From positions 194 through 64,193 of the forward strand of contig JAFNKG010000005.1 in NCBI GenBank assembly GCA_017883965.1: a stretch of DNA of 64,000 nucleotides. The letters are read 5' to 3'. Within the stretch, counting starts at the first letter, position 1. Each line of letters starts with the position of its first letter. The position numbers were made by a program, and so were the translations under genes. Positions 1-64,000 of this stretch are shown here, piece after piece. A model generated the notes under the pieces. It was not told the origin of the DNA. It worked only from the letters and a program-made list of their open reading frames with translations, and did no database searches. This DNA is from Candidatus Methanophagales archaeon. GTDB taxonomy: Archaea > Halobacteriota > Syntropharchaeia > Alkanophagales > Methanospirareceae.

Positions 1-266
1 CGGAGATTCCGATTGTCTTGCACGAGTGCCAGAGGGTTCTTCGAAGCGGCGGGCGTATCTGTGTTGTAGCAATGTCTAAGAAGGGAAAGGCCGGTGTGAT
101 GACGAGGCTTTACGAATGGTTGCACAAGAAGTTTCCGAATTGCTTTGATTGCCGACCGATCTTTGTCCAGAAGACGTTGGAAGATGCCGATTTTCTAATC
201 CTTGATGTAACAGAAATGTCCGTGTGGGGTTTGCCAGTTGAGATTGTTGTGGCAAGGAAAGTATAA
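1..266 (+). CDS. C-terminal fragment of a class I SAM-dependent methyltransferase; the 5' end lies outside the window
   Basis: The reading frame is open from the window edge. The motif [11 protein letters not shown] resembles the post-motif-II region (LkPGGrl) of Methyltransf_11/25 enzymes. The gene is convergent with the next gene. Confidence 0.4.
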
Positions 267-387
267 TTCGTGGTATTTGATTAGCTGCCAAGTTTCAAGA
301 TGCAGGATGCAAGATGCAGGACTATGATTTATGACCAGATTCCTCAGCTTTGTATCTTGTATCATGTATCATGCAGCGGCATTACGC

Positions 388-1791
388 CTAACAACCTGTA
401 AATTTAGTTCCTGCACTCTTAACAAAATTCTCGGCAAACCCTATATAAGAAGCAGCATGTAAATGAACGAAAGAAGCGAGGCAGTTCTTTGAAATGATGC
501 CGTCCATTCCATCTTTTATACCTTCCCCTCTGTGTATCTTATAAGCAAAATCAACGTTTGCCATATCTTCAAGCAGTATTTTAGAATAATGGAATTCATG
601 CCCCTTAAACCTGCTGCCTTTTTTTCCTAATATACAATCCTTCCGAAACTCACCCTCCACATAATTTATGACTCTCTTTTCGCCGCTCATCTTCGCCAAT
701 CCTTTTAGCACACCACACATCTCAAATCTATTACCCTTATATTCGAGTTCTTCCATCAGATACGTCACCCCGCCACACTCCGCGTATATAACCCCGTATC
801 CATCGTAAAAGTTTTTGAGGTCATCGAGCATTTGCGTATTCGAGGAAAGTTCCTCTGCATAAATATCCGGAAAGCCACCACCGATATAAACGGCATCCAC
901 GCCTCCCGGAAGCTTTTTATCCCTTATAGGACTGAAATATACGACCTCCGCACCTTCTAAAGCGAGTAAATCCAACGTATCCTGATAGTAAAAATTGAAC
1001 GCCTCGTCAAAAGCCACTGCAATCCTGACTTTTGCCTCTTCACTTCTACCCGCATGAAAAATCCTTGCCTCCGGCGTTTTCAGAGCACTTGCAGACTTTG
1101 CAACGTCAAAAAGCACTTTTATATCAACATTCTCCTCTACTGACGTTTTTATCCCATCCAAAACGCTGTTAAAATCACTCCATCTATTTTTACATTCCGT
1201 GGCGGTAATCAAGCCAAGGTGACGCATAGAAATACCCAGCTCGCTCTTACGCGGAATCTTACCGATAACTTTTACACCACTATACTTCTCCACTGCCTTC
1301 TCCGCCTTCTCTCCATGTCTCTCGCTTCCAATATTGTTTAAAATAACGCCTGCTATCTGCACCTCAGGGTCAAAACTTTTATAGCCGTTAACCACCGCGG
1401 CAACACTTCTCGTTATGCTACTCGCATCAATCACAAGTATAACCGGGCAGTGCAGAATCTTTGCTATCTGTGCAGTGCTTCCTGCATCATCGAAATAGTT
1501 CAAACCTTCGTAAAGCCCACGCACTCCTTCTATTACTGCAATATCCGCACCCTCACAGCCCCTTATAAATACCTCCTTCACCGTATCTGCTGGCATCAAA
1601 AAACCGTCCAGATTCCTCGACGGTCTGCCAGACACTAATGTATGAAACCCGGGGTCTATATAGTCAAGTCCAACCTTGAAACCCTGAACCTCATGCCCCC
1701 TCTCTCGCAAAGCGCCCAATAGTCCGATACACACGGTAGTCTTACCTGCCGAGCTTCTGTCTCCTGCAATCAACACTCTTGGGATGGTCAT
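388..1791 (-). CDS. cbiA: Cobyrinate / Ni-sirohydrochlorin a,c-diamide synthase (CbiA/CfbB family)
   Basis: 467 aa. The N-terminal P-loop reads IAGDRSSAGKTTVCIGLLGAL. The C-terminal glutamine amidotransferase region contains GHEFHYS. Both are typical of CbiA/CobB. Confidence 0.8.
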   Translation of the reverse strand: MTIPRVLIAGDRSSAGKTTVCIGLLGALRERGHEVQGFKVGLDYIDPGFHTLVSGRPSRNLDGFLMPADTVKEVFIRGCEGADIAVIEGVRGLYEGLNYFDDAGSTAQIAKILHCPVILVIDASSITRSVAAVVNGYKSFDPEVQIAGVILNNIGSERHGEKAEKAVEKYSGVKVIGKIPRKSELGISMRHLGLITATECKNRWSDFNSVLDGIKTSVEENVDIKVLFDVAKSASALKTPEARIFHAGRSEEAKVRIAVAFDEAFNFYYQDTLDLLALEGAEVVYFSPIRDKKLPGGVDAVYIGGGFPDIYAEELSSNTQMLDDLKNFYDGYGVIYAECGGVTYLMEELEYKGNRFEMCGVLKGLAKMSGEKRVINYVEGEFRKDCILGKKGSRFKGHEFHYSKILLEDMANVDFAYKIHRGEGIKDGMDGIISKNCLASFVHLHAASYIGFAENFVKSAGTKFTGC

Positions 1792-2095
1792 AATAATATA
1801 TATCTTTTACATGAGACCTAAACTATATATAAAGCGATATAATCAAAATTTTAGTGTATCTTGGATTCCTGCTATAATGTTGGAATAAGATGAATAAGAT
1901 ATACAAACAAGATGGCATCAAACAAAAAATATGAGGAACTGCTCTGGGTAGAAAAATATGATGATTATGAGAAAGGTGAGAAGATACCAATTGAAAAGCC
2001 GAACCTGCCTTTCCAAGTTGTGGAAACTGTGGATTTCACGGAAAGAACAAAACTCGGAGGAATAACACGAATAAGGTGGTGGAGGTGAGGGGGAG

Positions 2096-2956
2096 ATGAA
2101 TGAGGGGAAAGATTTAGAAGAAATGAAAATTTTAGTCCAGGATAACGGCGAAGTGCCGAAAGAAGACATTGGAGATTTGGGAGAGCAATTTACGGAGGGC
2201 CTATTTAAAGGATTTATAAGGAGGCATGGTACACCAGATTATACCATCACTATGAATAGAAAGGACTTTATCTTAGAGACAACTGTAATAGATAAGATAT
2301 ACCGAAACCCATTAAAAATTTTTTATGATATATGTAAGGAGATAGGGAATAAGAAATTGGCAGCAGACTATGGAATATCAGTAGATCCATCTAACCTTCA
2401 CGAAAAAGATGAAGATACTTTCAAAGAAGAATTAAATGAGATTATAAATATCATCCAAGACAAGCGCCCAAAATATCAAAAATTTTCTATAAAGGGGGTA
2501 ATACGGGATTATACCGTTACATTTGAAAGAAGAAATATAGATTCAACTAAACTTTGTTTGGGTGAAATCTATAGACCAGCATCTAATTTAATCCATACTT
2601 TGATAAAAAAAGGGAAAAACAAACAAATAGAAAAAAGTGATATATTATTGTTGATAATCCTCAACGATTTAGTAGAAAAGAATTACGAGTTACTTGATGA
2701 ATTGTATAAACAAATGGAGGGAGGAACAGAAAATGAGTTTATCACTCAGTATCGTCTTGAAGAAACTGTATGGTTTAACACAAGACTAAAATGTGTTATA
2801 GCCGTTTATCCGGGGGATAAAAATGTGGTCGTCTGTCCTTCTTTATGTCATTATGAGGAGTTTAGTGCGGTTGAATACACAATCTTACGAAAAGTTATAG
2901 AAAATAAGGGATTTAAAGTGGATTCTGTTGTGCATAGCTCGACTATAAATGGATAA
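2096..2956 (+). CDS. Hypothetical protein of 286 aa with no recognisable domain, encoded in AT-rich DNA
   Basis: Long ORF with an upstream purine-rich RBS (ggaggtgaggggga). It lies directly upstream of the AbiE pair. Confidence 0.5.
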   Translation: MNEGKDLEEMKILVQDNGEVPKEDIGDLGEQFTEGLFKGFIRRHGTPDYTITMNRKDFILETTVIDKIYRNPLKIFYDICKEIGNKKLAADYGISVDPSNLHEKDEDTFKEELNEIINIIQDKRPKYQKFSIKGVIRDYTVTFERRNIDSTKLCLGEIYRPASNLIHTLIKKGKNKQIEKSDILLLIILNDLVEKNYELLDELYKQMEGGTENEFITQYRLEETVWFNTRLKCVIAVYPGDKNVVVCPSLCHYEEFSAVEYTILRKVIENKGFKVDSVVHSSTING

Positions 2957-3034
2957 AATAACAAAAAAGAGTGGAAAGTTTTTCTCAACCATATACACCA
3001 ACAATAACAGAATTGTTAAGGATGGTGCATAAAA

Positions 3035-3796
3035 ATGCGAATTACAATGCTTGAAGAACTGGCAAAAAAGGGAAATACTTTCACTATTGAGCATGTTCTA
3101 AGTACGACAAATATTCAAAAAGAGGTGTTATGGGTGATTCTTTCACGATTGGAGAAGAAGGGATGGATTGAGCGAATAGAAAAAGGAAAATATATGATCA
3201 TCCCGCTTGGTGCAGAGAAAGGAAAATATACGTTAAATGAATTTGTTATTGGTTCTTTGCTGGTAAATCCCTATTGTGTTGCTTACTGGAGTGCTCTCAA
3301 TTTTTATGGATTGACCGAGCAGATACCAAATACTGTTTTCATACAGACAACTTCAAGAAAGAAAAAACAGGCAATTGAGGTCTTTGATGTCCGATACAGG
3401 ATTGTTAGGGTAAAAGAAGAGAAGTTTTTTGGAATTAGAAAGGAGTGGATTGAAAACACGCAAATAAACATCACGGATAAAGAAAAAACAATAATAGATT
3501 GCCTTGATAAACCACGGTATTGCGGTGGCGTAATCGAAGTTGCCAAGGCACTAAAATATGGCAGCGAACTGGACAAGAAAAAACTCTTGGAATACGCCCA
3601 AAAGATTGGAAATTCGGGTGTTATTAGAAGATTTGGCTATCTCTGCGATTTCTTAGCCATAGACATTAGCATTCCTGAAATTAAAACGAGGAATTACCTT
3701 TTACTTGACCCCACGATGCCCCATAAAGGTTCAAAAAACGCAAAATGGAGATTGATCATAAATCTGGATGATAAAATACTTGGAGATTTGGAATGA
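3035..3796 (+). CDS. AbiEi-family type IV toxin-antitoxin antitoxin (winged-HTH transcriptional regulator)
   Basis: The N-terminus LEELAKKGNTFTIEHVL...LSRLEKKGWIERIEKGKYMI matches the AbiEi_4 wHTH signature with its G-x-Y motif. It overlaps the downstream AbiEii gene by 4 bp. Confidence 0.65.
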   Translation: MRITMLEELAKKGNTFTIEHVLSTTNIQKEVLWVILSRLEKKGWIERIEKGKYMIIPLGAEKGKYTLNEFVIGSLLVNPYCVAYWSALNFYGLTEQIPNTVFIQTTSRKKKQAIEVFDVRYRIVRVKEEKFFGIRKEWIENTQINITDKEKTIIDCLDKPRYCGGVIEVAKALKYGSELDKKKLLEYAQKIGNSGVIRRFGYLCDFLAIDISIPEIKTRNYLLLDPTMPHKGSKNAKWRLIINLDDKILGDLE

Positions 3797-4584
3797 TACC
3801 TTCAAGAGAGATAAGGGAGAAAGCGAGGGAGTGCGGTGTTCCAGAAACAACGGTTGAAAGAGACTATGCTCAAAATTGGCTGTTAAAATACCTCGCAACT
3901 AAAGATATGCTTCTAAAAGGTGGCACAGGGATAAGAAAAATCTATATTGCAAATTACAGATTCTCTGATGACCTGGACTTCACTTTGCTGGAAGATTTAG
4001 AGAGGAAAGATTTAGAAAACCAAATCAGTAACGCAGTAAAAGGAGCTAAAGAAGAAAGCGGAATAAATTTTGATGATAGTCTTCAGATTGATGAGAATGA
4101 AAATGGATACTTTGTTTCTGTCTATTTTAGGATTATGCGTAACGTTGGGAATCCATTAAAAATCAAACTGGATATTACAAAAACCAAAAAGGAAATAATA
4201 TTGCTTCCGATAGAAAAGAAGTCCATTACTCATCCTTATTCTGATGATTACAAAGCTGAAATAATCGCTTATTCTCTGGAGGAGATTGTCGCTGAAAAGG
4301 CACGTGCTTTATTTGAAAGAACGAGACCAAGGGACCTCTACGACGTAGGGTATCTATGGAATAGGGTCAATAAAGAGAAGGTGTTAGAGGTACTGGAAGA
4401 GAAATGCAGATTTAAGGATGTAACCATCAATATTTCATCCATCATAAATAGAAAAAGCGATTTTGATAATGCGTGGGAGGTTACACTTAGACATCAATTG
4501 AAACAACTCCCGGACTTTAATAAAACATTTGATACAGTTTTAGGAATAATTAAAGGATTTGAAGAAGAGAATGAAACCAACTGA
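3793..4584 (+). CDS. AbiEii/AbiGii-family nucleotidyltransferase toxin
   Basis: The family motif LKGGTGIRKIY...YRFSDDLDFTL is present (consensus GGTaL...RfSeDlDf). It is translationally coupled to AbiEi. Confidence 0.75.
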   Translation: MIPSREIREKARECGVPETTVERDYAQNWLLKYLATKDMLLKGGTGIRKIYIANYRFSDDLDFTLLEDLERKDLENQISNAVKGAKEESGINFDDSLQIDENENGYFVSVYFRIMRNVGNPLKIKLDITKTKKEIILLPIEKKSITHPYSDDYKAEIIAYSLEEIVAEKARALFERTRPRDLYDVGYLWNRVNKEKVLEVLEEKCRFKDVTINISSIINRKSDFDNAWEVTLRHQLKQLPDFNKTFDTVLGIIKGFEEENETN

Positions 4585-4733
4585 GCTTTTAAATCAGGAA
4601 CAAAGACGCCTAAGTGTAATGTCCATCAACATATTGCCGTTTTTGTTCTACCGCGCGGACAGATAGAAAGCCACTAATATTAAAAACGCATATTTATTGG
4701 ATAGTTTCGGCAACAAGTCTATAGACACTATAA

Positions 4734-7265
4734 TTAGATTTCCATCGTGGAGGCATGAGCACTGCAAGAAAAGCCCCTATTCTCTCCTGGTTTTCCTGCC
4801 CACTTCCAACTCTTACCAAAATCCGGAGAAGCTCTTAAGGTATATTCAAATTTACCTTCTTTTGGTGGCTCTATTCCGCCAGTATAAACATATTTATCAC
4901 CTTCCCGCTCAGTAAAATGCAGGTTTATGTGTATCCATTTTCCTTCTTCAGTTGCATTTGTCCAGATCTGAACAAGCACATCCTCTAGGGGCACACCTTC
5001 ACTCAAACTTACCATTGCAGTAACGGGTAAACTCTCTCCCAGGCCAATAGTTACTATTTCTTTAATAGGTCGGGTATCTTCAATCGAGATAACCCCTTCT
5101 CTTTTAAGCGCCTTATTCCACTGCCTTAAGTATTCTGCTGCAGTCAGTTCCGCCTCTAAGATGCGGCTGAGCCTTACAGAAGTCGCCTGATATTTTGCGA
5201 AATCATCAGGATTCATCTCTATCAGCCTTTTAAGTATGGCAAGATAGCTTTGAGATGTGGGATTAGCAGGGATTATGGTATTCCCTTCTCCGGGCACGGC
5301 AAAATTAACGATTACACCTTGAGGCTGTATAATTCCTTCTTTATACGGCGGACCGACTACAAGTCCTCCATTAGCAGAGACATCCGTCTCGGTATATCCC
5401 GCCGCCTCTGTTCCTCTGTCTGAATCCTGAACCTGAATATCGGTAGCGGCTAAAAGTGCAATTTGCTCTTCTATGGTGAAGTTATTGACCACTATTAACT
5501 TTCCCGGGTATCCTTTTGCTTCGAGCCTGTTACGAAACGCCATTAATCCCTTATAAAGCTCCTGGCTTCCTTTCCCGGGCTGAACACTGCCGAAAATGAT
5601 TACCTGTGCACCCATCTTGACTAACTCCTCAATATTTTCATCTGTAAATGCCCGCTTGCGCCCTGCCTTCTCATCTACCAAACGACCGGAATAAGAAATT
5701 ACTGGCTGATAAGGATTCAGTCCCAATTTGACCTTAGCAATTCTTTTCACTATTTCTATCTGTTGTGCTGTAGGAAATTCGACATCCACATCCTCAAAAG
5801 CATCCTTCAAAATTCCCCTGAACACCTTTGCTGAAAAGCTCCTGTCATCTCCGTTGGTAATGGAAATCAGCGGCACACCTTTATCATAATCCTTAACCTC
5901 TTCTACCTGGATCTCACTCACTCCATTGACTCCGTTAGCAGAACGAATCCCTCCACTGCTTATGTCTATAACTCCTTCTTTGGGAATAAACCACCATCTC
6001 ACTTCTTCCGGTAACTTCCACTGTGATAAAATCCTATTTCCTTCCTCATAGCCAAATATCCCACGATTACCGTAAGTATGAGTAGTAAACCAGAACAGGG
6101 CATCGTCTAATACCCCTTTATTATTACGCAAAAATCTGAATATATTTGGAAGTGCAGTCTGAGCATCATTGGTGTGGATAACAGGAGATTTATACTCTTT
6201 CCCATGTCTTTCAAACGCTCGTTCTTCCAGAATACCGATTAACTTTAAGGCTGCTCTTGAGAAAAATTCTGTAAAGTCTTCCCAACTGGTGTATTCTCCA
6301 CCATAAAAATATAACGTCTTCACATGGTAGGCTTCTTTATCCCTGACCAAGAATATAGGTATATCCTCCTCCCTGGTCTTCCCTGTGTAAACAACAACCT
6401 CGACAGGCTTACCCCCTACCTCTATTGCAAACCTTATATATTCTTTTATATCCTTTATTGACTTCTTCCATTTCACCTCTACCTCTTTGCCTTCTCTATT
6501 TAGCCCGTATGGAAAATAAGGCTCAATATGAATAACTTCTGCATCTCTGCCAATTAGTCTCTTTATTGCTTTACCGTGGTTGCGCATAACCCGCTTTAAC
6601 CCGCCTCCTTCTCTTCCCGGATGCCAGATTTCACAGGCAATCTGATAGATACGACGCCCAACAAGTAAAGGAGCGTTCTCTTTCAGCCAATTCTCAGAAA
6701 CTCTACCTGACATCAGCAAAATGGAGTTAATCAAAGGGTCCGCTTGCAGGAAAACACCGGCATCGTGAAGAATAGAAAGCAATCTTTCCTGCTCTTCTTT
6801 ATCTAAGAGAGTTACTGCTTTTAATACCGGCCAGCGTGCTTCAACGGGATGCAAAGGCTTTATACTGGTTGTCCATGAGAGTAGTTTAAGAAAATTAAGT
6901 AAGGTATTGTAATCGTCTAATCTTTCTCTTAAATTACGGATAACCCATTTATAATCGCAGGTTAAAATAGCCAGCTCCGTGAATCCTTTCTTCGGCTTAT
7001 AAAGTAATTCTCTTATCTGCTCTTCATTTAGCTTAAAACCATGTACAAGGAATTCATCTCTGGAAAGTGATATAATTCTTTTTTCATCAACAAGTGCCTC
7101 TCCTCCCAACTGCTCCTTCATATTAACCATTGTCTGACTGAGTAAATTCAAAAGATACCATTCTGGTGAAAGTGCCCCAAGATTTTCTACCCCTACCGCC
7201 AACTCTGCAATCTCTCCTGCTAACTTCGATGCTGCTTCATCCATTTGGTGAATTGTAGCTACCAT
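4734..7265 (-). CDS. Large GT-B fold glycosyltransferase, alpha-glucan phosphorylase/glycogen-synthase-like
   Basis: 843 aa. The N-terminal region contains REGGGLKRV, which resembles the glycogen synthase KxGGL motif. The C-terminal Rossmann half contains TEAAGYTETDVSANGGL, which resembles the GT35 EASGTSNMK...NGAL stretch but lacks its lysine. The size fits alpha-glucan phosphorylases. Confidence 0.4.
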   Translation of the reverse strand: MVATIHQMDEAASKLAGEIAELAVGVENLGALSPEWYLLNLLSQTMVNMKEQLGGEALVDEKRIISLSRDEFLVHGFKLNEEQIRELLYKPKKGFTELAILTCDYKWVIRNLRERLDDYNTLLNFLKLLSWTTSIKPLHPVEARWPVLKAVTLLDKEEQERLLSILHDAGVFLQADPLINSILLMSGRVSENWLKENAPLLVGRRIYQIACEIWHPGREGGGLKRVMRNHGKAIKRLIGRDAEVIHIEPYFPYGLNREGKEVEVKWKKSIKDIKEYIRFAIEVGGKPVEVVVYTGKTREEDIPIFLVRDKEAYHVKTLYFYGGEYTSWEDFTEFFSRAALKLIGILEERAFERHGKEYKSPVIHTNDAQTALPNIFRFLRNNKGVLDDALFWFTTHTYGNRGIFGYEEGNRILSQWKLPEEVRWWFIPKEGVIDISSGGIRSANGVNGVSEIQVEEVKDYDKGVPLISITNGDDRSFSAKVFRGILKDAFEDVDVEFPTAQQIEIVKRIAKVKLGLNPYQPVISYSGRLVDEKAGRKRAFTDENIEELVKMGAQVIIFGSVQPGKGSQELYKGLMAFRNRLEAKGYPGKLIVVNNFTIEEQIALLAATDIQVQDSDRGTEAAGYTETDVSANGGLVVGPPYKEGIIQPQGVIVNFAVPGEGNTIIPANPTSQSYLAILKRLIEMNPDDFAKYQATSVRLSRILEAELTAAEYLRQWNKALKREGVISIEDTRPIKEIVTIGLGESLPVTAMVSLSEGVPLEDVLVQIWTNATEEGKWIHINLHFTEREGDKYVYTGGIEPPKEGKFEYTLRASPDFGKSWKWAGKPGENRGFSCSAHASTMEI

Positions 7266-7266
7266 T

Positions 7267-7638
7267 TTACGCTTCTAAAATCCGCACTATCGCATTCTGC
7301 CATTTCCTGAGCTTGCTTAATATCGCTCTCGCTTCTATCATTGTAAATGGTATGCGGCGACTAAAAACAGTTTCTCGATAGATTTCCATCTCTGCTGCAA
7401 TACCCTCAAATCGTTCATCTCTTCTTAAAATCCACTCCATTATTTGTAATACCTCCCTCATCTTCTCCACCTCAGAAAGACCGGTTTCAATTAAAAATTC
7501 GATTGTATCTTTCAAATCGTCGGGTAGCGTGGGTTCCAATATACATACCATCTTTATCCCTTTCTTCCCCTTTATTATAACATCATCATCGTGAACCCAC
7601 ACAAACGGCAAAGACATGGGAGATATATTGTTCGTCAT
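7267..7638 (-). CDS. Hypothetical protein of 123 aa, co-directional with the glycosyltransferase
   Basis: The ORF ends 2 bp before the downstream gene, so it is probably co-transcribed. No recognisable motif. Confidence 0.35.
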   Translation of the reverse strand: MTNNISPMSLPFVWVHDDDVIIKGKKGIKMVCILEPTLPDDLKDTIEFLIETGLSEVEKMREVLQIMEWILRRDERFEGIAAEMEIYRETVFSRRIPFTMIEARAILSKLRKWQNAIVRILEA

Positions 7639-7793
7639 AACTGATACTTTGTTATTATAAGCTTTAAAATTATTTGTTTACCGCCGTGGTCACGGAGAGC
7701 GCTGAGATAAGATGAGATAAATGATTTTTCTGACTCTCTGTGTTCTCTGCGGGCTCAGCGGTAAATAAGTACAAAATATAATATCAATATCCT

Positions 7794-8432
7794 CTAAAAA
7801 CCTATTTCCTCCATCAACATCCTTATGTGCTCGCTTATTTCATGAAACCTGCGATGTCTTCTCGTAGGATAATAAGAAATCATAAACTTGATGTTTTTAT
7901 CCCCCATCTTCATTTCTAACACTTTTCCCGCTGCCTCGGATAATGTCCTTCCCACTTGCACTCGCATGCCCCATAGATTGCGTAAGATAAAAAAACCACG
8001 TAGCGCTGTCCTTCCTAATAAACAAATACCATCGGGCTTTATATACTCTATTTCTCGTTTAAGGTGGCACTCCGCACAGAGTTTTATAACTTTTCCATGA
8101 GGTGCTGCATTTTGCCCGTTTCTCGCCGAGGGGCATTTCGCTGTCGGCAGAAGATAAAAACCCGCAGCGATAAAATCGCTTACGGAGCTGATTTCATAGC
8201 CCAGGTCAGTTCGTAAGATCTCAAATAAACTATTTCGCAGTCTATCATTTGATTTTTTATTGTAGAAGTAGTAGCGACTGTTCAGAGGCGGTGCTTCGGA
8301 AATAAAAAGAAGCTTTACGTCCTGCGGCTCTGATACAGGAACCCGCTCATCAGGGCATATAACCTCACAATTGTCTTCTTCCTTGCACTTCTTACATTGT
8401 CTTATCTCCTCTTGTAGTTCGTTCCAGTTCAT
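7794..8432 (-). CDS. Uracil-DNA glycosylase superfamily protein (family 4-like, likely Fe-S)
   Basis: The N-terminal Cys cluster CKKCKEEDNCEVIC is present. LFISEAPP resembles motif A (GEaPG). KCPS matches the conserved kCrP. SYYPTRRH resembles motif B (HPS). Confidence 0.45.
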   Translation of the reverse strand: MNWNELQEEIRQCKKCKEEDNCEVICPDERVPVSEPQDVKLLFISEAPPLNSRYYFYNKKSNDRLRNSLFEILRTDLGYEISSVSDFIAAGFYLLPTAKCPSARNGQNAAPHGKVIKLCAECHLKREIEYIKPDGICLLGRTALRGFFILRNLWGMRVQVGRTLSEAAGKVLEMKMGDKNIKFMISYYPTRRHRRFHEISEHIRMLMEEIGF

Positions 8433-8474
8433 ATTGCCATCGTTAGGGCATGCTTTCTTATCTAATTATAACTT

Positions 8475-9257
8475 ATGTCATATACGCCAGATACGAAGGT
8501 GCAAGATAAAATGACATGGAAGGATGAGAAAGAAGAACTCGGAAAAGAGATAACTCGTTTATTATACGAAAAGGGGCTGATTAAAACGTGGTATCGTGAT
8601 AATCCAGACGGTTGGAAGCTCGTTTCTGGCTTATGGAGTCCTTTCTACATACAATTACGACCGCTTCCTTCTTATCCCGAACTGCTCCGAAAGGTGGGAC
8701 ATGCACTTGGAAAAATGCTCAAAGAGGAATGCAAAGCAGTGAATAAAGTAGTGGGCGTAGCAATGACTGGGATACCTATTGCATGTGCAATAACGTTACA
8801 AGAAGGCATACCCTCTTTATGGACGAGAAAAATAGATGTCCGGTCTTTAGACGAATTTAAAAGATACATTCAAAGTTATGGTGAGCATACGCTGGTAGAG
8901 GGCGAGTTTGAGACAGGCGACCGGATAGCGGTTATTGATGACTTAGCGACAAAATTCGATTCCAAACTCGTTGCTATTGAGCAAATAAAAACCGAAGCGA
9001 AGAAGAAGGGTTTAAAGATCGAATGTAAGGATGTGGTTGTTTTACTTGATCGCGAGCAAGGAGCGGCTGAAGTCGCATCTCAGCATGGCATTTCTTTTCA
9101 TTCGCTCATCCCTTTTAAATCGAAAGGAATTGAATGGCTGAAAACTTCGCTATCTGAGATTGAATATGAAGTCATCACTGAATATCTACGGGACGAGAAG
9201 AAATATCAGGATGCGGGGGTTCAAGAGGAGTTATATGAGGTGTGTTTAAAAAGATAA
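8475..9257 (+). CDS. Orotate-phosphoribosyltransferase-like type I PRTase
   Basis: A PRPP-binding loop is present (IAVIDDLATKFDS). The N-terminal region GWKLVSGLWSPFYIQLR resembles the OPRT start (f.lsSGr.SpyY.d.r). At 260 aa it is longer than canonical PyrE. Confidence 0.5.
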   Translation: MSYTPDTKVQDKMTWKDEKEELGKEITRLLYEKGLIKTWYRDNPDGWKLVSGLWSPFYIQLRPLPSYPELLRKVGHALGKMLKEECKAVNKVVGVAMTGIPIACAITLQEGIPSLWTRKIDVRSLDEFKRYIQSYGEHTLVEGEFETGDRIAVIDDLATKFDSKLVAIEQIKTEAKKKGLKIECKDVVVLLDREQGAAEVASQHGISFHSLIPFKSKGIEWLKTSLSEIEYEVITEYLRDEKKYQDAGVQEELYEVCLKR

Positions 9258-9859
9258 TAAACTATATAGTAAATAGGGAAGAAATCATGAAAAAAGGGGG
9301 TTATAAAAGTAAAAGTGATTTTTTGCAGAGGAAACAATTAAAATGGTCTAAAAGGAGCGAAATGCGGGAATTCTTTAAGAATAGATCGAAAATAAAAAGC
9401 GGTGAGATTATCGAAGAAGTAAGAGAAGAAGAAGACAAGGATATATGCAGCGGATTCAATGCATGTTGCAACGGCAAACAATACCAACGCTAACGTGATG
9501 CTGGTTGACGATAGGCATTTTGAGAAGTTTTCTGGGATTGAAGACATGAAGGTATTGAATGTCGCGGATGATGCTTTTCGTGACGTATTTGCAGAAATAA
9601 AGGACAGTTCAAAGAAATTTTGAAGGATGGACGAATATAAAATAAAGATACGGGATGTTGCAAAGGTGGAAAGTCTCCAAGAAGAAGGTTATCAAATCCC
9701 TGTATTGCAAACAAGGGAAGAATTGATAGATTTCTTAATACGAAACAAAGCGTATCCTTACTGTAGCAAAACAGGGAAAATCTTTTTAGGAGATTTAAAA
9801 AAGCGGAAGACGAGAATACGAATTTTGAGGGAATAATAAAGAATGGTGCCGTTAGAAAA

Positions 9860-10426
9860 TTGGGCTTGCAAACAGAAGAAGATTGCAGATTTCTTAGAGA
9901 AAAGATTAATTTCAGGAACTTAGACTCCGCTAGCTTCTCAGAGTTATGCTCGGTTGAAGGAATTGGTATGGCGAAAGCAGCCCAGATAAAAGCAGCTTTG
10001 GAAATAGGCAAACGGTTTTTACGAGAGAAAACCAAAATAGGAAGGAAAATTAAATCGGTTGAAGACGTAGTCAATTATTACAAGCCTTATCTAAGAGATT
10101 TGAAGAAAGAGGTGTTTAAAGTCATGTTGTTGGACGGAAGAAATAAAATAATTAATGATATAACAATTTCAGAAGGAAGTTTGACAGCAAGTGTAGTGCA
10201 TCCACGAGAAGTGATAAAAGAGGCGATAAAGGAATCTGCTGCTGCGCTAATCTTCGTGCATAATCATCCAAGTGGGGAATCACAGCCGAGTGAGGAGGAT
10301 ATTGAGATTACCAATCGGTTGGTTCAGGCTTGCGATTTGGTGGGGATATGGGTTTTGGACCATATTATTATAGGTGGTGATGGTTATATAAGTTTCGTGG
10401 ATGAAGGATTAATGAAGGCGGGATGA
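9860..10426 (+). CDS. radC: RadC-like JAB/MPN domain protein; the N-terminal region appears truncated or frameshifted
   Basis: Contains HNHPSGESQPSEEDIEIT (the JAMM HNHPSG signature), VHPREVIKEAI and VLDHIIIG..YISF. A helix-hairpin-helix motif GIGMAKAAQIKAALEIG is present. The ORF has a TTG start, and its likely N-terminus lies in another frame at 9627-9836. Confidence 0.75.
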   Translation: MGLQTEEDCRFLREKINFRNLDSASFSELCSVEGIGMAKAAQIKAALEIGKRFLREKTKIGRKIKSVEDVVNYYKPYLRDLKKEVFKVMLLDGRNKIINDITISEGSLTASVVHPREVIKEAIKESAAALIFVHNHPSGESQPSEEDIEITNRLVQACDLVGIWVLDHIIIGGDGYISFVDEGLMKAG

Positions 10427-10427
10427 A

Positions 10428-12269
10428 ATGAAAATAAAAAGGGTTAAAATAAAGAATTTTCGATCAATTGGAGAGGAAGGTGTAGATTTTAAACCGAAAG
10501 ATGGATTAAATATAATTATTGGCGAGAATAATGTAGGGAAATCAAATATTCTGAAAGCGTTGAAGCTGTTAGTGGATACGTTAGAAGAAAAACACAAAGA
10601 GATTAGTGAAATTGAATGGTACAATGGAATTACTGAAAGAGAAATTGAAATATCGGTTGAAGTTACTTTAAATGATGAGGAGATTGATAAGGTAATTCAA
10701 AATCTTGTAGGAACCACCCCAATAGATAATAAAACGAAGATAAAACGACTTAAAAAGGATTTTTGTGACAAAGTAGAAATTACCATGTGCCATAAGAAGA
10801 GAGATGACCTCTGGAACTCTATTTTCCTTAAATGGGGCTTTTTGTATTTAGATAGAAGTAATAAAGGTTTTTTAAATCCGGAAGCTAAAAGTTGGAGAAA
10901 TTATTACCCCATTAAATGGAGAGATATACTCTCAGAATATATTAGTGAGAATAATGAAAAATCTATTAATAATGTAATTGAAGAGAGACTTCAGGAAAGG
11001 GATAACGCTATAATCGAGTTTGACCAAAGACACCAAATTCATCCTGTTTTTATAACTATATTTAAAGAAAACTTTAAAGTATTTGAAGATATTCGACAAA
11101 AGCCGATAGGGAAAGGTAGCGATGCTTTAGAATCTTTCGATGGGTTATTAATAGCAGATGTTCTCTTCAATCTGTCTACGGGATATCACCCAAGAAGAAG
11201 GAAATACAAATCAATTCAAGAAAAATTTGGTGCACTGTTCCCTAATTTAGAGTTAGCAGCAGTACAGGACAAAACAAGCAGGAAACCAGACATCCACGTA
11301 ATTAAAAAAACTACAAAATATGAGGGGTCTCTTAATTCTATGGGTACTGGCATTATAGAGATTGTGATATTCTTAACTAACATCATGGCATCTAAAAATA
11401 AAGTGTTTGGAATAGAAGATCCAGAACTTCATCTTCATCCACATGCACAAAGATTGTTATTTGAAATATTACAAAAATATGGGGGCAACAAACAACTATT
11501 CGTAATAACTCATTCTCCCTTGTTTATGGATGTTAAACGAATAGATAGCCTAATTTTAATAAGAGAAGGAAGAGGTGGGACTACGGCAAAGCAGTTACCG
11601 GAAAATCATTTTAGCTCTGAAGAACAATCAAAACTCGAGAAAAATTTAGATGCTGAGAGTAAAGAAATATTTTTCTCCAGAGGAATTTTGCTCGTAGAAG
11701 GTCCTACTGAAAAGGGTGCGCTACCTGTTTTTGCAAAATCTCTCAATTCCGATTTTGATAAAAACGGATTTTCTGTTGTTTGGGTTGGCGGTAAAGATAA
11801 TCTTGAGATATTTATGAAATTGTTAAAAGGATTTGAGATTCCCTATATGGTGACATGTGACAAGGATGCGATTATGGAAATAAGCAAAGGTAAAATGGAG
11901 GGTATCAAAACAAGTTCATTATTCCGTCAACTCCATAATTTAAAAATACTAACTAATGAAGAAGTTGAAAAAATTAAACGATTTGCCAGTCAAATTGAAA
12001 ATAAAAAGAGCTATAAAGAGGATTTATTTGAGGGATTAAAGGAAATTGCTTTAAAATATAATTGCTTTGTTCTTTCCGGTACTTTTGAAGATATTTTAAA
12101 AAAGTCGGGTTATGGAGATTTAATTGAAGAAGCAAAAAATATTGTTGGAAATAGTAACCCAAGAATAGGGAGATATGTTGCTGAAAAAATTGTAGAACAA
12201 GGTGGAGAAATCCCGAAAGAGTTTAAAGAGATAATTTCTAAAGTAAACCAAATCACAGAGGTAGGATAA
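10428..12269 (+). CDS. OLD-family ATP-dependent endonuclease (AAA_15/ABC-type ATPase with a C-terminal TOPRIM)
   Basis: The N-terminus MKIKRVKIKNFRSIGEEGVDF...IIGENNVGKSNILKAL is the Walker A region of the OLD family. The Walker B/D-loop region is IEDPELHLHPHAQRLL. The TOPRIM region reads ILLVEGPTEKGALPVF...VWVGGKDNL...PYMVTCDKD. The start codon lies 1 nt after the radC stop, and the gene is very AT-rich. Confidence 0.85.
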   Translation: MKIKRVKIKNFRSIGEEGVDFKPKDGLNIIIGENNVGKSNILKALKLLVDTLEEKHKEISEIEWYNGITEREIEISVEVTLNDEEIDKVIQNLVGTTPIDNKTKIKRLKKDFCDKVEITMCHKKRDDLWNSIFLKWGFLYLDRSNKGFLNPEAKSWRNYYPIKWRDILSEYISENNEKSINNVIEERLQERDNAIIEFDQRHQIHPVFITIFKENFKVFEDIRQKPIGKGSDALESFDGLLIADVLFNLSTGYHPRRRKYKSIQEKFGALFPNLELAAVQDKTSRKPDIHVIKKTTKYEGSLNSMGTGIIEIVIFLTNIMASKNKVFGIEDPELHLHPHAQRLLFEILQKYGGNKQLFVITHSPLFMDVKRIDSLILIREGRGGTTAKQLPENHFSSEEQSKLEKNLDAESKEIFFSRGILLVEGPTEKGALPVFAKSLNSDFDKNGFSVVWVGGKDNLEIFMKLLKGFEIPYMVTCDKDAIMEISKGKMEGIKTSSLFRQLHNLKILTNEEVEKIKRFASQIENKKSYKEDLFEGLKEIALKYNCFVLSGTFEDILKKSGYGDLIEEAKNIVGNSNPRIGRYVAEKIVEQGGEIPKEFKEIISKVNQITEVG

Positions 12270-12436
12270 AATGCCAAGAGAATACAAACCAACTGAGGAA
12301 GCCACTAAAGAAGGATATGTCCAAGACATAACTGGGGAGTGGCTCCGTGCAACACCGGAGGTTATGGATGCTAAAAAAGTTTTTGCTGATAGATTGGTCA
12401 ATGAATTTGGGTACTCACTAGGACAGATACAAACAA

Positions 12437-12823
12437 TTGAAGGTGTTTAGAGAAGGAGAAATAAGGATTGGGGGTAAAATGAAAAAGGAGAAAAAGAAAA
12501 TTGTTGTGAAAGCAAGAAAAACAATTCGCCTTATCGCTGATAAATTAAAGGAAAGCTACAACCCGGAGAAAATAATCTTATTTGGCTCTTATGCATGGGG
12601 CTTGCCCGATGAAGACAGCGACATTGACATTTTGGTTATTAAGGATACAGAAGAAACACCACATCGCAGAAACGTGAATGCAAGGAAACTTGTTTCATCG
12701 CTTAGAAGGGGCTACGGACTTGATATTTTGGTTATTACACCAGAAGAATTGAAATCAAGGCTTAATATTGGAGATAAATTTCTGGAAGAAATCATTTCAA
12801 GAGGAGAAAGATTATATGGCTAA
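12437..12823 (+). CDS. Minimal nucleotidyltransferase (MNT) antitoxin-type protein
   Basis: The motif ILFGSYAWGLPDEDSDIDILVI matches the polymerase-beta-type GS...D.D motif. Confidence 0.75.
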   Translation: MKVFREGEIRIGGKMKKEKKKIVVKARKTIRLIADKLKESYNPEKIILFGSYAWGLPDEDSDIDILVIKDTEETPHRRNVNARKLVSSLRRGYGLDILVITPEELKSRLNIGDKFLEEIISRGERLYG

Positions 12824-13214
12824 AGAATCTCGCTACTGGAAAGACTGGCTTGATAAAGCGGAAAAGGATTTGCAAAGGGTAGAGAAACGTCTCGAGAATG
12901 GAGATACCGAAGATGCTGCGTTTCACTTACAGCAAGCTGTGGAGAAGTATCTGAAAGGATATCTCTTATCAAAGGGCTGGAAATTTAAACCTATCCATGA
13001 TTTGGAAAGGCTTTTAGATGACGCTGCCCATTTTGACAGCGATTTTGAGAGATTTAGGGAAATTTGCCAAGAGATTACTTCTTATTATACGGAAGAACGT
13101 TATCCTTTCTTCGTTTCCGAGCCAAGCAAGGAAGAAGTTGCGGAAGCTTTGGAGATGGCTAAAGAATTGGTTAAAAGGATTTTTGGGAAGATGAGAAGAG
13201 AGCCTGAAGAATAA
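12816..13214 (+). CDS. HEPN-domain protein, partner of the MNT
   Basis: It overlaps the MNT stop codon. The helical protein contains ...AAFHLQQAVEKYLKGYL... and ERYPFF, the HEPN R-x4-6-H/ERYP region. The start was moved to the internal ATG (MAKESRYW). Confidence 0.6.
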   Translation: MAKESRYWKDWLDKAEKDLQRVEKRLENGDTEDAAFHLQQAVEKYLKGYLLSKGWKFKPIHDLERLLDDAAHFDSDFERFREICQEITSYYTEERYPFFVSEPSKEEVAEALEMAKELVKRIFGKMRREPEE

Positions 13215-13275
13215 ATAGATAAAAGGGGGAGTTTTAAAGACAAGTGGCTACTTATATAGATCATAGCAAAATGAA

Positions 13276-15249
13276 ATGACAAATCTTGACGAATTGGAAG
13301 ATTTGTTGCGCAAAGACGAAAAAGAAAAGGCATACGAACTGATAAAAGAAGATAGAGGCATCACTGCTGAAATTTTAATGGATGAGGGAATCCTTTTTGG
13401 AATTAGCGGAGAATATAGCATTTCGATTTCTTATTTCGAGTTTGGGGAAAAGATTGCCGAAGATGACAAAAAAAAAGAAGTAGCACGGGAAAACGTAGCA
13501 GTAGCTTACAACAAACGAGGGTGTACTTATTATGAATTAACCCAGCATGAAAAAGCGATTGACGACTACAACAAGGCAATTGAATTTAATCCAAATTATG
13601 TCGAGGCTTACTATAACCGTGGAAAAGCTTATCATGAATTGAAACAGCATGAAGAAGCGATTGCCGATTACAACAAGGTAATGGAACTCAATCCATATCT
13701 TGCGGAGGCTTACAACAACCGTGGAGTTGCTTATTGTGAATTAGAACAATATGAAGAAGGGGTTGAAGATTACAACAAGGCAATTGAATTTGATCCAAAT
13801 CATGTCGAGGCTTACTATAACCGTGGAAAATCTTATCATAAATTGAAACAGCATGAAAAGGCGATTGAAGATTTTAACAAGGCGATAGAACTCAATCCAG
13901 AATACGCTGATGCTTATATCAGTCGTGGGCTTGTTTATCGTGAATTATATCAGTATGAAAAGGCAATTGAAGATTTTAACAAGGCAATAGAACTTAATCC
14001 AAAATATACTGGGGCTTACTACAACCGTGGAATTGCTTATCATGAATTAAAGCAGCATGCGAAAGCGATTGAAGATTACAATAAGGCAATAGAACTTAAT
14101 CCAAAAGATGCTGAGGCTTATGCAAATCGTGGAGGGATTCACCTTCAAACAAATAACGATTTAGACACTGCAATTGGCGATTTTAAGACTGCAAGAGACC
14201 TTTTTGAAGGGAAAGATAAAGAGAGGATGCTTGGATTTGTAGAGTGGGCAAAGGCAAGGAAGGAGATGAACATGAAGAATTGGGGTGATTTTAGAGAACG
14301 AATGAACGAAGCAAAAGAAATCTTTGAGAGAATCAACGACCCTTTATCTCTTTCATTTGCCGCTTCTATAAAATTCTCTTATCTGGATGAGGAATTAGAT
14401 AACGCTTTAAACATCCCCGATCCAATAAAAGCATTGGAAGAGATTGAAACGGCATTAAAAAATCTTCCTGAGGTTGAAGGATTGATTGACCCTGAGGCAA
14501 CGATATTTGGTGCAAGAGTTTCATCTTTTGCAATCCTAAGCGAGTTTATTAGCTCCATGAGAAGTATTGACGAGAACACGGATTTAAGAATGGTTAAAGC
14601 CAAACTTGCTGAATTGCTTAAATATTCAAAAAAAGCGGAAGAAGCGTTTGAAGCAGTCGATTTCATCAAAGGGAAGACGGCAATTGTGGATATTCAAGAC
14701 GTTATAAGCTCAGCTAAACAAGAGATAGGAAAAATAGAATGGGCTGCGAACAAAAAGCAAAAGGCTTTGGAGATACTTAGGGGATATTGGTCAAGACTTA
14801 GCTCTGCTATAAAAGTGATGAATGGTATTTCAACTCGCGAAATTGAAAACATTACCTTGGGAAGGGAAATAAGAGAGATGAAAAGTGAATTGCGCGATGG
14901 ATTTACTGAAACAAAAGAGATGATCTCAGAAGGGTTCGAGAAAAGTAGCGAAGAGCATAAAGAGATTTTAGAGAAAATCTACGCGACCGAAAATATTCTG
15001 TTGCAAAAGGATGTAGCGAATGCACGGTATAGAATAGAATTTCCACCATCCCCTTCTCCAACAAAAATTATTGTTGATATCCCAATGGGGAAACTAACAG
15101 AGGAGCAAATAGAAGAAAAAGCAGAAGAGATAGCTTATAAATTTAAATATCTGAAGAGCAAGGTAAAGGAGGAGTTTTTGGAGGCAATTAAGCGTATACC
15201 GGAAATAGGTGATAAGCTTCTGAAGAGGTTGAAGAAGACAAGAGGTTAA
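13276..15249 (+). CDS. TPR-repeat protein: about 8 tandem TPR units followed by a C-terminal domain of about 300 aa with unknown function
   Basis: Repeated 34-aa units AYYNRGKAYHELKQHEEAIADYNKAIELNP are present, and the repeats are also very similar at DNA level. Confidence 0.8.
   Translation: MTNLDELEDLLRKDEKEKAYELIKEDRGITAEILMDEGILFGISGEYSISISYFEFGEKIAEDDKKKEVARENVAVAYNKRGCTYYELTQHEKAIDDYNKAIEFNPNYVEAYYNRGKAYHELKQHEEAIADYNKVMELNPYLAEAYNNRGVAYCELEQYEEGVEDYNKAIEFDPNHVEAYYNRGKSYHKLKQHEKAIEDFNKAIELNPEYADAYISRGLVYRELYQYEKAIEDFNKAIELNPKYTGAYYNRGIAYHELKQHAKAIEDYNKAIELNPKDAEAYANRGGIHLQTNNDLDTAIGDFKTARDLFEGKDKERMLGFVEWAKARKEMNMKNWGDFRERMNEAKEIFERINDPLSLSFAASIKFSYLDEELDNALNIPDPIKALEEIETALKNLPEVEGLIDPEATIFGARVSSFAILSEFISSMRSIDENTDLRMVKAKLAELLKYSKKAEEAFEAVDFIKGKTAIVDIQDVISSAKQEIGKIEWAANKKQKALEILRGYWSRLSSAIKVMNGISTREIENITLGREIREMKSELRDGFTETKEMISEGFEKSSEEHKEILEKIYATENILLQKDVANARYRIEFPPSPSPTKIIVDIPMGKLTEEQIEEKAEEIAYKFKYLKSKVKEEFLEAIKRIPEIGDKLLKRLKKTRG
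13480..14140 (+). repeat. Tandem TPR-encoding DNA repeats of about 102 bp
   Basis: Near-identical strings such as gaggcttactataaccgtggaaaa and caacaaggcaattgaatt recur. Confidence 0.6.
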
Positions 15250-15363
15250 ATAAGGCAGAGTTTGCCTTTTTGGAGATTTTGCAAAACTGCTCTCACTTCG
15301 ATAATAAAAAACTTTGTGAAAAGCACTCTCTTTCTAAGAAGAAACCTGTGTTGAGAAATGATT

Positions 15364-15942
15364 TTATTCAAACTCCTTCAACCCATAACAAAACCTCTTC
15401 AACTTCTCTTTACCCCTTTCGAGCATGAAATTCGCCTTCGATAAGATAAAATCCAGATGCGCTTCACTGCAAAACATCATCCCGTCTTTACCCAGAGGAA
15501 CGTCCATCCTTTCCGTGCTCATTATCTCCACCACCACTCTTTCATTATCCCTTGAAATCGCCTTTATGCTACTGTATTTAAAGCCGGATTCAATCGCTAT
15601 CCTTAACAATCCCTTTGCCTTCTCTAAACCCCTACACGCCACGTGCAATATCGGCGATTGTGATAACAACCATATCTCGCCTTTTTCTGAAGCCTTTAAC
15701 GCCTCTAACACTTCCTCCTTCCTTACTGAACGATGCCACTTGCCAATAAATGTCGCTTCTCGCTTCGCACCTATCTCAGGTAAACGAATCAAGGATATTC
15801 TGCCTGAGCAACTGCTCGTTGTAAAGAATCCTTCGAGGCTGTTCAGCTTCTCTATTATCTCCTCCACTTCTTCGTCTGCTCCCCTTATCCGCAGTTTCTC
15901 AAGCGCCCTCTTCTTCTGCTCTTTAAATTCCGACATCAACAA
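15364..15942 (-). CDS. taw3: tRNA wybutosine-synthesis protein 3 (Taw3/TYW3 family methyltransferase)
   Basis: 192 aa. The TYW3 signature TSSCSGRISLI is present. Confidence 0.6.
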   Translation of the reverse strand: MLMSEFKEQKKRALEKLRIRGADEEVEEIIEKLNSLEGFFTTSSCSGRISLIRLPEIGAKREATFIGKWHRSVRKEEVLEALKASEKGEIWLLSQSPILHVACRGLEKAKGLLRIAIESGFKYSSIKAISRDNERVVVEIMSTERMDVPLGKDGMMFCSEAHLDFILSKANFMLERGKEKLKRFCYGLKEFE

Positions 15943-15967
15943 CAGAAAAATTCCAAAAGTTATTTAT

Positions 15968-15990
15968 AATATCCCAACAACCAACATACT
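15968..15990 (+). promoter_or_regulatory. Candidate archaeal BRE/TATA box upstream of the antiporter operon
   Basis: The sequence aaagttatttataatatcc lies about 30-45 nt upstream of the mrpF start. Confidence 0.3.
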
Positions 15991-16018
15991 ATAAATTAAT
16001 CAAAGAAGCAAGCGAAAA

Positions 16019-16312
16019 ATGATAGAGCTGGATGTATTCCTAAAAGACTACGTATTCCTCGCTATCGGGCTGTTAATCGCACTCACGATATTGTTGTGTT
16101 TATACAGAGCAGTGCTTGGACCAGGCGTGTTTAATCGCGTGACAGCGGTGAATGTAATAGGGACAAAAACAATCGTTCTCTTAGTTATTATAGGCTATAT
16201 ATTCGAAAGACCTCTGTTCTTTGACATCTCGCTTCTCTATGCAATGCTAAATTTCATTGCCACTTTAGTTTTCGCAAAATATTTAGAGAGGGGTGAGGTA
16301 TGCTTGAGATAA
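16019..16312 (+). CDS. mrpF: Mrp/Mnh antiporter subunit F-like protein (MbhB-like)
   Basis: 97 aa with 3 transmembrane helices. RAVLGPGVFNRVTAVNVIGT matches MnhF (LrGPt..DRvvAld). Confidence 0.7.
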   Translation: MIELDVFLKDYVFLAIGLLIALTILLCLYRAVLGPGVFNRVTAVNVIGTKTIVLLVIIGYIFERPLFFDISLLYAMLNFIATLVFAKYLERGEVCLR

Positions 16313-16623
16313 TCGTGATATTACTCCTAGCTGTCGGAATTTTCTTTATGTTCACCGGCGCAATTGGATTATTACGATTGCCTGACTTTTATACAAGACT
16401 GCATGCAACAGGGAAGTGCGACACGCTTGGAGAAGTCCTTATAATCTTTGGTTTGTTGTTATACCATTTATTCCATTACCCGGAAACACCTCTCGTACCT
16501 GTGAAGCTTCTATTTTTAATAATATTTATTTTTCTCGCCAATCCAACAGCGACACATGCGATAATGAAAGCGGCTTATAATACAGGTGTGAAGCCCTGGA
16601 AGGTGGGGGAAGAGAGAAGATGA
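16300..16623 (+). CDS. mrpG: Mrp/Mnh antiporter subunit G-like protein (MbhC-like)
   Basis: GAIGLLRLPDFYTRLHATGKCDTLG matches the MnhG signature (GalGllRfPDvytRlHAatK). Confidence 0.75.
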   Translation: MLEIIVILLLAVGIFFMFTGAIGLLRLPDFYTRLHATGKCDTLGEVLIIFGLLLYHLFHYPETPLVPVKLLFLIIFIFLANPTATHAIMKAAYNTGVKPWKVGEERR

Positions 16624-17126
16624 AAGGTAAAGGAGGAAAGGGATTTGGAATACTTGTAACGTTTTGTGCCATGTTTCTGTTCTGGCTCCTCTTATCTGGT
16701 TTTTTCGATGCTTTCCATCTCACAGCAGGTGTGATATGCAGTGCGATTGTGGCGTTGATTTCTCATGACCTGCTGGTAAAGGAAAAGGGCGATAAAATGC
16801 TTTTGAAGTCCTTTAAGTTCGTTATTTACCTCGGCTGGGAGTTGTGGCAGATAGTATTGGCGAACTTCGATGTCGCATATCGTGTTCTACATCCAAAGAT
16901 GCCGATAGACCCTCGTATAATAGAATTTGATACTTCCTTGAGAAGCGATTTTGCTCTCGTTACCTTAGCTAATTCCATCACCTTAACGCCCGGAACGATA
17001 ACTATATTGGTAGACCCAGAAAAAGGTACGTTCTGGGTGCATGCAATAGCAAAAAAACCCGCGGATGGGCTCTTAGTGGATAAGACGATGCAGAGGAAAG
17101 TGGCTAACGTGTATATGGAATGGTGA
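16620..17126 (+). CDS. mrpE: Mrp/Mnh antiporter subunit E-like protein (MbhA-like)
   Basis: 168 aa. The N-terminal transmembrane segment FLFWLLLSGFFDAFHLTAGVI resembles MnhE, and the gene is co-oriented in the operon. Confidence 0.6.
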   Translation: MKGKGGKGFGILVTFCAMFLFWLLLSGFFDAFHLTAGVICSAIVALISHDLLVKEKGDKMLLKSFKFVIYLGWELWQIVLANFDVAYRVLHPKMPIDPRIIEFDTSLRSDFALVTLANSITLTPGTITILVDPEKGTFWVHAIAKKPADGLLVDKTMQRKVANVYMEW

Positions 17127-17186
17127 TAAAAATGACAGTTTTTTATATTATATTTATAAACAACAGAAATAGGAGATAAATAAAAA

Positions 17187-17432
17187 ATGATATGGCAGCT
17201 TGACCTCATACTGCTGTTTTTAATTGTGGTTATCGCGATAGCTTCAATAACTGTGAGAGACCTTTTGAGTGCAATCATGTTATTGGGTGCATATAGTTTT
17301 CTGATGGCAATGGTCTGGGTAGAGATGCATTCGGTGGATGTGGGCTTTACAGAGGCTGCCGTCGGCGCCGGTGCAACCACCGCTTTCTTAATCGCTGCTT
17401 TATCCAGGACAGTGAGGTGGGAGAAGAAATGA
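17187..17432 (+). CDS. Small MrpB-N-terminal-like (DUF4040/MbhD-like) membrane subunit
   Basis: 81 aa with 3 transmembrane helices. Its position in the operon corresponds to MbhD/MbhE. Confidence 0.45.
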   Translation: MIWQLDLILLFLIVVIAIASITVRDLLSAIMLLGAYSFLMAMVWVEMHSVDVGFTEAAVGAGATTAFLIAALSRTVRWEKK

Positions 17433-17959
17433 AACTACTGCCGACAATGGGACTCATTTTTGTAATCCTTTTAGGCGGTCTTTTCATATACGTAGCGGAA
17501 GATATACCCGCATTTGGAGACCCGTACTCTCCTCCTAATAAGTATGTCAACTTGTCTATCAGTATTGATGCCGCTGAGTTAGAGGATAATTTGAACCAGG
17601 GTGTTATCCCTGCGAGTTTAATGGATAAAATTGAAGAGAGAGGGCTTCCACTACCTTCCAGGATTGAGAAGGTGGAGGAGGGATGGGACATGATAATTGA
17701 AAAGGGGGAGTTGCATTATCATGAGGAAGAGAGATATTACTTTGTCACTGAGGAAGGCGATGCGTTGTGGGTTTACCGGTATGCGCCTATCGTGAGATAC
17801 ATAGAGAAAGGTCACGAGGAGACAGAAGTGCCGAATATGGTAACCTATATTCTCGCGGATTACAGGGGTTACGATACGCTTGGTGAGACCACTGTCATAT
17901 TTACCGCTGGTGTGGCGGTTATATTATTATTGAGGAGGCGAGAGAAAAGACCTGAATAG
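17417..17959 (+). CDS. Membrane-anchored hypothetical subunit: N-terminal TM, soluble domain, C-terminal TM
   Basis: It overlaps the upstream gene by 16 bp and has no recognisable motif. Confidence 0.4.
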   Translation: MGEEMKLLPTMGLIFVILLGGLFIYVAEDIPAFGDPYSPPNKYVNLSISIDAAELEDNLNQGVIPASLMDKIEERGLPLPSRIEKVEEGWDMIIEKGELHYHEEERYYFVTEEGDALWVYRYAPIVRYIEKGHEETEVPNMVTYILADYRGYDTLGETTVIFTAGVAVILLLRRREKRPE

Positions 17960-18021
17960 ACAATGCGAATAGGTAATGAAGGTATGTCGGTCACATTATT
18001 GTTGAGGAGGCGAGGTAAGCT

Positions 18022-18516
18022 TTGAACCCGGAAAATAGTGAGATAGGAAAAGGCAGGGCGGGGGGTGGAGATGTCATAGTAGAGACAGTATCGAGACTGA
18101 TGGTACCTTTTATCCAGTTGTTTGCATTGTATGTGATAATACATGGAGCAGGCGGACCCGGGGGAGGATTTCAAGGAGGAGTTATATTCGCCGCTTCTTT
18201 TGTCTTACTCGTCATCGCTTTTGGGATTGTTGATGCAGGCGACAGATTCCCGGAGGCTGCAAATATCGCTTTCATCAGTCTTGGAGTGTATATCTTTGCT
18301 GGAGTGGGACTCCTATGCATAATCCTGAGTTTAGGAGCTGCGCAGTACCTCAACTATGGTTTCATTCCATTAACAACCCATTTCGAGGAGAATAGGGCTT
18401 TGGGAATAGACCTCGTAGAGGTAGGAATAGGAATAACAGTAATGGCAGTAATCACTTCTATATTTTTTAACCTCGCGTGGAAAAGAGAAAGTGAAGAAGG
18501 AGGTAGGGAGGAATAG
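18022..18516 (+). CDS. mrpB: Mrp/Mnh antiporter subunit B-like protein (MbhF-like)
   Basis: HGAGGPGGGFQGGVIFAASF matches the MnhB signature HGhltPGGGFqGG. Confidence 0.75.
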   Translation: MNPENSEIGKGRAGGGDVIVETVSRLMVPFIQLFALYVIIHGAGGPGGGFQGGVIFAASFVLLVIAFGIVDAGDRFPEAANIAFISLGVYIFAGVGLLCIILSLGAAQYLNYGFIPLTTHFEENRALGIDLVEVGIGITVMAVITSIFFNLAWKRESEEGGREE

Positions 18517-18518
18517 AA

Positions 18519-18899
18519 ATGATGGAATGGCTAATCGAGGAAATATTTGCAAAATATAATTACTGGGTTTCCATAATTCTCATGCTCATCGGTTTCTATG
18601 CGATGATAGCAAAGGATAATCTGATAAAGAAGGTCATCGGATTGACCATATTCCAAACCGCTATATTCCTGTTCTTCATATCGCTGGGTGATATGGTAGG
18701 AGGAACCGAGCCAATCTATATAAAAGGATACGAAGGCTTATACGTGAATCCGTTACCTCACGTGCTTATCCTGACGGCAATAGTGGTGGCAGTATCCACA
18801 ACCGCAGTTGCCCTCGCTCTGGTAATAAGGATGTATGAGGAATACGGGACGATAGAGGAAGAGGAGATAATAGAGAAGGAGAGAGAATTGGGGCTGTAG
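18519..18899 (+). CDS. mrpC: Mrp/Mnh antiporter subunit C-like protein (NuoK/MbhG-like)
   Basis: 126 aa with 3 transmembrane helices. VIGLTIFQTAIFLFFISLG is NuoK/MnhC-like. Confidence 0.7.
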   Translation: MMEWLIEEIFAKYNYWVSIILMLIGFYAMIAKDNLIKKVIGLTIFQTAIFLFFISLGDMVGGTEPIYIKGYEGLYVNPLPHVLILTAIVVAVSTTAVALALVIRMYEEYGTIEEEEIIEKERELGL

Positions 18900-18973
18900 C
18901 ATCACGGCGCACATTGAAAGCTCAAATCCCCACTGATTTTTGAGCAGATAAGCGCTGAGAGGGGCTAAAAAGC

Positions 18974-18987
18974 GTGTCACCGGTGTC
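18974..18987 (+). promoter_or_regulatory. GTGTCAC-cg-GTGTC motif upstream of the first large antiporter subunit
   Basis: The sequence is gtgtcaccggtgtc. It shares its heptamer with the sites at 31968, 35487 and 43008. Confidence 0.3.
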
Positions 18988-19106
18988 TCGTCAGAGATAA
19001 ATGGGGAGTTTTATATCTAATGGTTTTTTATTCTATAAATGTAGAACTTTTTAGTCCTCTCGGGTGAGAATAGAATGAATAATAAAAAGGAGGAAAGTAA
19101 GGTCTG

Positions 19107-20639
19107 ATGCTGAGTATAGTTGAACAATTTCCTATACTTGTGGTTGCAATATCCTTGCTTTCCGCTTTCACTATTTTGATTGTTGGATGGCTAAACAAGA
19201 AATCTTGCTGTTTCATTTCCATCGCAACCATTCTCGTTCAGCTCGTCATGGCTATTTTTATCCTGGATCATGTCCTGACCAAAGGAACCATACATTACTG
19301 GCTTGGTGGCTGGAAGCCCCCCTGGGGCATAGAATATCTCGTGGATGCCTTGAATGCATACGTATTGGTCATCGTTCTGTTTTTAGGCTTGATATGCGCA
19401 CTACATTCAAAGAGTAGCATAGAACACGAACTGCCTCATAAAAGTGACACTTTTTATACCATTTACCAACTCTTTATAGCTGGATTATGCGGTGTAACCG
19501 TGACCGGCGATATATTTAACATGTATGTGTTCCTCGAGATATTGTCTATATCTGCGTATGCATTAGTAGCTTCGAAAGGAGGAATTGCACTGAGGGCAGG
19601 TTTTACTTACCTCGTAATGGGTTCTATCGGTGCTTGCTTCTTTTTGTTGGGGGTAGGTTTTCTGTATGTGATAACGGGTTCGCTGAACATACATGACCTC
19701 TCGCTTTTATTGCCCCCTTTATACGGAAATAGAGTGGTTCAAGCGGCTTTTATTTTCTTCATCGTGGGATTGGGTATAAAGATGGCTATCTTTCCACTTC
19801 ATACGTGGTTGCCAGATGCACACCCAGCTGCACCCAGTCCAATCTCGGCTATGCTGAGTGGAATCATGATAATGGTTGGACTTTATGCGTTAATTAGAGT
19901 GCTGTTTACACTCTTCCCCTCTTACTACAATTATGGACCCATCTTGCTTATCCTGGGTCTTCTGTCAATGACAGTGGCAAACCTCTTTGCCTTCTTCCAA
20001 AAGGACTTAAAAAGACTTCTCGCTTACTCAAGCATTGTCAATATGGGTATTATAGCCACAGGTGTAGGAGTTGCCGCTTATATTCTCTCAACTGTATCAT
20101 CACCATCAGAGGCTCCTCCAGAGGAGGCTTCTTTAGCCATGGCAGGTGCCTTACTCCATGTTTTGAGTCATGGTGTAGCCAAAGCGATGGCTTTCTTAGG
20201 TTCTGGTAACATTCATTCCAGTATCAATACCAGGGAGCTTGCGAAAATGGGAGGCGTTGGAAGGGACATGCCCTTAACAGGTTACTCGATGTCGGTAGGC
20301 TTGCTCTCATTATTAGGCTTGCCTCCCTTAATTGGTTTTTGGAGTAAATTTCTAATAATAATGTCTGTGGCAATGGCAATTCGATCTGTTGGTGGAGTGG
20401 TAATAATTATGACTTTTTTTCTTCTCTTATTTAATGTTATATATGCTGCTTCATATTATCTCAGAGTGACAAAGGTTTTAATGATGGAAAGCGGGGCTGT
20501 TAGAACCCACGAGGCACCCTTTCCAATGGTATTCTCGGTTGTTGTTTTTGCGCTCTTCTGTATAATAGGGGGTTTATTCCCCATTCCACTCATTAGATTA
20601 GCCGTAAGAGCGTCACTTATAGTTTTAGGAGGTGGATGA
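19107..20639 (+). CDS. NuoN/MrpD-family proton-pumping antiporter-like subunit (set A, D1)
   Basis: 510 aa, about 14 TM helices. Contains WLPDAHPAAPSPISAMLSG and LAYSSIVNMG. It is a paralog of 35555..37063. Confidence 0.8.
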   Translation: MLSIVEQFPILVVAISLLSAFTILIVGWLNKKSCCFISIATILVQLVMAIFILDHVLTKGTIHYWLGGWKPPWGIEYLVDALNAYVLVIVLFLGLICALHSKSSIEHELPHKSDTFYTIYQLFIAGLCGVTVTGDIFNMYVFLEILSISAYALVASKGGIALRAGFTYLVMGSIGACFFLLGVGFLYVITGSLNIHDLSLLLPPLYGNRVVQAAFIFFIVGLGIKMAIFPLHTWLPDAHPAAPSPISAMLSGIMIMVGLYALIRVLFTLFPSYYNYGPILLILGLLSMTVANLFAFFQKDLKRLLAYSSIVNMGIIATGVGVAAYILSTVSSPSEAPPEEASLAMAGALLHVLSHGVAKAMAFLGSGNIHSSINTRELAKMGGVGRDMPLTGYSMSVGLLSLLGLPPLIGFWSKFLIIMSVAMAIRSVGGVVIIMTFFLLLFNVIYAASYYLRVTKVLMMESGAVRTHEAPFPMVFSVVVFALFCIIGGLFPIPLIRLAVRASLIVLGGG

Positions 20640-22200
20640 GTTGGTGATAGTGGAATCCATAAGACCGTTGTTAGCAATTTCATGCCCATTTATTTGTGCT
20701 TTTCTCATATTACTATTTAGAAAGCGACCGAACATAAGAGAGAGCTGCACGATGTTCGCCAGCATATTGCAGTTTTTGATTATCTTTTCTATGGCACCGA
20801 TTATTGTAGAAGGAAATGTAATCGAATGCCCTCTCTTTACTATATTTACTGGACTTGATTTTATATTCAAAGTAGATGCTTTTGGTCTTATTTTCGCTAT
20901 TACTTCTTCCTCCCTGTGGATTCTGGTATCGTCCTACTCCATAGGATATATGAGGTCGCTGCGCGAACACGCCCAAACGCGATACTACGCCTGTTTCGCT
21001 TTAGCCATTTTCGGTGCGGTAGGCATAGCAATGTCCAAGAACCTGATCACAATGTACTTCTTTTATGAGGCATTAACGATAGCAACCTATCCCTTAGTGG
21101 CTCACGATGGCTTACCCGAATGGGGTCACAAGGCAGAGGAGTCTGACAAGGCACGGGAAGCACGATTTGCGGGTCGTAAATACCTAGCTTACTTGCTTAC
21201 TTCTGGTTGGTGTTTCTTTGTTGCGATAGTGTTAACGTTTTACCTTACCGGGACGACTGATTTTGAGAACGGAGGGATTTTAACGGTTGCTTCAGCATCA
21301 CGCGTGACCTTGATGCTGCTATTTGCGCTATTCATGTTGGGCTCCATGAAAGCTGCATGGATGCCTTTTCACTCATGGTTGCCAACGGCAATGGCTGCGC
21401 CAACGCCGGTGAGTGCGCTTTTGCATGCCGTAGCAGTGGTAAAGGCGGGGGTGTTTGTAGTCGTCAGAATAGTCTGTTACATATATGGTGTGGATTTGAT
21501 GAGTGCGCTTGGACTGGGGATAATACTCGCTTGTCTGGCATCTTTCACGATGATAGTTGCCAATTTATTTGCCATTGGAGAAGACAACTTGAAAAGAATG
21601 CTTGCATATTCTACTATAAACCAACTATCTTTTATAATCTTAGGAGTGGCATTATTAAGTCCTATGGGAATAACAGGAGCAATGATTCACATTCCTTTCC
21701 ATGGGTTCATGAAGATAACCCTCTTTCTGTGCGCTGGTGCGATTATGGTGGTAACAGGAAAGAGGAACATAAGTGAGATGGCGGGCATAGGACGAATAAT
21801 GCCGGTAACAATGATGGCATTTACCATAGCCGCATTTGGAATGTGCGGAATTCCACCGATATCAGGTTTTATAACTAAATGGTATATTTGCTTGGGTTCG
21901 ATGCAAGCAGGTGTGGTAGCTTTCTTATTTGTTGCCGTGATATCTTCTTTGCAGGATGTTGTTTATTACTTTCGGGTAATAAGAACTGCATTCTTTGGAA
22001 AACCAGCGGAAACAAATGGAGGAAGCGGAGAAGAAAAGACAAGAAATAAAGAAACAGAACATCCTGTATATCTTTTCATGCTCATTCCATTAGCGATAAC
22101 TGCTATTTTCTCCATCATGTTTTGCTTATTCCCACATGCATTTTATATACTCGACCTTGCGCAAATGGCGGTTAGAGATCTTTTTGGAGGTGTGGTATGA
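20632..22200 (+). CDS. NuoL/M/MrpA/D-family antiporter-like subunit (set A, D2)
   Basis: 522 aa. Contains WLPTAMAAPTPVSALLHAVAVVKAGVFVVVR and KRMLAYSTINQLSFI. Confidence 0.8.
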   Translation: MDELVIVESIRPLLAISCPFICAFLILLFRKRPNIRESCTMFASILQFLIIFSMAPIIVEGNVIECPLFTIFTGLDFIFKVDAFGLIFAITSSSLWILVSSYSIGYMRSLREHAQTRYYACFALAIFGAVGIAMSKNLITMYFFYEALTIATYPLVAHDGLPEWGHKAEESDKAREARFAGRKYLAYLLTSGWCFFVAIVLTFYLTGTTDFENGGILTVASASRVTLMLLFALFMLGSMKAAWMPFHSWLPTAMAAPTPVSALLHAVAVVKAGVFVVVRIVCYIYGVDLMSALGLGIILACLASFTMIVANLFAIGEDNLKRMLAYSTINQLSFIILGVALLSPMGITGAMIHIPFHGFMKITLFLCAGAIMVVTGKRNISEMAGIGRIMPVTMMAFTIAAFGMCGIPPISGFITKWYICLGSMQAGVVAFLFVAVISSLQDVVYYFRVIRTAFFGKPAETNGGSGEEKTRNKETEHPVYLFMLIPLAITAIFSIMFCLFPHAFYILDLAQMAVRDLFGGVV

Positions 22201-22433
22201 TGAAAATAACGTGGAATGTTTTATTCAAGATATACTACATTCTCATGGCTGTGAGTGTCTTGATAGGTTTATTGATGCTTCATTTCCATATGCTTCATTA
22301 TCACTTCCCGTTTCAATGGATACCGGCATTTTTTGCCATTTTTGGATTCTTTGGTTGCGCTCTTTTGATTCTTATAGCCAAAGGAATGGGTCACTGGCTT
22401 ATGAAGGGGGAGGATTATTATGAGAAACGCTAG
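22197..22433 (+). CDS. Small membrane protein with 2 TM helices between antiporter subunits
   Basis: 78 aa. A similarly small, unrelated 2-TM membrane ORF (43767..43994) lies just before the paralogous large subunit in set B. Confidence 0.4.
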   Translation: MMKITWNVLFKIYYILMAVSVLIGLLMLHFHMLHYHFPFQWIPAFFAIFGFFGCALLILIAKGMGHWLMKGEDYYEKR

Positions 22434-22448
22434 GAGGAGGCAGGTAAA

Positions 22449-24299
22449 ATGATTGAATGGATACATCCAGGGATTGTAATTTTGCTTGGCGCTTTCCTGA
22501 TACCAGTTATTAGAAACGAAAAAGTGAAGAAGGCGTACTTCCTTCTGCTCCCCATTATAGGGCTTATAATCCTAATTCTAACATCAATGGGAGTTTTTGG
22601 AATTATTCCTCCTTACCCTGACGCGCTCCATAAATGGCGTATCCCGTTTTTGCATTATACGCTCGAATTAGGAAGGATAGATAAATTGAGCATGATTTTC
22701 GCATACGTATACGTGATTGCTGCGTTTTGCATGAATATATTTGCACTCCGCGTGAAGAAGGATTGGGAGCATGTAGCAGCAATGATCTATGTTGGGAGTT
22801 CGCTTGGAGCAGTTTTCGCTCGTGACCTTTTTACTCTGTATTTCTTTTTGGAGATAATGTCTTTCTCAGCCACATTCCTCGTTTGGTTCCGAGGGACGAA
22901 GACAGCAATGGGTGCTGGATTTAGATATCTTTTTTGGCACCTTTTCAGTGGTGTATGCGTGTTGGCAGGTGCTATCATACATGTGCAAACCACTGGGTCA
23001 ATTGAATTTGTTCATTTCCCCTGGGGATTGGGCTGGGATTATTTTGGCTATTACCTCATACTCCTTGGATTTCTAATAAATTCTGCTTGTACTCCATTCC
23101 ATTCATGGTTGTCTGATGCCTATTCTGAGGCATCTGTTACTGGCGCTATATATATGACCGCATATACTACAAAGACTGGGATATATTGTTTGATAAGAGG
23201 TTTCTCTGGTGTGGAGATTGTTATGTTTATGGGGGCGATAAGTGCCGTGTTTGCACTTTTCCTGGCGGTGCTTGAGAACGATGGAAGAAGACTCTGCTCC
23301 TATCACATCATCTCTCAGCTTGGATACATGGTATGTGGAGTAGGAATAGGAACTCACATGGCAGTAAACGGTGCGGCTTCTCATGCTCTCTGTCATATTA
23401 TCTACAATGCGCTGCTTTACATGGGTGCAAGTACTGTCTTGTCAGTAGCAGGAACGAGCAAATTCAGTGAAACGGGCGGTCTCTACAAATATATGCCCCT
23501 CTCTTGGGCACTTTACATGGTTGGTGGTTTTTCCATTTCCGGATTCCCTCTATTCAATGGATTTGTGAGCAAGTGCATGACTATAGAGGCTGCAGAATTG
23601 ATACATCAACCAATTGTATATTTACTACTTGAAGGAGCTACGGTAGGAACTTTCCTACATACTGGTCTGAAACTTCCCTGGAATATATGGTTTCAAGGGA
23701 GAAAGGAGCCACCAGCAGATATAAAGGCAAAACTAAAAGAGTCGCGTATAAATACGCCTATAAACATGTTAGTTGGCATGGGCATCTTAGCGTTTCTGTG
23801 CATTTTTATTGGTGTATATCCTTATATACTTTATGGCATGCTTCCTCATCCAGTTGAGTTCATTCCTTTCACGCCTACTCGTGTATTTTCAATACTGCAA
23901 CTCTTTCTATTCACATTTCCAGCATTTTGGTTATTAAGAGCATTGGTTCGTGGCATGCCAACATATACAGTTGATTCAGATTGGTTCGGTAGAATACTTG
24001 GTAGTGCGCTTATCTTGTTCTGCGAGAGACAGTTAATGGCATTTGGAGCTTTCATTGACCGTAATGTAATGAGAATGGCAGTTCATTTTCGCTTTCTCAT
24101 ACCAAAGACTCAGCCAGTTGTTGAGGATCCACTGGATAAAGCGTTTCACGAGAGACTTCCTGCTCTTCTAAACTTCGAAAAGACCCATGACAAAATAAAG
24201 CAATTTAAGCTCAGGGAATTGTCGTATAATTTGGTGTATATAATTTTTGCTATGCTACTCCTTCTCCTATATATACTATTTATGGTGGTGATGAAATGA
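22449..24299 (+). CDS. NuoM/MrpD-family antiporter-like subunit with a C-terminal extension (set A, M1)
   Basis: 616 aa. Contains WLSDAYSEASVTGAIYM and LCSYHIISQLGYM. The C-terminal tail ...DPLDKAFHERLP... ends in a transmembrane segment. It is a paralog of 43987..45810. Confidence 0.8.
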   Translation: MIEWIHPGIVILLGAFLIPVIRNEKVKKAYFLLLPIIGLIILILTSMGVFGIIPPYPDALHKWRIPFLHYTLELGRIDKLSMIFAYVYVIAAFCMNIFALRVKKDWEHVAAMIYVGSSLGAVFARDLFTLYFFLEIMSFSATFLVWFRGTKTAMGAGFRYLFWHLFSGVCVLAGAIIHVQTTGSIEFVHFPWGLGWDYFGYYLILLGFLINSACTPFHSWLSDAYSEASVTGAIYMTAYTTKTGIYCLIRGFSGVEIVMFMGAISAVFALFLAVLENDGRRLCSYHIISQLGYMVCGVGIGTHMAVNGAASHALCHIIYNALLYMGASTVLSVAGTSKFSETGGLYKYMPLSWALYMVGGFSISGFPLFNGFVSKCMTIEAAELIHQPIVYLLLEGATVGTFLHTGLKLPWNIWFQGRKEPPADIKAKLKESRINTPINMLVGMGILAFLCIFIGVYPYILYGMLPHPVEFIPFTPTRVFSILQLFLFTFPAFWLLRALVRGMPTYTVDSDWFGRILGSALILFCERQLMAFGAFIDRNVMRMAVHFRFLIPKTQPVVEDPLDKAFHERLPALLNFEKTHDKIKQFKLRELSYNLVYIIFAMLLLLLYILFMVVMK

Positions 24300-25795
24300 T
24301 GATACCCTATATTCTCCTCCAAACAATAGTAGTGCCAGTTATAGCCTCCCTGATCATAATTTTAACCAAATACAAAATAGGAAGAAAATCAGGATGGATA
24401 CCATGTATAACCCTGCTATACACTAATGCTCTTCTCTGCATAGCGGGCATCAGAGTTTATCAGGGTGCAGTAATTAGCGAGGAATACGTGTGGGGACCAT
24501 ATGTGATATTTGGTCTCTTAGCTGACGGTTTGAGTCTACCGGTTGCGTTGATAATAAATATAATATGCACTGCCCTTGCATTTTACTCAATACACTATGT
24601 GGAACACAGAACAGATATAATATATGGAGAAGAGGATGAAAAGACAAAACTTTCCTATTACACCACGTTTTTCTGGCTATACCTCCTCTTTCCCGCAAGT
24701 TTCATCGGTATTTGCTTTGCTGCAAACCTCATAGTAATATATCTTTTTATAGAATTAATGGTTATTCCCCTCTACTTCATAATGAGTTTATTTGGTTATA
24801 TAGAGCGCTTTAGGGTTGCCGTAATGTGTTTCCTATGGGGAATTGTTGGTGGAACATTCGTCTTATTTGGATCTGTATTAGTTTATTCTCAGATAGGAAC
24901 CTTTGAAATCTCGGAGTTACACACCCTTGCCGGGAATCCATTGGTTATTTGGATTGCATTACTTATCCTTCTCGGTTTATTTACTAAGCTGGCAGTATTT
25001 CCCCTTCACGTTTGGATGCCCTGGGTTCACGCAGAGCATCCCACATGCATAGCTGGGTTGCTTGCTATTTATGCGAATATAGGAGCCTATGTGATTGTCA
25101 GGGTTCTCATCTTACCACTCCATAATGATCTCAAAATTTTCAGCATACCTATCATGATAATGGCTATGATAACCATAGTATATGGTGCGCTCCTCACACT
25201 GGCTCAAGATGACGTGAAGCGACTCTGTGCTTGCTCAACTATCGGTCAGATATCATACTCTCTCGTTGGACTGGGAGCACTCACCATCTGGAGTATTGAA
25301 GGCGGAATGTTTTATTTCCTGAGTCATATCCTGGGTAAAGCCATTCTCTTCTCAACTGCAGGTATAGTAGTTTACGTAACGGGAATCAGGGATATGAATA
25401 AGATGGGGGGACTTATACATAAGATGCCAATAGCCGCTACGCTCTGGATATCAGGCTCAATAATTCTCACAGGGGTTCCTCTCTCAAGCGGTTTTACAGG
25501 GAAATGGATACTGTTTACAGGCGTTTTCGGTGCATATCCAACTTCCTTCGGACTGATAATTGCGATTATAGGTATCTTCTCAACCATATTGACGGGAGCA
25601 TATACATTCTGGGCTGCGTATAGAATATTCTTTAAGGGCCCCTTGAAGCCTGAACTATTAAATGATCCTGAGATCAAGGATCCTCCATTAACGATGAGTA
25701 TTCCTCTTCTCATCCTGGCAGTTATATCTATCATCATAGGCTTGTATCCTAAACCCCTCATGGATCTCTTTCACTCTGTGATAGGATTATTATGA
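24296..25795 (+). CDS. NuoN/MrpD-family antiporter-like subunit (set A, N1)
   Basis: 499 aa. Contains VWMPWVHAEHPTCIAGLLA and KRLCACSTIGQISYS. It is a paralog of 39242..40753. Confidence 0.8.
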   Translation: MMIPYILLQTIVVPVIASLIIILTKYKIGRKSGWIPCITLLYTNALLCIAGIRVYQGAVISEEYVWGPYVIFGLLADGLSLPVALIINIICTALAFYSIHYVEHRTDIIYGEEDEKTKLSYYTTFFWLYLLFPASFIGICFAANLIVIYLFIELMVIPLYFIMSLFGYIERFRVAVMCFLWGIVGGTFVLFGSVLVYSQIGTFEISELHTLAGNPLVIWIALLILLGLFTKLAVFPLHVWMPWVHAEHPTCIAGLLAIYANIGAYVIVRVLILPLHNDLKIFSIPIMIMAMITIVYGALLTLAQDDVKRLCACSTIGQISYSLVGLGALTIWSIEGGMFYFLSHILGKAILFSTAGIVVYVTGIRDMNKMGGLIHKMPIAATLWISGSIILTGVPLSSGFTGKWILFTGVFGAYPTSFGLIIAIIGIFSTILTGAYTFWAAYRIFFKGPLKPELLNDPEIKDPPLTMSIPLLILAVISIIIGLYPKPLMDLFHSVIGLL

Positions 25796-25837
25796 GTACA
25801 TCAACAAATAACGAAATGTTTATAAATCGTTCGCTTA

Positions 25838-26126
25838 TATAAAAAGAGAGGAAAAGGAGATGGGAAGTAAATTCAGTAGTGCGGTGAAATGTTTTATTAA
25901 ATGTCCAGTGTGCACAATTAGACTTATGCGGAGTTTTGGTTCGTATGATCAGGGGACAGAGGAATTAATAAAGAAAAGTTGTCCTGAAGTAGACGTGGAG
26001 AGCTTAGGTTATTACTTCGGTATTTTCCAGGCTATTATCTTCGTTGTTCTTTGTGTGATGGCGTATCTATTTTTTTACGCGCTTAAAGTCGTTCTCTTTT
26101 ACCGGGAAATGCTTTTCCCTCCATGA
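25838..26126 (+). repeat. Left copy of an approximately 290 bp direct repeat flanking the HEAT/IS66 block
   Basis: ggagatgggaagtaaattca...aaatgttttattaaatgtccagtg recurs at 28481..28770. Confidence 0.6.
25860..26126 (+). CDS. Small tail-anchored Cys-rich protein (CF.K.PV...R.M / CPEV family)
   Basis: 88 aa. Contains KCFIKCPVCTIRLM...SCPEVDVESLG followed by one TM helix. It belongs to the same family as 43097..43378 and 43432..43704 and the C-terminal tail of 43987..45810. Confidence 0.5.
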   Translation: MGSKFSSAVKCFIKCPVCTIRLMRSFGSYDQGTEELIKKSCPEVDVESLGYYFGIFQAIIFVVLCVMAYLFFYALKVVLFYREMLFPP

Positions 26127-26236
26127 AAACCTTGAGCGTGTTTGATACCCGCCTTTTCCCCGAAGCACATTCCGTAATTGCTCAATATATTGTAAACCTT
26201 CAAATGAGAAAATTATGTCCCAATATTTAATTTAAC

Positions 26237-26944
26237 TTAAAAGCTTTTCTTTATCTTCTCCAAGGCTCCTCTCGCAGCCTCTCGAACATAGCGATCTTCA
26301 TCCTTCAAAGCCTGAATCAAAGACTCTGTCGCTCTTTCATCCTCTATCTCTCCGAGAGCTTCTGCCGCACTCTTTTGAACCTGCCAATCTTCATCCTTCA
26401 AAGCCAGGATTAAAGGCTCTACCGCTCTTTCATCTCTTATCCCTCTAAGAGCTATTGCAGCTCCCCATCGAACAAGCAAACGTTCGTCCTTCAAAGCCTG
26501 AATTAAAGGCTCTACTGCTCTTTCACCCCCTATCCATCTAAGAGCTTGTGCAGCTCCCCATCCAACATAATCATGTTCATCATTCAAAACTTGAATTAAC
26601 GGTTTTACCGCTCTCTTATCTCTTATCTTTCCAAGAGCTAGCGCCGCACTCTTCCGAACACTCCAATCTTCATCCTTCAAAGCCTGAATTAAAGGCTCTA
26701 CTGCTCTTTCATCCTTTATCTCTCCGAGAGCTTCTGCCGCTTTCCATCGAACAAACTCATGTTCATCCTTCAAAGCCCGAATTAAAGGCTCTACCGCTCT
26801 CTTATCTCCTATCTCTCCAAGAGTTTCTGCCCCTATCCATCGAACATACTTATTTCTATTATTTAATGCTTTTATCAGTCCATCAACGTCTTTCTTCTCT
26901 TCCAATTTATATGCTTTGAACATATCAACTATCCCCATCTTCAC
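26237..26944 (-). CDS. HEAT-repeat (PBS-lyase HEAT-like) protein
   Basis: Six or more repeats of [28 protein letters not shown]. Confidence 0.8.
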
Positions 26945-26953
26945 ACCTTTTTA

Positions 26954-27397
26954 CTATTTCGTAACATTTACTGTCTGGCTAAATATTTGCTGATCGCTCT
27001 TTAAATCTATAATTACCAATTTCCCGACTTTCCCCTCTGTTATGTTTATATCCTTTTCTAATTTAGCTACTTCACCAGGTTCAAACTTCGCAATTACACT
27101 TGATTCAGGCCCATTTAATACTAAAGCACCACCTTCTTCAGTGAGATCCGGAGCAGATATATCAGGTGTCCATATACATTTCGTGTTTGCAAACCATATG
27201 ATATCTCCGCCTTGATGTGTTATTATTAGGTTCTTTGCACTTGCAGATGTTTGTGTGATATGTAAAAGTGGTTGTGGTAGTTTTGGTGGAGCAAACGTTA
27301 TAACAGCTGCAACCGCAATTATCACCCCAATCAGGAAAATAGCGCTACCGATTACTGACCAGTCCACACGAGGGTTTTTTTTAAATGTTTTTTTCAT
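26954..27397 (-). CDS. Membrane-anchored/secreted hypothetical protein
   Basis: 147 aa. The N-terminus has a basic stretch followed by a hydrophobic helix (KKNPRVDWSVIGSAIFLIGVIIAVAAVI), then a beta-rich domain. Confidence 0.45.
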   Translation of the reverse strand: MKKTFKKNPRVDWSVIGSAIFLIGVIIAVAAVITFAPPKLPQPLLHITQTSASAKNLIITHQGGDIIWFANTKCIWTPDISAPDLTEEGGALVLNGPESSVIAKFEPGEVAKLEKDINITEGKVGKLVIIDLKSDQQIFSQTVNVTK

Positions 27398-27839
27398 TTT
27401 TTTCTTTTTATTAGATGTTTTTCTTCATGTTATTTAAATATTTTGATTTTTTGCTGTGTCACATAAATAATAAAATAGGTATCTATCCCATATTCCGCAC
27501 TTTAAAATTTTAAGGATATTGTTTTCTGAAATTTTTATTTCCCTTTTTGTCTTAATTTCACCGCTTTGGAATGATTATCGAATAAGAATTTCGGAAAAGG
27601 ATCTAAAACATCTGAGGAATGTGGTAGAGAAAGTGATAGATAAGCACAAAGAACATTGGTAAAAGTTACCAATAAATATAAGATCATGGAATAGATACAT
27701 AGGAGGGGACGTTTTTTAAAAATCTGCCATGTTTAGCTTTTAAAAGCAAGTTTAAAAATTACGTAATGCATTCAACAATCCCCCTTAACCGAACACATAT
27801 GAAATTCATCCGAATGTACAAATCCTAAGCCAAAAAGCG

Positions 27840-28462
27840 TGGTCCTCCTTTTGGGCACAAAGGGACTTCACGCAAAAAGCCCGAAAGGGTGGATAAAGCA
27901 GTCATCATCCGGTTTGAAGCTTGCCCTCACTGCGGAGGTGAGCTAAAAGAATTGGAGGATGTGGGGATAGATATGTGGAAGAAATAGTCCCTATTCCAAT
28001 CCTCGTTATCAGGTATATCATTAAAGGGGGCTACTGCAAGAAATGTGGCAAGGTTGTTTATCCTGAGGTTCCTGAGACAATCGGAAAACGCTAAAAACCA
28101 GCCAGGACCGGGAGAGGGTATATGCCGAGTTTGTGAAAAGGCTGGAGGAGTTCGTAACGAAGGAGGGGAAATGGAAGCACTACAAAGTGAAAATGCTGGC
28201 GAAGCGTGCTTTTAAGTACAGGAATGAACTCTTCACTTTTATCCTCGTGCCCGGTGTAGAGCCCACGAATAACGTTGCTGAGCGAGCACTCCGACCAAGG
28301 GTGAGGCAAAGGAAGATATGGGGTGCTTTAGAACTGAAAAAGGTGCCAAAAACAGTGATATCGTAATGAGCGTTCTGGAGACAATGAAAAAGCTGGAAAA
28401 AGATCTGCTCATTCATGGTAAGGAATATGTCCTCCGCAAACTTTCTCAAAAAGGTGAATAGA
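27840..28462 (+). mobile_element. Degraded IS66-family transposase (TnpC) remnant, a pseudogene with internal deletion and frame breaks
   Basis: Three fragments in different frames are visible. ACPHCGGELKELEDVG and GYCKKCGKVVYPEV are the zf-IS66 CxxC pairs. The C-terminal fragment contains EPTNNVAERALRPRVRQRKIW, the IS66 DNNxAER...GRKNW motif. Confidence 0.6.
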
Positions 28463-28480
28463 TACTAAATCATAAAGCTT

Positions 28481-28770
28481 TTATATAAAAGGGGGAAAAA
28501 GGATGGGAAGTAAATTCATCAGTGCGCTGAAATGTTTTATTAAATGTCCAGTGGACTCAGCGAGACTCATGCTGACTTCGGGTTACGAATCGAGACCTGT
28601 GGAATCAATAAAGGCGCGTTGTCCCGAAGTAGAAGTGGAGAGTTTTGGTTTTTACGTAGGTCTTTTCATGGGTATTATCTTCGTTGTTCTCTGCGTGATG
28701 GCGTATCTATTTTTTACGCGCTTAAAGTCGTTATCCTGTACCGGGAAATGCTTTTCCCTCCATGAATTCA
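28481..28770 (+). repeat. Right copy of the approximately 290 bp direct repeat
   Basis: Near-identical to 25838..26126 with indels that cause a frameshift. Confidence 0.6.
28503..28765 (+). pseudogene. Frameshifted second copy of the small CPEV tail-anchored protein
   Basis: MGSKFISALKCFIKCPV... is nearly identical at DNA level to 25860..26126. The C-terminus continues in another frame (ORF 28544..28765 ends ...YREMLFPP, as the intact copy does). Confidence 0.5.
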
Positions 28771-28816
28771 AAAAATCGAAATGCTTTTTATTTGTGTATC
28801 TTTTATATTAAAAAAT

Positions 28817-30208
28817 ATGGATAGTGGAATACTGCCTGAATTGAGGGAGGCGCTATCAGCGGGGGCGGGGTATTCGCTGCTGATAAAGGGGGAGCCGGGA
28901 ACAGGGAAGACAATGCTTGCATTTGAGATGCTCGACGAGTTCGGGGGCGACAATGCTGTTTATCTTTCAGCGAGGATTTCACCCCCCTCTCTTTACAAAC
29001 AATTTCCATGGCTGAAAAAACGTATCGGTTTTAGCGTGATAGATGCAACTAAGTTGTATCTCTCATCAAAAGCATTTCCAAGGGCGCGCACTTTCTCTGA
29101 CATTCTTTACCTGAAAATGGTACAGGAAAAAAAACCCGCTACGCTCGTAATTGATAGCTGGGAGGCGATAGCATCGGAAGTAAAAAAGGAAGAGATAGAA
29201 ATGCTGGAAGCTGCGATAACTGACCTGATAAGGAATTATGCAACGCAATACGAAATGAATTTGATACTCATATCAGAAAGAAGTGGGACAACCCCGCTCG
29301 ATTATATTGTTGATGGAATAGTAGAGCTAAGCCGCATAACCATTGACTACCGGAGGGCGAGGGAAATGGTGCTAAAGAAATTAAGAGGCGTCAGAATAGA
29401 CCAGCACAAATATGGTTTTACCTTAGATGGTGGCAGATTTCGTTTCTTCGCTCCTTTCGAGCGGAGGAAAATAGAGAAGCCGAGAAGGGTAGAGGTTGTG
29501 CCAAATACTCCCACACATATATCTACGGGGTGTGTGGAGATAAATAGGATTTTGGGTGGTGGATTAAGTAAGGGAAGCACCCATATTATAGACTATGGAG
29601 ATGATTTATCTCTATTAGGATACCAATCCATCGTTTCTCACATGATTATAAACAGTATACAGCAAGGGAATTATTGTGTGAAGATTCCGAGTAGTGGATG
29701 GGATGAGAGGAGATTAAGGAGGGGGATATTGCCCTTCGTGAAGGAAGAGGATTATATGAAGTATTTCACAATCTTTGAGATAAGAAGGGAGAAGAAAGAA
29801 GTAAGAGAGAACGTGAAGGTTTTGAAAGGCGAATCAATGGAGGAAGATTTTCCATTGTTCACTGATTTCATTTCCAATTTAGAACCTCCGGTCATGGTTA
29901 TTATCGGAACGGATTTGTTAGAGTATCAATATCGTTTGAAAACAGTGACCAACCTTGCGAGAATGTTGGAGTTATTCTCATATTGGATAATGGAGTTGAG
30001 AGAGGCAGGAAATGTAGGAGTATTTGGAATGCCCACCGGAGGCGCATTGGGCGAAGAGCTGGGTCACATGGTAACGAATCGCTGGAAGATGACTGTGCTT
30101 GATAAGGGTGTTATCCTCTATTGCAATCGCCCTGATACCAAATTACATTGCGTGGAGAATATTATCACCGAAGAAACTCTTAAGTTAAAGCTCACTCCTT
30201 TTGTGTGA
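28817..30208 (+). CDS. KaiC/RecA-superfamily two-domain ATPase; domain 1 has an intact P-loop and domain 2 a degenerate one
   Basis: Contains GYSLLIKGEPGTGKTMLAFEML (Walker A). The second domain has the GGGLSKGSTHIIDYGDDLS loop in place of a P-loop. The start was set at MDSGILPELREAL by alignment with the paralog at 41014. Confidence 0.65.
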   Translation: MDSGILPELREALSAGAGYSLLIKGEPGTGKTMLAFEMLDEFGGDNAVYLSARISPPSLYKQFPWLKKRIGFSVIDATKLYLSSKAFPRARTFSDILYLKMVQEKKPATLVIDSWEAIASEVKKEEIEMLEAAITDLIRNYATQYEMNLILISERSGTTPLDYIVDGIVELSRITIDYRRAREMVLKKLRGVRIDQHKYGFTLDGGRFRFFAPFERRKIEKPRRVEVVPNTPTHISTGCVEINRILGGGLSKGSTHIIDYGDDLSLLGYQSIVSHMIINSIQQGNYCVKIPSSGWDERRLRRGILPFVKEEDYMKYFTIFEIRREKKEVRENVKVLKGESMEEDFPLFTDFISNLEPPVMVIIGTDLLEYQYRLKTVTNLARMLELFSYWIMELREAGNVGVFGMPTGGALGEELGHMVTNRWKMTVLDKGVILYCNRPDTKLHCVENIITEETLKLKLTPFV

Positions 30209-30226
30209 AGATAATTATAATATTCT

Positions 30227-30574
30227 TCACTTTTTACGAAAAATCTCCACGCCCTCTTCTAAAGCTTTTCTTATGAAGAAATTACCTTCGCTCTTCATCT
30301 TTTCTACCTCCTTCTCTGTATAAGGAAATACATCCACCCCTACCGGGAACCGAGAAGGTAAAAAGCGAGGTATCCTTTTCAAGAATGCCTCTCTCGACTC
30401 TCTCAATATCACAAGCAGGTCTATATCACTCCGAACAAAGGAGCCGAAGAGGAGCACACGCTCTACTTCAGGGTGTTTTCCCCCTATCTCTTTCAGATAT
30501 CTCCTGAGCGATTCTTCCACCAACTTCTTATCGAAATATCTTATCCTCACAGAATCTGACAATTTCCTCTGCAT
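30227..30574 (-). CDS. Minimal nucleotidyltransferase (MNT)
   Basis: Contains VLLFGSFVRSDIDLLVIL. Confidence 0.7.
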   Translation of the reverse strand: MQRKLSDSVRIRYFDKKLVEESLRRYLKEIGGKHPEVERVLLFGSFVRSDIDLLVILRESREAFLKRIPRFLPSRFPVGVDVFPYTEKEVEKMKSEGNFFIRKALEEGVEIFRKK

Positions 30575-30734
30575 ATCCTATTACCCTTTCTGCTCCTTCT
30601 CTTGTGTAAAAATCTAAAGGTGCACCAGAAGGATAGGAATTGGGATAATCTTCATCCTCAAGAGCATGCCGAGCATGCTCCAAATCCCTTTTTGCCTGCC
30701 TTAGCCAATCTTCATCTCTTCTCGCCATTTTCAC
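30528..30734 (-). CDS. Short HEPN-like protein (68 aa, possibly truncated) overlapping the MNT
   Basis: DWLRQAKRDLEHARHALE and YTREGAERVIGYAEEIV resemble the N- and C-terminal HEPN helices of 12816..13214. The central part is missing. Confidence 0.4.
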   Translation of the reverse strand: MKMARRDEDWLRQAKRDLEHARHALEDEDYPNSYPSGAPLDFYTREGAERVIGYAEEIVRFCEDKIFR

Positions 30735-30836
30735 CTCTTAATACTTGCATCTAAGATTTTATAAAGCTTCCTGAAAAATTTGGTGCTTTGAACTTGTAAT
30801 TTTTAAAGGCAGCGGGACAAAACTTTTTACGGTTAC

Positions 30837-31823
30837 TTACTGGCTTGCCCTCGATACTTCAGCGGATAACAACCTGTATTCCTCATACGCCCTTTTTAGA
30901 AACTTCGATAGCACTATTGATGCACAATAAAATATCACTAACGCAAAAAATCTTGCATCTCTGAAAAGGAAATCCATTGGCACAAAAGCTTCTTCCGCTA
31001 AGCCCGCTAAGCTATACCATCTCATTCCATAGTAAACAAGAACATAAATGTTTATAGTGGTTAGACCAATGGCAGTTCCATGATAGACCTTAACCAGTTC
31101 TAACCAGTCTTTCTGTTTCCTGGGCATAGAATATATATAAGCGAAAAAGAGCCAGCCCATGATGAAAAGAGCAATACCTGAGCACATACTTTCCACTATG
31201 GTTATATTGAAGTCAATGCTTATGACTGTTCGCCATAAAAACGCTAAACCTACTATCACTAATAATGTTCGTTCATCAGTTATCACCGTGCCTATTAGTT
31301 CTTTCATGCCCATTTCTCTCAGCTTTTTAACCCTTGGGTATAAATATGGTGATATGAGATGCAGAAGACCCTTCTCTTTGGATAGCGATATATAATCCTC
31401 GTGCATCTTTTTTACATACTTCACTGACCATAGAACCGCACAATAAAACACCACTAATGCGATATATCTTATATCTCTGAAAAGGAAATCCATTGGCGGA
31501 TAAGCTTCTACTTGCAGTAACTCGAACCATCTCATTCCATAGTAAATAACAACGTAAATATTTATAGAGACCATGCTAACGGCAATCCCTTGACAAATCA
31601 AATTCGACATTACCCAGCCCTCCAGTTTCTTGGACTTGTGATACATGTAAGCAAAGAGAACCCAGCCAAATATGAAAATAGCAATGCCTGAACACATACT
31701 TTCCCAAGGGGCTATCTTTCCATCAAGACTAATGACCGTTCGCCATAAAATCGCTACAAATATTATCGCTATTAATGTTCGCCCATCCATTATCACTTTG
31801 CCTACGGAATCTTTTATGCCCAT
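30837..31823 (-). CDS. Polytopic membrane protein built from two tandem homologous halves
   Basis: Residues 1-165 and 166-328 align: MGIKDSVGKVIMDGRTLIAIIFVAILWRTVISLD... versus MGMKELIGTVITDERTLLVIVGLAFLWRTVISID... Confidence 0.55.
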   Translation of the reverse strand: MGIKDSVGKVIMDGRTLIAIIFVAILWRTVISLDGKIAPWESMCSGIAIFIFGWVLFAYMYHKSKKLEGWVMSNLICQGIAVSMVSINIYVVIYYGMRWFELLQVEAYPPMDFLFRDIRYIALVVFYCAVLWSVKYVKKMHEDYISLSKEKGLLHLISPYLYPRVKKLREMGMKELIGTVITDERTLLVIVGLAFLWRTVISIDFNITIVESMCSGIALFIMGWLFFAYIYSMPRKQKDWLELVKVYHGTAIGLTTINIYVLVYYGMRWYSLAGLAEEAFVPMDFLFRDARFFALVIFYCASIVLSKFLKRAYEEYRLLSAEVSRASQ

Positions 31824-31967
31824 CTTTATCTGAAAACTCCTATCCTTCTGGCTATTATTTTAATAGGTAAGTGTGTATAAATATATTTCGGTTTTTAGGC
31901 ACCATGATTTAACCTTTCCTCTTTTTATCAACCCAAAATCATCTACCATATATGGCATAAGGCACTT

Positions 31968-31993
31968 GTGACATAAGTGACACAAAGTGACAC
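31968..31993 (+). promoter_or_regulatory. Three direct GTGACA(C) repeats at about 10 bp spacing upstream of frhB-hdrA
   Basis: The sequence is gtgacataagtgacacaaagtgacac. Confidence 0.35.
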
Positions 31994-32228
31994 GAAAAAA
32001 ACATTAAGTTTTATATAGTATGAATTCTAAATTATTAAATGTGGTGAAGTGATGGCAACAACTCTTGCTCCTCACGGGAATAGGGGTTGCATCAGCGGAA
32101 GGGAAAGCGGAAGCGAGAGCAGAGCAGCGGGTGGATGAATTACAGACAGTGCATGGATAGCATCAAAATAAAAATGAATAAAGGAATGGCAGAAGCAGAA
32201 TTGAAGAGCGGGATTCTCACTATGGACG

Positions 32229-33263
32229 GTGTTAAAAGTGTTAAAAGGGAGGGTCAAGAGATTTGAGGGGTTAAAGGAGGAGATAATTGACAGAAATCTA
32301 TGTTCATACTGTGGAGCTTGCGTTTCCTTCTGTGAACATCTCGAACTTGGACCTAACGCACCAATGTTAAAAGAAGAGTGCCCGCTCGATAAGGAGGGAG
32401 TGCTGAAGTGTAGCGAGAATGGGACTTGCTATGATATATGTCCGATGACGGAAACGGATATAGAAGGTTTAGAGGAGACGTTTTTGGATCCCGAAGGCAT
32501 GAGAGATGAGCATTTTGGCATCTACAAGAAGTCAATCGCCGGAAAAACATCAATAGAAGGGCAGGATGGAGGGGTAGTTACTTCTATGCTGGTCGCAGGC
32601 GTGGAAAAAGAGCTATTTGATTGCGTTATCGTGGCAGAAAGGGTGGAAGGCTACAATGCGGTTCCAAAGATAGCAGAGGATGTAGATACGATAAAAAAAG
32701 CAAAGGGGACAAAATATGTGCAATGCCCCATGGTATCGAAGATAGGGGAAGCGGTGAAAAGAGGGAAAAGAAGAATTGCGATTGTCGGGACAGCATGCGA
32801 GATAAGAGCAGTTCGGAAAATACAGTCTGTTTTGCTAAAAGAAGTCCCACAGATAGGGATTACCACCGTTGGACTTTTTTGTTTCGAAAGTTTTTACTGC
32901 GATAAGTTCGTAAACGAGACGAAGGAGTTATTAGGAATTGACCTTTCGTCTGCCTCTAAAATTCAGATAGCAAAGGGTGAATGTGAGGTTACGGTGAAGG
33001 GGAGGCATTATAAAACAAAAATAACCAATCTGGAAGAGATAGTGAGGGACAGCTGTCGCTATTGTGATGATTTTACTGCGAGGCTTGCGGATATTTCTGT
33101 CGGGTCGGTAGGTAGTGCAGAGGGGTATTGCACCGTAATCGTCAGGTCTGAGAGGGGGGAGCAGCTTTTGGATTTGATTGAATTCGCCAGAGGCGAGGTC
33201 AATAAAGAGGAAATCAGTAAGATAGTGCGGTACAAAAAGGTGAAGATTGAGGATAGAATATGA
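32229..33263 (+). CDS. F420-hydrogenase/dehydrogenase beta-subunit family protein (FrhB/FdhB/FpoF-like) with N-terminal Fe-S motifs
   Basis: CSYCGACVSFC is a 4Fe-4S motif. IEGQDGGVVTSMLVAG matches FrhB_FdhB_N, and IAIVGTACEIRAVRK matches FrhB_FdhB_C. The stop codon overlaps the hdrA start. Confidence 0.75.
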   Translation: MLKVLKGRVKRFEGLKEEIIDRNLCSYCGACVSFCEHLELGPNAPMLKEECPLDKEGVLKCSENGTCYDICPMTETDIEGLEETFLDPEGMRDEHFGIYKKSIAGKTSIEGQDGGVVTSMLVAGVEKELFDCVIVAERVEGYNAVPKIAEDVDTIKKAKGTKYVQCPMVSKIGEAVKRGKRRIAIVGTACEIRAVRKIQSVLLKEVPQIGITTVGLFCFESFYCDKFVNETKELLGIDLSSASKIQIAKGECEVTVKGRHYKTKITNLEEIVRDSCRYCDDFTARLADISVGSVGSAEGYCTVIVRSERGEQLLDLIEFARGEVNKEEISKIVRYKKVKIEDRI

Positions 33264-35233
33264 AAATAGGCGTTTATATATGTCACTGTGGGACGAACAT
33301 AGCAGCAACGGTGGATGTGAACGAGGTAACGAAGTTTGCAAAGAATCTATCAGGCGTTGCTATATCGAGAGATTACGTTTATATGTGCTCAGATCCAGGT
33401 CAGGAGCTGATAAAAAAGGACATTTTAAATGCGAAGCTGGACAGAGTTGTTGTTGCTTCCTGCTCTCCGAGGATGCACGAAGTTACTTTCAGAGGGGCGT
33501 GTGAGGAAGTGGGATTGAACGGCTATTGCATGGAAATGGCAAATATAAGGGAACAGTGCAGTTGGGTTCATTCTGACAAAGAAAAGGCGACAGAGAAAGC
33601 AAAGGAACTGGTGGCGAGTGCAGTTGCAAAAGCATCTTTATTACAGCCTTTGGAGCCAATGCGAGTAGGTGTAACGCCTTCTGCACTGATAATAGGAGGA
33701 GGAATAGCAGGAATTCAATGTGCATTAGATATTGCAGATGCAGGTTTTCAGGTGTATTTAGTAGAAAGGGAGCCCTCAGTAGGCGGGCACATGGCACAGC
33801 TTGATAAGACTTTTCCAACTTTGGATTGTTCTGCTTGCATTCTCACACCGAAGATGGCGGATGTGGCTCGCCATAAGAACATCGAGCTGGTTACTTATGC
33901 GGATGTGGAGAACGTAGAGGGCTACATAGGGAATCTCAAGGTGGTGGTGAGGAAGAAAGTGAGGTATGTGGATGAAGAAAAATGCACGGGATGCGGTTAT
34001 TGTGCGAAAGTGTGTCCCGTGACCATCTCTAATGAGTTTGATATGGGATTAGGAACGAGAAAAGCAGCTTATATCCCTTTTCCACAGGCTGTTCCTTTAG
34101 CTTACACGCTTGAGCGTGCAAAATGTATGGGTTGTGCTCTGTGCGAAGTAGTATGTGAGGTGGGAGCGATAAATTTTGAAGATGATGATGAGGAAATCGA
34201 GTTAGAAGTAGGAGCGATAGTAGTGGCGACGGGTTATGATTTATTTGACCCTTCTTTAGAGCCGAATTACGGCTATGAGTATGATAGGGTAATAACGGGC
34301 TTGGAGTTTGAGCGGCTTTGTAACGCTTCGGGTCCGACAAAGGGGGGTATAGAAATAAATGGTAAAGAGCCGAAAGATGTGGTTTTCATAAGCTGCGTGG
34401 GCTCGAGGGAGAAAGATGTGGAGGGAGGGAAAGGGAATGAATGTTGCTCTCGTGTATGTTGCATGTATATAGCGAAACAAGCGCATTTGGTGAAGGAGCA
34501 GATACCGGATGCGAATGTAACTGTTTTTTATACGGATGTTCAAGCATTCGGTAAAGGATTTGAAGAATTCTACTGGCGAGTGAAAGAAGAGGGAGTTAAT
34601 TACATAAGAAGGGAGTTAAAAGACGAGATAAAAGTAGAGAAGAAAGAGAATGGGAGGTTGAAAGTAAAAACAGTAAGAGAAGGTCGCCCGATAGAGAAGG
34701 AAGCAGACCTCGTAGTGCTCGCAACCGGCATTGTTCCTCGAAGGGATGTCTCTGACCTTGTAAGGAAATTGAAGATAACACAAAGTGGCGATAAATTCTT
34801 CCTTGAGGCACATCCAAAACTCCGCCCGATGGATACGCTTACTGATGGTATTTTCATCACTGGCTGTTGTCAATCGCCAAAAGACATTCCGGATAGCGTT
34901 GCACAGGCATCGGCTGCGGCATCGAGGGTTTGTAGCATATTATCTCAGGACTATATAGAAGTAGAGCCGATAATCGCAGAAGTAAAAGAAGAACTTTGCA
35001 TCGGCTGTGGTTCTTGTAAGGAAGTTTGTCCCTTCGGAGCGATAGAGTTAAAAGAAGAAGAAAGGCAGTTTGAGGAAATCGTGTTAAGAACGAGGAAATC
35101 GTATGTGACCCCAGCGCTCTGCAAAGGTTGTGGCGCTTGCATTCCCGAATGCCCCGTCAGTGCGATGACACAAAAGCACTTCACATCTGCACAGATAGAG
35201 GCGATGCTGAGGGGAGTTGGTGTTACAGCGTGA
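33260..35233 (+). CDS. hdrA: Heterodisulfide reductase subunit A (HdrA), FAD/Fe-S protein
   Basis: 657 aa. The FAD-binding site GGGIAGIQCALDIADAGFQVYLVEREPSVGGHMAQLD is present, with several ferredoxin CxxCxxCxxxCP motifs (CTGCGYCAKVCP, CIGCGSCKEVCP, CKGCGACIPECP). Confidence 0.85.
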   Translation: MKIGVYICHCGTNIAATVDVNEVTKFAKNLSGVAISRDYVYMCSDPGQELIKKDILNAKLDRVVVASCSPRMHEVTFRGACEEVGLNGYCMEMANIREQCSWVHSDKEKATEKAKELVASAVAKASLLQPLEPMRVGVTPSALIIGGGIAGIQCALDIADAGFQVYLVEREPSVGGHMAQLDKTFPTLDCSACILTPKMADVARHKNIELVTYADVENVEGYIGNLKVVVRKKVRYVDEEKCTGCGYCAKVCPVTISNEFDMGLGTRKAAYIPFPQAVPLAYTLERAKCMGCALCEVVCEVGAINFEDDDEEIELEVGAIVVATGYDLFDPSLEPNYGYEYDRVITGLEFERLCNASGPTKGGIEINGKEPKDVVFISCVGSREKDVEGGKGNECCSRVCCMYIAKQAHLVKEQIPDANVTVFYTDVQAFGKGFEEFYWRVKEEGVNYIRRELKDEIKVEKKENGRLKVKTVREGRPIEKEADLVVLATGIVPRRDVSDLVRKLKITQSGDKFFLEAHPKLRPMDTLTDGIFITGCCQSPKDIPDSVAQASAAASRVCSILSQDYIEVEPIIAEVKEELCIGCGSCKEVCPFGAIELKEEERQFEEIVLRTRKSYVTPALCKGCGACIPECPVSAMTQKHFTSAQIEAMLRGVGVTA

Positions 35234-35486
35234 AAGAGGAGAAGGAAGCCCTGATTTATGTTGTCATATACACTCAACTACTCGTTTTTTGTAAACGTTT
35301 TTTATCCTTGCTAAAATTGATTCCAATCCCAAGGAAGCTGGTTGAATACGTGGAAAGCGAGGGCAAACATTACGGAATGAAAAGGTCTTTAATTGTGCGA
35401 CACAGCACAGCATGTTTTTACATCTTCGACATTTCAAGCTGAAGTTTAACGCCGAAAAGCAAGATATCTTTCTTGCAGTTTTCAGC

Positions 35487-35502
35487 GTGTCACCAGTGAC
35501 AC
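35487..35502 (+). promoter_or_regulatory. Palindrome GTGTCAC-ca-GTGACAC upstream of antiporter set B
   Basis: The sequence is gtgtcaccagtgacac, a perfect inverted heptamer, about 55 nt upstream of 35555. Confidence 0.35.
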
Positions 35503-35554
35503 ATAGAGGGAAAAAGAATAACTTTATATATTTTGTTTCCTATAAACAGTTCTG

Positions 35555-37063
35555 ATGTTGAGTGTAGTTGAACATTTTCCTGTGCTTATCGTTGTAATAT
35601 CGCTGTTTTCTGCATTCACCATCTTGATTGTCGGCTCTGTGAAGAAGAAATCGTGCTGTTTCATTTCCATTGGAACCATTCTCGTTCAATTCGTCATGGC
35701 TGTTTTTATCCTGCGTCATGTCCTGACTGAAGGAACCATTCATTACTGGCTCGGGGGATGGAGCCCGCCATGGGGCATAGAATATGTCGTAGATGCCTTG
35801 AATGCATACGTATTGGTCATACTTCTGGTTTTAGCTTTGATATGTGCGATATATTCAAAGAGGAGCATAGAGCACGAATTGCCGCATAAAATTGTCCCTT
35901 TTTATACCATTTATCAACTCCTTATCACTGGTCTGTGCGGTATAACCGTGACCGGCGATATTTTTAATATGTATGTGTTTGTCGAGATAACGTCCTTATC
36001 TGCGTATGCGTTAGTAGCATCGAGGGGTAAAATAGCGTTAAAGGCGAGTTTTACTTACCTCGTATTGGGCTCCATCGGTGCTTGCTTCTTCTTGTTGGGG
36101 GTAGGTTTCCTGTATTCAGTAACGGGTTCGCTGAACATGCACGACCTCTCGCTCTTATTACCACCTTTATACGGGAATAGAGTAGTTCAGGCGGCTTTTG
36201 TTTTTTTCATAGTTGGACTAAGCATAAAAATGGCGCTATTCCCGCTTCATACGTGGTTACCAGATGCACATGCCTTTGCACCTTCGGAGATAAGCGCAAT
36301 GCTTTCCGGTATAATCATCGAGGTTTGCACCTATGCATATATAAGGGTTGCGTTCTCTGTATTCACGCTGGAGTTCATCACGCTTTACGTGCCTATATCC
36401 GGTATACTTTGCTGGATATCTGCAATAGCCATGATCTTTGGTTCTATTCTTGCGATAGCGCAGTTTAATTTAAAGAGGATGCTTGCTTATTCGAGTGTAG
36501 CGCATATGGGCTATATTATGCTCGGTGTGGGGCTTTCCACTTCCAACCCTTTAGGACTAACTCCTCCTTTGATGCACATACTGAACCACGCATTGATGAA
36601 AGGATGCTTGTTCCTGGTTGCCGGTGCTTTTATTTACAAGGCGGATTTGTGGAATATAACGGATTTCCGGGGTTTGGGAAGAAAAATGCCTTATACATGC
36701 ATGGCCTTCATTTTAGCTGCTCTCTCAATGTTAGGAATGCCACCAAGCGTGGGATTCGTCACGAAATGGTATCTAATAATTGCCGCTTTGGAGGCAAAAC
36801 AATTTATATTTGTGGCGGTGATATTCTTTAGCACGCTTCTTATGGTATTTTATTTTTGGCGTGTGATAGAATATATGTATATAAGGGTGGGAGACGAGGA
36901 AGGAAAAGAAAAGGAAATAGAGGAGATACCGAGGAGTATGCTCATCCCGGTGTTAGTACTCGCATTTCTCTGTTTCATCATGGGAATTATCTGGCTCACT
37001 GAGATACCTTTACCCATATTGGACGCAGTTAATTCAATGTATGGATTGGGGGTGGTGCCATAA
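35555..37063 (+). CDS. NuoN/MrpD-family antiporter-like subunit (set B, D1')
   Basis: 502 aa. The N-terminal 70 aa are nearly identical to those of 19107..20639. Contains LAYSSVAHMG. Confidence 0.8.
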   Translation: MLSVVEHFPVLIVVISLFSAFTILIVGSVKKKSCCFISIGTILVQFVMAVFILRHVLTEGTIHYWLGGWSPPWGIEYVVDALNAYVLVILLVLALICAIYSKRSIEHELPHKIVPFYTIYQLLITGLCGITVTGDIFNMYVFVEITSLSAYALVASRGKIALKASFTYLVLGSIGACFFLLGVGFLYSVTGSLNMHDLSLLLPPLYGNRVVQAAFVFFIVGLSIKMALFPLHTWLPDAHAFAPSEISAMLSGIIIEVCTYAYIRVAFSVFTLEFITLYVPISGILCWISAIAMIFGSILAIAQFNLKRMLAYSSVAHMGYIMLGVGLSTSNPLGLTPPLMHILNHALMKGCLFLVAGAFIYKADLWNITDFRGLGRKMPYTCMAFILAALSMLGMPPSVGFVTKWYLIIAALEAKQFIFVAVIFFSTLLMVFYFWRVIEYMYIRVGDEEGKEKEIEEIPRSMLIPVLVLAFLCFIMGIIWLTEIPLPILDAVNSMYGLGVVP

Positions 37064-39153
37064 TGATAGCAGAAGTTGCCTGGTTATGCTTCCTTTTTCC
37101 TTTTGCCGGCGCGCTTTTATCTCCTGTTCTAGCCAGAATTCATCCTAAGCTCAGAGATTATGGGGCGGTGTTTTTCTCTTTCCTCGCAGCTCTATCCAGC
37201 GTGATGTTCATACCCTATTTATTTCATCCCTCGAAGTTGCCAATCGAGAGTGCTTTTGTATGGCTCACCACACCCATAGAATTGAGAGTTGGTGTTTTGA
37301 TTGATCCTTTGAGTATAGTGATGGCAAATGTAGTTGCAGTTATAAGCTTTATAATAATGGTTTATTCCCTGGGGTATATGAAGGGAGACCCTTCCTTAAC
37401 AAGGTGGTGGATGTGGATGAACCTTTTCATTGGAAGTATGCTCCTTCTGGTTCTTTCCAATAACTTGCTATTTCTCTTCGTCGGATGGAAAATGGTAGGC
37501 TTGTGCAGCTATGGATTAATAGGTTTTTACTATAGGGACGAGAAGAAATACTGGATAGGTGGTCCTTCCCCCACTAAATACTGCACACCTTCCCACGCAG
37601 GCTTAAAAGCTTTAGTTGTAACGTCCGCTGGGGATGTTCTCATGTTAGGTGGGATTCTTATAATGTATTCCTATTCGGGAACCTTAAACATCCTGGAACT
37701 TTATGAGACTTCATCAATATGGATACCGGAAATGGCAAAGTCATCGGGAATGATCTTACTGGCGAGTATTCTCCTTCTTGCAGGACCCATCGGTAAGTCA
37801 GCACAGTTTCCACTTCACGAGTGGCTTCCGGAAGCTATGGCAGGTCCTGGTCCAGTTTCAGCACTGATCCATGCAGCAACAATGGTTAAAAGCGGGGTTT
37901 ATCTGGTTGCCAGATTCATACCAATTTTCTTCTACGGCTATTGGGTAGCTGGATGCAGCGAAGCTTCTTATTTCTTCATTTTAACCGCTTGGGTAGGTGC
38001 AATCACAGCCTTTTTGGCTGCTACTCAAGGTATGGTCTCCTTGGAACTGAAAAAAGCGCTTGCATTTTCTACCGTTAGTCAGATAGGCTACATGATGCTT
38101 GCATTAGGAGTATCCGGATTAACTGCGCCCAGTCTAATGGGAGGCTTTACATCAGGAATGTTTCACCTGGTAAATCATGCTCTGTTTAAGGCTTGTCTCT
38201 TCCTTTGCGCTGGTTCGGTCATTCACACCGCTCACTCTATCTATATGAACGATATGGGCTCCATCAGAAAGTACATGCCGTTTACCTGGATTTTCATGTT
38301 TATTGCGGCTCTATCTCTGATGGGTGTTCCGCCACTGCCTGGATTTTGGAGTAAAGACGCCATTCTTGTATCATGTCTGGAAGCCCATAATTACCCATTA
38401 TTCTTACTCGCCTTAATTACCGTAGTCGTAACTTCATTCTATACGCTACGCTTTATAGGAATGGTCTTTCATGGAAGTGAGAGTAAAAACGTAGAAAAAT
38501 TAAAGCAAAAAGGTACGCATCTCGGTGAAGCCCACCGTACAATGGTGGGTGCATGCGGTGTTTTAGCTATCACGATTATTGTACTTGGCATATTTGGTCT
38601 CCCCTTAGAGCATTTATTAGGAGAAGGATTCGGATATACTATGGAAAAACTTCATCTGCCAGTTGAACATGCTACCGAGCATTCGATGCCTCATTTATTA
38701 GTTCCTCTTCTATCAGTAATTTCAGTGGTTATAGGTATTGTGCCGGCATATTTACTTTACATATCGAGAAAAATAGATCCAGAGGGCATGTTGGAGAAGT
38801 ATCTAACCCTGAAGGTGCTTCATAAGTTCTTCTGGAATAGGTGGTACATAGATCGTTTCTATTACATGTTTTTTGTAGGTGGAATGACCAAGCTTTTTAC
38901 TTCTGTACCCAAGTATATTGAAAATCCACTGGATAAATTGTTTCATAAGATAATCCCCTCTATTCCCGGAAGACTCTATGACGGGGGGCGGCTCATTCTG
39001 GCAAGTAAGTATGGGCGAGAGGAGGTAGAAGGGGCACCAGAAGAAGAACCAGTGGTAGGAATAAGCATAGGGCTCGCATTGCTGCTGGTGCTTTTCTGCA
39101 TCGCTTTATATTTGATAGCTATGTTTATACGTGGGTGGCTTATAAGTCCCTAA
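37063..39153 (+). CDS. NuoL/MrpA-family antiporter-like subunit with a long C-terminal extension
   Basis: 696 aa. Contains WLPEAMAGPGPVSALIHAATMVKSGVYLVARF and HLVNHALFKACLF (NuoL-like). The C-terminal tail ...NPLDKLFHKIIP... ends in a TM segment. It overlaps the upstream gene by 1 nt. Confidence 0.8.
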   Translation: MIAEVAWLCFLFPFAGALLSPVLARIHPKLRDYGAVFFSFLAALSSVMFIPYLFHPSKLPIESAFVWLTTPIELRVGVLIDPLSIVMANVVAVISFIIMVYSLGYMKGDPSLTRWWMWMNLFIGSMLLLVLSNNLLFLFVGWKMVGLCSYGLIGFYYRDEKKYWIGGPSPTKYCTPSHAGLKALVVTSAGDVLMLGGILIMYSYSGTLNILELYETSSIWIPEMAKSSGMILLASILLLAGPIGKSAQFPLHEWLPEAMAGPGPVSALIHAATMVKSGVYLVARFIPIFFYGYWVAGCSEASYFFILTAWVGAITAFLAATQGMVSLELKKALAFSTVSQIGYMMLALGVSGLTAPSLMGGFTSGMFHLVNHALFKACLFLCAGSVIHTAHSIYMNDMGSIRKYMPFTWIFMFIAALSLMGVPPLPGFWSKDAILVSCLEAHNYPLFLLALITVVVTSFYTLRFIGMVFHGSESKNVEKLKQKGTHLGEAHRTMVGACGVLAITIIVLGIFGLPLEHLLGEGFGYTMEKLHLPVEHATEHSMPHLLVPLLSVISVVIGIVPAYLLYISRKIDPEGMLEKYLTLKVLHKFFWNRWYIDRFYYMFFVGGMTKLFTSVPKYIENPLDKLFHKIIPSIPGRLYDGGRLILASKYGREEVEGAPEEEPVVGISIGLALLLVLFCIALYLIAMFIRGWLISP

Positions 39154-39241
39154 ACTTCTTTATATTATTCTTCAGCAAATGGTCACGAAAGAAATGATTA
39201 GGAACGTGGTGGATGCAACAAGAGATGGGGTGGTGATGTAA

Positions 39242-40753
39242 ATGATACCTTATATCCTTTTTCAAATAACAGCAGTACCAATTATAGCCTCCGTATTCAT
39301 ATTTTTAACCAGACCAAGATTAGGTGAGAAAGCAGGCTGGATAGTGGGTATTACCCTCTTATACACTACTGCGCTTCTTTGTATGGTTGGCATCAGAGTT
39401 TATCAGGGCACAATAATTTATGAGGAATATCCATTAGCCCCGGCGGTGAATTTTAATCTTTTAGCCGACGGTTTGAGTATACCTGTTGCATTGATAATGA
39501 ATCTGTGCTGTGTAGTCCTGGCATTTTACTCAATACACTATGTAGGACACAGAATAGAGGTAATATATGGAGAAGTGGATAAAGAGACATGGCTTATGTA
39601 TTACACGAGGTTTTTCTTTTTATTTCCCTTCTTTTCCACGGGTTTCATGGGTATTGCCTTTTCTACAAACCTTATAGCGATGTATTTCTTCATGGAACTA
39701 TTGACTATTATTCCCCTTTATTTCATAATGGCTCAATTTGGTTATTCCGATTTTATAGAGCGTTATAAAGTTGCCCTAATGTGTCTTTTCTGGGGAATTG
39801 CTGGGGCGACCCTCTTCCTGATTGGTATCCTTTTAGCATATACCCAGATAGATAGCTTTGAAATCTCGGAGTTGCGCACTCTTTCGGGAAATCCAGTAAT
39901 TACCTGGATTATCTTATGCATGCTTCTTGGTTTATTTTCTAAGCTGGCAATATTTCCACTTCATGTTTGGATGCCCTGGGTTCACGCAGAGCATCCCACA
40001 TGCATAGCTGGATTGCTTGCGGTTTATGCGAATATAGCAGCTTATGTGATGGTTAGGGTTCTCATCTTGCCACTTTATAATGATTTCAAAGTTTTTGGCA
40101 TACCTATTATGGTGTTGGCTCTGGTAACCATGGTATATGGCTCTCTTCTTGCTATGGCTCAAAATGACGTGAAACGATTCGCTGCTTGCTCAACTATAAG
40201 CCAGATATCATATTCTGTCCTTGGACTGAGCGCACTCACAATCTGGAGTATTGAAGGGGGGCTCTTTTTCTTTTTGAGTCACATCATGGGTAAAGCAATT
40301 CTCTTCTCAACCGCTGGTATATTAGTCTATGTGACAGGGATCAGGGATATGAGAGAGATGGGTGGACTCGCATCCAGGATGCCAATAACTGCTACGCTCT
40401 GGATAATGGGCGCTATGATGCTCTCAGGCCTTCCGCCTTTTAGCACCTTCGCAGCAGAATGGATAATGTTCACAGGCATCTTCATGTTTGGAGCACATGG
40501 TCCTTCTATTGCACTGATAGTTGCAATTCTGGGTGTTTCTGCAGTTGGATTAACGATTGCTTACACATTCTGGTCCGCGAAGAGAATATTTTTTGGTCCA
40601 TTGAAACCTAATCTGTCAAATGATGAAATCAGGGACCCACCATTAACGATGTGTGTTCCACTTCTACTTTTAGCTGTTGTATCAATCATCCTTGGCCTGT
40701 ATCCTAAACCCATAATGGATCTTTTTCATTTTGTGATAGGAGGAGTAATATGA
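39242..40753 (+). CDS. NuoN/MrpD-family antiporter-like subunit (set B, N1')
   Basis: 503 aa and a paralog of 24296..25795. VWMPWVHAEHPTCIAGLLA is identical between the two. Confidence 0.8.
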   Translation: MIPYILFQITAVPIIASVFIFLTRPRLGEKAGWIVGITLLYTTALLCMVGIRVYQGTIIYEEYPLAPAVNFNLLADGLSIPVALIMNLCCVVLAFYSIHYVGHRIEVIYGEVDKETWLMYYTRFFFLFPFFSTGFMGIAFSTNLIAMYFFMELLTIIPLYFIMAQFGYSDFIERYKVALMCLFWGIAGATLFLIGILLAYTQIDSFEISELRTLSGNPVITWIILCMLLGLFSKLAIFPLHVWMPWVHAEHPTCIAGLLAVYANIAAYVMVRVLILPLYNDFKVFGIPIMVLALVTMVYGSLLAMAQNDVKRFAACSTISQISYSVLGLSALTIWSIEGGLFFFLSHIMGKAILFSTAGILVYVTGIRDMREMGGLASRMPITATLWIMGAMMLSGLPPFSTFAAEWIMFTGIFMFGAHGPSIALIVAILGVSAVGLTIAYTFWSAKRIFFGPLKPNLSNDEIRDPPLTMCVPLLLLAVVSIILGLYPKPIMDLFHFVIGGVI

Positions 40754-41013
40754 GTGCTTGAAAAACTAAGACTTGACCGACAATTACGCTTGACACAGAC
40801 TGGTTCTACCGGATAACAGGATGTATTAAAACGCTTTTTCTCCAATCAAATTCATCGCTTTGTTATCCATTTAATTGCCCGCTGTTCTCGTCACTCGAAA
40901 CTTCCCCTTCTTCCATTGACAACGACCTTTCTTTGAAAAGAAAGCGTGACCAAAGAAATATGTTTTTAATAACAAAAAACCTTTTTATATATATAAAAAC
41001 AAACTTTTTGATT

Positions 41014-42402
41014 ATGATGGAAGCGAAAATGCCCCCGGAGTTAGCTGAGGCATTCTCCTCACCGAGAGGCTATTCACTGCTGATAAAGGGAGCGCCGGGG
41101 ACAGGGAAGACGATACTCGCACTTGAGCTAATCGGCGAGTTAGGCGAAGTTAATGCCGTTTACCTTTCAGCCCGGGTCTCCACTCACGCCCTTTACGACC
41201 AGCTCCCCTGGCTGGACGAATGTGTCAGCCCGTTGAACCTGATAGATGCCACAAAGTTCTACGTATCTTCGGATATAGTTCCAGGAGTGCAATCTTTCCC
41301 TGATATTCTTTACACAAGGTTAGGGAAAATAAAAAAACCCGCTACCGTTGTAATTGATAGCTGGGAAGCGATAACATCTCAGATGGAGAGGGAAAAGACA
41401 GAAGCGCTGGAAGCGGCGATTACCGAATTAGCAAGACATGCCGAAATGAAATTGATACTCGTGTCAGAGAATCTTGGTATATCATCGCTTGATTACATGG
41501 TGGATGGGATAGTAACGCTAAAGCGTTTAACGCTGAATTACAGAAGGGCGAGGGAATTAGAGATAGAGAAATTAAGGGGTATCCGAATAGACCAGCCAAA
41601 ATATGCATTCTCCTTAGAAGGAGGCAGATTTCATTATTTCAGACCTTTCGAGCGGAGGAAAATAGAGAAGCCGAGAAGAGTAGAGATTGTGCAAAATAGC
41701 GAAGCATACTTGTCTACCGGGGTCCGGGACTTAGATAAAATTCTGAGCGGGGGATTCAGAAAGGGAAGTTTTAATATTATAGAAGCCGGAGATGATATGT
41801 CTGTTTTGGGTTACCAATCCATTATCGCTCACATGATTATAAACAGCATACAGCAAGGGAATAACTGTGTATGTATTCCATGTTGCGGCTGGAATGAGCG
41901 GAGATTGAGAAGGGGGATATTGCCTTTTGTAAATGAAGAAGACTATAATAAGTTTTTCACTGTATTCGAGATAGGTTCAGAGGAGAAGGAAGATGAGGGA
42001 GAGAATGTGAGAATATTGAAAGGAGAGTCGATGAAGACGGACTTTCCCAAATTCCGGGATTTCATTTCTGATTTGGAGCCGCAAGTAATGGTAATTATCG
42101 GAGCGGATACGCTGGAGTATCCATATCAGTTGAAAGAGAAAGGTAAAGTAGGTGAAATGGTGGGGATGTTATCCCGGTTGATGATAGATGTGAGGGATGC
42201 AGATAATGTAGGTGTATTTGGAGTGACTCCGGGGCTTGTGCTGAGCAGTGAGCTGATTCACCTCTCGTCAGTGCACCTGAAGTTGACCGTGCTCGATAGA
42301 AGTGTTATCCTTTACTGCAATCGCCCTGATACCAAAGTACATTGTCTGGAGAATGTTGTTACTGATGATAGTCTTAGAATAGAACTCACTGCTATTGTAT
42401 AG
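41014..42402 (+). CDS. KaiC/RecA-superfamily two-domain ATPase, paralog of 28817..30208
   Basis: Contains GYSLLIKGAPGTGKTILALELI. It shares the stretch FERRKIEKPRRVE with the first copy, and the DNA there is identical over about 35 nt. A TATA-like ttttatatatataaaa lies just upstream. The start was trimmed to the internal ATG. Confidence 0.65.
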   Translation: MMEAKMPPELAEAFSSPRGYSLLIKGAPGTGKTILALELIGELGEVNAVYLSARVSTHALYDQLPWLDECVSPLNLIDATKFYVSSDIVPGVQSFPDILYTRLGKIKKPATVVIDSWEAITSQMEREKTEALEAAITELARHAEMKLILVSENLGISSLDYMVDGIVTLKRLTLNYRRARELEIEKLRGIRIDQPKYAFSLEGGRFHYFRPFERRKIEKPRRVEIVQNSEAYLSTGVRDLDKILSGGFRKGSFNIIEAGDDMSVLGYQSIIAHMIINSIQQGNNCVCIPCCGWNERRLRRGILPFVNEEDYNKFFTVFEIGSEEKEDEGENVRILKGESMKTDFPKFRDFISDLEPQVMVIIGADTLEYPYQLKEKGKVGEMVGMLSRLMIDVRDADNVGVFGVTPGLVLSSELIHLSSVHLKLTVLDRSVILYCNRPDTKVHCLENVVTDDSLRIELTAIV

Positions 42403-43007
42403 GGAGGAAGAAATATGGAGATAGACGTGCAGGTAATGGTAGGCAGCAACATAATTATCACCTTTGGCAGGGTAGACGTGGAGTTGACGAAAGAACAGGC
42501 GGAGAAACTAAAAGTACTTCTTGTAGATGCCCTTGAGAGAAGTGAGCGTAATCTTCTCCTCAGAGGGGTCGATAAAGGCAAGTAAAGTCCTTTCCGTGAA
42601 GAGGAAGAAGTCATCGCCACATTTCTCTCTTATCTCTTCTATACTCTTATTATCGAAATAAATCCGCTTTCCTCTTTCATCCCCTGCTCTTTGAACAGAA
42701 GCAATAAGCTCGATAATATTCTTCTCTTTCCTTTCATTTTTCTCTTCCCCTTCGGGCTCTTCATCAACCATTTTATTATTTTCATTTATTGCTTCTTTTT
42801 CGTTAATAAAAAGCTTTTCTTTTTGATTTGAAATCTTTGGTATGAAAATACTTTATATTTTCATGCTTATGGGTGTCCCGGCGGGTCATGAAAGTTTCCT
42901 TTTGTTTTATCTCACTGGATATTAAAGGACTGAGAACCTGCATTCTGCATCTTCATTGAAATTTACCGAAAACTTTATAAAGCACTGGTGCCATATAAGT
43001 AATTGGA

Positions 43008-43021
43008 GACACAAGTGTCAC
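43008..43021 (+). promoter_or_regulatory. GACACA-a-GTGTCAC inverted heptamer upstream of the small-protein genes
   Basis: The sequence is gacacaagtgtcac. Confidence 0.3.
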
Positions 43022-43096
43022 GAAAGGCACAAAGAAGGAATGCCTCCGAAAAGGGATAAGGTAAAAGTGGTGTCCCGAAAGGGATAAAAAAAGAAG

Positions 43097-43378
43097 GTGG
43101 TGGGAATGGGAATAAAAAAAATAGTTGGCACGTGGCGATGCTTTGGCAAGGACCCGGTGCTCGCAACAAGGATAATGATAGATGTGGCGGGTGCGAAGTT
43201 ACTGGGGACATTTAATCCTGTATATAAGAAATACGAGCAGGATTTGGAAGTGACAAAGAGAAGATGCCACGAAGAAGCGGTCCAAAACCTGGCGATTGGG
43301 ACAGTGGCATTGATGTCGCTTGTCTTCGGGACTCTCTACCTGTTTATTTACCTGACGTATAGGGTGCTGTGGATTTAA
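43097..43378 (+). CDS. Small tail-anchored protein (CF.K.PV..TRIM family), copy 1
   Basis: 93 aa. Contains WRCFGKDPVLATRIMIDVAGAKLLGTFNPVYKKYEQDLEV followed by one TM helix. The gene and its leader are tandemly duplicated. Confidence 0.5.
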   Translation: MVGMGIKKIVGTWRCFGKDPVLATRIMIDVAGAKLLGTFNPVYKKYEQDLEVTKRRCHEEAVQNLAIGTVALMSLVFGTLYLFIYLTYRVLWI

Positions 43379-43431
43379 TTGAAGCTGTGGCGATAATTCC
43401 CGAAAGGGGATAAAATAGGAGGTGAAAGGGA

Positions 43432-43704
43432 ATGGAAATAAAAAAAATTGTCGGCACGTGGCGATGCTTTGGCAAGGACCCGGTGCTCGCAACAAGGATA
43501 ATGATAGATGTGGCAAGTGCGAAGTTACTGGGGACATTTAATCCTGTATATAAGAAATACGAGCAGGATTTGGAAGTGTGTAAGAGAAATTGCCCTGAGG
43601 TATCATGTCATAGTCTGGCTATCGGCACGGGGGTCCTGCTGGCAGTTCTTTTCGGCGTTTTTTGCGCAGTAGCGTATGCGATTCAGGTATTGGTCATTCC
43701 ATAA
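43432..43704 (+). CDS. Small tail-anchored protein (same family), copy 2, with a CPEV motif
   Basis: 90 aa. The N-terminal 45 aa are identical to those of copy 1, then NCPEVSCHSLAIG followed by a TM helix. Confidence 0.5.
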   Translation: MEIKKIVGTWRCFGKDPVLATRIMIDVASAKLLGTFNPVYKKYEQDLEVCKRNCPEVSCHSLAIGTGVLLAVLFGVFCAVAYAIQVLVIP

Positions 43705-43766
43705 ACGCCTGATTCAAGGCAGTAAAGAAGAAACAGATTTTGTCATCGCATAAAGATTAGGATACC

Positions 43767-43994
43767 ATGTTAAAAATGAGGGATGGAATGGAACTTGGAA
43801 AGGAGTTGAAAGGACTTATTATAGCTGGTATATGTGGTATAGGCGTAGCATTAGCTACATCTGCCTTATTTGTGGAGCATCATGAACATTTTTTTGGTTT
43901 CTACGCCCTATACGGGGCGATAGGAGTGGGATTCTTTCTATTAACCACGAAGATATTGTCCGCAATACAAAAGGAGGGGAGTCAAGATGATTGA
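43767..43994 (+). CDS. Small membrane protein with 2 TM helices
   Basis: 75 aa. It overlaps the downstream antiporter gene by 8 bp, in the same relative position as 22197..22433. Confidence 0.4.
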   Translation: MLKMRDGMELGKELKGLIIAGICGIGVALATSALFVEHHEHFFGFYALYGAIGVGFFLLTTKILSAIQKEGSQDD

Positions 43995-45810
43995 AATAAG
44001 TAGCATACCCAATATACCTCCTGTTCTCATTTACTTCGCAGGAGCTGCATTAATACCCCTGCTCGGAAAGGGTAAAGTGCGGAAGATTTATCTCATCATA
44101 TTAGCCGCGCTTGGATTGATATGTGTAACGTTATTAAGACCGCAGCCACCAAGTTGGGTATTCCCTATTCTACCGGGATTTGAACTGACACTCTTGCATG
44201 TAGATAGATTGAGCCTTATAATGGGCTACATATTTGTCATAGCGGGAGGTGCTGCGATATTATACTCGGTTAGCACTATAAAGGAGGCGGGACAATATGT
44301 GTGTGCGTTGCTATACCTGGGAAGCGCTTTAGGAGCGGTATTCGCGGGGGACTTCTTCACCCTGTATATCTTCTGGGAGATAATGGCGTTCTCTTCTCTT
44401 GGCTTGATATGGTATAGCCAAACGGAGAGGGCGACGAACGCAGGGATGCGATACATTTTGTTTCACCTGTTTGGTGGTTGTGCCCTTCTTGGCGGGATAA
44501 TAATTCATTATATGAATACCGGTTCTATCGCAGTAGGACCAGTAGAGCTTGGTATAGGATATTTTCTTTTGCTTATGGGGATAGGAGTAAATACTGCATT
44601 TATACCACTTCATACCTGGCTGCCGGATTCATATCCGAAGGCAACGATAGCTGGCACCATTTTTTTGTCCATATTCACGACAAAAATGGGTGTATACGTG
44701 CTTGCGAGGACCTTTTCGGGTGTAGAAGCGGTAGCATACATGGGCGGAGTGATGTGCCTCTATGGCGTTATATTTGCGATATTACAGAATGATGTAAGAA
44801 AACTTCTTTCGTATCACATTGTGAGTCAGTTGGGCTACATGGTAGCAGCGGTTGGAATAGGCACTTCAATAGCGATAAACGGAGGAATTGCACATCTTTT
44901 TAACAACCTGTTGTTCAAGACAACCCTGTTCATGTGTATGGGTGCAGTAATATACAGGACAGGGAAAAACAACCTCACAGAACTTGGTGGACTGGCGAAG
45001 AAGATGCCCGTGACGATGATAACATGTGTGATTGCGGCTCTTTCCATCTCCGGTGTTGCAGGCTTTAATGGATACATAAGTAAAGGAATGGTAATACACG
45101 CTGTGGAATTGGAGGGAATGCGTGTCCTCGCACTCGCTTTGATGCTGGGTTCAGTAGGCACACTTATTTCATTCTTAAAACTCACGTATTTCACGTTTTT
45201 CAGTAAAAATGAGAATATAGAAGCGAAGGAGGCGCCGTTACCCATGCTTGTTGCGATGAGCGTTACCGCTTTCCTTTGCGTTGCTATCGGGTTATACCCA
45301 AAGTTGCTTTACGGAATATTGCCTTACAAAGAGGTGGCGTTACATTATCAGGCATACGCACTCGGACACGCTTTAGGAACAGTAGAGTTGGTGCTGATGA
45401 CTGTTTTTATGTTCTTCTCGCTGGGGTTCTTCGTACCTCATGAGAAGATAACACGTGACATGGATTATATATACAGAAAGGTAGGGAGAGGGTTTATATG
45501 GTTCTGTGAGAAACCGTTAGTGAGTTTTGCGAATTCCATTGACGAGGGAATAATGAGAATAGCTTCTTCTTCTGTATGGTTCAGCAGGAATCCAGTAGCG
45601 GCATCAAGAATAATGGTAGATATGATGGGTGCAGTGGTGTTGAGACCTTTCAATCCAGTATATATGCGCTATGAACGAGACTTAGAAGAGGTGAAGAGAA
45701 TGTATCCTGGGGAGCCGGTGCAAAGCCTGGCTATCGGTAGTGGAGTGCTGCTGGTACTCGTCTTCTTCGCTTTCTATTTGGCGATATATTTGATGTATGG
45801 GCTAATGTAA
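43987..45810 (+). CDS. NuoM/MrpD-family antiporter-like subunit fused at its C-terminus to the small-protein domain (set B, M1')
   Basis: 607 aa. Contains WLPDSYPKATIAGTIFL and LLSYHIVSQLGYM. The last approximately 75 aa (NPVAASRIMVDMMGAVVLRPFNPVYMRYERDLEEV...PVQSLAIGSGVLL-TM) match the proteins at 43097 and 43432. Confidence 0.8.
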   Translation: MIEISSIPNIPPVLIYFAGAALIPLLGKGKVRKIYLIILAALGLICVTLLRPQPPSWVFPILPGFELTLLHVDRLSLIMGYIFVIAGGAAILYSVSTIKEAGQYVCALLYLGSALGAVFAGDFFTLYIFWEIMAFSSLGLIWYSQTERATNAGMRYILFHLFGGCALLGGIIIHYMNTGSIAVGPVELGIGYFLLLMGIGVNTAFIPLHTWLPDSYPKATIAGTIFLSIFTTKMGVYVLARTFSGVEAVAYMGGVMCLYGVIFAILQNDVRKLLSYHIVSQLGYMVAAVGIGTSIAINGGIAHLFNNLLFKTTLFMCMGAVIYRTGKNNLTELGGLAKKMPVTMITCVIAALSISGVAGFNGYISKGMVIHAVELEGMRVLALALMLGSVGTLISFLKLTYFTFFSKNENIEAKEAPLPMLVAMSVTAFLCVAIGLYPKLLYGILPYKEVALHYQAYALGHALGTVELVLMTVFMFFSLGFFVPHEKITRDMDYIYRKVGRGFIWFCEKPLVSFANSIDEGIMRIASSSVWFSRNPVAASRIMVDMMGAVVLRPFNPVYMRYERDLEEVKRMYPGEPVQSLAIGSGVLLVLVFFAFYLAIYLMYGLM

Positions 45811-45885
45811 ATGCATAAGAATTCGTATATCAGGGATACTACAGGCAATACAATACCGAAAATAAGTAAAGCCAAATGAGATTTC

Positions 45886-46028
45886 TTCCACAAGTACAAA
45901 TACGGAAAGCGATGGCATTCAGAGAGCACCTTCTCGGCGGTAAAGCGTAAATTTGGTGAATTTGTTTTCTACAATGCGATAATAGAGTATGATGTGACTC
46001 AAGGATCGTTTTTCGCAAACTTACTCTG
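45886..46028 (+). pseudogene. C-terminal fragment of an IS4/IS5-type (DDE_Tnp_1) transposase
   Basis: The translation FFHKYKYGKRWHSESTFSAVKRKFGEFVFYNAI matches the conserved transposase terminus YxxRWxIEtxFsxLKrxfG. No upstream portion of the gene is present. Confidence 0.45.
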
Positions 46029-46124
46029 AATAAAAGATATATGTATTAGTAAAAATCTTATATCGAAGATAGTTTAATTCTCAAAACAGCACTTCTTCTT
46101 ATCAAGTTAAATATTCTTTAGCAA

Positions 46125-47015
46125 ATGATCACGAAAGAATTGATAAAGAAAGTGACGGTGAACATTTTGAGGAGAGCGGAGACAACGCTTCCGAGCGATG
46201 TGAAAGAGGCACTGGTTCGTGCATACGAGTGCGAAGAGAATGAAATAGCAAAGGTGCAGTTGGAGGCGATGCTCGAAAATGTAAAGCTCGGCGAAACGAT
46301 GCAAAGACCTTTATGTCAGGACACGGGCATTCCGCTTTTTTACGTAACGCTCGGTAGTGGCAACGGAAACGTGAATCTTAACGATATCGAAAGTGGCATA
46401 CGCGAGGGTGTGAAGGAAGCGACGGAAATAATCCCTTTGCGCCCGAATGTGGTGGATGCGATAACAAGAGAAAGAGAGGGTGGAGAAGCGAATGTAGGTG
46501 ATAGAATGCCGTATATAGATTATAAAATTGAGACTGGTATAGATGGACTGGAGATAACGGCATTTCCAAAAGGCGGTGGTTCGGAGAATGTCAGTGCTTT
46601 TGCTATGCTTGCTCCTAAGCTGGGGGCGGAAGCGGAGAAGGAGATAAAGAAGTTTGTTCTTGAGGCGGTGCTCAATGCTGCCGGGAAACCTTGCCCGCCT
46701 ACTATCATTGGTGTTGGTATAGGTGGGTCTGCAGATATGGCGATGCGGCTCGCAAAAGCAGCGTTGCTTCGACCTGTATGCGTGAGAAACAAGAATGCGA
46801 GGATAGCGAGAATTGAGGAAGAGCTTCTTGAAGCGGTGAACAACACTGGTATCGGTCCTATGGGATTAGGAGGAAAAACAACGGCGCTTGATCTGCATAT
46901 AGAAACCGCAGCTACGCACATAACAAGTTTGCCAGTAGCAATAAATTTCCAGTGCTGGGCAGCTCGTAAAGCAGCGGCAAAAATATATTCGAGTGGCAGT
47001 GTAGAATATTTGTGA
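46125..47015 (+). CDS. fumA: Fe-S hydro-lyase, fumarate hydratase class I alpha subunit / tartrate dehydratase alpha type
   Basis: 296 aa. Contains PLCQDTGIPLFYV, the CQDTG signature. Confidence 0.7.
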   Translation: MITKELIKKVTVNILRRAETTLPSDVKEALVRAYECEENEIAKVQLEAMLENVKLGETMQRPLCQDTGIPLFYVTLGSGNGNVNLNDIESGIREGVKEATEIIPLRPNVVDAITREREGGEANVGDRMPYIDYKIETGIDGLEITAFPKGGGSENVSAFAMLAPKLGAEAEKEIKKFVLEAVLNAAGKPCPPTIIGVGIGGSADMAMRLAKAALLRPVCVRNKNARIARIEEELLEAVNNTGIGPMGLGGKTTALDLHIETAATHITSLPVAINFQCWAARKAAAKIYSSGSVEYL

Positions 47016-47022
47016 TAAATAG

Positions 47023-48135
47023 ATGAGAATAGAGAGAAGCGAGATAATAATAGAGATTATTGCTATTATAATTGCGATAAAGGTTTTTTCCTTTATCTTA
47101 GCTCCTCTATCATGGCTTGTTTTGAAAAATCAGTTCTGCGATATTATTTCACTATGGAACCGATGGGACGCTCCGCATTACGTGGACATAGCAAAGAATG
47201 GTTACACCAGTGTCGGAGAAGGAAGATATTTTATCGTTTTTATGCCGCTGTATCCTTTTTTGATAAGGCTCTTAGCCTCCATCATTGGGAACTACGAGGT
47301 CTCCGCCATGTTAATATCAAACTTCGCATCGCTCTTTGCATGCTTATACCTTTACAAACTCGCAAAAATTGACTATTCCCACAGCACGGCACTAAAAAGC
47401 GTCTTCTATTTTTCTATTTTCCCCACTTCTTACTTCTTAATCGCAGGCTATACCGAAAGTTTGTTCCTGTTTTTGACGATTGGCAGCTTCTATTATGCGA
47501 GGAAAGGGAATTGGCTTTCAGCAGGTGTGATGGGGATGTTCGCATCCGCTACAAGAATCACCGGGCTTGCTCTTATCCCCTCTTTAATCTATGAGTATTT
47601 ATCGCAGAAATCGAAATCGGAATCCGAAACAAGGAGCGTGAAGGACATTTTTTTCCTGTGCATGATCAGCTTCGGGTTTATATCTTATCTCATATTGAAC
47701 TACATCGTATTTGGAAATGCTTTTATGTTTGTTGAGATGCAGAGGGAGCATTGGTCCAGGTACCTCGTACCTCCCTGCGTAGGGCTATTGAGCGATTTGT
47801 GGGGCATTTTATGGCGAGACCCCGCAGGAAAAGTGCTTGTAGGAGGCGCAGAAGTTGTATTTGGCTTATTTGGCTTGGGTTGCATCATTTTTGCATACAT
47901 CAAAAAATTCCGGCTTTCTTACACCATTTACATGCTTCTTACATGGCTTGCAGTAGCTTCAACCGCTTATTGGTTAAGTATGCCACGTTATACGCTCTCT
48001 TTATTCCCTATTTTCATCATGCTCGCTATTATAGGGGATAAGCGAGAAGAGCTGCATTATGTAATGACCATTGCTTTTCTGCTATTTTTTAGTTTCTTCC
48101 TCGTTCTTTTCACGCAGGGGTATTGGGCGTTTTGA
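47023..48135 (+). CDS. Polytopic membrane protein, probable GT-C glycosyltransferase (PIG-V/DUF2029-like)
   Basis: 370 aa with about 9 TM helices. The loop motif WNRWDAPHYVDIAKNGY is typical of mannosyltransferase-like GT-C enzymes. Confidence 0.4.
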   Translation: MRIERSEIIIEIIAIIIAIKVFSFILAPLSWLVLKNQFCDIISLWNRWDAPHYVDIAKNGYTSVGEGRYFIVFMPLYPFLIRLLASIIGNYEVSAMLISNFASLFACLYLYKLAKIDYSHSTALKSVFYFSIFPTSYFLIAGYTESLFLFLTIGSFYYARKGNWLSAGVMGMFASATRITGLALIPSLIYEYLSQKSKSESETRSVKDIFFLCMISFGFISYLILNYIVFGNAFMFVEMQREHWSRYLVPPCVGLLSDLWGILWRDPAGKVLVGGAEVVFGLFGLGCIIFAYIKKFRLSYTIYMLLTWLAVASTAYWLSMPRYTLSLFPIFIMLAIIGDKREELHYVMTIAFLLFFSFFLVLFTQGYWAF

Positions 48136-48199
48136 TAAGCTATCTATATATCTTTCATTAAAGATAAACTACTGAATCTTTATGTATTAGGAATGCATC

Positions 48200-48895
48200 A
48201 TGATATCAATCGTTATCCCGGCGTATAATGTAGCAGAGCATCTTAAAAATGTGATTACAGCATTACTTGATATAAAAAATGTAGAAATAATAATCGCAGA
48301 AGATGGTTCGCTCGATGGTACTAAAGAGATTGCTGAGGAACTTGCAAAGAAATATGAAAATGTGATTTTAACAGGTAGTAGTAAAAGGAGTGGAAAGGGT
48401 GGAGCAATTAAAAGAGGATTTGAAATTTCAAAGGGGGATGTAGTTGGATTTTTAGACGCTGATGAATCAATAGGAATAAAAGATTTAAAAAATCTTCTCG
48501 ATGCTTTGGCTGATGCTGATGCTAATGTTGATGCTGTAATAGCTTCAAGATGGTTAAAAACCTCAAAAATTACTAAAAAACAGCCTTTGAGGAGAAGGGT
48601 TGCAAGTAGAGTTTTTAATATCCTTATACGGTTAATTTTTAATTTGCCATTCAAAGATACACAGTGTGGAGTAAAAGTATTCAAGAAGGAAGTAATTAAA
48701 GCTATTTTAAGTGAAATAAAGGCAAACGGATTTGAATTCGATGTTGAATTGCTCTGGAAATTGAAAAAGAGGGGCTATAAAATAAAGGAGGTCCCTATTA
48801 CCTGGAAACACGAAGAGAGATCAAGTTTTAAGTTATCTTACGCACCACAGATGCTTTTATCGCTATTAAAAATCAGGGTAGCATCCTGGAAATAG
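48200..48895 (+). CDS. GT2 family glycosyltransferase (dolichyl-phosphate hexose synthase-like)
   Basis: Contains ISIVIPAYNVAEHLKNV...IIIAEDGSLDGT and the DAD motif FLDADES. Confidence 0.8.
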   Translation: MISIVIPAYNVAEHLKNVITALLDIKNVEIIIAEDGSLDGTKEIAEELAKKYENVILTGSSKRSGKGGAIKRGFEISKGDVVGFLDADESIGIKDLKNLLDALADADANVDAVIASRWLKTSKITKKQPLRRRVASRVFNILIRLIFNLPFKDTQCGVKVFKKEVIKAILSEIKANGFEFDVELLWKLKKRGYKIKEVPITWKHEERSSFKLSYAPQMLLSLLKIRVASWK

Positions 48896-48929
48896 AAGAA
48901 CGCGAATTCTCTGAATTCGGAAAATGAGA

Positions 48930-50876
48930 TTATTTATAGATGACTTCATATATCCTCCATCTCTCCCCTCCCAACATCTCATCGTATTTTAAATAAAATC
49001 GTGTTTTATCGTCGAAAGCGGAATAATTTATGTCGAAGTGGTTATCCATTGCGAAGGCTTCCTCGTATGGACCAACGCATACGTAATCAACGCCATATTT
49101 CTTAATAAGTGAGTAATTCCCTTTATATATCGCTATTTCATCTCGTTTTACCTCCATAACTTTTGACCAGTTAAATCCCTGCGACCACAGCCAACCCTCA
49201 TAGCCCATCACTCTTTGCCTTCCAGACAGGGAAGGTATAGGATGATTGTGGGCGCTTCCGGTTAAGAACACACTATCGGGCGCTGTATTCTCACGCACCC
49301 ATTCTGCAATTTTTATTTCTTCACCAGACCAAACCATATAATCATTCCTCACCATCGCTACGTGCGTTACCAAGCCAAATAAAGTGCAAGCGATGACCAA
49401 AGTAGCGAGTGATAAGGTAGCGAGTGATTTATCAGACCTTTTACCAAAGTCGTTTATCCAAAATATCGCCAGCGAAGCCAGCACTGCCGTCAGTGATAGC
49501 CAATGTATAAATATCTTGTAGTTGTCAAAATACCAGGGTTGGAATTTCACGACGTTTGCAATGAAGAAAAGAAATAGGAATGGGAGATAAAAAATTCGGG
49601 CTTCGCTATTTGCTTTTAAAAACCCAAAAGAGAGCAGGATGATGAGAGCTCCTGCGTTTAACGCCCAGAATATTTGAAGTAGGAGAATTGTTTTTGTAAC
49701 GGAAGAAAAGGAAGCGGCGATGGAAGACCAATCAAATCCCATTATCATGTTCCTGTTCTCTTCTGCCCAGCCGGGGAAAAAGACGAAGAAATCCTCGGAT
49801 ACCCCTGTCCTTATACTTAATATCTGGGGTAAGGAAAGGAGAATTAACGGCGCAAATAAGAAAATGAAGATTTTTAAATCTCGCTTTCGTATAAAAGCAA
49901 AAGAAGAAAGGAATAGAGAGACGAAAGCAGTGACCATAAAGGAATGAGCGTGGATGTAAGGGAGCAAGCCAATGAGCGCCCCGGCAAGAATCAGTTCCCT
50001 ATGTGTATGTGTCTGTCCTGACGCAGGCTTTTTCTCTTTTTCGTTATCCTCGGTAAACAATGCGTGGAATAGAAGGATATAGATGGCAAAAGAGATTGCC
50101 ATACCCAGGGATGCGGTTCTTTGAGGCATGATAACGGCATACATCGGGTTCAGGAAGTGAATGCCTGAGGATTGCAGACCCGGAGGAAAGCCAGCGAAGA
50201 TGAAAATAAACGTGGCTAATATTCCTACCTTCTTTAAGCCCGTCAATCTGTAAGCAAGAAAAAAGAACAGTCCGAAAAAGGAAAGTTGAAATATTATGTT
50301 TGGAATGATGATAGAACCTCTCAGGTCCAACCCGCCTTTCATTAATACCGCAGAGTAGAAATCCAGGAGGAATGGATAGTGCATTTCCGTCTGTAAAAAC
50401 TGCGGATAACCCGGTGGAAAAGTAAAATCAGCACTATAAACAAAAGAAGTGATGACAGAGGTATGAAAAGGATAATCAGCCCAAACAGTGTGAAAAGCAT
50501 ATAGATTTCCCGATTCGTCAGGGCGAAAAACGCCGTATAAATTCATCACCAGCAGGTAAAGCAGAATGAAGATAAGAAAAGACAGGGTGTATTTATCAAA
50601 CCTTTCTTTGGAAAAGAACTCAAAGAAACTTTTACGCTTAGTTCTAAAAAATATAAGCGATGCCAAAGCGCATATAACGATGCAGAGCAGGATAACGCCG
50701 ATACTTAACGACCCGTTTAGACACGCGAGAAGAAAAATAATCCATATAGATATTGCATGACCAACGACGAAAGAGAAAAAAGCCCTTTCTATCTCGTGGA
50801 AATTGTAATCCAGAAGAAAGGAGATGGAAAGTCCGAGAAAGAAGCTGACTACGATGAATAATATCCATAGAGGCAT
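48930..50876 (-). CDS. Large polytopic membrane protein, probable GT-C glycosyltransferase (PMT/ArnT-like)
   Basis: 648 aa with at least 13 TM helices and a C-terminal soluble domain. It sits next to the GT2 gene. Confidence 0.35.
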   Translation of the reverse strand: MPLWILFIVVSFFLGLSISFLLDYNFHEIERAFFSFVVGHAISIWIIFLLACLNGSLSIGVILLCIVICALASLIFFRTKRKSFFEFFSKERFDKYTLSFLIFILLYLLVMNLYGVFRPDESGNLYAFHTVWADYPFHTSVITSFVYSADFTFPPGYPQFLQTEMHYPFLLDFYSAVLMKGGLDLRGSIIIPNIIFQLSFFGLFFFLAYRLTGLKKVGILATFIFIFAGFPPGLQSSGIHFLNPMYAVIMPQRTASLGMAISFAIYILLFHALFTEDNEKEKKPASGQTHTHRELILAGALIGLLPYIHAHSFMVTAFVSLFLSSFAFIRKRDLKIFIFLFAPLILLSLPQILSIRTGVSEDFFVFFPGWAEENRNMIMGFDWSSIAASFSSVTKTILLLQIFWALNAGALIILLSFGFLKANSEARIFYLPFLFLFFIANVVKFQPWYFDNYKIFIHWLSLTAVLASLAIFWINDFGKRSDKSLATLSLATLVIACTLFGLVTHVAMVRNDYMVWSGEEIKIAEWVRENTAPDSVFLTGSAHNHPIPSLSGRQRVMGYEGWLWSQGFNWSKVMEVKRDEIAIYKGNYSLIKKYGVDYVCVGPYEEAFAMDNHFDINYSAFDDKTRFYLKYDEMLGGERWRIYEVIYK

Positions 50877-50964
50877 GTATATCCATTATTTTCTCGGTTT
50901 TTAAATATTTGATGGTGTTTCATCCAGGGTTAAGATTCACCGTCCGCAGATAAATACAGGCTTT

Positions 50965-51957
50965 TTATGCTTTTACCTTTTTCCTTGCTTTTGCTTTTTC
51001 TACGCCTTTTTTCACACTTCGCTTTCCATATTTCTTCCTTTCCTTCTTCTCCAGATACCACCTTAATATCCCTGCGTTCAGCAGCCATGTGTTCATCAAA
51101 TCCATGACGAGACCGAACAGAAGCACGATTGAAATCTCCCTTAACATGGGGATAGGAGCGAAATGAGCGGAGAATAAATGGATAGAAGAAGAAACGAAGA
51201 ACATGGCGAATACCGCGGACAGCGTTGTGGAAGTCATCGTTATACCTGTTTTCATTGCGTTTCTTACCTTCTCGTTTAAGTCGCCTTTTTTACGAAGCAG
51301 ATTTGTCGTCAGTAAGATATTAGAGTCCACGGAATAGCCAATGAGCATGAGCAATGCGGCTACCGTGCCAAGCGACAATTCCATTCCTATTATGTCCATA
51401 CAGGCAACTGCGATGACGATGTCAGAAAAAGCGGCAAAAATTACTGCCAGCGGTGGTATAACTGTTCGGAACACCACGAAAACGACTATTGCCATCAGAA
51501 CAAAAGCAATTATCACAGCACGCACTGCCTGATTTCGGAATCGTTCGCCAAATACAGGATTCATACTCTTGGGTATTTCATATTGTCCCGACTCATATTG
51601 CTCATCAAGCATATTTTCCAACTCTTCCTTTTGCGATTCGCTCATCGGTCCGAATTGTATCATCGTTTTATTCCCCACATCTGTCTTTCCAACGAGTTCA
51701 ACAGGAAATGCAGAGAATTTTGCAGTTAGCTCTTCGCTTGTTTCGTCAGTTCTTATTTCCACCATTGTTCCGCCTATAAAGTCCATTCCTAAATGGGCCG
51801 GGGAATGAGGCGAATGAGGATATACGGGTGGTTGCACATAAGTGTAAGTGAGCACGATTAGAGAGATGAGTAGGAGGATTAAAGGTATTGCAATCAATTT
51901 TTTCACCGGATATTTTGTTATATCCACCTTTTCAAACAGGCTTTCTCTTTCCTTCAT
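50965..51957 (-). CDS. secF: Protein-export membrane protein SecF (archaeal type)
   Basis: LGMDFIGGTMVEI matches the SecD/F GlDfkGGt motif. The transmembrane core SDIVIAVACMDIIGMELSLGTVAALLMLIGYSVDSNIL matches the SecF core. Confidence 0.6.
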   Translation of the reverse strand: MKERESLFEKVDITKYPVKKLIAIPLILLLISLIVLTYTYVQPPVYPHSPHSPAHLGMDFIGGTMVEIRTDETSEELTAKFSAFPVELVGKTDVGNKTMIQFGPMSESQKEELENMLDEQYESGQYEIPKSMNPVFGERFRNQAVRAVIIAFVLMAIVVFVVFRTVIPPLAVIFAAFSDIVIAVACMDIIGMELSLGTVAALLMLIGYSVDSNILLTTNLLRKKGDLNEKVRNAMKTGITMTSTTLSAVFAMFFVSSSIHLFSAHFAPIPMLREISIVLLFGLVMDLMNTWLLNAGILRWYLEKKERKKYGKRSVKKGVEKAKARKKVKA

Positions 51958-52043
51958 GTCCCTTCACCTTTACCTTTTATCATATCTAAACTAAAGGAAA
52001 TAATTATTTCTTTAGTAAAGGTTTCTTTTTAAAAGAAAAGTTT

Positions 52044-54371
52044 ATGAAAAGGTTTGAAGTAAGGATAATGGATGCGGACGATGAAGAATTGAAGCGAATA
52101 AGTGAGGAGATGGGGCTTTCGCTGAATTTAGAGGAGATGCGAAGGATAAAACGATATTTCATAGCGAAAAACAGAGAGCCAACGGATGTGGAGCTGCAAA
52201 GTATTGCACAGGCGTGGTCGGAACATTGCTGTTATAAGAGTTCGAAAAAGGTATTGCAGGAGTTCGTTTTTGGCATAGAAGCGCCGCAAAATATGTTAGT
52301 GATAAAAGAAGATGCGGGCGTGCTGGAATTTGACGAAGAACATGCTTATGTTCTGGCGTTCGAGAGCCATAACCATCCTTCTGCCATAGAGCCTTACGGC
52401 GGCGCCGCAACGGGAATAGGAGGGATAGTGCGGGATGTAATCTGCATGGGAGCACAGCCTATTGCTTTGGTTGACCCTTTATTCTTTGGGCATCTGGATT
52501 ACCCATACGAAAAACTTCCGGAGACGGTGAAGCATCCGCGGTTTTTGTTTAATGGTGTCGTTGCAGGGATAAGCGACTACGGGAATCGGATAGGCATTCC
52601 AACGTGTGCGGGTATGGTTTATTTCGATGAGGGCTACGTGGGTAATTGCGTGGTGAACGTGGGCTGTGTGGGGATAATGAAGAAGTCGGATTTGAGAAGA
52701 AGCAAGGCGAAGTCCGGCGAGGTGCTTGTTCTGGTCGGCGGAAAAACGGGAAGGGATGGCATACACGGTGTTACTTTTGCTTCGGTTGAGTTAACCGGTG
52801 AGGAGGAATTCAGAAGCGCAGTTCAATTAGGTGACCCGATAAGAAAGGAACCGCTGATGCATGCGATATTAGAAGCGAATGAGAAGAGATTGATAAGCGG
52901 GATGAAAGACCTCGGAGGCGGCGGGCTATCATGTGCAGTGAGCGAGATGTGTCATGCAGGCGGATGCGGTGCTGAAATTCAGTTAGAGAACGTGAAGTTG
53001 AAGGAAGAGGGGCTTAGCGCATGGGAGATATGGGTTTCTGAATCGCAGGAACGGTTCTTAATCGCGGTGGAGCGAGAAAAAGAGGAAGAGTTGCTGGCGA
53101 TATTTGAGAAATGGGATGTAGATGCCGTGGTCATAGGTCAAACTTTTAAAAAAAGTTCAATCAAAAATACTTCGTCAGCTTCGGAGATAAGGATTTTCCA
53201 CGATGGAGAGAAGATATTTGAGCTGGATACCGATTTTCTTGTTTCATGTCCTGTTTATGAGCGTCCGATGGAGGTGATGAGAGAGGAGAAGGAGGAATTC
53301 CTGGAGATAGAAGAGCCTGCGGACTACAATGAAACATTAAAATTGTTGCTTGCATCTCCAAACATCGCATCACGGGAATGCGTTATAAGACAATACGACC
53401 ACGAAGTGCGAGCTTCTACGGTAATAAAACCGATGCAAGGGCTAATAGGGAAAGAGACGCATGGAGATGCCGCGGTGATAAAGCCGTTAGAATCGTCCTA
53501 TAAGGGTATTGCAATTACAACGGATGTGAACCCGTCATTTTGCAAAACGAATCCGTTCTGGGGTGCTGCGAGTGTGGTGGATGAAGTTTGCAGGAATTTA
53601 ACTGCGGTGGGCGCAGTGCCGCACGCGTTTGCCGACTGCTTGAATTTCGGCAACCCGGAGAAGCCAGACCGAATGGGTGCCTTTTATGAATGCTGTCGAG
53701 GTTTAGGCTACATGGCTTCTTCGCTTGGAATACCGTTTGTGAGCGGAAATGTGAGTTTTTATAACGAATCAGCAGCCATTAATGAGTCTATTCCTCCCAC
53801 ACCCACTATTATGGGCGTAGGGATATGCGAAGATATAAGAGAATGCATTACCGTGGACGTGAAGGAAGCATCGAATTTTTTATACGTGGTAGGAGAAACG
53901 AAAAAGGAGTTGGGTGGAAGTGAGTATTATAAGTTACGGGATGTAGAGGCAGGAATTGTGCCGAGGACTGACCCGGATGCGCTGACAAGGAGTATGGATG
54001 CGTTACGGGAAGCGATGAAGGCTGGATTAATCGCGAGCTGCCATGATGTTTCGGAAGGTGGTCTTGCGGTTGCGGTATGCGAGATGTTGATAGGGGGTGA
54101 TATTGGCGCTTCTATTGATATTTCAGGTGTAAATCCAAAACTGAGAAGCGATTATACGTTGTTCTCGGAATCGAATTCGAGGTGGGTGGTGGAGGTGTGG
54201 AGTGAGGAGAAGAGAAGGTTTGAGGAGTTGTTTAAGGAAAGGGGGATTTGTATAAGTAAAATAGGGGAGACGATGGATGAGAAGAGGGTTGGTATATACA
54301 ATGGTGGTAAAAAATTGGTGAATATTTCGTTGGAAGAGGTGAGAGAAGCGTGGAGTGGGGAGGTTTGTTGA
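52044..54371 (+). CDS. purL: Phosphoribosylformylglycinamidine synthase II (PurL)
   Basis: 775 aa. Contains AQAWSEHCCYKSSK and HNHPSAIEPYGGAATGIGGIVRD, an AIRS domain and an AIRS_C domain, each repeated twice. Confidence 0.9.
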   Translation: MKRFEVRIMDADDEELKRISEEMGLSLNLEEMRRIKRYFIAKNREPTDVELQSIAQAWSEHCCYKSSKKVLQEFVFGIEAPQNMLVIKEDAGVLEFDEEHAYVLAFESHNHPSAIEPYGGAATGIGGIVRDVICMGAQPIALVDPLFFGHLDYPYEKLPETVKHPRFLFNGVVAGISDYGNRIGIPTCAGMVYFDEGYVGNCVVNVGCVGIMKKSDLRRSKAKSGEVLVLVGGKTGRDGIHGVTFASVELTGEEEFRSAVQLGDPIRKEPLMHAILEANEKRLISGMKDLGGGGLSCAVSEMCHAGGCGAEIQLENVKLKEEGLSAWEIWVSESQERFLIAVEREKEEELLAIFEKWDVDAVVIGQTFKKSSIKNTSSASEIRIFHDGEKIFELDTDFLVSCPVYERPMEVMREEKEEFLEIEEPADYNETLKLLLASPNIASRECVIRQYDHEVRASTVIKPMQGLIGKETHGDAAVIKPLESSYKGIAITTDVNPSFCKTNPFWGAASVVDEVCRNLTAVGAVPHAFADCLNFGNPEKPDRMGAFYECCRGLGYMASSLGIPFVSGNVSFYNESAAINESIPPTPTIMGVGICEDIRECITVDVKEASNFLYVVGETKKELGGSEYYKLRDVEAGIVPRTDPDALTRSMDALREAMKAGLIASCHDVSEGGLAVAVCEMLIGGDIGASIDISGVNPKLRSDYTLFSESNSRWVVEVWSEEKRRFEELFKERGICISKIGETMDEKRVGIYNGGKKLVNISLEEVREAWSGEVC

Positions 54372-55607
54372 TTGCGAAACGCTTTCTTTTTAAAGAAAGG
54401 GTTTATGCTAAAAGTCAGTGACTCATTATATATTATGAACATGGAAAAAGGAACAATCATTGAAATGTCAAAAGAGCATTTCGGGGAGATCATAGAGGAG
54501 CAGCTAAACCGTGTTGAAACACTGAAAAAAGCCGATAAATGGATAGACTACGAGGCACTGAAACCTATTGTAATAGGCATTATTGGCGGTGACGGTATTG
54601 GACCTTACATTACTAATGAAGCGAAGCGGGTATTGGAGTTTCTACTGGAAGAGAAAGAGAAGAGCGGTAAGGTTCAGTTAAATGATATTGAAGGTTTGAC
54701 CATCGAACGTCGTGCAGAGCTCATGCAGGCAATACCGGATGACGTGCTTGACGAAATAAAGAGATGTCACGTGATTCTTAAAGGACCTACGACAACGCCT
54801 AAAAAGGGCGACCAGTGGCCAAACCTCGAGAGCGCAAATGTCACATTAAGACGAGAACTGGACCTCTTTGCCAATGTGCGTCCGGTAAAAGTGCCTGAAC
54901 AGGGGATAGACTGGGTTTTCTTCAGGGAGAATACCGAAGGCGCGTATATACTCGGAAGTAAAGGTATAAACGTCACCGATGACCTCGCTGTGGACTTTAA
55001 GGTCATCACAACCCAGGGCGCAGAGAGAATAATACGGATGGCGTTTGATTATGCCAAGAAGAACAACATCAACAAGGTAACGGTAGTGACAAAGGCAAAT
55101 ATAATAAAAGCGACTGACGGTAAGTTCCTCAGCGTGGCGGAACGGGTAGCTGGGGAGTATCCAGAAGCCGAATGCGACCACTGGTTCGTGGACATCTTCA
55201 GTGCAAAACTCGTTGACACGAAACGGAGGAAGGAGTTCAGGGTCGTTGTGCTTCCTAACCTGTATGGCGACATTATTACAGATGAAGCAGCGGAATTTCA
55301 GGGTGGCGTGGGCACCGCGGGCAGCGCCAATATCGGCAAACGATACGCAATGTTCGAAGCTATTCACGGCTCCGCACCGAGGATGGTGGAGGAAGGAAGA
55401 GCGAAGTATGCCAATCCGTCAAGCATAATGCGTGCTGCGGTAATGCTTCTCCGCCACATAGGGTTCGTCGAGGAGGCGAAGAAATTAGAGACGGCGCTTG
55501 ACGTCTGTACTCATGATAAAAAACTCGTCATAACCGGTCGTTCTGATGGCGCAACCGGCTCGGAATTTGCCGATTACGTGCGGGAAACAATTAAGGAGCT
55601 AAAATAA
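54372..55607 (+). CDS. icd: Isocitrate dehydrogenase (NADP), prokaryotic type
   Basis: Contains IGIIGGDGIGPYI, KGPTTTPKKGDQWPNLESANVTLRRELDLFANVRPVK and NLYGDIITDEAAEFQGGVGTAGSANIG. The true start may be an internal ATG. Confidence 0.8.
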   Translation: MRNAFFLKKGFMLKVSDSLYIMNMEKGTIIEMSKEHFGEIIEEQLNRVETLKKADKWIDYEALKPIVIGIIGGDGIGPYITNEAKRVLEFLLEEKEKSGKVQLNDIEGLTIERRAELMQAIPDDVLDEIKRCHVILKGPTTTPKKGDQWPNLESANVTLRRELDLFANVRPVKVPEQGIDWVFFRENTEGAYILGSKGINVTDDLAVDFKVITTQGAERIIRMAFDYAKKNNINKVTVVTKANIIKATDGKFLSVAERVAGEYPEAECDHWFVDIFSAKLVDTKRRKEFRVVVLPNLYGDIITDEAAEFQGGVGTAGSANIGKRYAMFEAIHGSAPRMVEEGRAKYANPSSIMRAAVMLLRHIGFVEEAKKLETALDVCTHDKKLVITGRSDGATGSEFADYVRETIKELK

Positions 55608-56234
55608 ATGGCTGATTTGTTAGAAAATATCTTTGGGACTCTGTTCAGTCCGGTTTCTACGTTTAGGCGCATGTTAGAAGAGAGGACAGCAGTAACTACT
55701 GCGGCTATCGTAGTTCTAATTGCAGGTATTTGTAGTGGAGTAGGGGGCATATTAACGCAAAGCGTGCTCATGTCTATGTTCACAGAGTTTCCGCCGGGTT
55801 TTGAACCTGCCACAGATTTTGAAGAAATGGCGTTTTCGCCGGCTGCATCCATGAACATAAGCGTAGTTGGTGGATTTATCGGCTGGGTCTTTATCGCAGG
55901 CATACTTCATGTGGTAGCAAAGATTCTTGGCGGAAAGGGCGCTTTCACAGAAATGCTGGTGCTAATGGGTTTCGCTATGCTTCCAAAGGTATTCCAGGCT
56001 CCAATTGGTTTAGCCGTCATACATATCGGTAGTCTGACTGGAGCATTCGTATCTATGGGTTTGGGAGGCATTTTAACGATCTGGATTTTGATACTCGATG
56101 TTCTCGCAATTAGAGAAGCACATAAGTTCTCAACAGGTAGGGCAATTGCAACTCTCGTCCTCCCATTTGCAATACTTATATTGCTGGCGTTTATACTCGT
56201 GATAAGTATTTTTTTAATTTCAGGAATATTATAA
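55608..56234 (+). CDS. Yip1-family membrane protein
   Basis: 208 aa with 5 TM helices. The N-terminus has LFSPVSTFRRM, typical of Yip1/DUF1282. Confidence 0.4.
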   Translation: MADLLENIFGTLFSPVSTFRRMLEERTAVTTAAIVVLIAGICSGVGGILTQSVLMSMFTEFPPGFEPATDFEEMAFSPAASMNISVVGGFIGWVFIAGILHVVAKILGGKGAFTEMLVLMGFAMLPKVFQAPIGLAVIHIGSLTGAFVSMGLGGILTIWILILDVLAIREAHKFSTGRAIATLVLPFAILILLAFILVISIFLISGIL

Positions 56235-56249
56235 AATGGAGGAGTTTAA

Positions 56250-57194
56250 ATGGAGAGCATAAAAGCGGTAATTGAGAAGAAAAGAAAAGTCATCGCCTTG
56301 CTCCTATTAGGGCTTTGTTTGACTTCCGCGGTGATAGGAATTGCCATTATAGCGGGGGATTCTTTTGATAGTGGTGGTATAGGCGGCGGTAAAATAGCAA
56401 TAATCAACATTGAAGGTGCAATCGTAGGTGGCAGAGGTGGATTTGGGATACTTGGTCCGCAATCAGGCGCTGATGATATTGCGAAGCAGATAAAACATGC
56501 AGGCGAAGACCCTTCGGTAGAGGCGATCATACTCAGGATAAATAGCCCTGGCGGAAGCGCTGCGGCATCTCAAGAATTGCACAAAGAGATATGCAAGGCA
56601 CGAGAGAATGATAAGATAGTTGTAGCTTCGATGAGCGATGTAGCCACTTCTGGAGGCTATTATGTTGCTTGTGCAGCAGACAAAATAGTTGCGAATCCCG
56701 GGACTATAACCGGAAGCATTGGCGCGATCTTTTCACAGTTGCAGTACTCTGAGCTGCTTGAGGAGTATGGGATAAAGGCTAATGTCATAAAGAGCGGTAA
56801 ATATAAAGACATTGGGTCACCGCTTAGAAATATGACTGAAGAAGAGCGTCAAATCCTTCAGGAAATGGTTGATGACATATATATTCAGTTTGTTCGCGCA
56901 GTTGCGGAAGGAAGAGACATGAACGAGAGCGAAGTCCTGGAGCTTGCTGATGGCAGGATTCTCACCGGCAGGCAGGCAAAAGAACTGGGGTTGGTTGATG
57001 AATTGGGGAATTTTCAGGATGCCGTTGACCTCGCAGCGGAAATGGCAGGAATCAAAGGGAAGCCAAAAGTTGTTGAATACGGAAGGAAATCAGCTTTTGA
57101 AGCGATCTTCGGCGTATTTGCAAGAGAACTTGGTCATGGGATAGCAGAGACAATTTTAGAGACGGGAAAGCAGCGAGTGGAGTTGGGGTGGTGA
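56250..57194 (+). CDS. sppA: Signal peptide peptidase SppA (36K type, S49 family)
   Basis: Contains SMSDVATSGGYYVACAADKIVANPGTITGSIGAI, the catalytic Ser/Lys region of S49 peptidases. Confidence 0.8.
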   Translation: MESIKAVIEKKRKVIALLLLGLCLTSAVIGIAIIAGDSFDSGGIGGGKIAIINIEGAIVGGRGGFGILGPQSGADDIAKQIKHAGEDPSVEAIILRINSPGGSAAASQELHKEICKARENDKIVVASMSDVATSGGYYVACAADKIVANPGTITGSIGAIFSQLQYSELLEEYGIKANVIKSGKYKDIGSPLRNMTEEERQILQEMVDDIYIQFVRAVAEGRDMNESEVLELADGRILTGRQAKELGLVDELGNFQDAVDLAAEMAGIKGKPKVVEYGRKSAFEAIFGVFARELGHGIAETILETGKQRVELGW

Positions 57195-57412
57195 AGATCA
57201 GTGGAATCGTTGCTTCTCGTTTGGACTTGAAAAGCGTGTTTTAGGCACTTGTTTTTTCTATATGGCTCTGACATGCGTTATTTATACTTAAACTCTTTTA
57301 TGATGCCTTTGATGAATCTTTATGTAAAACTTTTTACGGTTACAGGCTTCGTACTTAGGTGCAGGGTATGTGACTCCCGTATTTAATTTTTCCAGCAAAA
57401 GGAGGGTTATCC

Positions 57413-57628
57413 ATGGAAGAAAAGAGAGTATCACTTTCGATCATTGTAAGTATTGGATGGCTTGTATTTCTCATCCTATGGTTATTCTTTTATGCCTCGG
57501 ATTTCACTGTGTATGAGAATATAGCGATTGTCGTTGTATCTATTTTAATCATGGTGGCAATACTCGGTGCTTCATGGGCTTCATGGGGAATAAAATATGG
57601 TCCTAAATGTGGGAAAGGAAAAAAATAA
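57413..57628 (+). CDS. Small membrane protein
   Basis: 71 aa with 2 TM helices. An RBS aaaggaggg lies upstream. Confidence 0.35.
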   Translation: MEEKRVSLSIIVSIGWLVFLILWLFFYASDFTVYENIAIVVVSILIMVAILGASWASWGIKYGPKCGKGKK

Positions 57629-57849
57629 AAAGTCTAATCTATTTTGCGAAAATTCCTGTCTTTTTAGTAATATTAGGCATTGCCCTTCCAATCTTTGGTG
57701 CAATCGCCATCTATGGTGGGATATGCGCAGTCAGAAGAGAGAAATTTGAATGGGCAATCGTAGGGGGAATTTTTGCTTTACTATCCTTTACCATTCTGCG
57801 TCTACTTGGACTAATACTCATTATAGTAGCGAGAGATGAATTCAAATGA
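57607..57849 (+). CDS. Small membrane protein
   Basis: 80 aa with 2 TM helices. It overlaps the previous ORF. Confidence 0.3.
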   Translation: MWERKKIKSLIYFAKIPVFLVILGIALPIFGAIAIYGGICAVRREKFEWAIVGGIFALLSFTILRLLGLILIIVARDEFK

Positions 57850-57938
57850 GATAAGTGGTTTTAAGTTATCAGTTCAAAATTCTCTGGCGTTCCTGTTTTA
57901 AAAGAGACTCTGACATGCGGGACGAAAACAATCCGCCA

Positions 57939-58562
57939 CTACAATAGACTTTCTATAAATTCCTTCTCAAGAACAGGAGCGGGAATAATATCAAAAAACA
58001 TGATTCCGGATAGCCTCAAGATTTCCAGGAGTCTATGCACTTCTTCTTCCGATAAGCCGTAAAGTTCCATAAGATCACTAAAAGGTGTCAGTAAAATGGA
58101 ACTGCCAGCACTGGTAATTTTCCCTTTAGAAAATCTGCTTGAAGAGACATCACTCAAAAATGTTCTGATGAATGGTGCAGCAGCATCGTAATCGGATATT
58201 TTCACCGCAATCTCTTTTCTGTTAACATGTCTAAGGTAAACTTCTTTGAGAATTTCATAAAAATCCAGTTCAATGATATCCAGGACCTCTTCATATTCAT
58301 AGAATGATGTATGCTCAACCAAAGCTTTAAGAAGCTCTTTCCCTGCGTCAACCGCTTCTATCAGCTTCTCATCTTTCAGGAAAATAGAAAGATAAGGTTC
58401 CAATCGTGCCTCCATTAATCCCTCTTCTCTACACAGAACAGGAATATCAGTCCCATATCTCACCCTGAATCTTAATATCAGTAAAGCTATGTAAACACCA
58501 AGTGCTTTGGCATCGTTGTCTATCCATTCCTTTCCGAACCATGATAATGTTCCCTTCATCAA
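57939..58562 (-). CDS. Hypothetical protein
   Basis: 207-aa ORF with no recognisable motif. Confidence 0.4.
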   Translation of the reverse strand: MMKGTLSWFGKEWIDNDAKALGVYIALLILRFRVRYGTDIPVLCREEGLMEARLEPYLSIFLKDEKLIEAVDAGKELLKALVEHTSFYEYEEVLDIIELDFYEILKEVYLRHVNRKEIAVKISDYDAAAPFIRTFLSDVSSSRFSKGKITSAGSSILLTPFSDLMELYGLSEEEVHRLLEILRLSGIMFFDIIPAPVLEKEFIESLL

Positions 58563-58616
58563 TTATATTTTGACCCTTTACTATGATATTGCTTTAACTT
58601 AACTCTACGAGTACCT

Positions 58617-59909
58617 TTACAAATCAAAACCCACCTTTAACCTTTCCACGCACTCCTCCACGCTCAATTTCTCCTGCTCCCCAGTATCGAGATTTCTCAA
58701 TGTCACTTTCGCTTCTTTCATCTCGTTTTTACCCACGAGCACGGCAAAAGCGGCATTAATAGAATTTGCATAAGACAACTGAGCGCTTAGACTTCTGCGC
58801 ATCACATCCATATAAGTGGGGAAAAATTCCCTCAGCTCAAACGCTATTTTTATCGCCTCTTTAACCACATCCTGCGCAGCATTTTTCTCTCTTACCGGCA
58901 CCACTACTACCTTCATGCTCTTCAAATCCTTAGTTTCTAGGGGGAATATCTCCGCTACTCGGTCAAAGCCAAAAGCAAAACCGGTAGAAGGCGTGTCATC
59001 ACCACCGAACAATGCAGCCAGCCGATATGACCCGCCACCGCATATCTGATTCTGTGCTCCTAACTTGCCATCGGCTTCGTAGATCTCAAACACCATTCCA
59101 GTGTAATAATCCAAACCTCGTGCTATTCCAAGGTTCAAAGTATAAAGAACGCCGTAATAGTCAAGGATTTCCAGCAGCATCTCCAATTCCTTCAACGCAT
59201 CGCTGCTATCAGAAGCAACTATTTTGTGGTCACGTGCTTCCTTTAACGCATATTTTCCTTTTAAATCTATTAAACATATTAAGTCGTCAATCAACTCCTC
59301 TTTCACTCCCAGCTCGTTCATAAACCCAACCACTTCTTCTCTTTCTCCCTTGTCTATCAACCTCATCACATTGTTTATCTTCTCCTCACCCACATTTGCA
59401 CCACGTAATGTCTCTCTTATCAGACCCACATGACCCACGTGAAGCTCTGCTTTTACGCCCAACGACTTCACGATAAAGTAAGCGAGTGCGATTATCTCTG
59501 CCTGTGCCTCCGGACTGTCAGACCCGATTATCTCAGCGCCGAACTGCCAGAACTCTCTGTAACGAGCCTTTTGCGGCTCCTCATACCTGAAGCAATTGCC
59601 AAAATAATAAACCTTCGTTGGTTTCGGTGCCATCTTCAGTTCGTTAACATACATTCTTATCACAGGTGCGGTCAACTCAGGTCTCAGTGCTAAATGCCGT
59701 CCTCCCTTATCCTTGAACTCGTACATCTCTTTCAGGATTTCTTCGCCGGATTTGAGTGTGAAGAGTTCAGAGCGCTCAAAAGTGGGTGTTCTTATTTCTT
59801 CGTAGCCCCATTTCTCTGCTATCTCACGCATTCGCTCTTCCATTATTCTCCTCTTCCTCATTTCTGCGGGCATGAAGTCCCTTGTCCCACGTGCTCTTTC
59901 TATTCGCAT
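58617..59909 (-). CDS. hisS: Histidine--tRNA ligase
   Basis: Contains ARGTRDFMPAEM, a class II aaRS motif 2/3 region (FRYEEPQKARYREFWQFGAE) and a C-terminal anticodon-binding domain. Confidence 0.9.
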   Translation of the reverse strand: MRIERARGTRDFMPAEMRKRRIMEERMREIAEKWGYEEIRTPTFERSELFTLKSGEEILKEMYEFKDKGGRHLALRPELTAPVIRMYVNELKMAPKPTKVYYFGNCFRYEEPQKARYREFWQFGAEIIGSDSPEAQAEIIALAYFIVKSLGVKAELHVGHVGLIRETLRGANVGEEKINNVMRLIDKGEREEVVGFMNELGVKEELIDDLICLIDLKGKYALKEARDHKIVASDSSDALKELEMLLEILDYYGVLYTLNLGIARGLDYYTGMVFEIYEADGKLGAQNQICGGGSYRLAALFGGDDTPSTGFAFGFDRVAEIFPLETKDLKSMKVVVVPVREKNAAQDVVKEAIKIAFELREFFPTYMDVMRRSLSAQLSYANSINAAFAVLVGKNEMKEAKVTLRNLDTGEQEKLSVEECVERLKVGFDL

Positions 59910-60034
59910 TCTTCTCTTTGTGTCCTGCTATTTTGCTAAGAATAAAAAGCAAAGGTCATAAACTAATAAAATAATAAAGTTTAATTAAAGATAAATCGCC
60001 AGCAATGGCGAACTTCTTATGCAATGGTTGAAAA

Positions 60035-60463
60035 ATGGAGAAAAAGGAAAAAGCCGTAAGGGATTTTGTGGAAAGAATTAGAGGAAAATTCAAGGATAAA
60101 ATAGAAGGGATAATCCTATTCGGAAGTTATGCACGTAGGGAAGCCAAGAAATTCTCTGATATTGATATTTTAATCGTGTTTAAAGAACTGCCAGAGGAAT
60201 GGGAAAAGAGGATAGAAAGTGTCATAGATGAGACTTCTGAAATCGCTTTGGTTTACGGTGTGAAAATATCTCCTCTTTTGCTCTCAAAAGAAGAGCTTTT
60301 GGATAATATTAATTCAGAAGCGCTTTTGTTCCTTGACTTAACCCGAAGCTATCGCATAATTTATGATAACTGTGGTTTTGAAGAAGAAATGGCAAAATTC
60401 AAAGAGAGAATTGCACGGGAATATACATACAATGAGGAGTTTGAGGCATGGATAGAGAAATAG
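60035..60463 (+). CDS. Minimal nucleotidyltransferase (MNT)
   Basis: Contains GIILFGSYARREAKKFSDIDILIVF. Confidence 0.7.
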   Translation: MEKKEKAVRDFVERIRGKFKDKIEGIILFGSYARREAKKFSDIDILIVFKELPEEWEKRIESVIDETSEIALVYGVKISPLLLSKEELLDNINSEALLFLDLTRSYRIIYDNCGFEEEMAKFKERIAREYTYNEEFEAWIEK

Positions 60464-60849
60464 TCGAGGCTTTTTGCAAATCCGCAGAGAGTGATTTAAA
60501 GCTTGCAGAGGAGCTTCTTGAAGCTGGGGAATATTATTATGCAAGCGTTATTTTCTCACAGCAAGCGGCTGAGAAAATTTGTAAAGCTTATTTAGCCTGT
60601 AAAGGGATGAAAAATATAAGAAAACATGATGTTTCAGGAATTTTAGCTCGGTTTATAGATGAAAAAGAAATAATAAAAGCTCTCCAGTTCCTTGAAGCCC
60701 ATGTGACCAAAGCAAGGTATCCTTTCAGGTTGGAACATAGATTAATTTCACCCCCAGAAGCTTATTCCAGAAAAGAAGCGAAACTTGCCTTTGAGAGAGC
60801 AAAGGCAGTTTATAATTATATCGTCGAGGAAATTGAAAAAGAAACATGA
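60448..60849 (+). CDS. HEPN-domain protein, partner of the MNT
   Basis: It overlaps the MNT gene by 16 bp. Contains AAEKICKAYL and KARYPF. Confidence 0.6.
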   Translation: MDREIVEAFCKSAESDLKLAEELLEAGEYYYASVIFSQQAAEKICKAYLACKGMKNIRKHDVSGILARFIDEKEIIKALQFLEAHVTKARYPFRLEHRLISPPEAYSRKEAKLAFERAKAVYNYIVEEIEKET

Positions 60850-61595
60850 ATTTCAGACTGATTTTTGTGATGGATTTGCTTAATGGTATTGTAGTGCATG
60901 CGAAGAAAGGAGAGCGTGATAAATACGAGCCAATTCACCTTTTCAGTTCTATCGTTAGTTCCTCTGATCCTGTACATGTCATCGAAGAGATAAAGCCTGA
61001 GGAAGTTTATATCGCTGACCTGAATAGACTCATGGGTACTGGCTCTAATAAAGGAATAATAAAGGAGATAAGAAATCGAAATAGAAACAGAAAGACGAGA
61101 ATAACGGTAGAATATGGTATAAAGAGGATGGAGGACCTGAAAGAGGCTGTTGAAGCCGGGATAGCCGATAGCATTATTTTAGGAACAGAAACAGCATCTA
61201 TGGAACTGATTGGTGAGGCTTCTAAAAATGATAGTTTTAAGGATACACGTGTAAGTGTGAGCGTTGACCTTTTCAATAAAGAAGTGCTGTCGAGGGATAA
61301 GAGGATGAAGATAGATCCTCTATTGTTAATACAAGAATTGAACGAATATCCGATAGGGGATGTAATCGTGCTGGAACTGGACAGAGTAGGAACGAAAAGT
61401 GGAATAGACTTTGATTTCCTCGCTCGTGCTGTTGAGTGCTCAGAACGGGACATACTGTGCGGTGGTGGCGTTAGGAGTTGCGAAGATGTGCATAAGATGG
61501 AAGAGATAGGAGTAAAAGGCGCACTGGTCGCTACTGCTGTTCACGATGGGGGTATTCCTTTATCATTTATTCGAGAAGAGGGATCCGTTAAATGA
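60846..61595 (+). CDS. HisA/HisF-family (beta/alpha)8-barrel protein
   Basis: The N-terminus reads LIFVMDLLNGIVVHA. The C-terminal phosphate-binding region reads GGGVRSCEDVHKMEEIGVKGALVATAVHDG. Confidence 0.5.
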   Translation: MNFRLIFVMDLLNGIVVHAKKGERDKYEPIHLFSSIVSSSDPVHVIEEIKPEEVYIADLNRLMGTGSNKGIIKEIRNRNRNRKTRITVEYGIKRMEDLKEAVEAGIADSIILGTETASMELIGEASKNDSFKDTRVSVSVDLFNKEVLSRDKRMKIDPLLLIQELNEYPIGDVIVLELDRVGTKSGIDFDFLARAVECSERDILCGGGVRSCEDVHKMEEIGVKGALVATAVHDGGIPLSFIREEGSVK

Positions 61596-61753
61596 AAGTA
61601 TAAAGTTAAAAGCGAAATATTTAAATTGGATTTCCCGTATATTATGTTTATGCTTGAAATATTATACATTTGCGTTATCGCAGGTGTGCTTTGGTTTCTC
61701 TATATCTATCAGAAGGATGACCAATATTACCAACCCGCATAAAATTACGACTT

Positions 61754-62164
61754 TTAACTTCCTTCTAGTTCTCCAACTTCTAAATTTTTCCTCGCAATTT
61801 CCAATATTTCCTCTGCTACGGATATTACAAACTCACCTTCTTTTACTTCTAACCTTGCTGACGGAACATACCTCGCCTCTGCTCTGAGCATCAAAGCTTT
61901 AACGACATTCTCTCCGAGTTCTTTGCTTATTTCCCCAGTGTTAACGAATATTTCTCCGAATTGTTGGATTAGTTCTCCATGTGAAGATGCTAAGCTTTTC
62001 CTTTTGCTTATTATTAGCGCTTTTACTAGATGCTCGATGGCATTGTATCCAGCATCTATGCAAAGCCTTATCTTTTCTTCTCTCATTGCATCCTTCGCAT
62101 AGCTCAAATACTCGTTTGCCAGTTGTAAATACTCCTCAAACTCAAATTTCCATTCTCTTTCCAT
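61754..62164 (-). CDS. HEPN-domain protein, partner of the upstream MNT fusion
   Basis: Contains AGYNAIEHLVKALII and RAEARYVPS, the HEPN R-x-Y/H region. It overlaps 62142..63818 by 23 bp. Confidence 0.55.
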   Translation of the reverse strand: MEREWKFEFEEYLQLANEYLSYAKDAMREEKIRLCIDAGYNAIEHLVKALIISKRKSLASSHGELIQQFGEIFVNTGEISKELGENVVKALMLRAEARYVPSARLEVKEGEFVISVAEEILEIARKNLEVGELEGS

Positions 62165-64000
62165 GCTCTAACACCTCCCATAAAAATGGTGATTTACCTA
62201 TCTGCCGGTTGAATTCGTCCTCATCAAATAAAATCACCTCCATTAACTCCCCATGTTCGCATGCGATATCAAAAGATATTCCGCCTATTTTATCCATTAT
62301 TTCTTCTCTCGCAATACTTTTATAAACCACAAGGGCATCAATATCACTACGCTTTTTAGCGGTTCCTTTTGCCAAACTTCCATACACATAAATCTCAATT
62401 ATGTTCTCACCAAGTGTGTTTCGAACCCTACCTGTAAATTCTTTCAGTGCTTCTTCCTTCTTACTCGATATCAAGCTATACAATGCCACGAGTTTATTTT
62501 TCTCACTTAAATATCTCTTCTCTTTTATTCGTCCTTCTTTTTTCAATTCTTCTAAACTCACAAGTTCTTTATTTACATCTTCTTCCAGAATATCTAAGAA
62601 TGGCTTCTCGTCTCCATCTTTTATATCAAATCTGATATCATCGAGTCTATCAATCAAAAAATCGCCAATCACCGCTATAAAAATGCCTATGAATACCGAA
62701 AATAAAGATCCAGGTAATATCCTATCCAAGACAGGGTTTGCAACAGGGAAAGTCAATACGGGTGGCAAGAATTTTGTTACGAAGTAATCTATTAAGGTGA
62801 TGCTCAGCACTGCATCTAATGCAAAGAAGATACTTTTTTCTCTCATACGCAATCTGAACTTATCGAGGTTCTTCCTCAATTCAATTTTAATTTTATATGT
62901 TTTCTTCTTCAGGGTTTTTGACGGAAACTCAGCGAAATATGCACGCTTTGGGTTCAATATAGTTACTTCACTATGCATTTTTCCACCTGGTAGACTTGCA
63001 CTGCATTTCACAGAGCGATTCGAATTATTGAATAGTATAAGAAGTGTCGTGTCTTTACGAGCTGCAACTAGGGCGCCAATGCCCATCAAGAAATGAGATT
63101 TTAAAGAAGTAGTTAAAAAATGCCATGTCGCAGGTTTTGCGCTTATATCTAACAGCGGACCTACACCAATAACAATTACGCCTAATATCTTCGCTACGAA
63201 TTTGCGAATAGATTGTAAAATGAAAGATTCAAAAAATTCGCCTATTAAATACTTCCATATAAATATAAAAGCACCTATGATAATACCGATTTTAGAAAGT
63301 TCTTCTAACAGGCTCGCCTTTGGCAAATACCATGGTCCCTTTCCATTGCCAACAGCGTGATTATCTCTGAATACAATGCCTTTACATGAATCATCTACAT
63401 AGAAACCGTACTCTGCGTTAAAAGAAGCATCGTTGTTTATTATCATGTCGTTATTCGAAGATGTAATATAAACACCACTTCTCATACTAAATTTTGCAGT
63501 ATTGTTAATTATCTGACAGTTATCAGATGAGTCCAGAAAGATGCCAAAGAGTGATAGTTGACGTGGAGGGTTTCTGTGAAGGTTACCATGGATATCATAG
63601 GTTGGTGGATTTAATGGATCTTTCCAGAATTGATTTACAGTATTGTTGATTATTTGGTTGTTAAGGGATGAAACTAACGAGATACCAGCGAAGCTGTTAA
63701 AATCAGCGGTGTTATAGTTTATATTATTGCTGGACGAATCTCTTAGCGAGATACCTTTTTGGTCGTTATAAATGGCGGTGTTATAAGTTACATTGTTGTT
63801 GCTGGACGAATCTAGCACGATGCCAGAAAAGTCGTTACGGTTGGCTGTGTTAGAGGTTATATTGTTGTTACTGGATGAATGTAGCGAGATACCCTCTTGG
63901 TCGTTATACTTGGCTCTGTTATGGATTATATCGTTGTTGCTGGACGAATGTAGCGAGATACCGTTTTCGTTTAAATTAACGATGTTATTAACTATGCTAT
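62142..64000 (-). CDS. Multidomain protein: N-terminal parallel beta-helix (PbH1/NosD-like) repeats, a polytopic TM region and a C-terminal MNT nucleotidyltransferase domain. The N-terminus runs past the window edge.
   Basis: The MNT motif IEIYVYGSLAKGTAKKRSDIDALVVY is present. The N-terminus has repeated SSSNNNxTxNTAxxN units. The track ORF ends at 63818, but the frame stays open and repeat-encoding through position 64000. Confidence 0.55.
   Translation of the reverse strand, partial: SIVNNIVNLNENGISLHSSSNNDIIHNRAKYNDQEGISLHSSSNNNITSNTANRNDFSGIVLDSSSNNNVTYNTAIYNDQKGISLRDSSSNNINYNTADFNSFAGISLVSSLNNQIINNTVNQFWKDPLNPPTYDIHGNLHRNPPRQLSLFGIFLDSSDNCQIINNTAKFSMRSGVYITSSNNDMIINNDASFNAEYGFYVDDSCKGIVFRDNHAVGNGKGPWYLPKASLLEELSKIGIIIGAFIFIWKYLIGEFFESFILQSIRKFVAKILGVIVIGVGPLLDISAKPATWHFLTTSLKSHFLMGIGALVAARKDTTLLILFNNSNRSVKCSASLPGGKMHSEVTILNPKRAYFAEFPSKTLKKKTYKIKIELRKNLDKFRLRMREKSIFFALDAVLSITLIDYFVTKFLPPVLTFPVANPVLDRILPGSLFSVFIGIFIAVIGDFLIDRLDDIRFDIKDGDEKPFLDILEEDVNKELVSLEELKKEGRIKEKRYLSEKNKLVALYSLISSKKEEALKEFTGRVRNTLGENIIEIYVYGSLAKGTAKKRSDIDALVVYKSIAREEIMDKIGGISFDIACEHGELMEVILFDEDEFNRQIGKSPFLWEVLEHGKRMEI

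Follow-up and report, generated by a model that had tools for sequence, protein, structure and literature searches.

In ANME-1 archaea, structural variation between strains, by insertion and partial deletion, falls preferentially on restriction-modification genes (hsdRSM, adenine methyltransferase) and on operons of the toxin-antitoxin type (Zhou et al., Nat Commun 2026, PMC13385816). Among the OLD nucleases, for which class definitions are available (PMC12796447), the Class 1 members phage P2 Old, Thermus scotoductus Ts OLD (6p74) and the Vibrio cholerae Class 1 OLD are single polypeptides that combine an ABC-type ATPase with a Toprim nuclease. Archaeal OLDs are uncharacterised except for Cran1, which has a non-defence (cell-cycle) role (PMC12796447). 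Two other described systems resemble parts of the locus analysed here: the AbiE pair of overlapping genes, in which AbiEi joins an N-terminal winged helix to a C-terminal antitoxin domain and the nucleotidyltransferase AbiEii (DUF1814) carries GG and DxD motifs, and the MNT-HEPN modules, such as MntA/HepT of Shewanella.

The window, a stretch of 64,000 nucleotides, comes from an ANME-1 (Methanophagales) genome. A sequence-only reading had flagged about 13 kb of it as a defence and toxin-antitoxin island, and the AbiEi/AbiEii, RadC, OLD, MNT, HEPN and TPR domains were all matched where that reading had placed them. The flagged region is not a single element; it probably comprises two variable hotspots that are independent of each other, with a conserved 4.5-kb block of housekeeping genes between them, and each holds low-GC defence or toxin-antitoxin cargo that is being eroded by deletion. 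Comparison was made with a handful of fragmentary metagenome contigs (among them L001, L002, L006, L010, L012, L092 and L109), none of which spans CbiA to GT843. The three parts are as follows.

1848..4733, unstranded: left variable segment, 35.3% GC, between CbiA and the glycosyltransferase block, with similarity breakpoints in L010, L001 and L002
4734..9257, unstranded: conserved interspersed block outside the islands, 41.6% GC
9258..15340, unstranded: right variable segment, 36.0% GC, between the PRT-like gene and TYW3, with other cargo in L001, L006 and L109

The middle block contains four genes.

4734-7265, minus strand: starch-synthase-like glycosyltransferase
7267-7638, minus strand: 123-aa gene
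7794-8432, minus strand: UDG-superfamily protein
8475-9257, plus strand: phosphoribosyltransferase-like protein (PRT)

L001 and L002 have these genes in the same order, with proteins 67-92% identical, which bears out the proposal that core genes are interspersed among the cargo. ANME-1 relatives retain the middle block and the TYW3/Mrp flank, while the two AT-rich segments are missing from the related contigs or have other cargo in their place. Because the order in ANME-1 Hel0.bin107 (L001) runs Mrp-TYW3-[TauE-like gene]-PRT-UDG-h123-GT843, the 6.1-kb RadC-to-TPR segment is absent from that genome, and a TauE-family membrane gene occupies its site. On the other side of the block, L001 and L002 cease to resemble the window where the glycosyltransferase gene has its 3' end, near 4745, and the nucleotide similarity of L010, whose CbiA is 90% identical, stops at 1847. 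In L012 a fragment of the PRT gene adjoins CbiA, so that rearrangement too has taken place and the 4.5-kb block is "core" only in a relative sense. Core genes of the window and L109 share 78% to 89% nucleotide identity, a range that overlaps the island flanks (about 90%), and at these values recombination would look the same as shared descent.

The left segment carries the first hotspot, whose order on the source contig is that of the window.

1912..2088, plus strand: 58 codons surviving from a type III-like Mod DNA methyltransferase gene (N6_N4_Mtase), matched to L092
2096..2956, plus strand: the "ORFan", a 286-aa PD-(D/E)xK nuclease-like family member
3035..3796, plus strand: predicted AbiEi antitoxin/transcriptional regulator (Pfam AbiEi_4, AbiEi_1; PADLOC AbiEi 2e-87)
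3793..4584, plus strand: predicted AbiEii (DUF1814) nucleotidyltransferase toxin (PF08843 1e-31; PADLOC 4e-69)

Another ANME-1 lineage (L092) holds an island in the order Mod - MNT - HepT - 186 aa - ORFan - AbiEi - AbiEii - Res. Window positions 1921-2034 share 87% protein identity with residues 8-45 of its 397-aa methyltransferase, while the rest of Mod, MNT, HepT and the 186-aa gene are missing. Similarity resumes at 2108-4614, where the nucleotide identity to L092 5958-8459 is 88.7%; the L092 copy of this block lies in a different genomic context, beside a glutamate synthase gene. The ORFan and AbiE move together as a 2.5-kb block, and the first hotspot is probably a reduced copy of the Mod-to-Res island in which 58 Mod codons and the intact ORFan-AbiEi-AbiEii block have been kept. 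The label "ORFan" does not hold, since homologues exist; its family is a rare one, counting 33 clusters among 1.84 billion proteins, and bears a PD-(D/E)xK nuclease-like motif whose catalytic Lys is replaced by Thr in the window clade.

The functional unit of this hotspot is most likely AbiE, a type IV toxin-antitoxin/abortive-infection pair. AbiEii overlaps AbiEi by 4 bp (ATGA), its GG and DLD motifs are present, and both profile matches are strong. By analogy with characterised AbiE and MenT systems, AbiEii would act as a nucleotidyltransferase toxin, and AbiEi, with its winged-helix DNA-binding domain, would be the antitoxin and repress its own operon. The pair differs from described AbiE systems in its archaeal host, where it is a prediction from sequence, and in travelling with an upstream PD-(D/E)xK-like gene inside a decayed type III-like restriction-modification island.

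The right segment carries the second hotspot.

9287-9493: 68-codon ORF preceding the putative PIN remnant
9430..9621, plus strand: what may be the C-terminal end of a former PIN-domain gene (Pfam PIN at E 0.015, a weak match to profile positions 86-118 of 120)
9627..9836, plus strand: frameshifted 5' part of RadC, aligned with the beginning of the L006 RadC (342 aa)
9860..10426, plus strand: 3' part of RadC, HhH and JAB/MPN (PF04002 2e-46)
10428..12269, plus strand: stand-alone OLD-family ATPase/Toprim nuclease, Class-1-like (AAA_15 2e-27, OLD-like TOPRIM 1e-19)
12271..12450, plus strand: 59 codons remaining from a fused restriction-modification subunit (HSDR_N_2 and N6_Mtase), from alignment with L006
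12479..12823, plus strand: MNT, minimal nucleotidyltransferase (NTP_transf_2, PF01909 1e-11; GSx10DxD motif)
12816..13214 (ORF from 12768), plus strand: HEPN-domain protein (PF05168 1e-30)
13276..15249, plus strand: TPR protein with six 34-aa repeats and a C-terminal region of ~360 aa without known domain (Pfam TPR families)

L006 represents the same locus: both the end of the PRT gene and the putative PIN remnant match it at 94% nucleotide identity. Its order is RadC(342 aa)-OLD-RM(624)-166-HsdS-PIN-140-MNT, and specific blocks of this array are absent from the window: 12250-12436 can be aligned with L006 3641-3827, where the 624-aa gene begins, and ~5 kb comprising the rest of that gene, the 166-aa gene, HsdS, PIN and the 140-aa gene are missing. 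L109 has RadC-HsdM-PIN-106 aa-178 aa-HsdS-HEPN(282)-HsdR-YgjP-MNT-TPR-TYW3-Mrp and no OLD. A left flank of RadC and a right flank of MNT-(HEPN)-TPR are constant across three strains, and the cargo that they enclose is exchangeable; in the window this cargo is the stand-alone OLD and the first 59 codons of the fused restriction-modification gene.

The GC profile falls to 35-36% in the two segments, against 44.0% (1-1847) and 41.9% in the rest of the window outside the middle block. Median GC3 is 0.34 in island genes, 0.41 in interspersed genes and 0.43 in other window genes, and island genes are lower than other genes in both GC3 (Mann-Whitney p=2e-4) and GC (p=2e-5). The proposed bias to A/T-rich codons stands for GC, GC3 and AAA (0.71 of Lys codons in the island, against 0.56) but fails for ATA, which is lower in the island (0.37 of Ile codons, against 0.52), and for AAT, whose share of Asn codons is about equal. 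Such composition could be read as a product of amino-acid content or relaxed selection on native genes, the region being ancestral and lost in relatives: Lys, Ile, Asn and Glu are abundant in island proteins, the many remnants indicate frequent deletion, and low-GC3 genes also occur elsewhere in the window. We consider this improbable, because GC3 and the synonymous choice of AAA over AAG shift too, relatives have non-homologous cargo at the same sites (L001 has TauE, L109 a type I restriction-modification system), and the ORFan-AbiE block recurs at high identity in an unrelated genomic context. Horizontal acquisition, as first proposed, is supported by a GC/GC3 profile unlike that of the flanks and by a cargo order that relatives do not keep; the direction of gain and loss at both hotspots is one that we infer.

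The neighbouring RadC and OLD genes had been taken as a functional pair. RadC retains the JAB domain, an HhH motif and an intact JAMM motif (HNHPSGESQPSEED), and its NCBIfam scores exceed the cut-off, placing it with the RadC/UPF0758 proteins. The gene is nevertheless disrupted: compared with L006, it has lost 1 bp from a T-run near 9783, which breaks the frame, and a 204-bp deletion (68 codons), at which window 9907 joins L006 781 and 986, has removed the UPF0758_N core, which scores 3e-25 in the L006 RadC and gives a marginal match in the window. The full-length relative further differs from the family in being about 100 aa longer at its N terminus. OLD has its Walker A, EDPE..LHP, Toprim E and DKD motifs, and its best solved relative is the Class 1 Ts OLD (3e-23), ahead of GajA (3e-15). 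Like the Class 1 enzymes, it is a single gene in variable neighbourhoods with catalytic motifs present, although it aligns well with Ts OLD over about the C-terminal half only. The best PADLOC profile is GajA (Class 2), yet GajB is absent; neither UvrD/GajB nor a reverse transcriptase occurs among the OLD neighbours in the window.

A dedicated two-gene defence system, in which the JAB/MPN protein regulates or assists the nuclease, would fit the single nucleotide between the RadC stop (10424-10426) and the OLD start (10428), the position of both genes inside the AT-rich segment and the presence of the pair in L006. It is very unlikely, however, given the broken RadC and the following observations: the L109 RadC (91% nucleotide identity) is followed after 16 nt by HsdM; a 348-bp MITE-like element (miniature inverted-repeat transposable element) separates the two genes in L006; OLD relatives at 36-50% identity have no RadC neighbour; and PADLOC has no matching RadC-containing system. 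OLD relatives of 38-50% identity stand singly among housekeeping genes, and one at 40% has unannotated neighbours only. RadC is a constant flank of the hotspot, degraded in the window, and OLD is stand-alone Class-1-like cargo without a partner gene. Like the Class 1 OLD enzymes that have been characterised, it presumably nicks or degrades invading DNA in an ATP-dependent manner.

MNT and HEPN form an intact two-gene module. MNT probably starts at ATG 12479 (its ORF is open from TTG 12437); its L109 counterpart is 90% identical in protein, and the L006 one about 88% in nucleotides. The HEPN gene, whose ATG at 12816 overlaps the end of MNT and whose RLLDDAAH fits Rx4-6H, is intact in the window only; L006 lacks 12823-13113 and L109 lacks 12855-13205, evidently through independent deletions. 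The adjacent, overlapping genes and both motifs agree with MntA/HepT, and MNT would neutralise the HEPN RNase in a presumed toxin-antitoxin pair. The window HEPN is of the PF05168 type, for which toxin activity is a prediction, and not of the experimentally studied DUF86/HepT type (PF01934). The TPR gene, with a 102-nt tandem periodicity, is present as claimed but is not evident defence cargo; it belongs to a large ANME-1 paralogue family with many full-length paralogues and orthologues in Methanophagaceae and is a stable hotspot flank, its orthologue adjoining TYW3-Mrp in L109.

That the whole 2.1-15.2 kb is one integrated provirus or integrative element is scarcely credible: such elements often carry defence genes and low GC is common to both segments, but the window search found no tRNA, integrase, att-like or flanking direct repeats or Rfam matches, relatives without the islands keep the middle block in order, homologues of the two segments lie on separate contigs and in separate contexts, and IMG/VR yielded no relatives of ORFan or AbiEii and a sole OLD match of 74 residues at 33% identity. 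The earlier view of a mosaic of insertions is upheld.

Four gene remnants (type III-like Mod, PIN, RadC and the fused restriction-modification subunit) mark both segments as apparent deletion derivatives of larger restriction-modification-bearing islands that are intact in relatives. The main text of PMC13385816 makes no mention of AbiE, OLD, HEPN or RadC, and the activities and defence role of the island genes are predicted ones. With insertion and partial deletion at strain level centred on genes for restriction-modification and toxin-antitoxin systems, the two-patch arrangement is a typical case of the ANME-1 genome hotspot already described.

Profile searches backed every label of the sequence-only reading, and the ORFs were found where it had placed them.

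Genes of the two AT-rich segments and their flanks (window positions), with profile-search support where given
388-1791 (-), CbiA-family amidase, flank
2096-2956 (+), 286-aa protein named ORFan
3035-3796, AbiEi; Pfam AbiEi_4 and AbiEi_1, PADLOC 2e-87
3793-4584, AbiEii; PF08843 1e-31, PADLOC 4e-69
9860-10426, RadC JAB domain; 2e-46
10428-12269 (+), OLD-family protein; AAA_15 2e-27, OLD-like TOPRIM 1e-19
12437-12823, MNT; profile search
12768-13214, HEPN; 1e-30
13276-15249, TPR protein with six repeats; profile search
15364-15942 (-), TYW3, flank
from 16019, Mrp/Mnh antiporter cluster, flank

GC content by segment (window positions)
1-1847, 44.0%
1848-4733, 35.3%
4734-9257, 41.6%
9258-15340, 36.0%
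15341-64000, 41.9%

The proposed compositional contrast with the neighboring genes is borne out, with 35.3 and 36.0% GC in the two segments against 41.6 to 44.0% elsewhere. Median GC3 is 0.34 in the island genes (n = 8), 0.41 in the interspersed genes (n = 4), and 0.43 in the other genes (n = 39), and one-sided Mann-Whitney tests gave p = 2e-4 for GC3 and 2e-5 for GC. The A/T-rich codons offered as examples divide: AAA is indeed favored among lysine codons (0.71 vs 0.56), while ATA is depleted among isoleucine codons (0.37 vs 0.52).

Comparison with related loci, all of them metagenome contigs and some short, delimits the two segments. GT843, the 843-aa glycosyltransferase of the intervening 4.5-kb block, has orthologues 81 to 82% identical in two Methanophagales/ANME-1 assemblies, Hel0.bin107 (L001) and LH_S14 (L002). 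In window orientation, L001 reads GT843, h123 (a 123-aa gene), UDG-like, PRT-like (phosphoribosyltransferase-like), TauE, TYW3, and Mrp. The TauE-family membrane gene lies on the opposite strand inside the gap of ∼870 bp between PRT-like and TYW3, and the stretch from RadC to TPR (9258-15340) is therefore absent there. The L002 contig stops shortly beyond the PRT gene. On the left side, the similarity of both loci to the window ends at the 3′ end of GT843, near 4745, and beyond it they have in common a set of genes found nowhere in the 64-kb window. CbiA has many relatives, but an attempt to set the limits of the left island through CbiA synteny failed, since among the 80 metagenome loci fetched the match was confined to the CbiA gene. 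Nucleotide similarity to L010, whose CbiA is 90% identical, extends to window position 1847 and no further, and the genes upstream of CbiA vary across all relatives examined (a HEPN-like gene, argininosuccinate lyase, tetrapyrrole methylase). Gene order in the source contigs is identical to that of the window. Collectively, the synteny breaks and GC content define two window-specific low-GC segments (∼1850-4730 and 9258-15340) flanking a conserved 4.5-kb block.

The surroundings of CbiA differ in other ways among relatives. HEPN-type genes (a weak RiboL-PSP-HEPN match and a PF05168 HEPN) lie directly upstream of CbiA in L010 (7954-9846), the closest CbiA relative, in the place held by the ORFan-AbiE block in the window, and this site next to CbiA may be a hotspot in its own right. 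In the more distant L012 (185-466 and 1063-2433; CbiA 77% identical), CbiA is preceded, at a distance of ∼600 bp, by a PRT-like fragment (residues 13-106, 87% identity); the ORFan-AbiE-GT843-h123-UDG stretch is therefore either missing from this relative or rearranged, which implies additional rearrangements.

The right site is covered by three independent contigs. Positions 1-784 of L006 match window 9125-9909 at 94% nucleotide identity, which places the two at the same locus, and the OLD of L006/L007 is 82% identical to that of the window. L006 carries RadC (342 aa), OLD, a 624-aa HSDR_N_2+N6_Mtase protein, a 166-aa protein, HsdS, PIN, a 140-aa protein, and MNT. About 5 kb of this is missing from the window, where the 624-aa gene is reduced to its first 59 codons (12271-12450). 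L109 (GCA_049642765.1) carries RadC, HsdM (514 aa), PIN, proteins of 106 and 178 aa, HsdS, HEPN (282 aa), HsdR (1000 aa), YgjP-like, MNT, a HEPN stub, TPR, TYW3, and Mrp, and OLD was not found at this locus. The HEPN gene beside MNT is intact in the window only: L006 is without the equivalent of 12823-13113, which is most of the gene (deletion site ∼9160), and L109 is without that of 12855-13205 (∼9932), while MNT is kept at ∼90% identity. The differing end points indicate independent deletions. After the PRT gene and ahead of RadC, both the window and L006 have a 68-codon ORF and what may be the remnant of a PIN gene (Pfam E 0.015). This strain comparison identifies constant frames on both sides, RadC at the left and MNT-(HEPN)-TPR at the right, with exchangeable cargo between them.

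In the left segment, the gene at 2096-2956 is not the orphan that its label proclaimed. It has 19 homologues, every one from metagenome sources, and a profile search of 1.84 billion representative proteins assembled a family of 33 clusters, in which the few members with a source name (one among the 19 homologues) are Methanophagaceae. Searches of Pfam, NCBIfam, PADLOC, and PHROGs returned no match, and it is the sole component without a described family. A homologue 81% identical occurs in loci L092-L094 within a co-directional array of overlapping genes: N6_N4 methyltransferase (397 aa), MNT, HepT, a 186-aa protein, ORFan, AbiEi, AbiEii, ResIII (463 aa), and a 407-aa protein. This array appears to be a type III-like restriction-modification system broken up by toxin-antitoxin modules. 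In L092 (3568-11040), MNT-HepT sits between the 397-aa methyltransferase ORF and the 186-aa ORF, and ORFan-AbiEi-AbiEii sits between Mod and Res, the latter split into ORFs of 463 and 407 aa. The L092 ORFan-AbiEi-AbiEii block matches window 2108-4614 at 88.7% nucleotide identity, and residues 8-45 of the L092 methyltransferase are encoded by window 1921-2034 at 87% identity. Of Mod, the window thus keeps a stub of 58 codons (1912-2088); MNT-HepT, the 186-aa gene, and Res are gone. In L096-L099, a homologue 61% identical stands beside a ThsB-like TIR gene without AbiE, which associates the ORFan with defense islands without linking it strictly to AbiE; this TIR neighborhood is a third context, next to the two flanking contexts in which the gene lies upstream of AbiEi/AbiEii in a decayed type III-like restriction-modification island.

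An AlphaFold model of the ORFan built from the family alignment (pLDDT, 77; pTM, 0.72) found no significant match in the PDB by Foldseek. In the alignment, E30, P47-D48, and E61-x-K63 fall on the helix and strands where they would be expected. The window clade has E61-T-T63 in place of E61-x-K63, and Lys 67 seems to covary with the loss of K63, so that the catalytic lysine appears either relocated (K67) or lost. With moderate confidence in the modeled fold, we regard the ORFan as a PD-(D/E)xK-like protein whose catalytic competence is uncertain. A speculative and rather unlikely extension is that it represents an undescribed, rare defense-island family with a PD-(D/E)xK nuclease-like N-terminal domain and an unassigned C-terminal domain, acting as an autonomous antivirus effector or as an accessory sensor/nuclease of AbiE.

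The AbiE pair carries every sequence-level hallmark of such a system. AbiEi combines an N-terminal wHTH domain (AbiEi_4) with a C-terminal antitoxin domain (PF13338, 1.5e-6; PF09407, 9e-5; each above cut-off), and the PADLOC AbiEi match (2e-87) spans residues 3-249. AbiEii is a DUF1814 nucleotidyltransferase whose GG...DxD motifs read LKGGTG and SDDLDF, and the genes form a bicistronic pair, antitoxin first, with an ATGA overlap (3035-3796/3793-4584). The mechanism is modeled on characterized AbiE and MenT systems, by analogy with which AbiEi would repress the operon and neutralize the AbiEii nucleotidyltransferase, and loss of this control during infection would lead to growth arrest.

The OLD gene encodes AAA_15 (residues 1-365) and an OLD-like TOPRIM domain (415-480) in one polypeptide, with Walker A (GENNVGKS), the EDPE..LHP signature (EDPELHLHP), the Toprim E, and DKD all present. 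ATPase and Toprim are thus fused with catalytic motifs kept, and the gene is stand-alone, five relatives occupying five different contexts with no recurrent partner; Class 1 OLD genes are defined as stand-alone genes with variable neighborhoods (PMC12796447). The nearest solved relative is the Class 1 OLD of Thermus scotoductus (6p74, 3e-23), with GajA behind (3e-15). The gene arrangement fits the published Class 1 definition, and by its sequence preference for 6p74 over GajA the protein is Class 1-like. Bacterial Class 1 enzymes are reported to perform ATP-dependent nicking or degradation (PMC12392090), and by analogy the window OLD would nick or degrade invading DNA in an ATP-dependent manner. 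Three relatives (38 to 50% identity) are single genes in housekeeping arrays (L102, 5001-6815; L100, 5001-6968; L008, 6001-7839). One of the sites is flanked by a Na/H exchanger and OMP decarboxylase, another by a glycosyltransferase and an AlaX-like gene, and the third by gatA (amidase) and gatB. At the third, which is an odd site for a defense nuclease, start and stop codons overlap. A 40% identical relative has unannotated neighbors only, none of them RadC, and a 36% identical one lies inside a methyltransferase/PDDEXK island.

Other readings of the OLD gene fare less well. In L006 it abuts the restriction-modification genes and could thus have replaced HsdR in an OLD-HsdM-HsdS system. We discount this because the 624-aa gene of L006 has its own HSDR_N_2 nuclease-like domain, because L109 carries classical HsdM/S/R at the same site without OLD, and because no other OLD relative adjoins M and S genes. 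The 624-aa protein and HsdS look like a self-sufficient fused restriction-modification enzyme of BcgI-like type IIB. A Cran1-like housekeeping role is unlikely, since both L001 and L109 lack the gene at this locus. Gabija (Class 2) is suggested by the top PADLOC profile, GajA (PDLC00070, 3e-61), and is ruled out despite this GajA-like nuclease, as no GajB (UvrD/PcrA-like helicase) adjoins OLD in the window, L006, or L007, the window neighbors being RadC and a restriction-modification remnant. A Class 3 assignment, or an ncRNA such as that of a retron, finds no reverse transcriptase and no Rfam match (E ≤ 0.1, 1-17000), and the fused ATPase and Toprim show no AriA/AriB split as in Class 4 (PARIS).

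Nor do RadC and OLD form a system, as the label "RadC-OLD" (9860-12269) had proposed: the five contexts of the OLD relatives show no recurrent partner, and in L109 the 3′ end of RadC (91% nucleotide identity to the window) is followed within ∼16 nt by HsdM, without OLD. The window RadC keeps the JAB domain and HhH motif of RadC/UPF0758 and lacks an intact UPF0758_N in one ORF, the match being marginal and below cut-off (0.0015, against 3e-25 in L006). Relative to L006, a 1-bp deletion in a T-run near 9783 causes a frameshift, and an in-frame 204-bp deletion takes out the UPF0758_N core. The damaged RadC and the stubs are probably nonfunctional. In L006, RadC and OLD are separated by a 348-bp insertion, not seen in the window, that has terminal inverted repeats and alters the RadC C-terminus. 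This insertion (L006 1494-1842) has terminal repeats ACCTGTTTAGC ... GCTGTTCAGGT, internal inverted repeats GTCCCCCCTACA / TGTAGGGGGGAC, and TAATG duplicated at its ends, features that make it MITE-like; the internal repeat was looked for in the window and not found.

The MNT and HEPN genes overlap at 12816-12823 and show the traits of an MNT-HEPN module, with GSx10DxD in MNT (GSYAWGLPDEDSDID) and RLLDDAAH in HEPN, which fits Rx4-6H. As the HEPN is of the PF05168 type, its toxin function is putative. The HEPN RNase would be modified by MNT and so silenced, and the retention of MNT where HEPN is deleted (L006 and L109) is at most an indirect hint that it neutralizes HEPN RNase toxicity. The TPR protein is one of a large Methanophagaceae family sharing a conserved C-terminal region (∼360 aa) in which no Pfam domain was found, and its orthologue in L109 retains its place beside TYW3; we treat it as a stable flank rather than as established defense cargo. 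This family is expanded (dozens of full-length matches, 56 to 76% identity, varying repeat numbers), and assemblies often break at or beside its genes (window 13276-15249; L006 end; L002 start).

An integrative element or provirus would be expected to bring an integrase/recombinase, att repeats, a tRNA target, or viral hallmark genes, none of which was found. There was likewise no tRNA gene, integrase-like ORF, flanking direct repeat, or Rfam match, and essentially no IMG/VR relatives: pattern-based scans, which are insensitive and thus weak evidence, returned one short OLD match (33% identity).

Further genes of note are scattered through the window. A second MNT/HEPN pair occupies 60035-60463 (MNT) and 60448-60849 (HEPN) on the forward strand. 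In a third (61754-63818, reverse strand), HEPN (61754-62164) adjoins a 558-aa ORF with NosD/beta-helix repeats and a C-terminal nucleotidyltransferase motif, and both regions are low in GC3 (0.28 to 0.36). An isolated family-2 glycosyltransferase gene (48200-48895, forward; GC3, 0.27) and an isolated gene for a 147-aa protein without a Pfam match (26954-27397, reverse; GC3, 0.28) may be further small insertions. Proton_antipo_M (Mrp/Mnh-type) paralogues occur at two places (19107-22200 and 35555-37063), the ORF at 35555-37063 resembling that at 19107-20639.

The exchange of cargo at one site, the microdeletions, the loss of HEPN in independent events, and the recurrence of a 2.5-kb block in different contexts indicate rapid gain, replacement, and decay across strains, unpolarized given the fragmentary contigs. 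In a 2026 strain study, structural variants of ANME-1 concentrate in transporter, defense, and methane-metabolism genes, the defense variants including adenine methyltransferases, hsdRSM, and toxin-antitoxin operons, the last with insertions and partial deletions (PMC13385816). AbiE, OLD, and HEPN are absent from the main text of that study, and the present locus is an instance of the variation it describes, with AbiE, OLD, and HEPN as known kinds. No current concept is changed, and a published phenomenon is illustrated. The analysis also corrects a tempting misannotation, in that "RadC-OLD" is no system and a GajA-profile match without GajB is no Gabija. The uncultured ANME-1 archaea govern a large share of marine methane oxidation, and to our knowledge their interactions with viruses are known from genomes only. 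For these organisms, the locus provides a base-resolved example of hotspot turnover, in which two chromosomal sites carry different defense cargo by strain, restriction-modification genes are reduced to stubs of 58 to 59 codons, HEPN was lost twice independently, and the 2.5-kb ORFan-AbiE block recurs in unrelated contexts. It also draws attention to one rare nuclease-like family.

What the first reader, a model, noticed from the sequence alone, without database searches (positions are those of the whole stretch)
9627..12269. RadC-like JAB protein translationally coupled to an OLD-family ATPase/TOPRIM nuclease: candidate two-gene defense module
The radC-like ORF, with an HNHPSG JAMM motif and an HhH, ends 1 nt before the ATG of a 613-aa OLD-family nuclease (N-terminal ABC-type ATPase, C-terminal TOPRIM). 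Known OLD systems pair the nuclease with a UvrD-like helicase (class 2 OLD and Gabija GajA/GajB), with retrons, or in the PARIS AriA/AriB arrangement. None of those partners is present here. The pair is embedded between an AbiE module and a HEPN/MNT module, and its DNA is visibly more AT-rich than the flanking core genes. I am not aware of a described JAB(RadC)+OLD pairing.
Basis: partly seen in the sequence, partly recalled or inferred. Interest (0 to 1): 0.7.

Follow-up and report, generated by a model that had tools for sequence, protein, structure and literature searches.

The report
OLD nuclease inserted in decayed RadC-led restriction operon
The RadC/OLD gene pair is real, but it is the damaged front end of a longer restriction-modification defence operon of a methane-oxidising archaeon, in which OLD is an inserted stand-alone nuclease and not a dedicated partner of RadC.

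Summary
An intact 613-aa OLD-family nuclease gene (10428-12269) starts 1 nt after a RadC JAB ORF, as reported. However, radC is not one intact ORF from 9627. Compared with intact 334-342-aa orthologues it has a 1-nt deletion in a T run (9783-9787) and an in-frame 201-bp deletion.

About 87%-identical contigs show the full locus: radC, old, a BcgI-like methyltransferase, a specificity subunit, MNT and HEPN. The window keeps only 55 codons of the methyltransferase.

Of 134 informative loci of OLD homologues, one has RadC directly upstream and one has it at the head of the same gene string. The nearest outgroups (37-50% identity) have none. RadC orthologues at 58-90% identity are followed by a DNA methyltransferase or its remnant in 7 of 9 contexts, and by OLD in one.

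OLDs from at least three clades sit in RadC plus restriction-modification operons, in different gene orders.

Verdict: this is not a two-gene RadC-OLD system. OLD is a class-1-like nuclease embedded in a restriction-modification island downstream of radC. The recurrent RadC-methyltransferase adjacency was not found in the literature searched and is the more interesting lead.

The parts
9441..9623 (+). Small ORF (9459-9623, 54 aa). It may be the C-terminal remnant of a PIN/VapC gene upstream of radC.
   Evidence: There is a weak tblastn match to the C-terminus of the L001 PIN protein (E 0.002). The RadC orthologue locus L168 has VapB-PIN directly upstream of radC. Confidence is low.
9627..9787 (+). 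The 5' part of radC (N-terminal extension of the long archaeal form), in frame up to the T5 run at 9783-9787.
   Evidence: It is 88% identical to residues 1-59 of the intact L001 RadC. The alignment shows T5 here against T6 in L001. dN/dS against L004 is 0.08.
9785..10426 (+). The rest of radC in the shifted frame: linker, HhH and JAB domain. The longest ORF starts at TTG 9860 (188 aa). An in-frame 201-bp deletion has its junction at about 9897-9909.
   Evidence: PF04002 matches at 2e-46 and NCBIfam PRK00024 at 209 bits. The deletion was defined against L001 and L004. The same deletion allele exists as an intact 268-aa ORF, P0128. dN/dS is 0.10.
10428..12269 (+). Intact OLD-family nuclease gene (613 aa): N-terminal ABC-type ATPase and C-terminal TOPRIM domain.
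   Evidence: Pfam AAA_15 and OLD-like_TOPRIM match. The best solved relative is the class 1 TsOLD, 6p74, E 3e-23. All invariant columns are kept. Identity to P0001-P0003 is 80-83%. dN/dS is 0.31.
12271..12435 (+). Remnant (first 55 codons) of the HSDR_N_2/N6_Mtase/Eco57I-type restriction-modification methyltransferase gene. It starts 1 nt after the OLD stop. Relative to L001, about 5 kb is missing after it.
   Evidence: It is 87% identical to residues 1-55 of the L001 methyltransferase. blastn jumps from L001 3827 to 8846. The start sequence ATGCCAAGAGAATACAAACCAAC is the same as the methyltransferase start directly after radC in L173.
12437..12823 (+). MNT-type nucleotidyltransferase. In relatives it is the C-terminal part of a fusion with the specificity subunit.
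   Evidence: PF01909 matches at 1e-11. It is 89% identical to the L001 MNT. L173 and P0140 encode Methylase_S and NTP_transf_2 in one product.
12768..13214 (+). HEPN protein, the partner of MNT.
   Evidence: PF05168 matches at 1e-30. It is 76% identical to the HEPN protein at the end of the L173 operon.

Best explanation
The pair is the front stump of a longer, partly decayed operon in a Methanophagales (ANME-1) genome. The full gene order is radC, old, a BcgI-like restriction-modification enzyme (nuclease-like HSDR_N_2 domain fused to an N6-adenine methyltransferase), a specificity subunit, MNT and HEPN.

Shown:
- OLD is a complete single-polypeptide ABC-ATPase/TOPRIM nuclease with no helicase, reverse transcriptase or split partner.
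- Compared with an orthologous locus that lacks it (L173), OLD sits exactly between the radC stop codon and the methyltransferase start codon, with a stop-A-ATG junction on each side.
- The window has lost the restriction-modification genes. Its radC carries a frameshift and an internal deletion.
- The neighbour that RadC keeps across orthologues is a DNA methyltransferase, not OLD.

Inferred:
- OLD acts on its own, as class 1 OLD nucleases do. It is an ATPase-controlled TOPRIM nuclease that cuts or nicks nucleic acid once infection is sensed.
- It serves as a second line of defence embedded in a restriction operon. It may fire when a virus disables restriction, as described for PrrC, PARIS and P2 Old.
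- RadC is either the resident gene at the edge of this defence island or an accessory of the restriction module. It is not an OLD-specific partner.
For: Locus structure:
- Contigs about 87% identical in DNA show the intact locus.
- The radC lesions and the methyltransferase remnant were mapped base by base.
- Junction sequences show the same methyltransferase start after radC in L173 and after old in the window.
- The L173 methyltransferase is 71% identical to the one downstream of OLD in L004, and its HEPN is 76% identical to the window's.

OLD-side census:
- 160 loci were examined, of which 134 are informative upstream. RadC is directly upstream only in L162 and heads the same gene string only in L040.
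- None of 17 viral OLD loci has RadC.
- The nearest outgroups have unrelated neighbours: L003 at 50% identity and L087-L092 at 37-39%.

RadC-side census:
- Nine contexts were examined. Seven have a methyltransferase or its remnant downstream and one has OLD.

Independent captures and precedent:
- RadC-linked OLDs fall in at least three clades that share 34% identity or less, and their nearest relatives lack RadC.
- OLD also occurs embedded in a classical HsdR-HsdM-HsdS operon, L114.
- Defence genes embedded in restriction-modification and Hma systems, including ATPase-TOPRIM proteins, are a published theme (10.1101/2024.01.29.577857).

Class assignment:
- The best solved relative is class 1 TsOLD.
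- No GajB-like sequence occurs in the 64 kb.
Against: - RadC, a methyltransferase, a specificity subunit and OLD recur together in archaea and in an Aminicenantes bacterium (L040). L162 has RadC, OLD and a type III system. This is more than expected if RadC were only a bystander.
- Upstream neighbours of radC differ among orthologues that are 79-90% identical (SecD, FtsJ, VapBC, phosphoribosyltransferase). One Methanophagales cluster holds two nearby accession numbers, possibly from one assembly. This hints that radC travels with the island or is multi-copy.
- radC is under strong purifying selection (dN/dS about 0.1) on both sides of the frameshift. It may therefore still be functional, and the frameshift could be a homopolymer sequencing error.
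- PADLOC scores the OLD protein best with GajA profiles (3e-61) rather than its Old profile (1e-38), so assignment to a class by sequence is ambiguous.
- No activity was measured.
Confidence: 0.58

Rival explanations
1. RadC is a working component of these operons. It would be a DNA- or protein-processing or regulatory factor, translated in a coupled chain with the BcgI-like (or type I/III) restriction-modification enzyme, with or without OLD. The unit would then be RadC plus restriction-modification plus or minus OLD.
For: - radC is followed by the same methyltransferase family, with start M(P/V)(R/K)EYKP, in L173, L179, L180 and the window lineage, at RadC identities of 58-90%.
- The same order (RadC, then an HSDR_N_2/N6_Mtase/Eco57I protein, then a specificity subunit, then OLD) occurs in a bacterium, L040.
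- L162 has RadC, OLD, Mod and Res.
- Seven of nine RadC contexts have a methyltransferase or its remnant downstream.
- The stop-A-ATG junctions carry an upstream GGAGG.
- radC dN/dS is about 0.1.
Against: - The RadC orthologue P0205 (55% identity, 13 contigs) sits between housekeeping genes with no methyltransferase.
- Equally tight spacing links radC to unrelated upstream housekeeping genes: GatD at 1 nt and aconitase at 4 nt. Tight spacing is therefore not evidence of function in these genomes.
- L173 and L181 share the upstream flank, and L173 and L180 share the downstream flank. That is the pattern of a chromosomal hotspot with variable content.
- radC alleles with various internal deletions are common.
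- The sample is small and partly biased.
Confidence: 0.3
2. One reading: RadC and OLD form a dedicated two-gene defence system, in which the JAB protein regulates or cooperates with the nuclease.
For: - The 1-nt spacing is kept in the window, L004 and L006.
- A second direct RadC-then-OLD adjacency occurs in L162.
- No paper describing this pairing was found.
Against: - Only 1 of 134 informative OLD loci outside the window lineage has RadC directly upstream.
- In L179 and L040, methyltransferase and specificity genes lie between RadC and OLD.
- RadC orthologues have other cargo directly downstream: a methyltransferase, an SNF2 helicase or PIN.
- The closest OLD outgroups stand alone.
- The RadC protein has no PADLOC match.
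Confidence: 0.07
3. The OLD gene belongs to a known multi-gene OLD system (Gabija, PARIS or a retron) whose partner lies elsewhere, or it has a non-defence housekeeping role like the archaeal class 5 protein Cran1.
For: - GajA profiles give the best PADLOC scores.
- An archaeal OLD with a cell-cycle role has been described (PMC12796447).
Against: - tblastn with a verified GajB (UvrD-type helicase from L063) finds nothing in the 64 kb.
- In relatives the downstream gene is a methyltransferase.
- There is no Rfam match of any kind.
- The ATPase and TOPRIM domains are fused.
- Cran1-type genes are vertically conserved in Sulfolobales with a membrane-protein partner. This gene is patchily distributed, AT-rich and lies among defence genes.
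Confidence: 0.04

Closest known systems
Class 1 OLD family nucleases (P2 Old, Thermus scotoductus OLD, Vibrio cholerae OLD)
   Same: [quoted passage not shown] The best solved relative is TsOLD, 6p74. Its closest relatives have no conserved partner gene.
   Different: - Class 1 genes are described as stand-alone genes not close to other defence genes (PMC10568477). This one is chained at 1-nt spacing inside a restriction-modification operon.
- It is archaeal.
- At 613 aa it exceeds the 500-600 aa range used for class 1 in PMC12392090.
Defence genes embedded in restriction-modification, BREX or Hma systems (PrrC in type Ic systems; HEC-01/HEC-04 ATPase-TOPRIM; bioRxiv 10.1101/2024.01.29.577857)
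   Same: An ABC-ATPase/TOPRIM protein is nested in a methylation-based system. OLDs of several clades occur in M-S-OLD, R-M-S-OLD or OLD-M orders.
   Different: - Homology to the HEC families could not be tested, because the PADLOC copy here dates from 2023.
- The host operon is a BcgI-like type in an archaeon.
- The operon is headed by radC, which that paper does not mention.
Gabija (GajA/GajB, class 2 OLD)
   Same: The domain architecture is the same, and GajA profiles score best in PADLOC (3e-61).
   Different: There is no UvrD-like GajB in the window or in relatives. By contrast, 37 of 126 distant homologue loci have a downstream ORF of GajB-like size, one of which was verified as UvrD-type.
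RadC/ArdB-type modules at the ends of mobile elements that carry defence islands (PMC12458937); RadC fusions to ArdC and helicases (PMC3239186, PMC5512222)
   Same: A RadC-family gene lies at one edge of a variable block of defence genes, and there is a link to restriction and anti-restriction biology.
   Different: Here RadC is the full-length canonical form plus a conserved N-terminal extension of about 70 aa, not the short JAB-only form. No ArdB, integrase or repeats were seen.
BcgI-like type IIB restriction-modification systems (nuclease-methyltransferase fusion plus separate specificity subunit)
   Same: The gene downstream of OLD in relatives encodes HSDR_N_2, N6_Mtase and Eco57I in one protein, and a Methylase_S gene follows.
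   Different: - The assignment rests on domain content only.
- The specificity subunit is fused to an MNT nucleotidyltransferase in L173 and P0140.
- In the window only 55 codons of the methyltransferase survive.

Membership tests
OLD family nuclease | [quoted passage not shown] | tested here: met
   AAA_15 matches at 2e-27 and OLD-like_TOPRIM at 1e-19. G37-K38, E424, E428, D478 and D480 lie in columns invariant among 35 homologues. PDB matches are 6p74 and the GajA entries.
Class 1 OLD | A single gene without a conserved partner gene. | tested here: inconclusive
   The closest outgroups (L003, L087-L092) have unrelated neighbours. In its own lineage, however, the gene is chained between radC and a methyltransferase gene.
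Gabija (class 2 OLD) | [quoted passage not shown] | tested here: not met
   The downstream gene is a methyltransferase remnant here and a full methyltransferase in L001 and L004. tblastn with a verified GajB finds nothing in the window.
Gabija (class 2 OLD) | An extra helical insert in the TOPRIM domain. | not tested
   No structure of the OLD protein was predicted or compared.
Retron-associated OLD (class 3) | An adjacent reverse transcriptase and a retron non-coding RNA. | tested here: not met
   The window has no Rfam match. The neighbouring genes are radC and the methyltransferase remnant. The NCBIfam retron Eco8 effector model scores 72 bits against a cut-off of 250.
PARIS (class 4, AriA/AriB) | The ATPase and the TOPRIM nuclease are encoded as two separate proteins. 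| tested here: not met
   Both domains lie in one 613-aa ORF. The AriA profile covers only the ATPase half.
Class 5 OLD (Cran1) | Vertical conservation in Sulfolobales, in an operon with a membrane protein. | tested here: not met
   The host is Methanophagales, the distribution is patchy and there is no membrane-protein neighbour. Sequence similarity to Cran1 itself was not tested.
RadC family (canonical) | A JAB domain with the E...HxH...S...D metal-binding motif, preceded by HhH and the UPF0758 N-terminal region. | tested here: inconclusive
   The JAB domain and motif are intact, and NCBIfam PRK00024 is passed. The gene, however, is frameshifted and lacks most of UPF0758_N compared with orthologues. 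The model of the intact orthologue matches RadC 2qlc with a target-normalised TM-score of 0.93.
Embedded ATPase-TOPRIM defences (HEC-01/HEC-04) | Homology to the HEC families and location inside a multi-gene methylation-based system. | not testable with these tools
   The location criterion is met in relatives. HEC profiles are not in the PADLOC v2.0.0 copy used.

The most novel reading that the evidence does not exclude
The long archaeal form of RadC, and some bacterial RadC proteins, may be a functional first gene of methylation-based restriction operons. These operons are BcgI-like, type I, type III or Hma-like, and have repeatedly captured OLD nucleases. If so, the long-enigmatic RadC JAB protein would have a role in controlling or assisting restriction-modification, and RadC plus restriction-modification plus OLD would be an undescribed composite defence system.
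Probability: 0.3. Interest if true: 0.7.

Novelty: new variant of a known kind. Interest (0 to 1): 0.45.

Why it matters
- OLD nucleases are known alone, with helicases, with retrons or split as in PARIS. This locus adds archaeal examples in which OLDs of several clades are inserted gene-precisely into restriction-modification operons. That supports the published idea that second-line defences are embedded in first-line ones.
- The biochemical role of RadC has been unresolved for decades. A repeated, translationally chained RadC-methyltransferase arrangement in ANME-1 archaea and in at least one bacterium gives a concrete, testable context for it.
- For this particular window the practical message is that the locus is a decayed remnant. 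Only OLD and the MNT/HEPN pair look intact.

Tried and rejected
- Gabija, PARIS and retron membership was rejected: there is no GajB, the domains are fused, and there is no Rfam hit.
- No mobile-element signature was seen: the window has no tRNA genes and 8400-15400 has no flanking direct or inverted repeats beyond the TPR repeats. The region was not screened for an integrase.
- A viral origin is not supported. Seventeen viral OLD loci have no RadC (the best is 36% identical), and 80 viral RadC loci have no OLD. A few of the latter have N6_N4 methylases nearby.
- PADLOC has no model matching the RadC protein.
- Pfam at E up to 1 gives nothing credible for the RadC N-terminal extension. A Foldseek PDB search with the full-length model was dominated by the JAB and HhH parts and did not identify the extension.
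- I first dismissed L040 because its RadC lies 6 kb from OLD. Re-inspection showed that the genes in between are the methyltransferase, RhuM, the specificity subunit and DUF2130, all in one same-strand string.
- Literature searches for RadC together with OLD/TOPRIM, and for RadC with restriction-modification or defence islands, found no description of either association.
- Tight spacing was rejected as evidence of a functional link, because radC is equally tightly spaced from unrelated upstream housekeeping genes.
Full report
**1. What is in the window**

ORF listing and profile searches confirm two adjacent genes on the + strand.
- The ORF at 9860-10426 (TTG start, 188 aa) matches the RadC JAB domain (PF04002, E 2e-46). 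It has a weak HhH match and passes the NCBIfam RadC model PRK00024 (209 bits against a cut-off of 180), but only over model positions 39-211.
- Its stop codon TGA is at 10424-10426. One base later an ATG opens a 613-aa ORF (10428-12269) that matches AAA_15 (2e-27) and OLD-like_TOPRIM (1e-19).
- All columns invariant among 35 OLD homologues are intact, including the Walker A GK and the TOPRIM residues E424, E428, D478 and D480.
- GC falls to 0.32-0.34 across the OLD gene, against 0.40-0.45 in the flanks.
- An MNT nucleotidyltransferase (12437-12823) and a HEPN protein (12768-13214) follow.
- The AbiE pair is real (3035-4584) but lies about 5 kb upstream. A starch-synthase-like gene, a UDG-family gene and a phosphoribosyltransferase gene lie in between.

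**2. radC is damaged**

Four metagenomic contigs about 87% identical in DNA (L001, L004, L005, L006) cover this region. Two of them (L001, L004) encode a full intact RadC of 334-342 aa, and L006 a partial one. The intact protein has an N-terminal extension, UPF0758_N, HhH and JAB.

Base-by-base alignment shows two lesions in the window:
- a T5 run at 9783-9787 where L001 has T6, which shifts the frame;
- an in-frame 201-bp deletion (junction about 9897-9909) that removes most of UPF0758_N.

The same 67-residue deletion exists as an intact 268-aa ORF elsewhere (P0128), so the deletion is a real allele. dN/dS against L004 is 0.08-0.10 on both sides of the frameshift. The frameshift is therefore either very recent or a homopolymer sequencing error. 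The JAB motif is intact.

**3. The pair is the front of a longer operon**

In L001/L002 and L004/L005, OLD is followed after exactly 1 nt by a gene encoding HSDR_N_2, N6_Mtase (and, in the full-length L001/L002 gene, Eco57I) in one protein. In L001/L002 this is followed by a 166-aa ORF, a Methylase_S gene, a PIN gene and an MNT gene.

The window keeps only the first 55 codons of that methyltransferase (12271-12435, 87% identical). It then jumps to the MNT gene, a gap of about 5 kb relative to L001.

An orthologous locus, L173 (RadC 69% identical), has the following order:
- radC;
- after 1 nt, the methyltransferase;
- a specificity subunit fused to MNT;
- HEPN;
- no OLD.

Its methyltransferase is 71% identical to the one downstream of OLD in L004, and its HEPN is 76% identical to the window's. 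The methyltransferase start ATGCCAAGAGAATACAAACCAAC follows the radC stop in L173 and the old stop in the window. OLD is therefore a gene-precise insertion between radC and the methyltransferase, with a stop-A-ATG junction on both sides.

**4. Is RadC a conserved neighbour of OLD?**

I collected 160 loci of OLD homologues: 80 from GTDB genomes and 80 from metagenomes, at 23-42% identity. Of these, 134 have at least 700 nt upstream of OLD.

tblastn with the long RadC gave these results:
- RadC lies directly upstream only in L162.
- L040 also has RadC, which turned out to head the same gene string as OLD.
- The nearest outgroups have unrelated neighbours and no RadC or methyltransferase: L003 at 50% identity and L087-L092 at 37-39%.
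- 37 of 126 loci have a downstream ORF of GajB-like size. One was verified as a UvrD-type helicase.
- None of 17 viral OLD loci has RadC.
- None of 80 viral RadC loci has OLD.

**5. What follows RadC?**

The long RadC form is widespread in archaea at 50-90% identity. The lineage here is Methanophagales. Nine contexts were retrieved starting from RadC:

| Locus | RadC identity | Gene order around radC |
|---|---|---|
| L167 | 90% | SecD, RadC, transposase fragment |
| L168-L172 | 79% | VapBC, RadC, SNF2/NOV_C helicase, SMC-like ATPase, SLFN/HATPase protein, DUF1156 methyltransferase |
| L173 | 69% | RadC, methyltransferase, specificity subunit fused to MNT, HEPN |
| L174-L176 | 72% | RadC, remnant of the SNF2 gene start, HsdM |
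| L177/L178 | 64% | RadC, PIN-like gene, HSDR_N_2 remnant, Fic |
| L179 | 58% | GatD, RadC, methyltransferase, specificity subunit, OLD |
| L180 | about 90% | RadC running into the methyltransferase start, HsdM_N remnant, DUF1016, MNT, SIR2 |
| L181 | deletion allele | RadC, N6_Mtase, DUF1016 |
| L199-L205 | 55% | housekeeping genes on both sides, no methyltransferase |

Seven of the nine contexts have a methyltransferase or its remnant downstream. One has OLD.

Two contexts found from the OLD side add to this:
- L040 (an Aminicenantes bacterium) has RadC, an HSDR_N_2/N6_Mtase/Eco57I protein, RhuM, a specificity subunit, DUF2130 and OLD.
- L162 has RadC, OLD, an N6_N4 methylase and a ResIII protein.

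The RadC-linked OLDs belong to at least three clades: the window clade, L179 with L162, and L040. These share 34% identity or less, and their nearest relatives lack RadC. OLD also sits inside a classical HsdR-HsdM-HsdS operon in L114.

**6. Interpretation**

The common denominator of every case with both RadC and OLD is a DNA methyltransferase, accompanied by a specificity subunit or Res gene in the loci long enough to show it. The position of OLD varies: between radC and the methyltransferase, after the specificity subunit, or after DUF2130. OLD is also dispensable, as in L173.

The best-supported reading is that OLD is a self-contained, class-1-like nuclease. Its best solved relative is TsOLD, 6p74, and no GajB, retron or split partner is present. 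It has been captured repeatedly by restriction operons. This matches the published pattern of defences embedded within restriction-modification, BREX and Hma systems, including ATPase-TOPRIM proteins (10.1101/2024.01.29.577857).

By analogy with PrrC, PARIS and P2 Old, which fire when restriction or RecBCD is inhibited, I infer that OLD acts as a back-up nuclease. Single-gene OLDs can defend on their own (PMC12392090). These functional steps are inference. Nothing was measured here.

**7. Status of RadC**

Two readings remain open.

For a bystander at the edge of a defence hotspot:
- L173 and L181 share the upstream flank, and L173 and L180 share the downstream flank.
- P0205 has a purely housekeeping context.
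- radC is just as tightly spaced from unrelated upstream genes (GatD at 1 nt, aconitase at 4 nt).

For a functional link with the restriction module:
- The radC-methyltransferase adjacency persists from 58% to 90% RadC identity.
- It recurs in a bacterium.
- Upstream neighbours of radC vary even among 79-90% identical copies.
- radC is under strong purifying selection.

No paper describing a RadC-OLD or a RadC-restriction operon was found. The known RadC contexts are fusions to HhH, ArdC, primase and DinG, and RadC/ArdB modules of mobile elements.

**8. Structure**

An AlphaFold2 model of the intact orthologue P0122 was made from a 56-sequence alignment (mean pLDDT 83.6).
- Its JAB domain superposes on RadC 2qlc (TM-score normalised to the target 0.93, 47% identity).
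- Its HhH region resembles the XPF/Hef HhH domains.
- A conserved extension at about residues 30-102 forms a helix, a beta-hairpin and helices, with block-mean pLDDT mostly 80-90 (63 around residues 61-70).
- No Pfam or PDB assignment was obtained for that extension.

**9. Verdict**

- The two-gene RadC-OLD module is not supported.
- The locus is a decayed RadC-headed restriction operon with an embedded OLD nuclease, a new variant of a known kind.
- The recurrent RadC-methyltransferase(-OLD) arrangement is the lead worth a systematic survey.

Noticed in passing
L001:1494-1843 (between the radC 3' end and old): An insertion of about 350 bp is bounded by inverted repeats GTCCCCCCTACA / TGTAGGGGGGAC, with an apparent TAATGA target duplication. 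It looks like a miniature transposable element. It replaces the last RadC residues in this relative. The window and L004 lack it.
   Followed up: partly
L173:10670-12460; protein P0140; window 12437-12823: The restriction specificity subunit (Methylase_S) is fused in one product to an MNT-type nucleotidyltransferase, followed by HEPN. This suggests that the MNT/HEPN pair is integrated into the restriction operon. P0140 is a chimera of the RadC N-terminus, the end of the specificity subunit and MNT, and it records another large deletion at this locus.
   Followed up: partly
Proteins P0121-P0240 (alignment A2); window 9627-9787 is the start of it: Archaeal long-form RadC carries a conserved N-terminal module of about 70 aa (FLVxNxAYPxCSKxGKIFF ... 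LKTEEDCxxIRE). It has no Pfam family. It is predicted with good confidence to form a helix, a beta-hairpin and helices.
   Followed up: partly
Proteins P0128, P0172, P0241-P0270: Methanophagales radC alleles within 90%-identity clusters range from 61 to 344 aa (some are partial calls), and two examined alleles (P0128, P0172) carry different internal in-frame deletions. Two members of one cluster (a 337-aa and a partial 257-aa protein) have nearby accession numbers, which may mean one assembly holds two copies.
   Followed up: no
L168-L172 and L174: A RadC 79% identical to the query RadC (L004) overlaps the start of a 1123-aa SNF2/ResIII/NOV_C helicase gene. An SMC-like ATPase, an SLFN_AlbA_2/HATPase_c_4 protein and a DUF1156 methyltransferase follow, an Hma-like system. 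L174 keeps only a remnant of that helicase start after radC.
   Followed up: partly
window 2096-4584: A second AT-rich block (GC 0.33-0.37) holds a 286-aa ORF with no Pfam match, followed by an AbiEi/AbiEii pair with overlapping start and stop codons.
   Followed up: partly
window 13276-15249: A 657-aa TPR protein has six tandem DNA repeats with a 102-nt period (13402-14211), directly after the HEPN gene.
   Followed up: no
L114:2936-11347: A classical type I operon (HsdR, HsdM, HsdS) is followed, with overlapping starts, by an OLD homologue and then a second AAA_15/DUF3696 ATPase. L113 shows the same methyltransferase-(S-sized ORF)-OLD order, and the closely related OLDs in L110, L115 and L010 (83-94% identical) were not examined for it.
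   Followed up: partly
window 60035-60298: There is a weak second match to the MNT nucleotidyltransferase (33% identity over 88 aa, E 7e-5), so another MNT-like gene may lie near the far end of the window.
   Followed up: no

Follow-up and report, generated by a model that had tools for sequence, protein, structure and literature searches.

A probable expanded and modular Mrp-type antiporter system, with an inserted frhB-hdrA pair, in an ANME-1 archaeon

Results

Two sets of antiporter genes flank an frhB-hdrA pair

The DNA analyzed here (the window) is a 64,000-nucleotide stretch from the genome of an ANME-1 methane-oxidizing archaeon. It encodes eight Proton_antipo_M proteins, four in a cluster termed set A (16019-25795) and four in a cluster termed set B (35555-45810), with frhB and hdrA between them (Table 1). 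Pfam scans recovered all of the genes named in a preliminary description of this sequence at the coordinates given there, including frhB, hdrA, and the additional NuoL-like 696-aa subunit. That description overlooked the 2-TM ORF and A_88 in set A, and set B, which it had presented as a unit, is not contiguous, as an ATPase gene, two tail-anchored ORFs, and a 2-TM ORF split B_L3 from B_L4.

Table 1. Genes and sequence elements of the locus (window coordinates)
Feature	Position	Strand	Remarks
MrpF	16019-16312	+	Pfam, above curated cutoff
MrpG	16300-16623	+	Pfam, above curated cutoff
MrpE	16620-17126	+	Pfam, above curated cutoff
MbhD-like	17187-17432	+	Pfam, above curated cutoff
MbhE-like	17417-17959	+	Pfam, above curated cutoff
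MrpB (MnhB)	18022-18516	+	Pfam, above curated cutoff
MrpC/NuoK-like	18519-18899	+	Pfam, above curated cutoff
Set A small-subunit module	16019-18899	+	Seven genes
Operator-like palindrome	18974-18989		GTGTCACCGGTGTCTC, then TTTTATAT ∼20 nt later; in 208-bp mrpC/A_L1 gap
A_L1	19107-20639	+	510 aa; MbhH/MbsH/MrpD-like antiporter subunit; Proton_antipo_M
A_L2	20632-22200	+	522 aa; MrpA-N/NuoL-like, lacks C-terminal extension; Proton_antipo_M
2-TM ORF	22197-22433	+	78 aa; conserved; ahead of L3-type subunit
A_L3	22449-24299	+	616 aa; MbsH'-like; Proton_antipo_M; passes NF009310
A_L4	24296-25795	+	499 aa; NuoM-like; TM8 Asn, TM12 Lys; Proton_antipo_M
A_88	25860-26126	+	88 aa; tail-anchored, single TM
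p102	28503-28811	+	Second tail-anchored gene copy; 66% identity to A_88
ATPase 1	28781-30208	+	KaiC/GvpD-like; Pfam GvpD_P-loop and KaiC
memb328	30837-31823	-	8-TM protein; internal 2 x 4-TM duplication
Operator-like repeats	31968-32017		GTGACATAAGTGACAC, GTGACAC, then TTTTATATA; ∼210 nt upstream of frhB
frhB	32229-33263	+	Pfam; FrhB_FdhB N- and C-terminal domains
hdrA	33260-35233	+	657-aa product; Pfam
Two T6 tracts	35285-35303	+	Archaeal terminator-like; 50-70 nt past hdrA stop codon
Perfect palindrome	35487-35502		GTGTCACCAGTGACAC; upstream of B_L1
TATA box	35523-35530		TTTATATA; 25 nt ahead of B_L1 ATG
B_L1	35555-37063	+	Proton_antipo_M
B_L2	37063-39153	+	696 aa; NuoL/NdhF-like; Proton_antipo_M and Proton_antipo_N; above NuoL TIGR01974 cutoff
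B_L3	39242-40753	+	TM12 Glu; Proton_antipo_M
Orphan 3L set	35555-40753	+	B_L1-B_L2-B_L3
ATPase 2	40933-42402	+	KaiC/GvpD-like; 58% identity to ATPase 1
Operator-like palindrome	43006-43021		GAGACACAAGTGTCAC; upstream of tail-anchored/2-TM/L3 unit
orf93	43097-43378	+	Tail-anchored
orf90	43432-43704	+	Tail-anchored
2-TM ORF	43776-43994	+	Overlaps B_L4
B_L4	43987-45810	+	607 aa; L3-type; Proton_antipo_M

Set A is a complete Mrp-type antiporter operon

The set A operon combines an MrpA that is split in the manner of Mbh with four antiporter-like subunits. The earlier remark that its small-subunit layout is Mbh-like and differs from classical mrpABCDEFG is correct: the MbhD-like and MbhE-like genes are the split C-terminal part of MrpA. 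This small-subunit block is also present in 47 related operons. Among the large subunits, A_L1 has MbhH as its top solved-structure match (6cfw_H, 235 bits) and keeps the TM5 Glu, TM7 Lys, and TM12 Lys residues, and A_L2 carries a TM8 His...Lys signature. A_L3 (top PDB match MbsH', 6u8y_X) has a C-terminal extension made of a TM segment, a long helix, and another TM segment, and it contains Asn instead of the TM7 Lys, an Asn that is invariant in 40/40 sequences at that position. A homologue of the 2-TM ORF lies between L2 and L3 in every operon of this type examined. A_88 (dN/dS ∼0.3) shows distant homology to the tail at the C terminus of L3-type subunits, and a gene of its type is found 3' of L4 in the ANME-1 loci covering that junction.

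The large subunits belong to two old operon types

The architecture of set A, seven small subunits followed by L1-L2-(2TM)-L3-L4, is termed 4L, and a second architecture, 3L, consists elsewhere of seven small subunits followed by L1-NuoL-like-L4. These are two old operon types, based on the L4 TM12 residue, which is Glu after L2' in 30/32 cases and Lys after L3 in 31/31. At least 47 related loci (33 bacterial, 14 archaeal) contain one or the other of these architectures as a self-contained operon. The 4L operon occurs on its own in 21 or more related loci of bacteria and archaea, the 3L sets in 26 loci elsewhere always have their own seven small subunits, and complete 3L operons are present in some ANME-1 genomes (L040, L056).

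The canonical TM5, TM7, TM8, and TM12 residues are conserved within each large-subunit class, with class-invariant changes of TM5 Glu to Lys in the NuoL-like subunits (as in B_L2), of TM7 Lys to Asn in L3, and of TM8 Lys to Asn in L4 that could alter function. L1 is nearer to MbhH/MbsH than to MrpD and B_L2 is nearer to NuoL/NdhF than to MrpA, so the large subunits do not fall cleanly in classical Mrp clades.

Set B is a large-subunit trio followed by an isolated L3-type unit

Positions 35555-40753 of set B are the large-subunit trio of a 3L operon, and an isolated L3-type unit is located downstream. The paralogues share 56% (A_L1/B_L1), 67% (A_L4/B_L3), and only 36% (A_L3/B_L4) identity. As the preliminary description had claimed, set B lacks small subunits; a tblastn search found no second copy of any of them in the window. 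In the AF2 model of B_L4 the core is confident, the C-terminal TM/long helix/TM region is of low confidence, and the fold matches are MrpA (the best), NuoL, and MbsH'. Both orf93 and orf90 are 46-49% identical to B_L4 residues 521-607. Another assembly from this sample matches the window without differences between 27063 and 43682, beyond which, within this tail-anchored repeat, the two part; thus, the link to B_L4 crosses an assembly-ambiguous repeat, and L3-type units may have been collapsed. In one relative, an L3-type gene is likewise followed by fumarase.

The lack of small subunits, the apparent frameshift in neighboring p102, and the toxin-antitoxin genes and rearrangements close by would fit set B being a functionless, decaying remnant of a duplicated operon. 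We find this barely plausible, as the set B genes are intact ORFs under purifying selection (dN/dS 0.06-0.33, and 0.09-0.33 for B_L1-B_L2-B_L3) that keep the class-invariant functional residues, and orphan large-subunit sets and their promoter element are conserved across many ANME-1/GoM-Arc1 genomes.

Conserved genes between and beside the sets

The ∼6.4 kb between set A and frhB contains a HEAT-repeat gene, a pilin-like gene, the frameshifted copy of the 88-aa gene (p102, in which the frameshift is close to the 3' end), a KaiC-like ATPase gene, an NTase/HEPN pair, and the 8-TM gene memb328, and several of these genes are on the minus strand. KaiC/GvpD-like ATPases are kept in 1-4 copies between large-subunit sets in ANME-1 and GoM-Arc1 loci, and an 84% identical orthologue of ATPase 2 occupies the equivalent position in ANME-1 Hel0.

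Another candidate explanation is that set B forms a complex of its own, in which memb328 and the tail-anchored and 2-TM mini-proteins replace MrpB/C/E/F/G. The memb328 gene is the conserved divergent neighbor of the first orphan-set gene in 17 junctions, tail-anchored genes end the sets, and there is similarity between the mini-proteins and the C-terminal tail of L3 subunits. Like the orphan sets, the memb328 family is lineage-restricted (the named matches among its 223 members all come from uncultured methane-seep-type archaea, mostly ANME-1). We nevertheless consider a separate set B complex unlikely. In searches with memb328 there was no Pfam family, no fold match, and no detectable similarity to Mrp small subunits; the Na+ path in solved Mrp and Mbh structures depends on the small-subunit region; and 3L sets elsewhere invariably come with that region. 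The most likely reading of this one contig of the genome is that set B would assemble with the one small-subunit module that set A provides, its large subunits serving as alternative or extra proton modules.

A common operator-like element precedes the sets and frhB

Four operator-like sites were observed in the window compared with 0.15 expected. The GTGTCACCGGTGTCTC-type element is found upstream of A_L1 in 7 ANME-1 loci, the B_L1 palindrome and TATA box are kept in relatives that do not contain frhB-hdrA, and similar sites precede the equivalent tail-anchored/2-TM/L3 units in L092. The archaeal relatives contain 14 operator site clusters (3.2 expected), all upstream of L1-type genes. Each set probably has its own promoter with a common palindromic operator, a modular mode of transcription, and the KaiC/GvpD-like ATPases between the sets are probably regulators.

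The frhB-hdrA pair is a lineage-specific arrival

The frhB and hdrA genes overlap in ATGA, in agreement with the translational coupling reported for them earlier. Their sequences predict a soluble F420-interacting subunit and a flavin/FeS HdrA, an F420/heterodisulfide-type module, and no TM segment is predicted for either protein. FrhB paralogues clustered with HdrA have been described in ANME-1 (Chadwick et al. 2022, PMC9012536). The window pair is like these in having FrhB_FdhB domains beside a 657-aa HdrA, but its upstream hdrA paralogue has been lost and the operator ahead of it is of the antiporter type. Orthologues of the pair (84-89% identity) are located in hdrA-frhB-hdrA clusters without antiporter genes; homology to these clusters begins precisely at the frhB start codon, and the operator-like element does not precede them. 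In 17 ANME-1/GoM-Arc1 junctions the B_L1 equivalent is directly beside the divergent 8-TM gene, and frhB-hdrA intervenes only on this contig; a relative (L045) has exactly the gene order of the window minus the pair. No other related locus has FrhB near its antiporter genes.

The pair was thus probably translocated, in this lineage only, to the place where the promoters of the 8-TM gene and B_L1 diverge. Its position is a lineage-specific rearrangement and hence no evidence for a new respiratory complex. Since frhB is preceded by the operator-like element of the large-subunit sets, co-regulation is possible; the common operator hints at a functional connection, which our preferred explanation takes to be regulatory only. 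The FrhB-HdrA pair would remain outside the membrane complex and may now share its regulator.

The preliminary description had instead proposed a new energy-converting complex, in which FrhB-HdrA docks onto the antiporter-like subunits and F420H2/heterodisulfide redox chemistry drives ion translocation as a complex-I-like input module. Consistent with this proposal, hdrA ends 322 bp upstream of B_L1 on the same strand, frhB has the shared operator in this genome, and L1 resembles MbhH/MbsH of redox-driven complexes. The unique adjacency, the antiporter-free clusters of the orthologues, the oligo-T tracts and separate conserved promoter between hdrA and B_L1, and the lack of TM segments all argue against it, and no NuoH/MbhM-, NuoB-, or NuoD-like coupling subunit is present. 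To our knowledge, all known superfamily members use such subunits. We therefore regard an FrhB-HdrA input module as highly improbable.

Redox modules are absent from the window and its relatives

Pfam scans and precomputed annotations identified no NuoB/C/D/H/I or NiFe-hydrogenase domain in the window ORFs examined, as had been noted before, and the 8 kb preceding the window likewise yielded no Q-module or hydrogenase domain. Among the Pfam families seen at least twice in 106 ORFs immediately flanking the related operons, there was no Q-module, hydrogenase, formate dehydrogenase, or FrhB family. The other suggestion of the preliminary description, a stand-alone multi-antiporter, is borne out by this result and by the self-contained operons described above.

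The small-subunit layout and the L1 and L3 similarities point to Mbh/MBS, and one contig of the genome was analyzed, so the clusters might be membrane arms of an Fqo-, Mbh-, or Mbs-like redox module encoded elsewhere. This is very unlikely. None of the ∼47 related operons is flanked by a redox module, and in known Mbh, Mbs, and Fpo operons the coupling-subunit genes adjoin the membrane-subunit genes. The ANME-1 Fqo, which is encoded elsewhere, is conserved as a separate complex (PMC9012536).

Discussion

Based on these results, the region is probably an expanded, modular, and regulated Mrp-type (CPA3, "group 3" layout) cation/proton antiporter system rather than a redox-driven complex.

The Mrp antiporters (Mnh/Pha/Sha, CPA3), with structures solved for Anoxybacillus flavithermus (6Z16), Bacillus pseudofirmus (7QRU), and Dietzia (7D3U), resemble this system in that homologues of all seven subunits are present without a redox module, in the TM5 Glu/TM7 Lys/TM12 Lys pattern of the antiporter-like subunits, and in the fold of the B_L4 model. 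NCBI names the L3-type proteins "Na(+)/H(+) antiporter subunit D." The system differs from Mrp in its MrpA, split into three genes, in having four antiporter-like subunits in set A, or three in the set B type, where Mrp has two, in the extra 2-TM subunit and orphan large-subunit sets, in the clade affinities of L1 and B_L2, and in the class-invariant substitutions.

The membrane arms of Pyrococcus furiosus MBH (6CFW) and MBS (6U8Y) likewise have MrpE/F/G, MbhD, MbhE, MrpB, and MrpC followed by an antiporter subunit; the related bacterial operons match the Mbh order E-F-G exactly, and the closest similarities of L1 and L3 are to MbhH/MbsH and MbsH', respectively. In contrast to MBH and MBS, there is no MbhI-N or NuoB/C/D/H/I-type module in the window or recurrently beside related operons.

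Irregular "group 3" mrp clusters with duplicated mrpD are known, such as cyanobacterial mrpCD1D2EFGAB and Microbacterium mrpFGBCDDAE (Ito et al. 2017, PMC5703873). These share with the window an irregular order, duplicated MrpD-like genes, and a stand-alone cluster, but they keep an intact MrpA, and none is described with large-subunit sets lacking small subunits or with KaiC-like ATPases. What is new here are the orphan large-subunit sets under purifying selection, the KaiC-like ATPases, the mini-proteins resembling the L3-type tail, the common palindromic operator that is also upstream of frhB, and the class-invariant substitutions at canonical channel residues.

By analogy with the solved Mrp structures, H+ would pass through the large subunits and Na+ through the small-subunit end. 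Most ANME-1 lack Rnf (PMC9012536), and in reverse methanogenesis the Na+ gradient is dissipated by Mtr (PMC5244752). Na+/H+ exchange would turn the proton gradient that Fqo builds up into the Na+ gradient used by reverse-running Mtr. A proposed physiological analogue is MrpABCDEFG of Methanosarcina acetivorans, in which Na+/H+ exchange balances ion gradients in a methane-metabolizing archaeon (PMC5703873), although the operon there is of the classical group 1 kind, with seven genes of which two encode large subunits.

Set A encodes a complete Mrp-type operon

Searches of Pfam and NCBIfam confirmed, at their coordinates in the window, all of the genes that the preliminary description had named (see the table). 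In set A (16019-25795, plus strand), the MbhD-like and MbhE-like proteins together make up the split C-terminal part of MrpA, the L2-class large subunit is MrpA-N-like, and the L1-class large subunit is MrpD-like, and homologues of all seven proteins MrpA-G are encoded together. A gap of 208 bp separates the small subunits from the first large subunit. The split MrpA C terminus and an Mbh-like order of the small subunits are both present (Pfam MbhD and MbhE matches); the order is F-G-E-D-E-B-C in set A, whereas it is E-F-G-D-E-B-C in bacterial relatives. No associated redox module was found for set A in Pfam scans of the window, in 8 kb of upstream flank, or among the families that recur in the 106 ORFs flanking related operons. 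These results show that the Mrp-type operon of set A is complete, stands alone, and belongs to a widespread four-module type that is undescribed in the literature searched; the nearest published category is that of the irregular "group 3" mrp clusters with a duplicated mrpD (PMC5703873). By analogy with the solved Mrp complex, for which passage of H+ via the large subunits and of Na+ via the small-subunit end has been proposed (PMC7419157), the large subunits would conduct H+ and the small-subunit end Na+.

Features of the antiporter region and of the genes between and beside its two large-subunit sets
Feature	Position	Strand	Length (aa)	Remark
MrpF, MrpG, MrpE, MbhD-like		+		set A small subunits; Pfam/NCBIfam
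MbhE-like	17417-17959	+	180	set A small subunit; Pfam/NCBIfam
MrpB (MnhB), MrpC/NuoK-like		+		set A small subunits; Pfam/NCBIfam
A_L1			510	Proton_antipo_M, set A
A_L2			522	Proton_antipo_M, set A
2-TM ORF	22197-22433		78	between A_L2 and A_L3; counted in operon
A_L3	22449-24299		616	Proton_antipo_M, set A
A_L4			499	Proton_antipo_M, set A
A_88	25860-26126		88	tail-anchored; 3' of A_L4; counted in operon
p102	28503-28811			second A_88-like copy
memb328	30837-31823	-		8-TM gene
FrhB	32229-33263			Pfam; ATGA overlap with HdrA
HdrA	33260-35233			Pfam
B_L1	35555-37063			set B
B_L2	37063-39153		696	set B, L2' class; exceeds NuoL cutoff
B_L3	39242-40753			set B, L4 class
KaiC/GvpD-like ATPase 2	40933-42402			3' of B_L3
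56-aa ORF	42415-42585		56	directly 3' of KaiC-like ATPase 2
orf93	43097-43378			tail-anchored
orf90	43432-43704			tail-anchored
2-TM ORF	43776-43994			follows orf93 and orf90
B_L4	43987-45810			L3 class; after 2-TM ORF

The archaeal MbhE-like subunit, which is 153-267 aa long in relatives, has a TM helix at its N terminus and a stretch of ∼100 hydrophilic residues inserted; most bacterial homologues, at 91-138 aa, have neither. A plus-strand ORF (15425-15994) was considered as the first gene of the operon and rejected; it is kept in relatives, but it lies antisense to a genuine minus-strand TYW3 methyltransferase gene.

Two operon types recur in bacteria and archaea

To place both sets, 78 genome loci were fetched, anchored on an alignment of L4-type subunits, and annotated with the window's proteins. 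The 4L type, to which set A belongs, consists of seven small subunits followed by L1-L2-(2TM)-L3-L4 (12 bacterial and 9 archaeal loci), and the 3L type consists of seven small subunits followed by L1-L2'-L4 (21 bacterial and 5 archaeal loci), L2' being a NuoL-like protein of 675-700 aa. Hosts of 3L and 4L operons include Desulfobacterales, Nitrospirota, Spirochaetota, Marinacidobacterales, Bathyarchaeia, Methanosarcinales, GoM-Arc1, and ANME-1, and examples with precomputed Pfam annotation are found on a Desulfobacterales contig and on an unassigned 100-kb contig. The TM12 position of L4 is Glu after L2' (30 of 32) and Lys after L3 (31 of 31); in the window it is Lys in A_L4 and Glu in B_L3. 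The 3L and 4L types are old and distinct.

The families that recur in the 106 immediately flanking ORFs are TYW3, Usp, KaiC/GvpD, PAS histidine kinases, and H+-pyrophosphatase; NuoB/C/D/H/I, NiFe hydrogenase, FrhB, and formate dehydrogenase are not among the families present in at least two of these ORFs. Beside bacterial 3L/4L operons (e.g. at 18808-21512 of L004, a Desulfobacterales locus), Rnf genes, universal stress proteins (6/106 ORFs), and H+-pyrophosphatases (3/106) recur, neighbors that fit a role in ion homeostasis.

Large subunits were assigned to classes by their best match among solved structures. For L1, MbhH (235 bits) and MbsH exceed MrpD (168); L2 is ambiguous (MbhH 145, NuoL 134, MrpA 120) and carries a TM8 His...Lys signature of the MrpA/NuoL type; L3 is closest to MbsH' (105) and passes NCBIfam NF009310, "Na+/H+ antiporter subunit D"; L4 matches MbhH (134), MrpA (131), and NuoM (about 115); and for L2' (B_L2), NdhF (306) and NuoL (260) leave MrpA (186) far behind. 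The large subunits do not fit neatly within the classical MrpA and MrpD clades, and even so the operons as wholes are stand-alone. The canonical channel residues are conserved class by class (TM5 Glu, TM7 Lys, and TM12 Lys/Glu are retained in L1, L2, and L4), save for three invariant departures: L2' has Lys in place of the TM5 Glu (36/36, confirmed by alignments to NdhF and Escherichia coli NuoL), L3 has Asn in place of the TM7 Lys (40/40), and L4 has Asn in place of the TM8 Lys (84/84).

A_L3 is 70% identical to the L3 subunit of the Desulfobacterales MAG (L004 8157-10004), with which it pairs in a neighbor-joining tree, and only ∼56% identical to L3 of close ANME-1 relatives, whose neighboring genes are 79-90% identical to those of the window. 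Large subunits of this bacterial operon are 63-72% identical to those of ANME-1. This pattern suggests that genes have passed across domains between ANME-1 and sulfate-reducer lineages, with replacement of genes inside the operon.

Set B is an orphan set of the 3L type

The large subunits of set B (35555-40753) match those of 3L operons elsewhere, but the small subunits are present only in the latter, and none of the small subunits is encoded a second time in the window. Because it is without small subunits, set B alone does not encode the seven subunits of an Mrp system. These data show that set B is an orphan set of the second operon type, and we infer that orphan sets use the small subunits of set A.

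Pairwise identity is 56% for A_L1/B_L1, 67% for A_L4/B_L3, and 36% for A_L3/B_L4; the two KaiC-like ATPases are 58% identical to each other, and A_88 and p102 are 66% identical. An origin of set B by recent in-genome duplication was rejected because the 3L and 4L signatures are distinct and taxonomically widespread. That set B is an array of pseudogenes was rejected on the basis of its intact ORFs and of dN/dS values of 0.06-0.33, which indicate purifying selection and are similar in set A.

The position of frhB-hdrA is lineage-specific

A published comparison of ANME genomes describes FrhB paralogues clustered with HdrA in ANME-1 (PMC9012536), and in the window the FrhB_FdhB N- and C-terminal domains are likewise found beside a flavin/4Fe-4S HdrA, as in such soluble clusters. 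Orthologues of the window FrhB (84-89% identical) lie in hdrA-frhB-hdrA clusters (loci L086-L090) with no antiporter genes nearby, and the frhB start codon is the exact onset of nucleotide homology to these clusters. FrhB was found at none of the 78 related loci, and HdrA-like ORFs at two bacterial loci only; at one related locus (L045) the genes follow the very order of the window (KaiC, NTase, HEPN, memb328, B_L1, B_L2, B_L3), minus frhB-hdrA. These results show that the position of frhB-hdrA is lineage-specific.

The preliminary description had proposed either a membrane complex fed with electrons by FrhB-HdrA or a stand-alone multi-antiporter. The former, a tempting idea, is unsupported, given the lineage-specific position of the pair and the antiporter-free clusters of its orthologues, and is removed by this analysis; the latter is supported by relatives in which whole operons stand alone. 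No TM helices are predicted in FrhB or HdrA, and HdrB/HdrC (CCG-domain) partners, which may be encoded elsewhere in the genome, are absent from every scanned window ORF. The absence of a Q-module and a hydrogenase, claimed from the first reading, was borne out in that no such domain was found in the other scanned window ORFs, and a coupling or catalytic module of the NuoB/C/D/H/I type (MbhJ-N) was neither found there nor seen to recur beside related operons. The locus is also not of the Fpo/Fqo kind, since its FrhB-family protein pairs with HdrA and homologues of FpoB/C/D/H/I were not found; with the FpoL model (cutoff 1050), B_L2 reaches 329 bits.

Large-subunit sets share an operator-like element

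The host being an archaeon, TATA boxes and oligo-T tracts were identified by visual inspection. The region upstream of B_L1 contains the palindrome GTGTCACCAGTGACAC (35487-35502), followed by A-rich sequence and by the TATA box TTTATATA (35523-35530) at a distance of 25 nt from the ATG, and this upstream element is the same as that of B_L1 in relatives. Another TATA box lies around 19000. Two T6 tracts are found 3' of hdrA (35285-35303). The pattern GTGWCAC-N2-GTGWCAC (≤2 mismatches) occurs at four sites in the window (0.15 expected): one in the mrpC/A_L1 gap and the others ahead of frhB, of B_L1, and of the orf93/orf90/2TM/B_L4 unit. A total of 409 kb from archaeal relatives contains 14 clusters of sites (3.2 expected), all ≤300 nt upstream of L1-type genes, and similar sites precede the L3 units of ANME-1 Hel0 (L092); bacterial loci show no enrichment of the pattern. 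From the positions of these sites, it appears that the small-subunit module and the individual large-subunit sets are transcribed separately, under common regulation. The operator-like element is absent upstream of the orthologous frhB clusters; here frhB-hdrA sits behind a copy of it, a sign of possible co-regulation and not of physical association.

A conserved supercluster in ANME-1 and GoM-Arc1

The loci of these two groups share a layout: behind a set with small subunits come a tail-anchored gene, between one and four genes for KaiC-like ATPases, in many cases a toxin-antitoxin pair, a divergent memb328 gene, and a second large-subunit set without small subunits. First and second sets are combined as 4L+3L, 4L+4L, 3L+4L, or 3L+3L, some first sets contain six (L008) or five (L016) large subunits, and memb328 is directly divergent from an L1-type gene at 17 junctions.

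The window is essentially a whole contig (64,269 nt on record, 269 nt more than the window), and the closest named homologues of its genes are from ANME-1/Methanophagales. Another assembly from this sample reaches 8.2 kb further upstream, where it contains housekeeping genes and no complex-I-like genes. It is identical to the window over 27063 to 43682 and then splits inside a repeat of tail-anchored genes (window 43073-43704; L003 16621-17477), whose tandem copies are 92-93% identical over 190 nt; past this point it has a tail-anchored gene for the third time, then a 2-TM ORF and what appears to be one more L3-type gene. In ANME-1 Hel0, the equivalent region, downstream of the orthologue of KaiC-like ATPase 2, contains three additional L3-type units. 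One or several L3 units may be collapsed in the window, which would then under-represent their number. The Hel0 region likewise ends in an L3-type gene followed by fumarase, and the window's link to B_L4 is therefore plausible.

Mini-proteins and memb328

The tail-anchored mini-proteins orf93 and orf90 share 46-49% identity with B_L4 over its residues 521-607, and A_88 and p102 belong, more distantly, to this family. AF2 models B_L4 with a core of 14 TM segments at good confidence, with best fold matches to MrpA, NuoL, and MbsH', and with a C terminus of TM, long helices, and TM at low confidence (pLDDT below 50), which is consistent with a lateral helix. From this model and the identity to the B_L4 tail, the mini-proteins look like free-standing copies of a NuoL-type tail, a likeness only. 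The p102 gene appears frameshifted, its A_88-like last 17 residues lying in another frame (28712-28762); it could be a pseudogene or reflect a sequencing error.

The memb328 protein contains an internal tandem duplication (residues 1-165 resemble 166-328), and relatives have two to three tandem copies of the gene. Its family has 223 members in 5.8 billion clusters, all hypothetical, and every named match is from an uncultured methane-seep-type archaeon, mostly ANME-1. No Pfam family matched memb328 (EXPERA was sub-threshold only), and its AF2 model (pLDDT 76.5) had no PDB fold match at E ≤ 0.001.

Physiological role

Mtr consumes a Na+ gradient in reverse methanogenesis (PMC5244752), and Fqo is conserved in all ANME, and Rnf is missing from most ANME-1 (PMC9012536). 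How ANME-1 regenerate the Na+ gradient is barely discussed, and the latter paper, the main genome comparison on the energy metabolism of ANME, leaves Mrp and other antiporters unmentioned. The Mrp supercluster, which is large, conserved, and apparently regulated, is an obvious candidate for this task, and the system would convert proton motive force generated by Fqo into a Na+ gradient for Mtr.

A broader reading is a modular Mrp machine in ANME-1 and related alkane-oxidizing archaea, in which one small-subunit Na+ module would be combined with swappable or additive 3L, 4L, and single-L3 H+ sets, each on its own operator-controlled promoter, with KaiC-like ATPases choosing the set, mini-proteins ("lateral-helix plus anchor") helping assembly, and frhB-hdrA wired into the same regulon in this lineage. 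Taken jointly, these elements form a proposal that we consider rather doubtful; if true, it would allow cells that live close to the thermodynamic limit to adjust their H+/Na+ stoichiometry. Interest remains in the modular, regulated expansion of Mrp in ANME-1 and in its unusual invariant residues. Orphan sets, invariant swaps of "essential" residues, and tail-like mini-proteins are natural experiments on the chaining and coupling of antiporter modules, and the TM5 swap in a NuoL-like subunit and the TM7 swap in L3 are relevant to the complex I/Mrp field.

Other genes of the contig

The 56-aa ORF (MEIDVQVMVGSNIIITFGRVD...) has a near-identical counterpart at the same position in ANME-1 Hel0 (L092 3463-3633) and may encode a small partner of KaiC-like ATPase 2. 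PAS-domain histidine kinases lie within the supercluster of several ANME-1 relatives (L025 14335-16473, L044 15902-17713, L045 18455-20680), near extra memb328 copies and L3 units; none is present in the window. Rfam and tRNA scans of the window found no RNA genes. The contig is rich in defense and toxin-antitoxin genes (3035-4584, 9860-12269, 12437-13214, 30227-30574, and 60035-60849), including AbiEi/AbiEii, RadC with an OLD-family ATPase/TOPRIM nuclease, and three NTase/HEPN pairs, one of which lies inside the supercluster.
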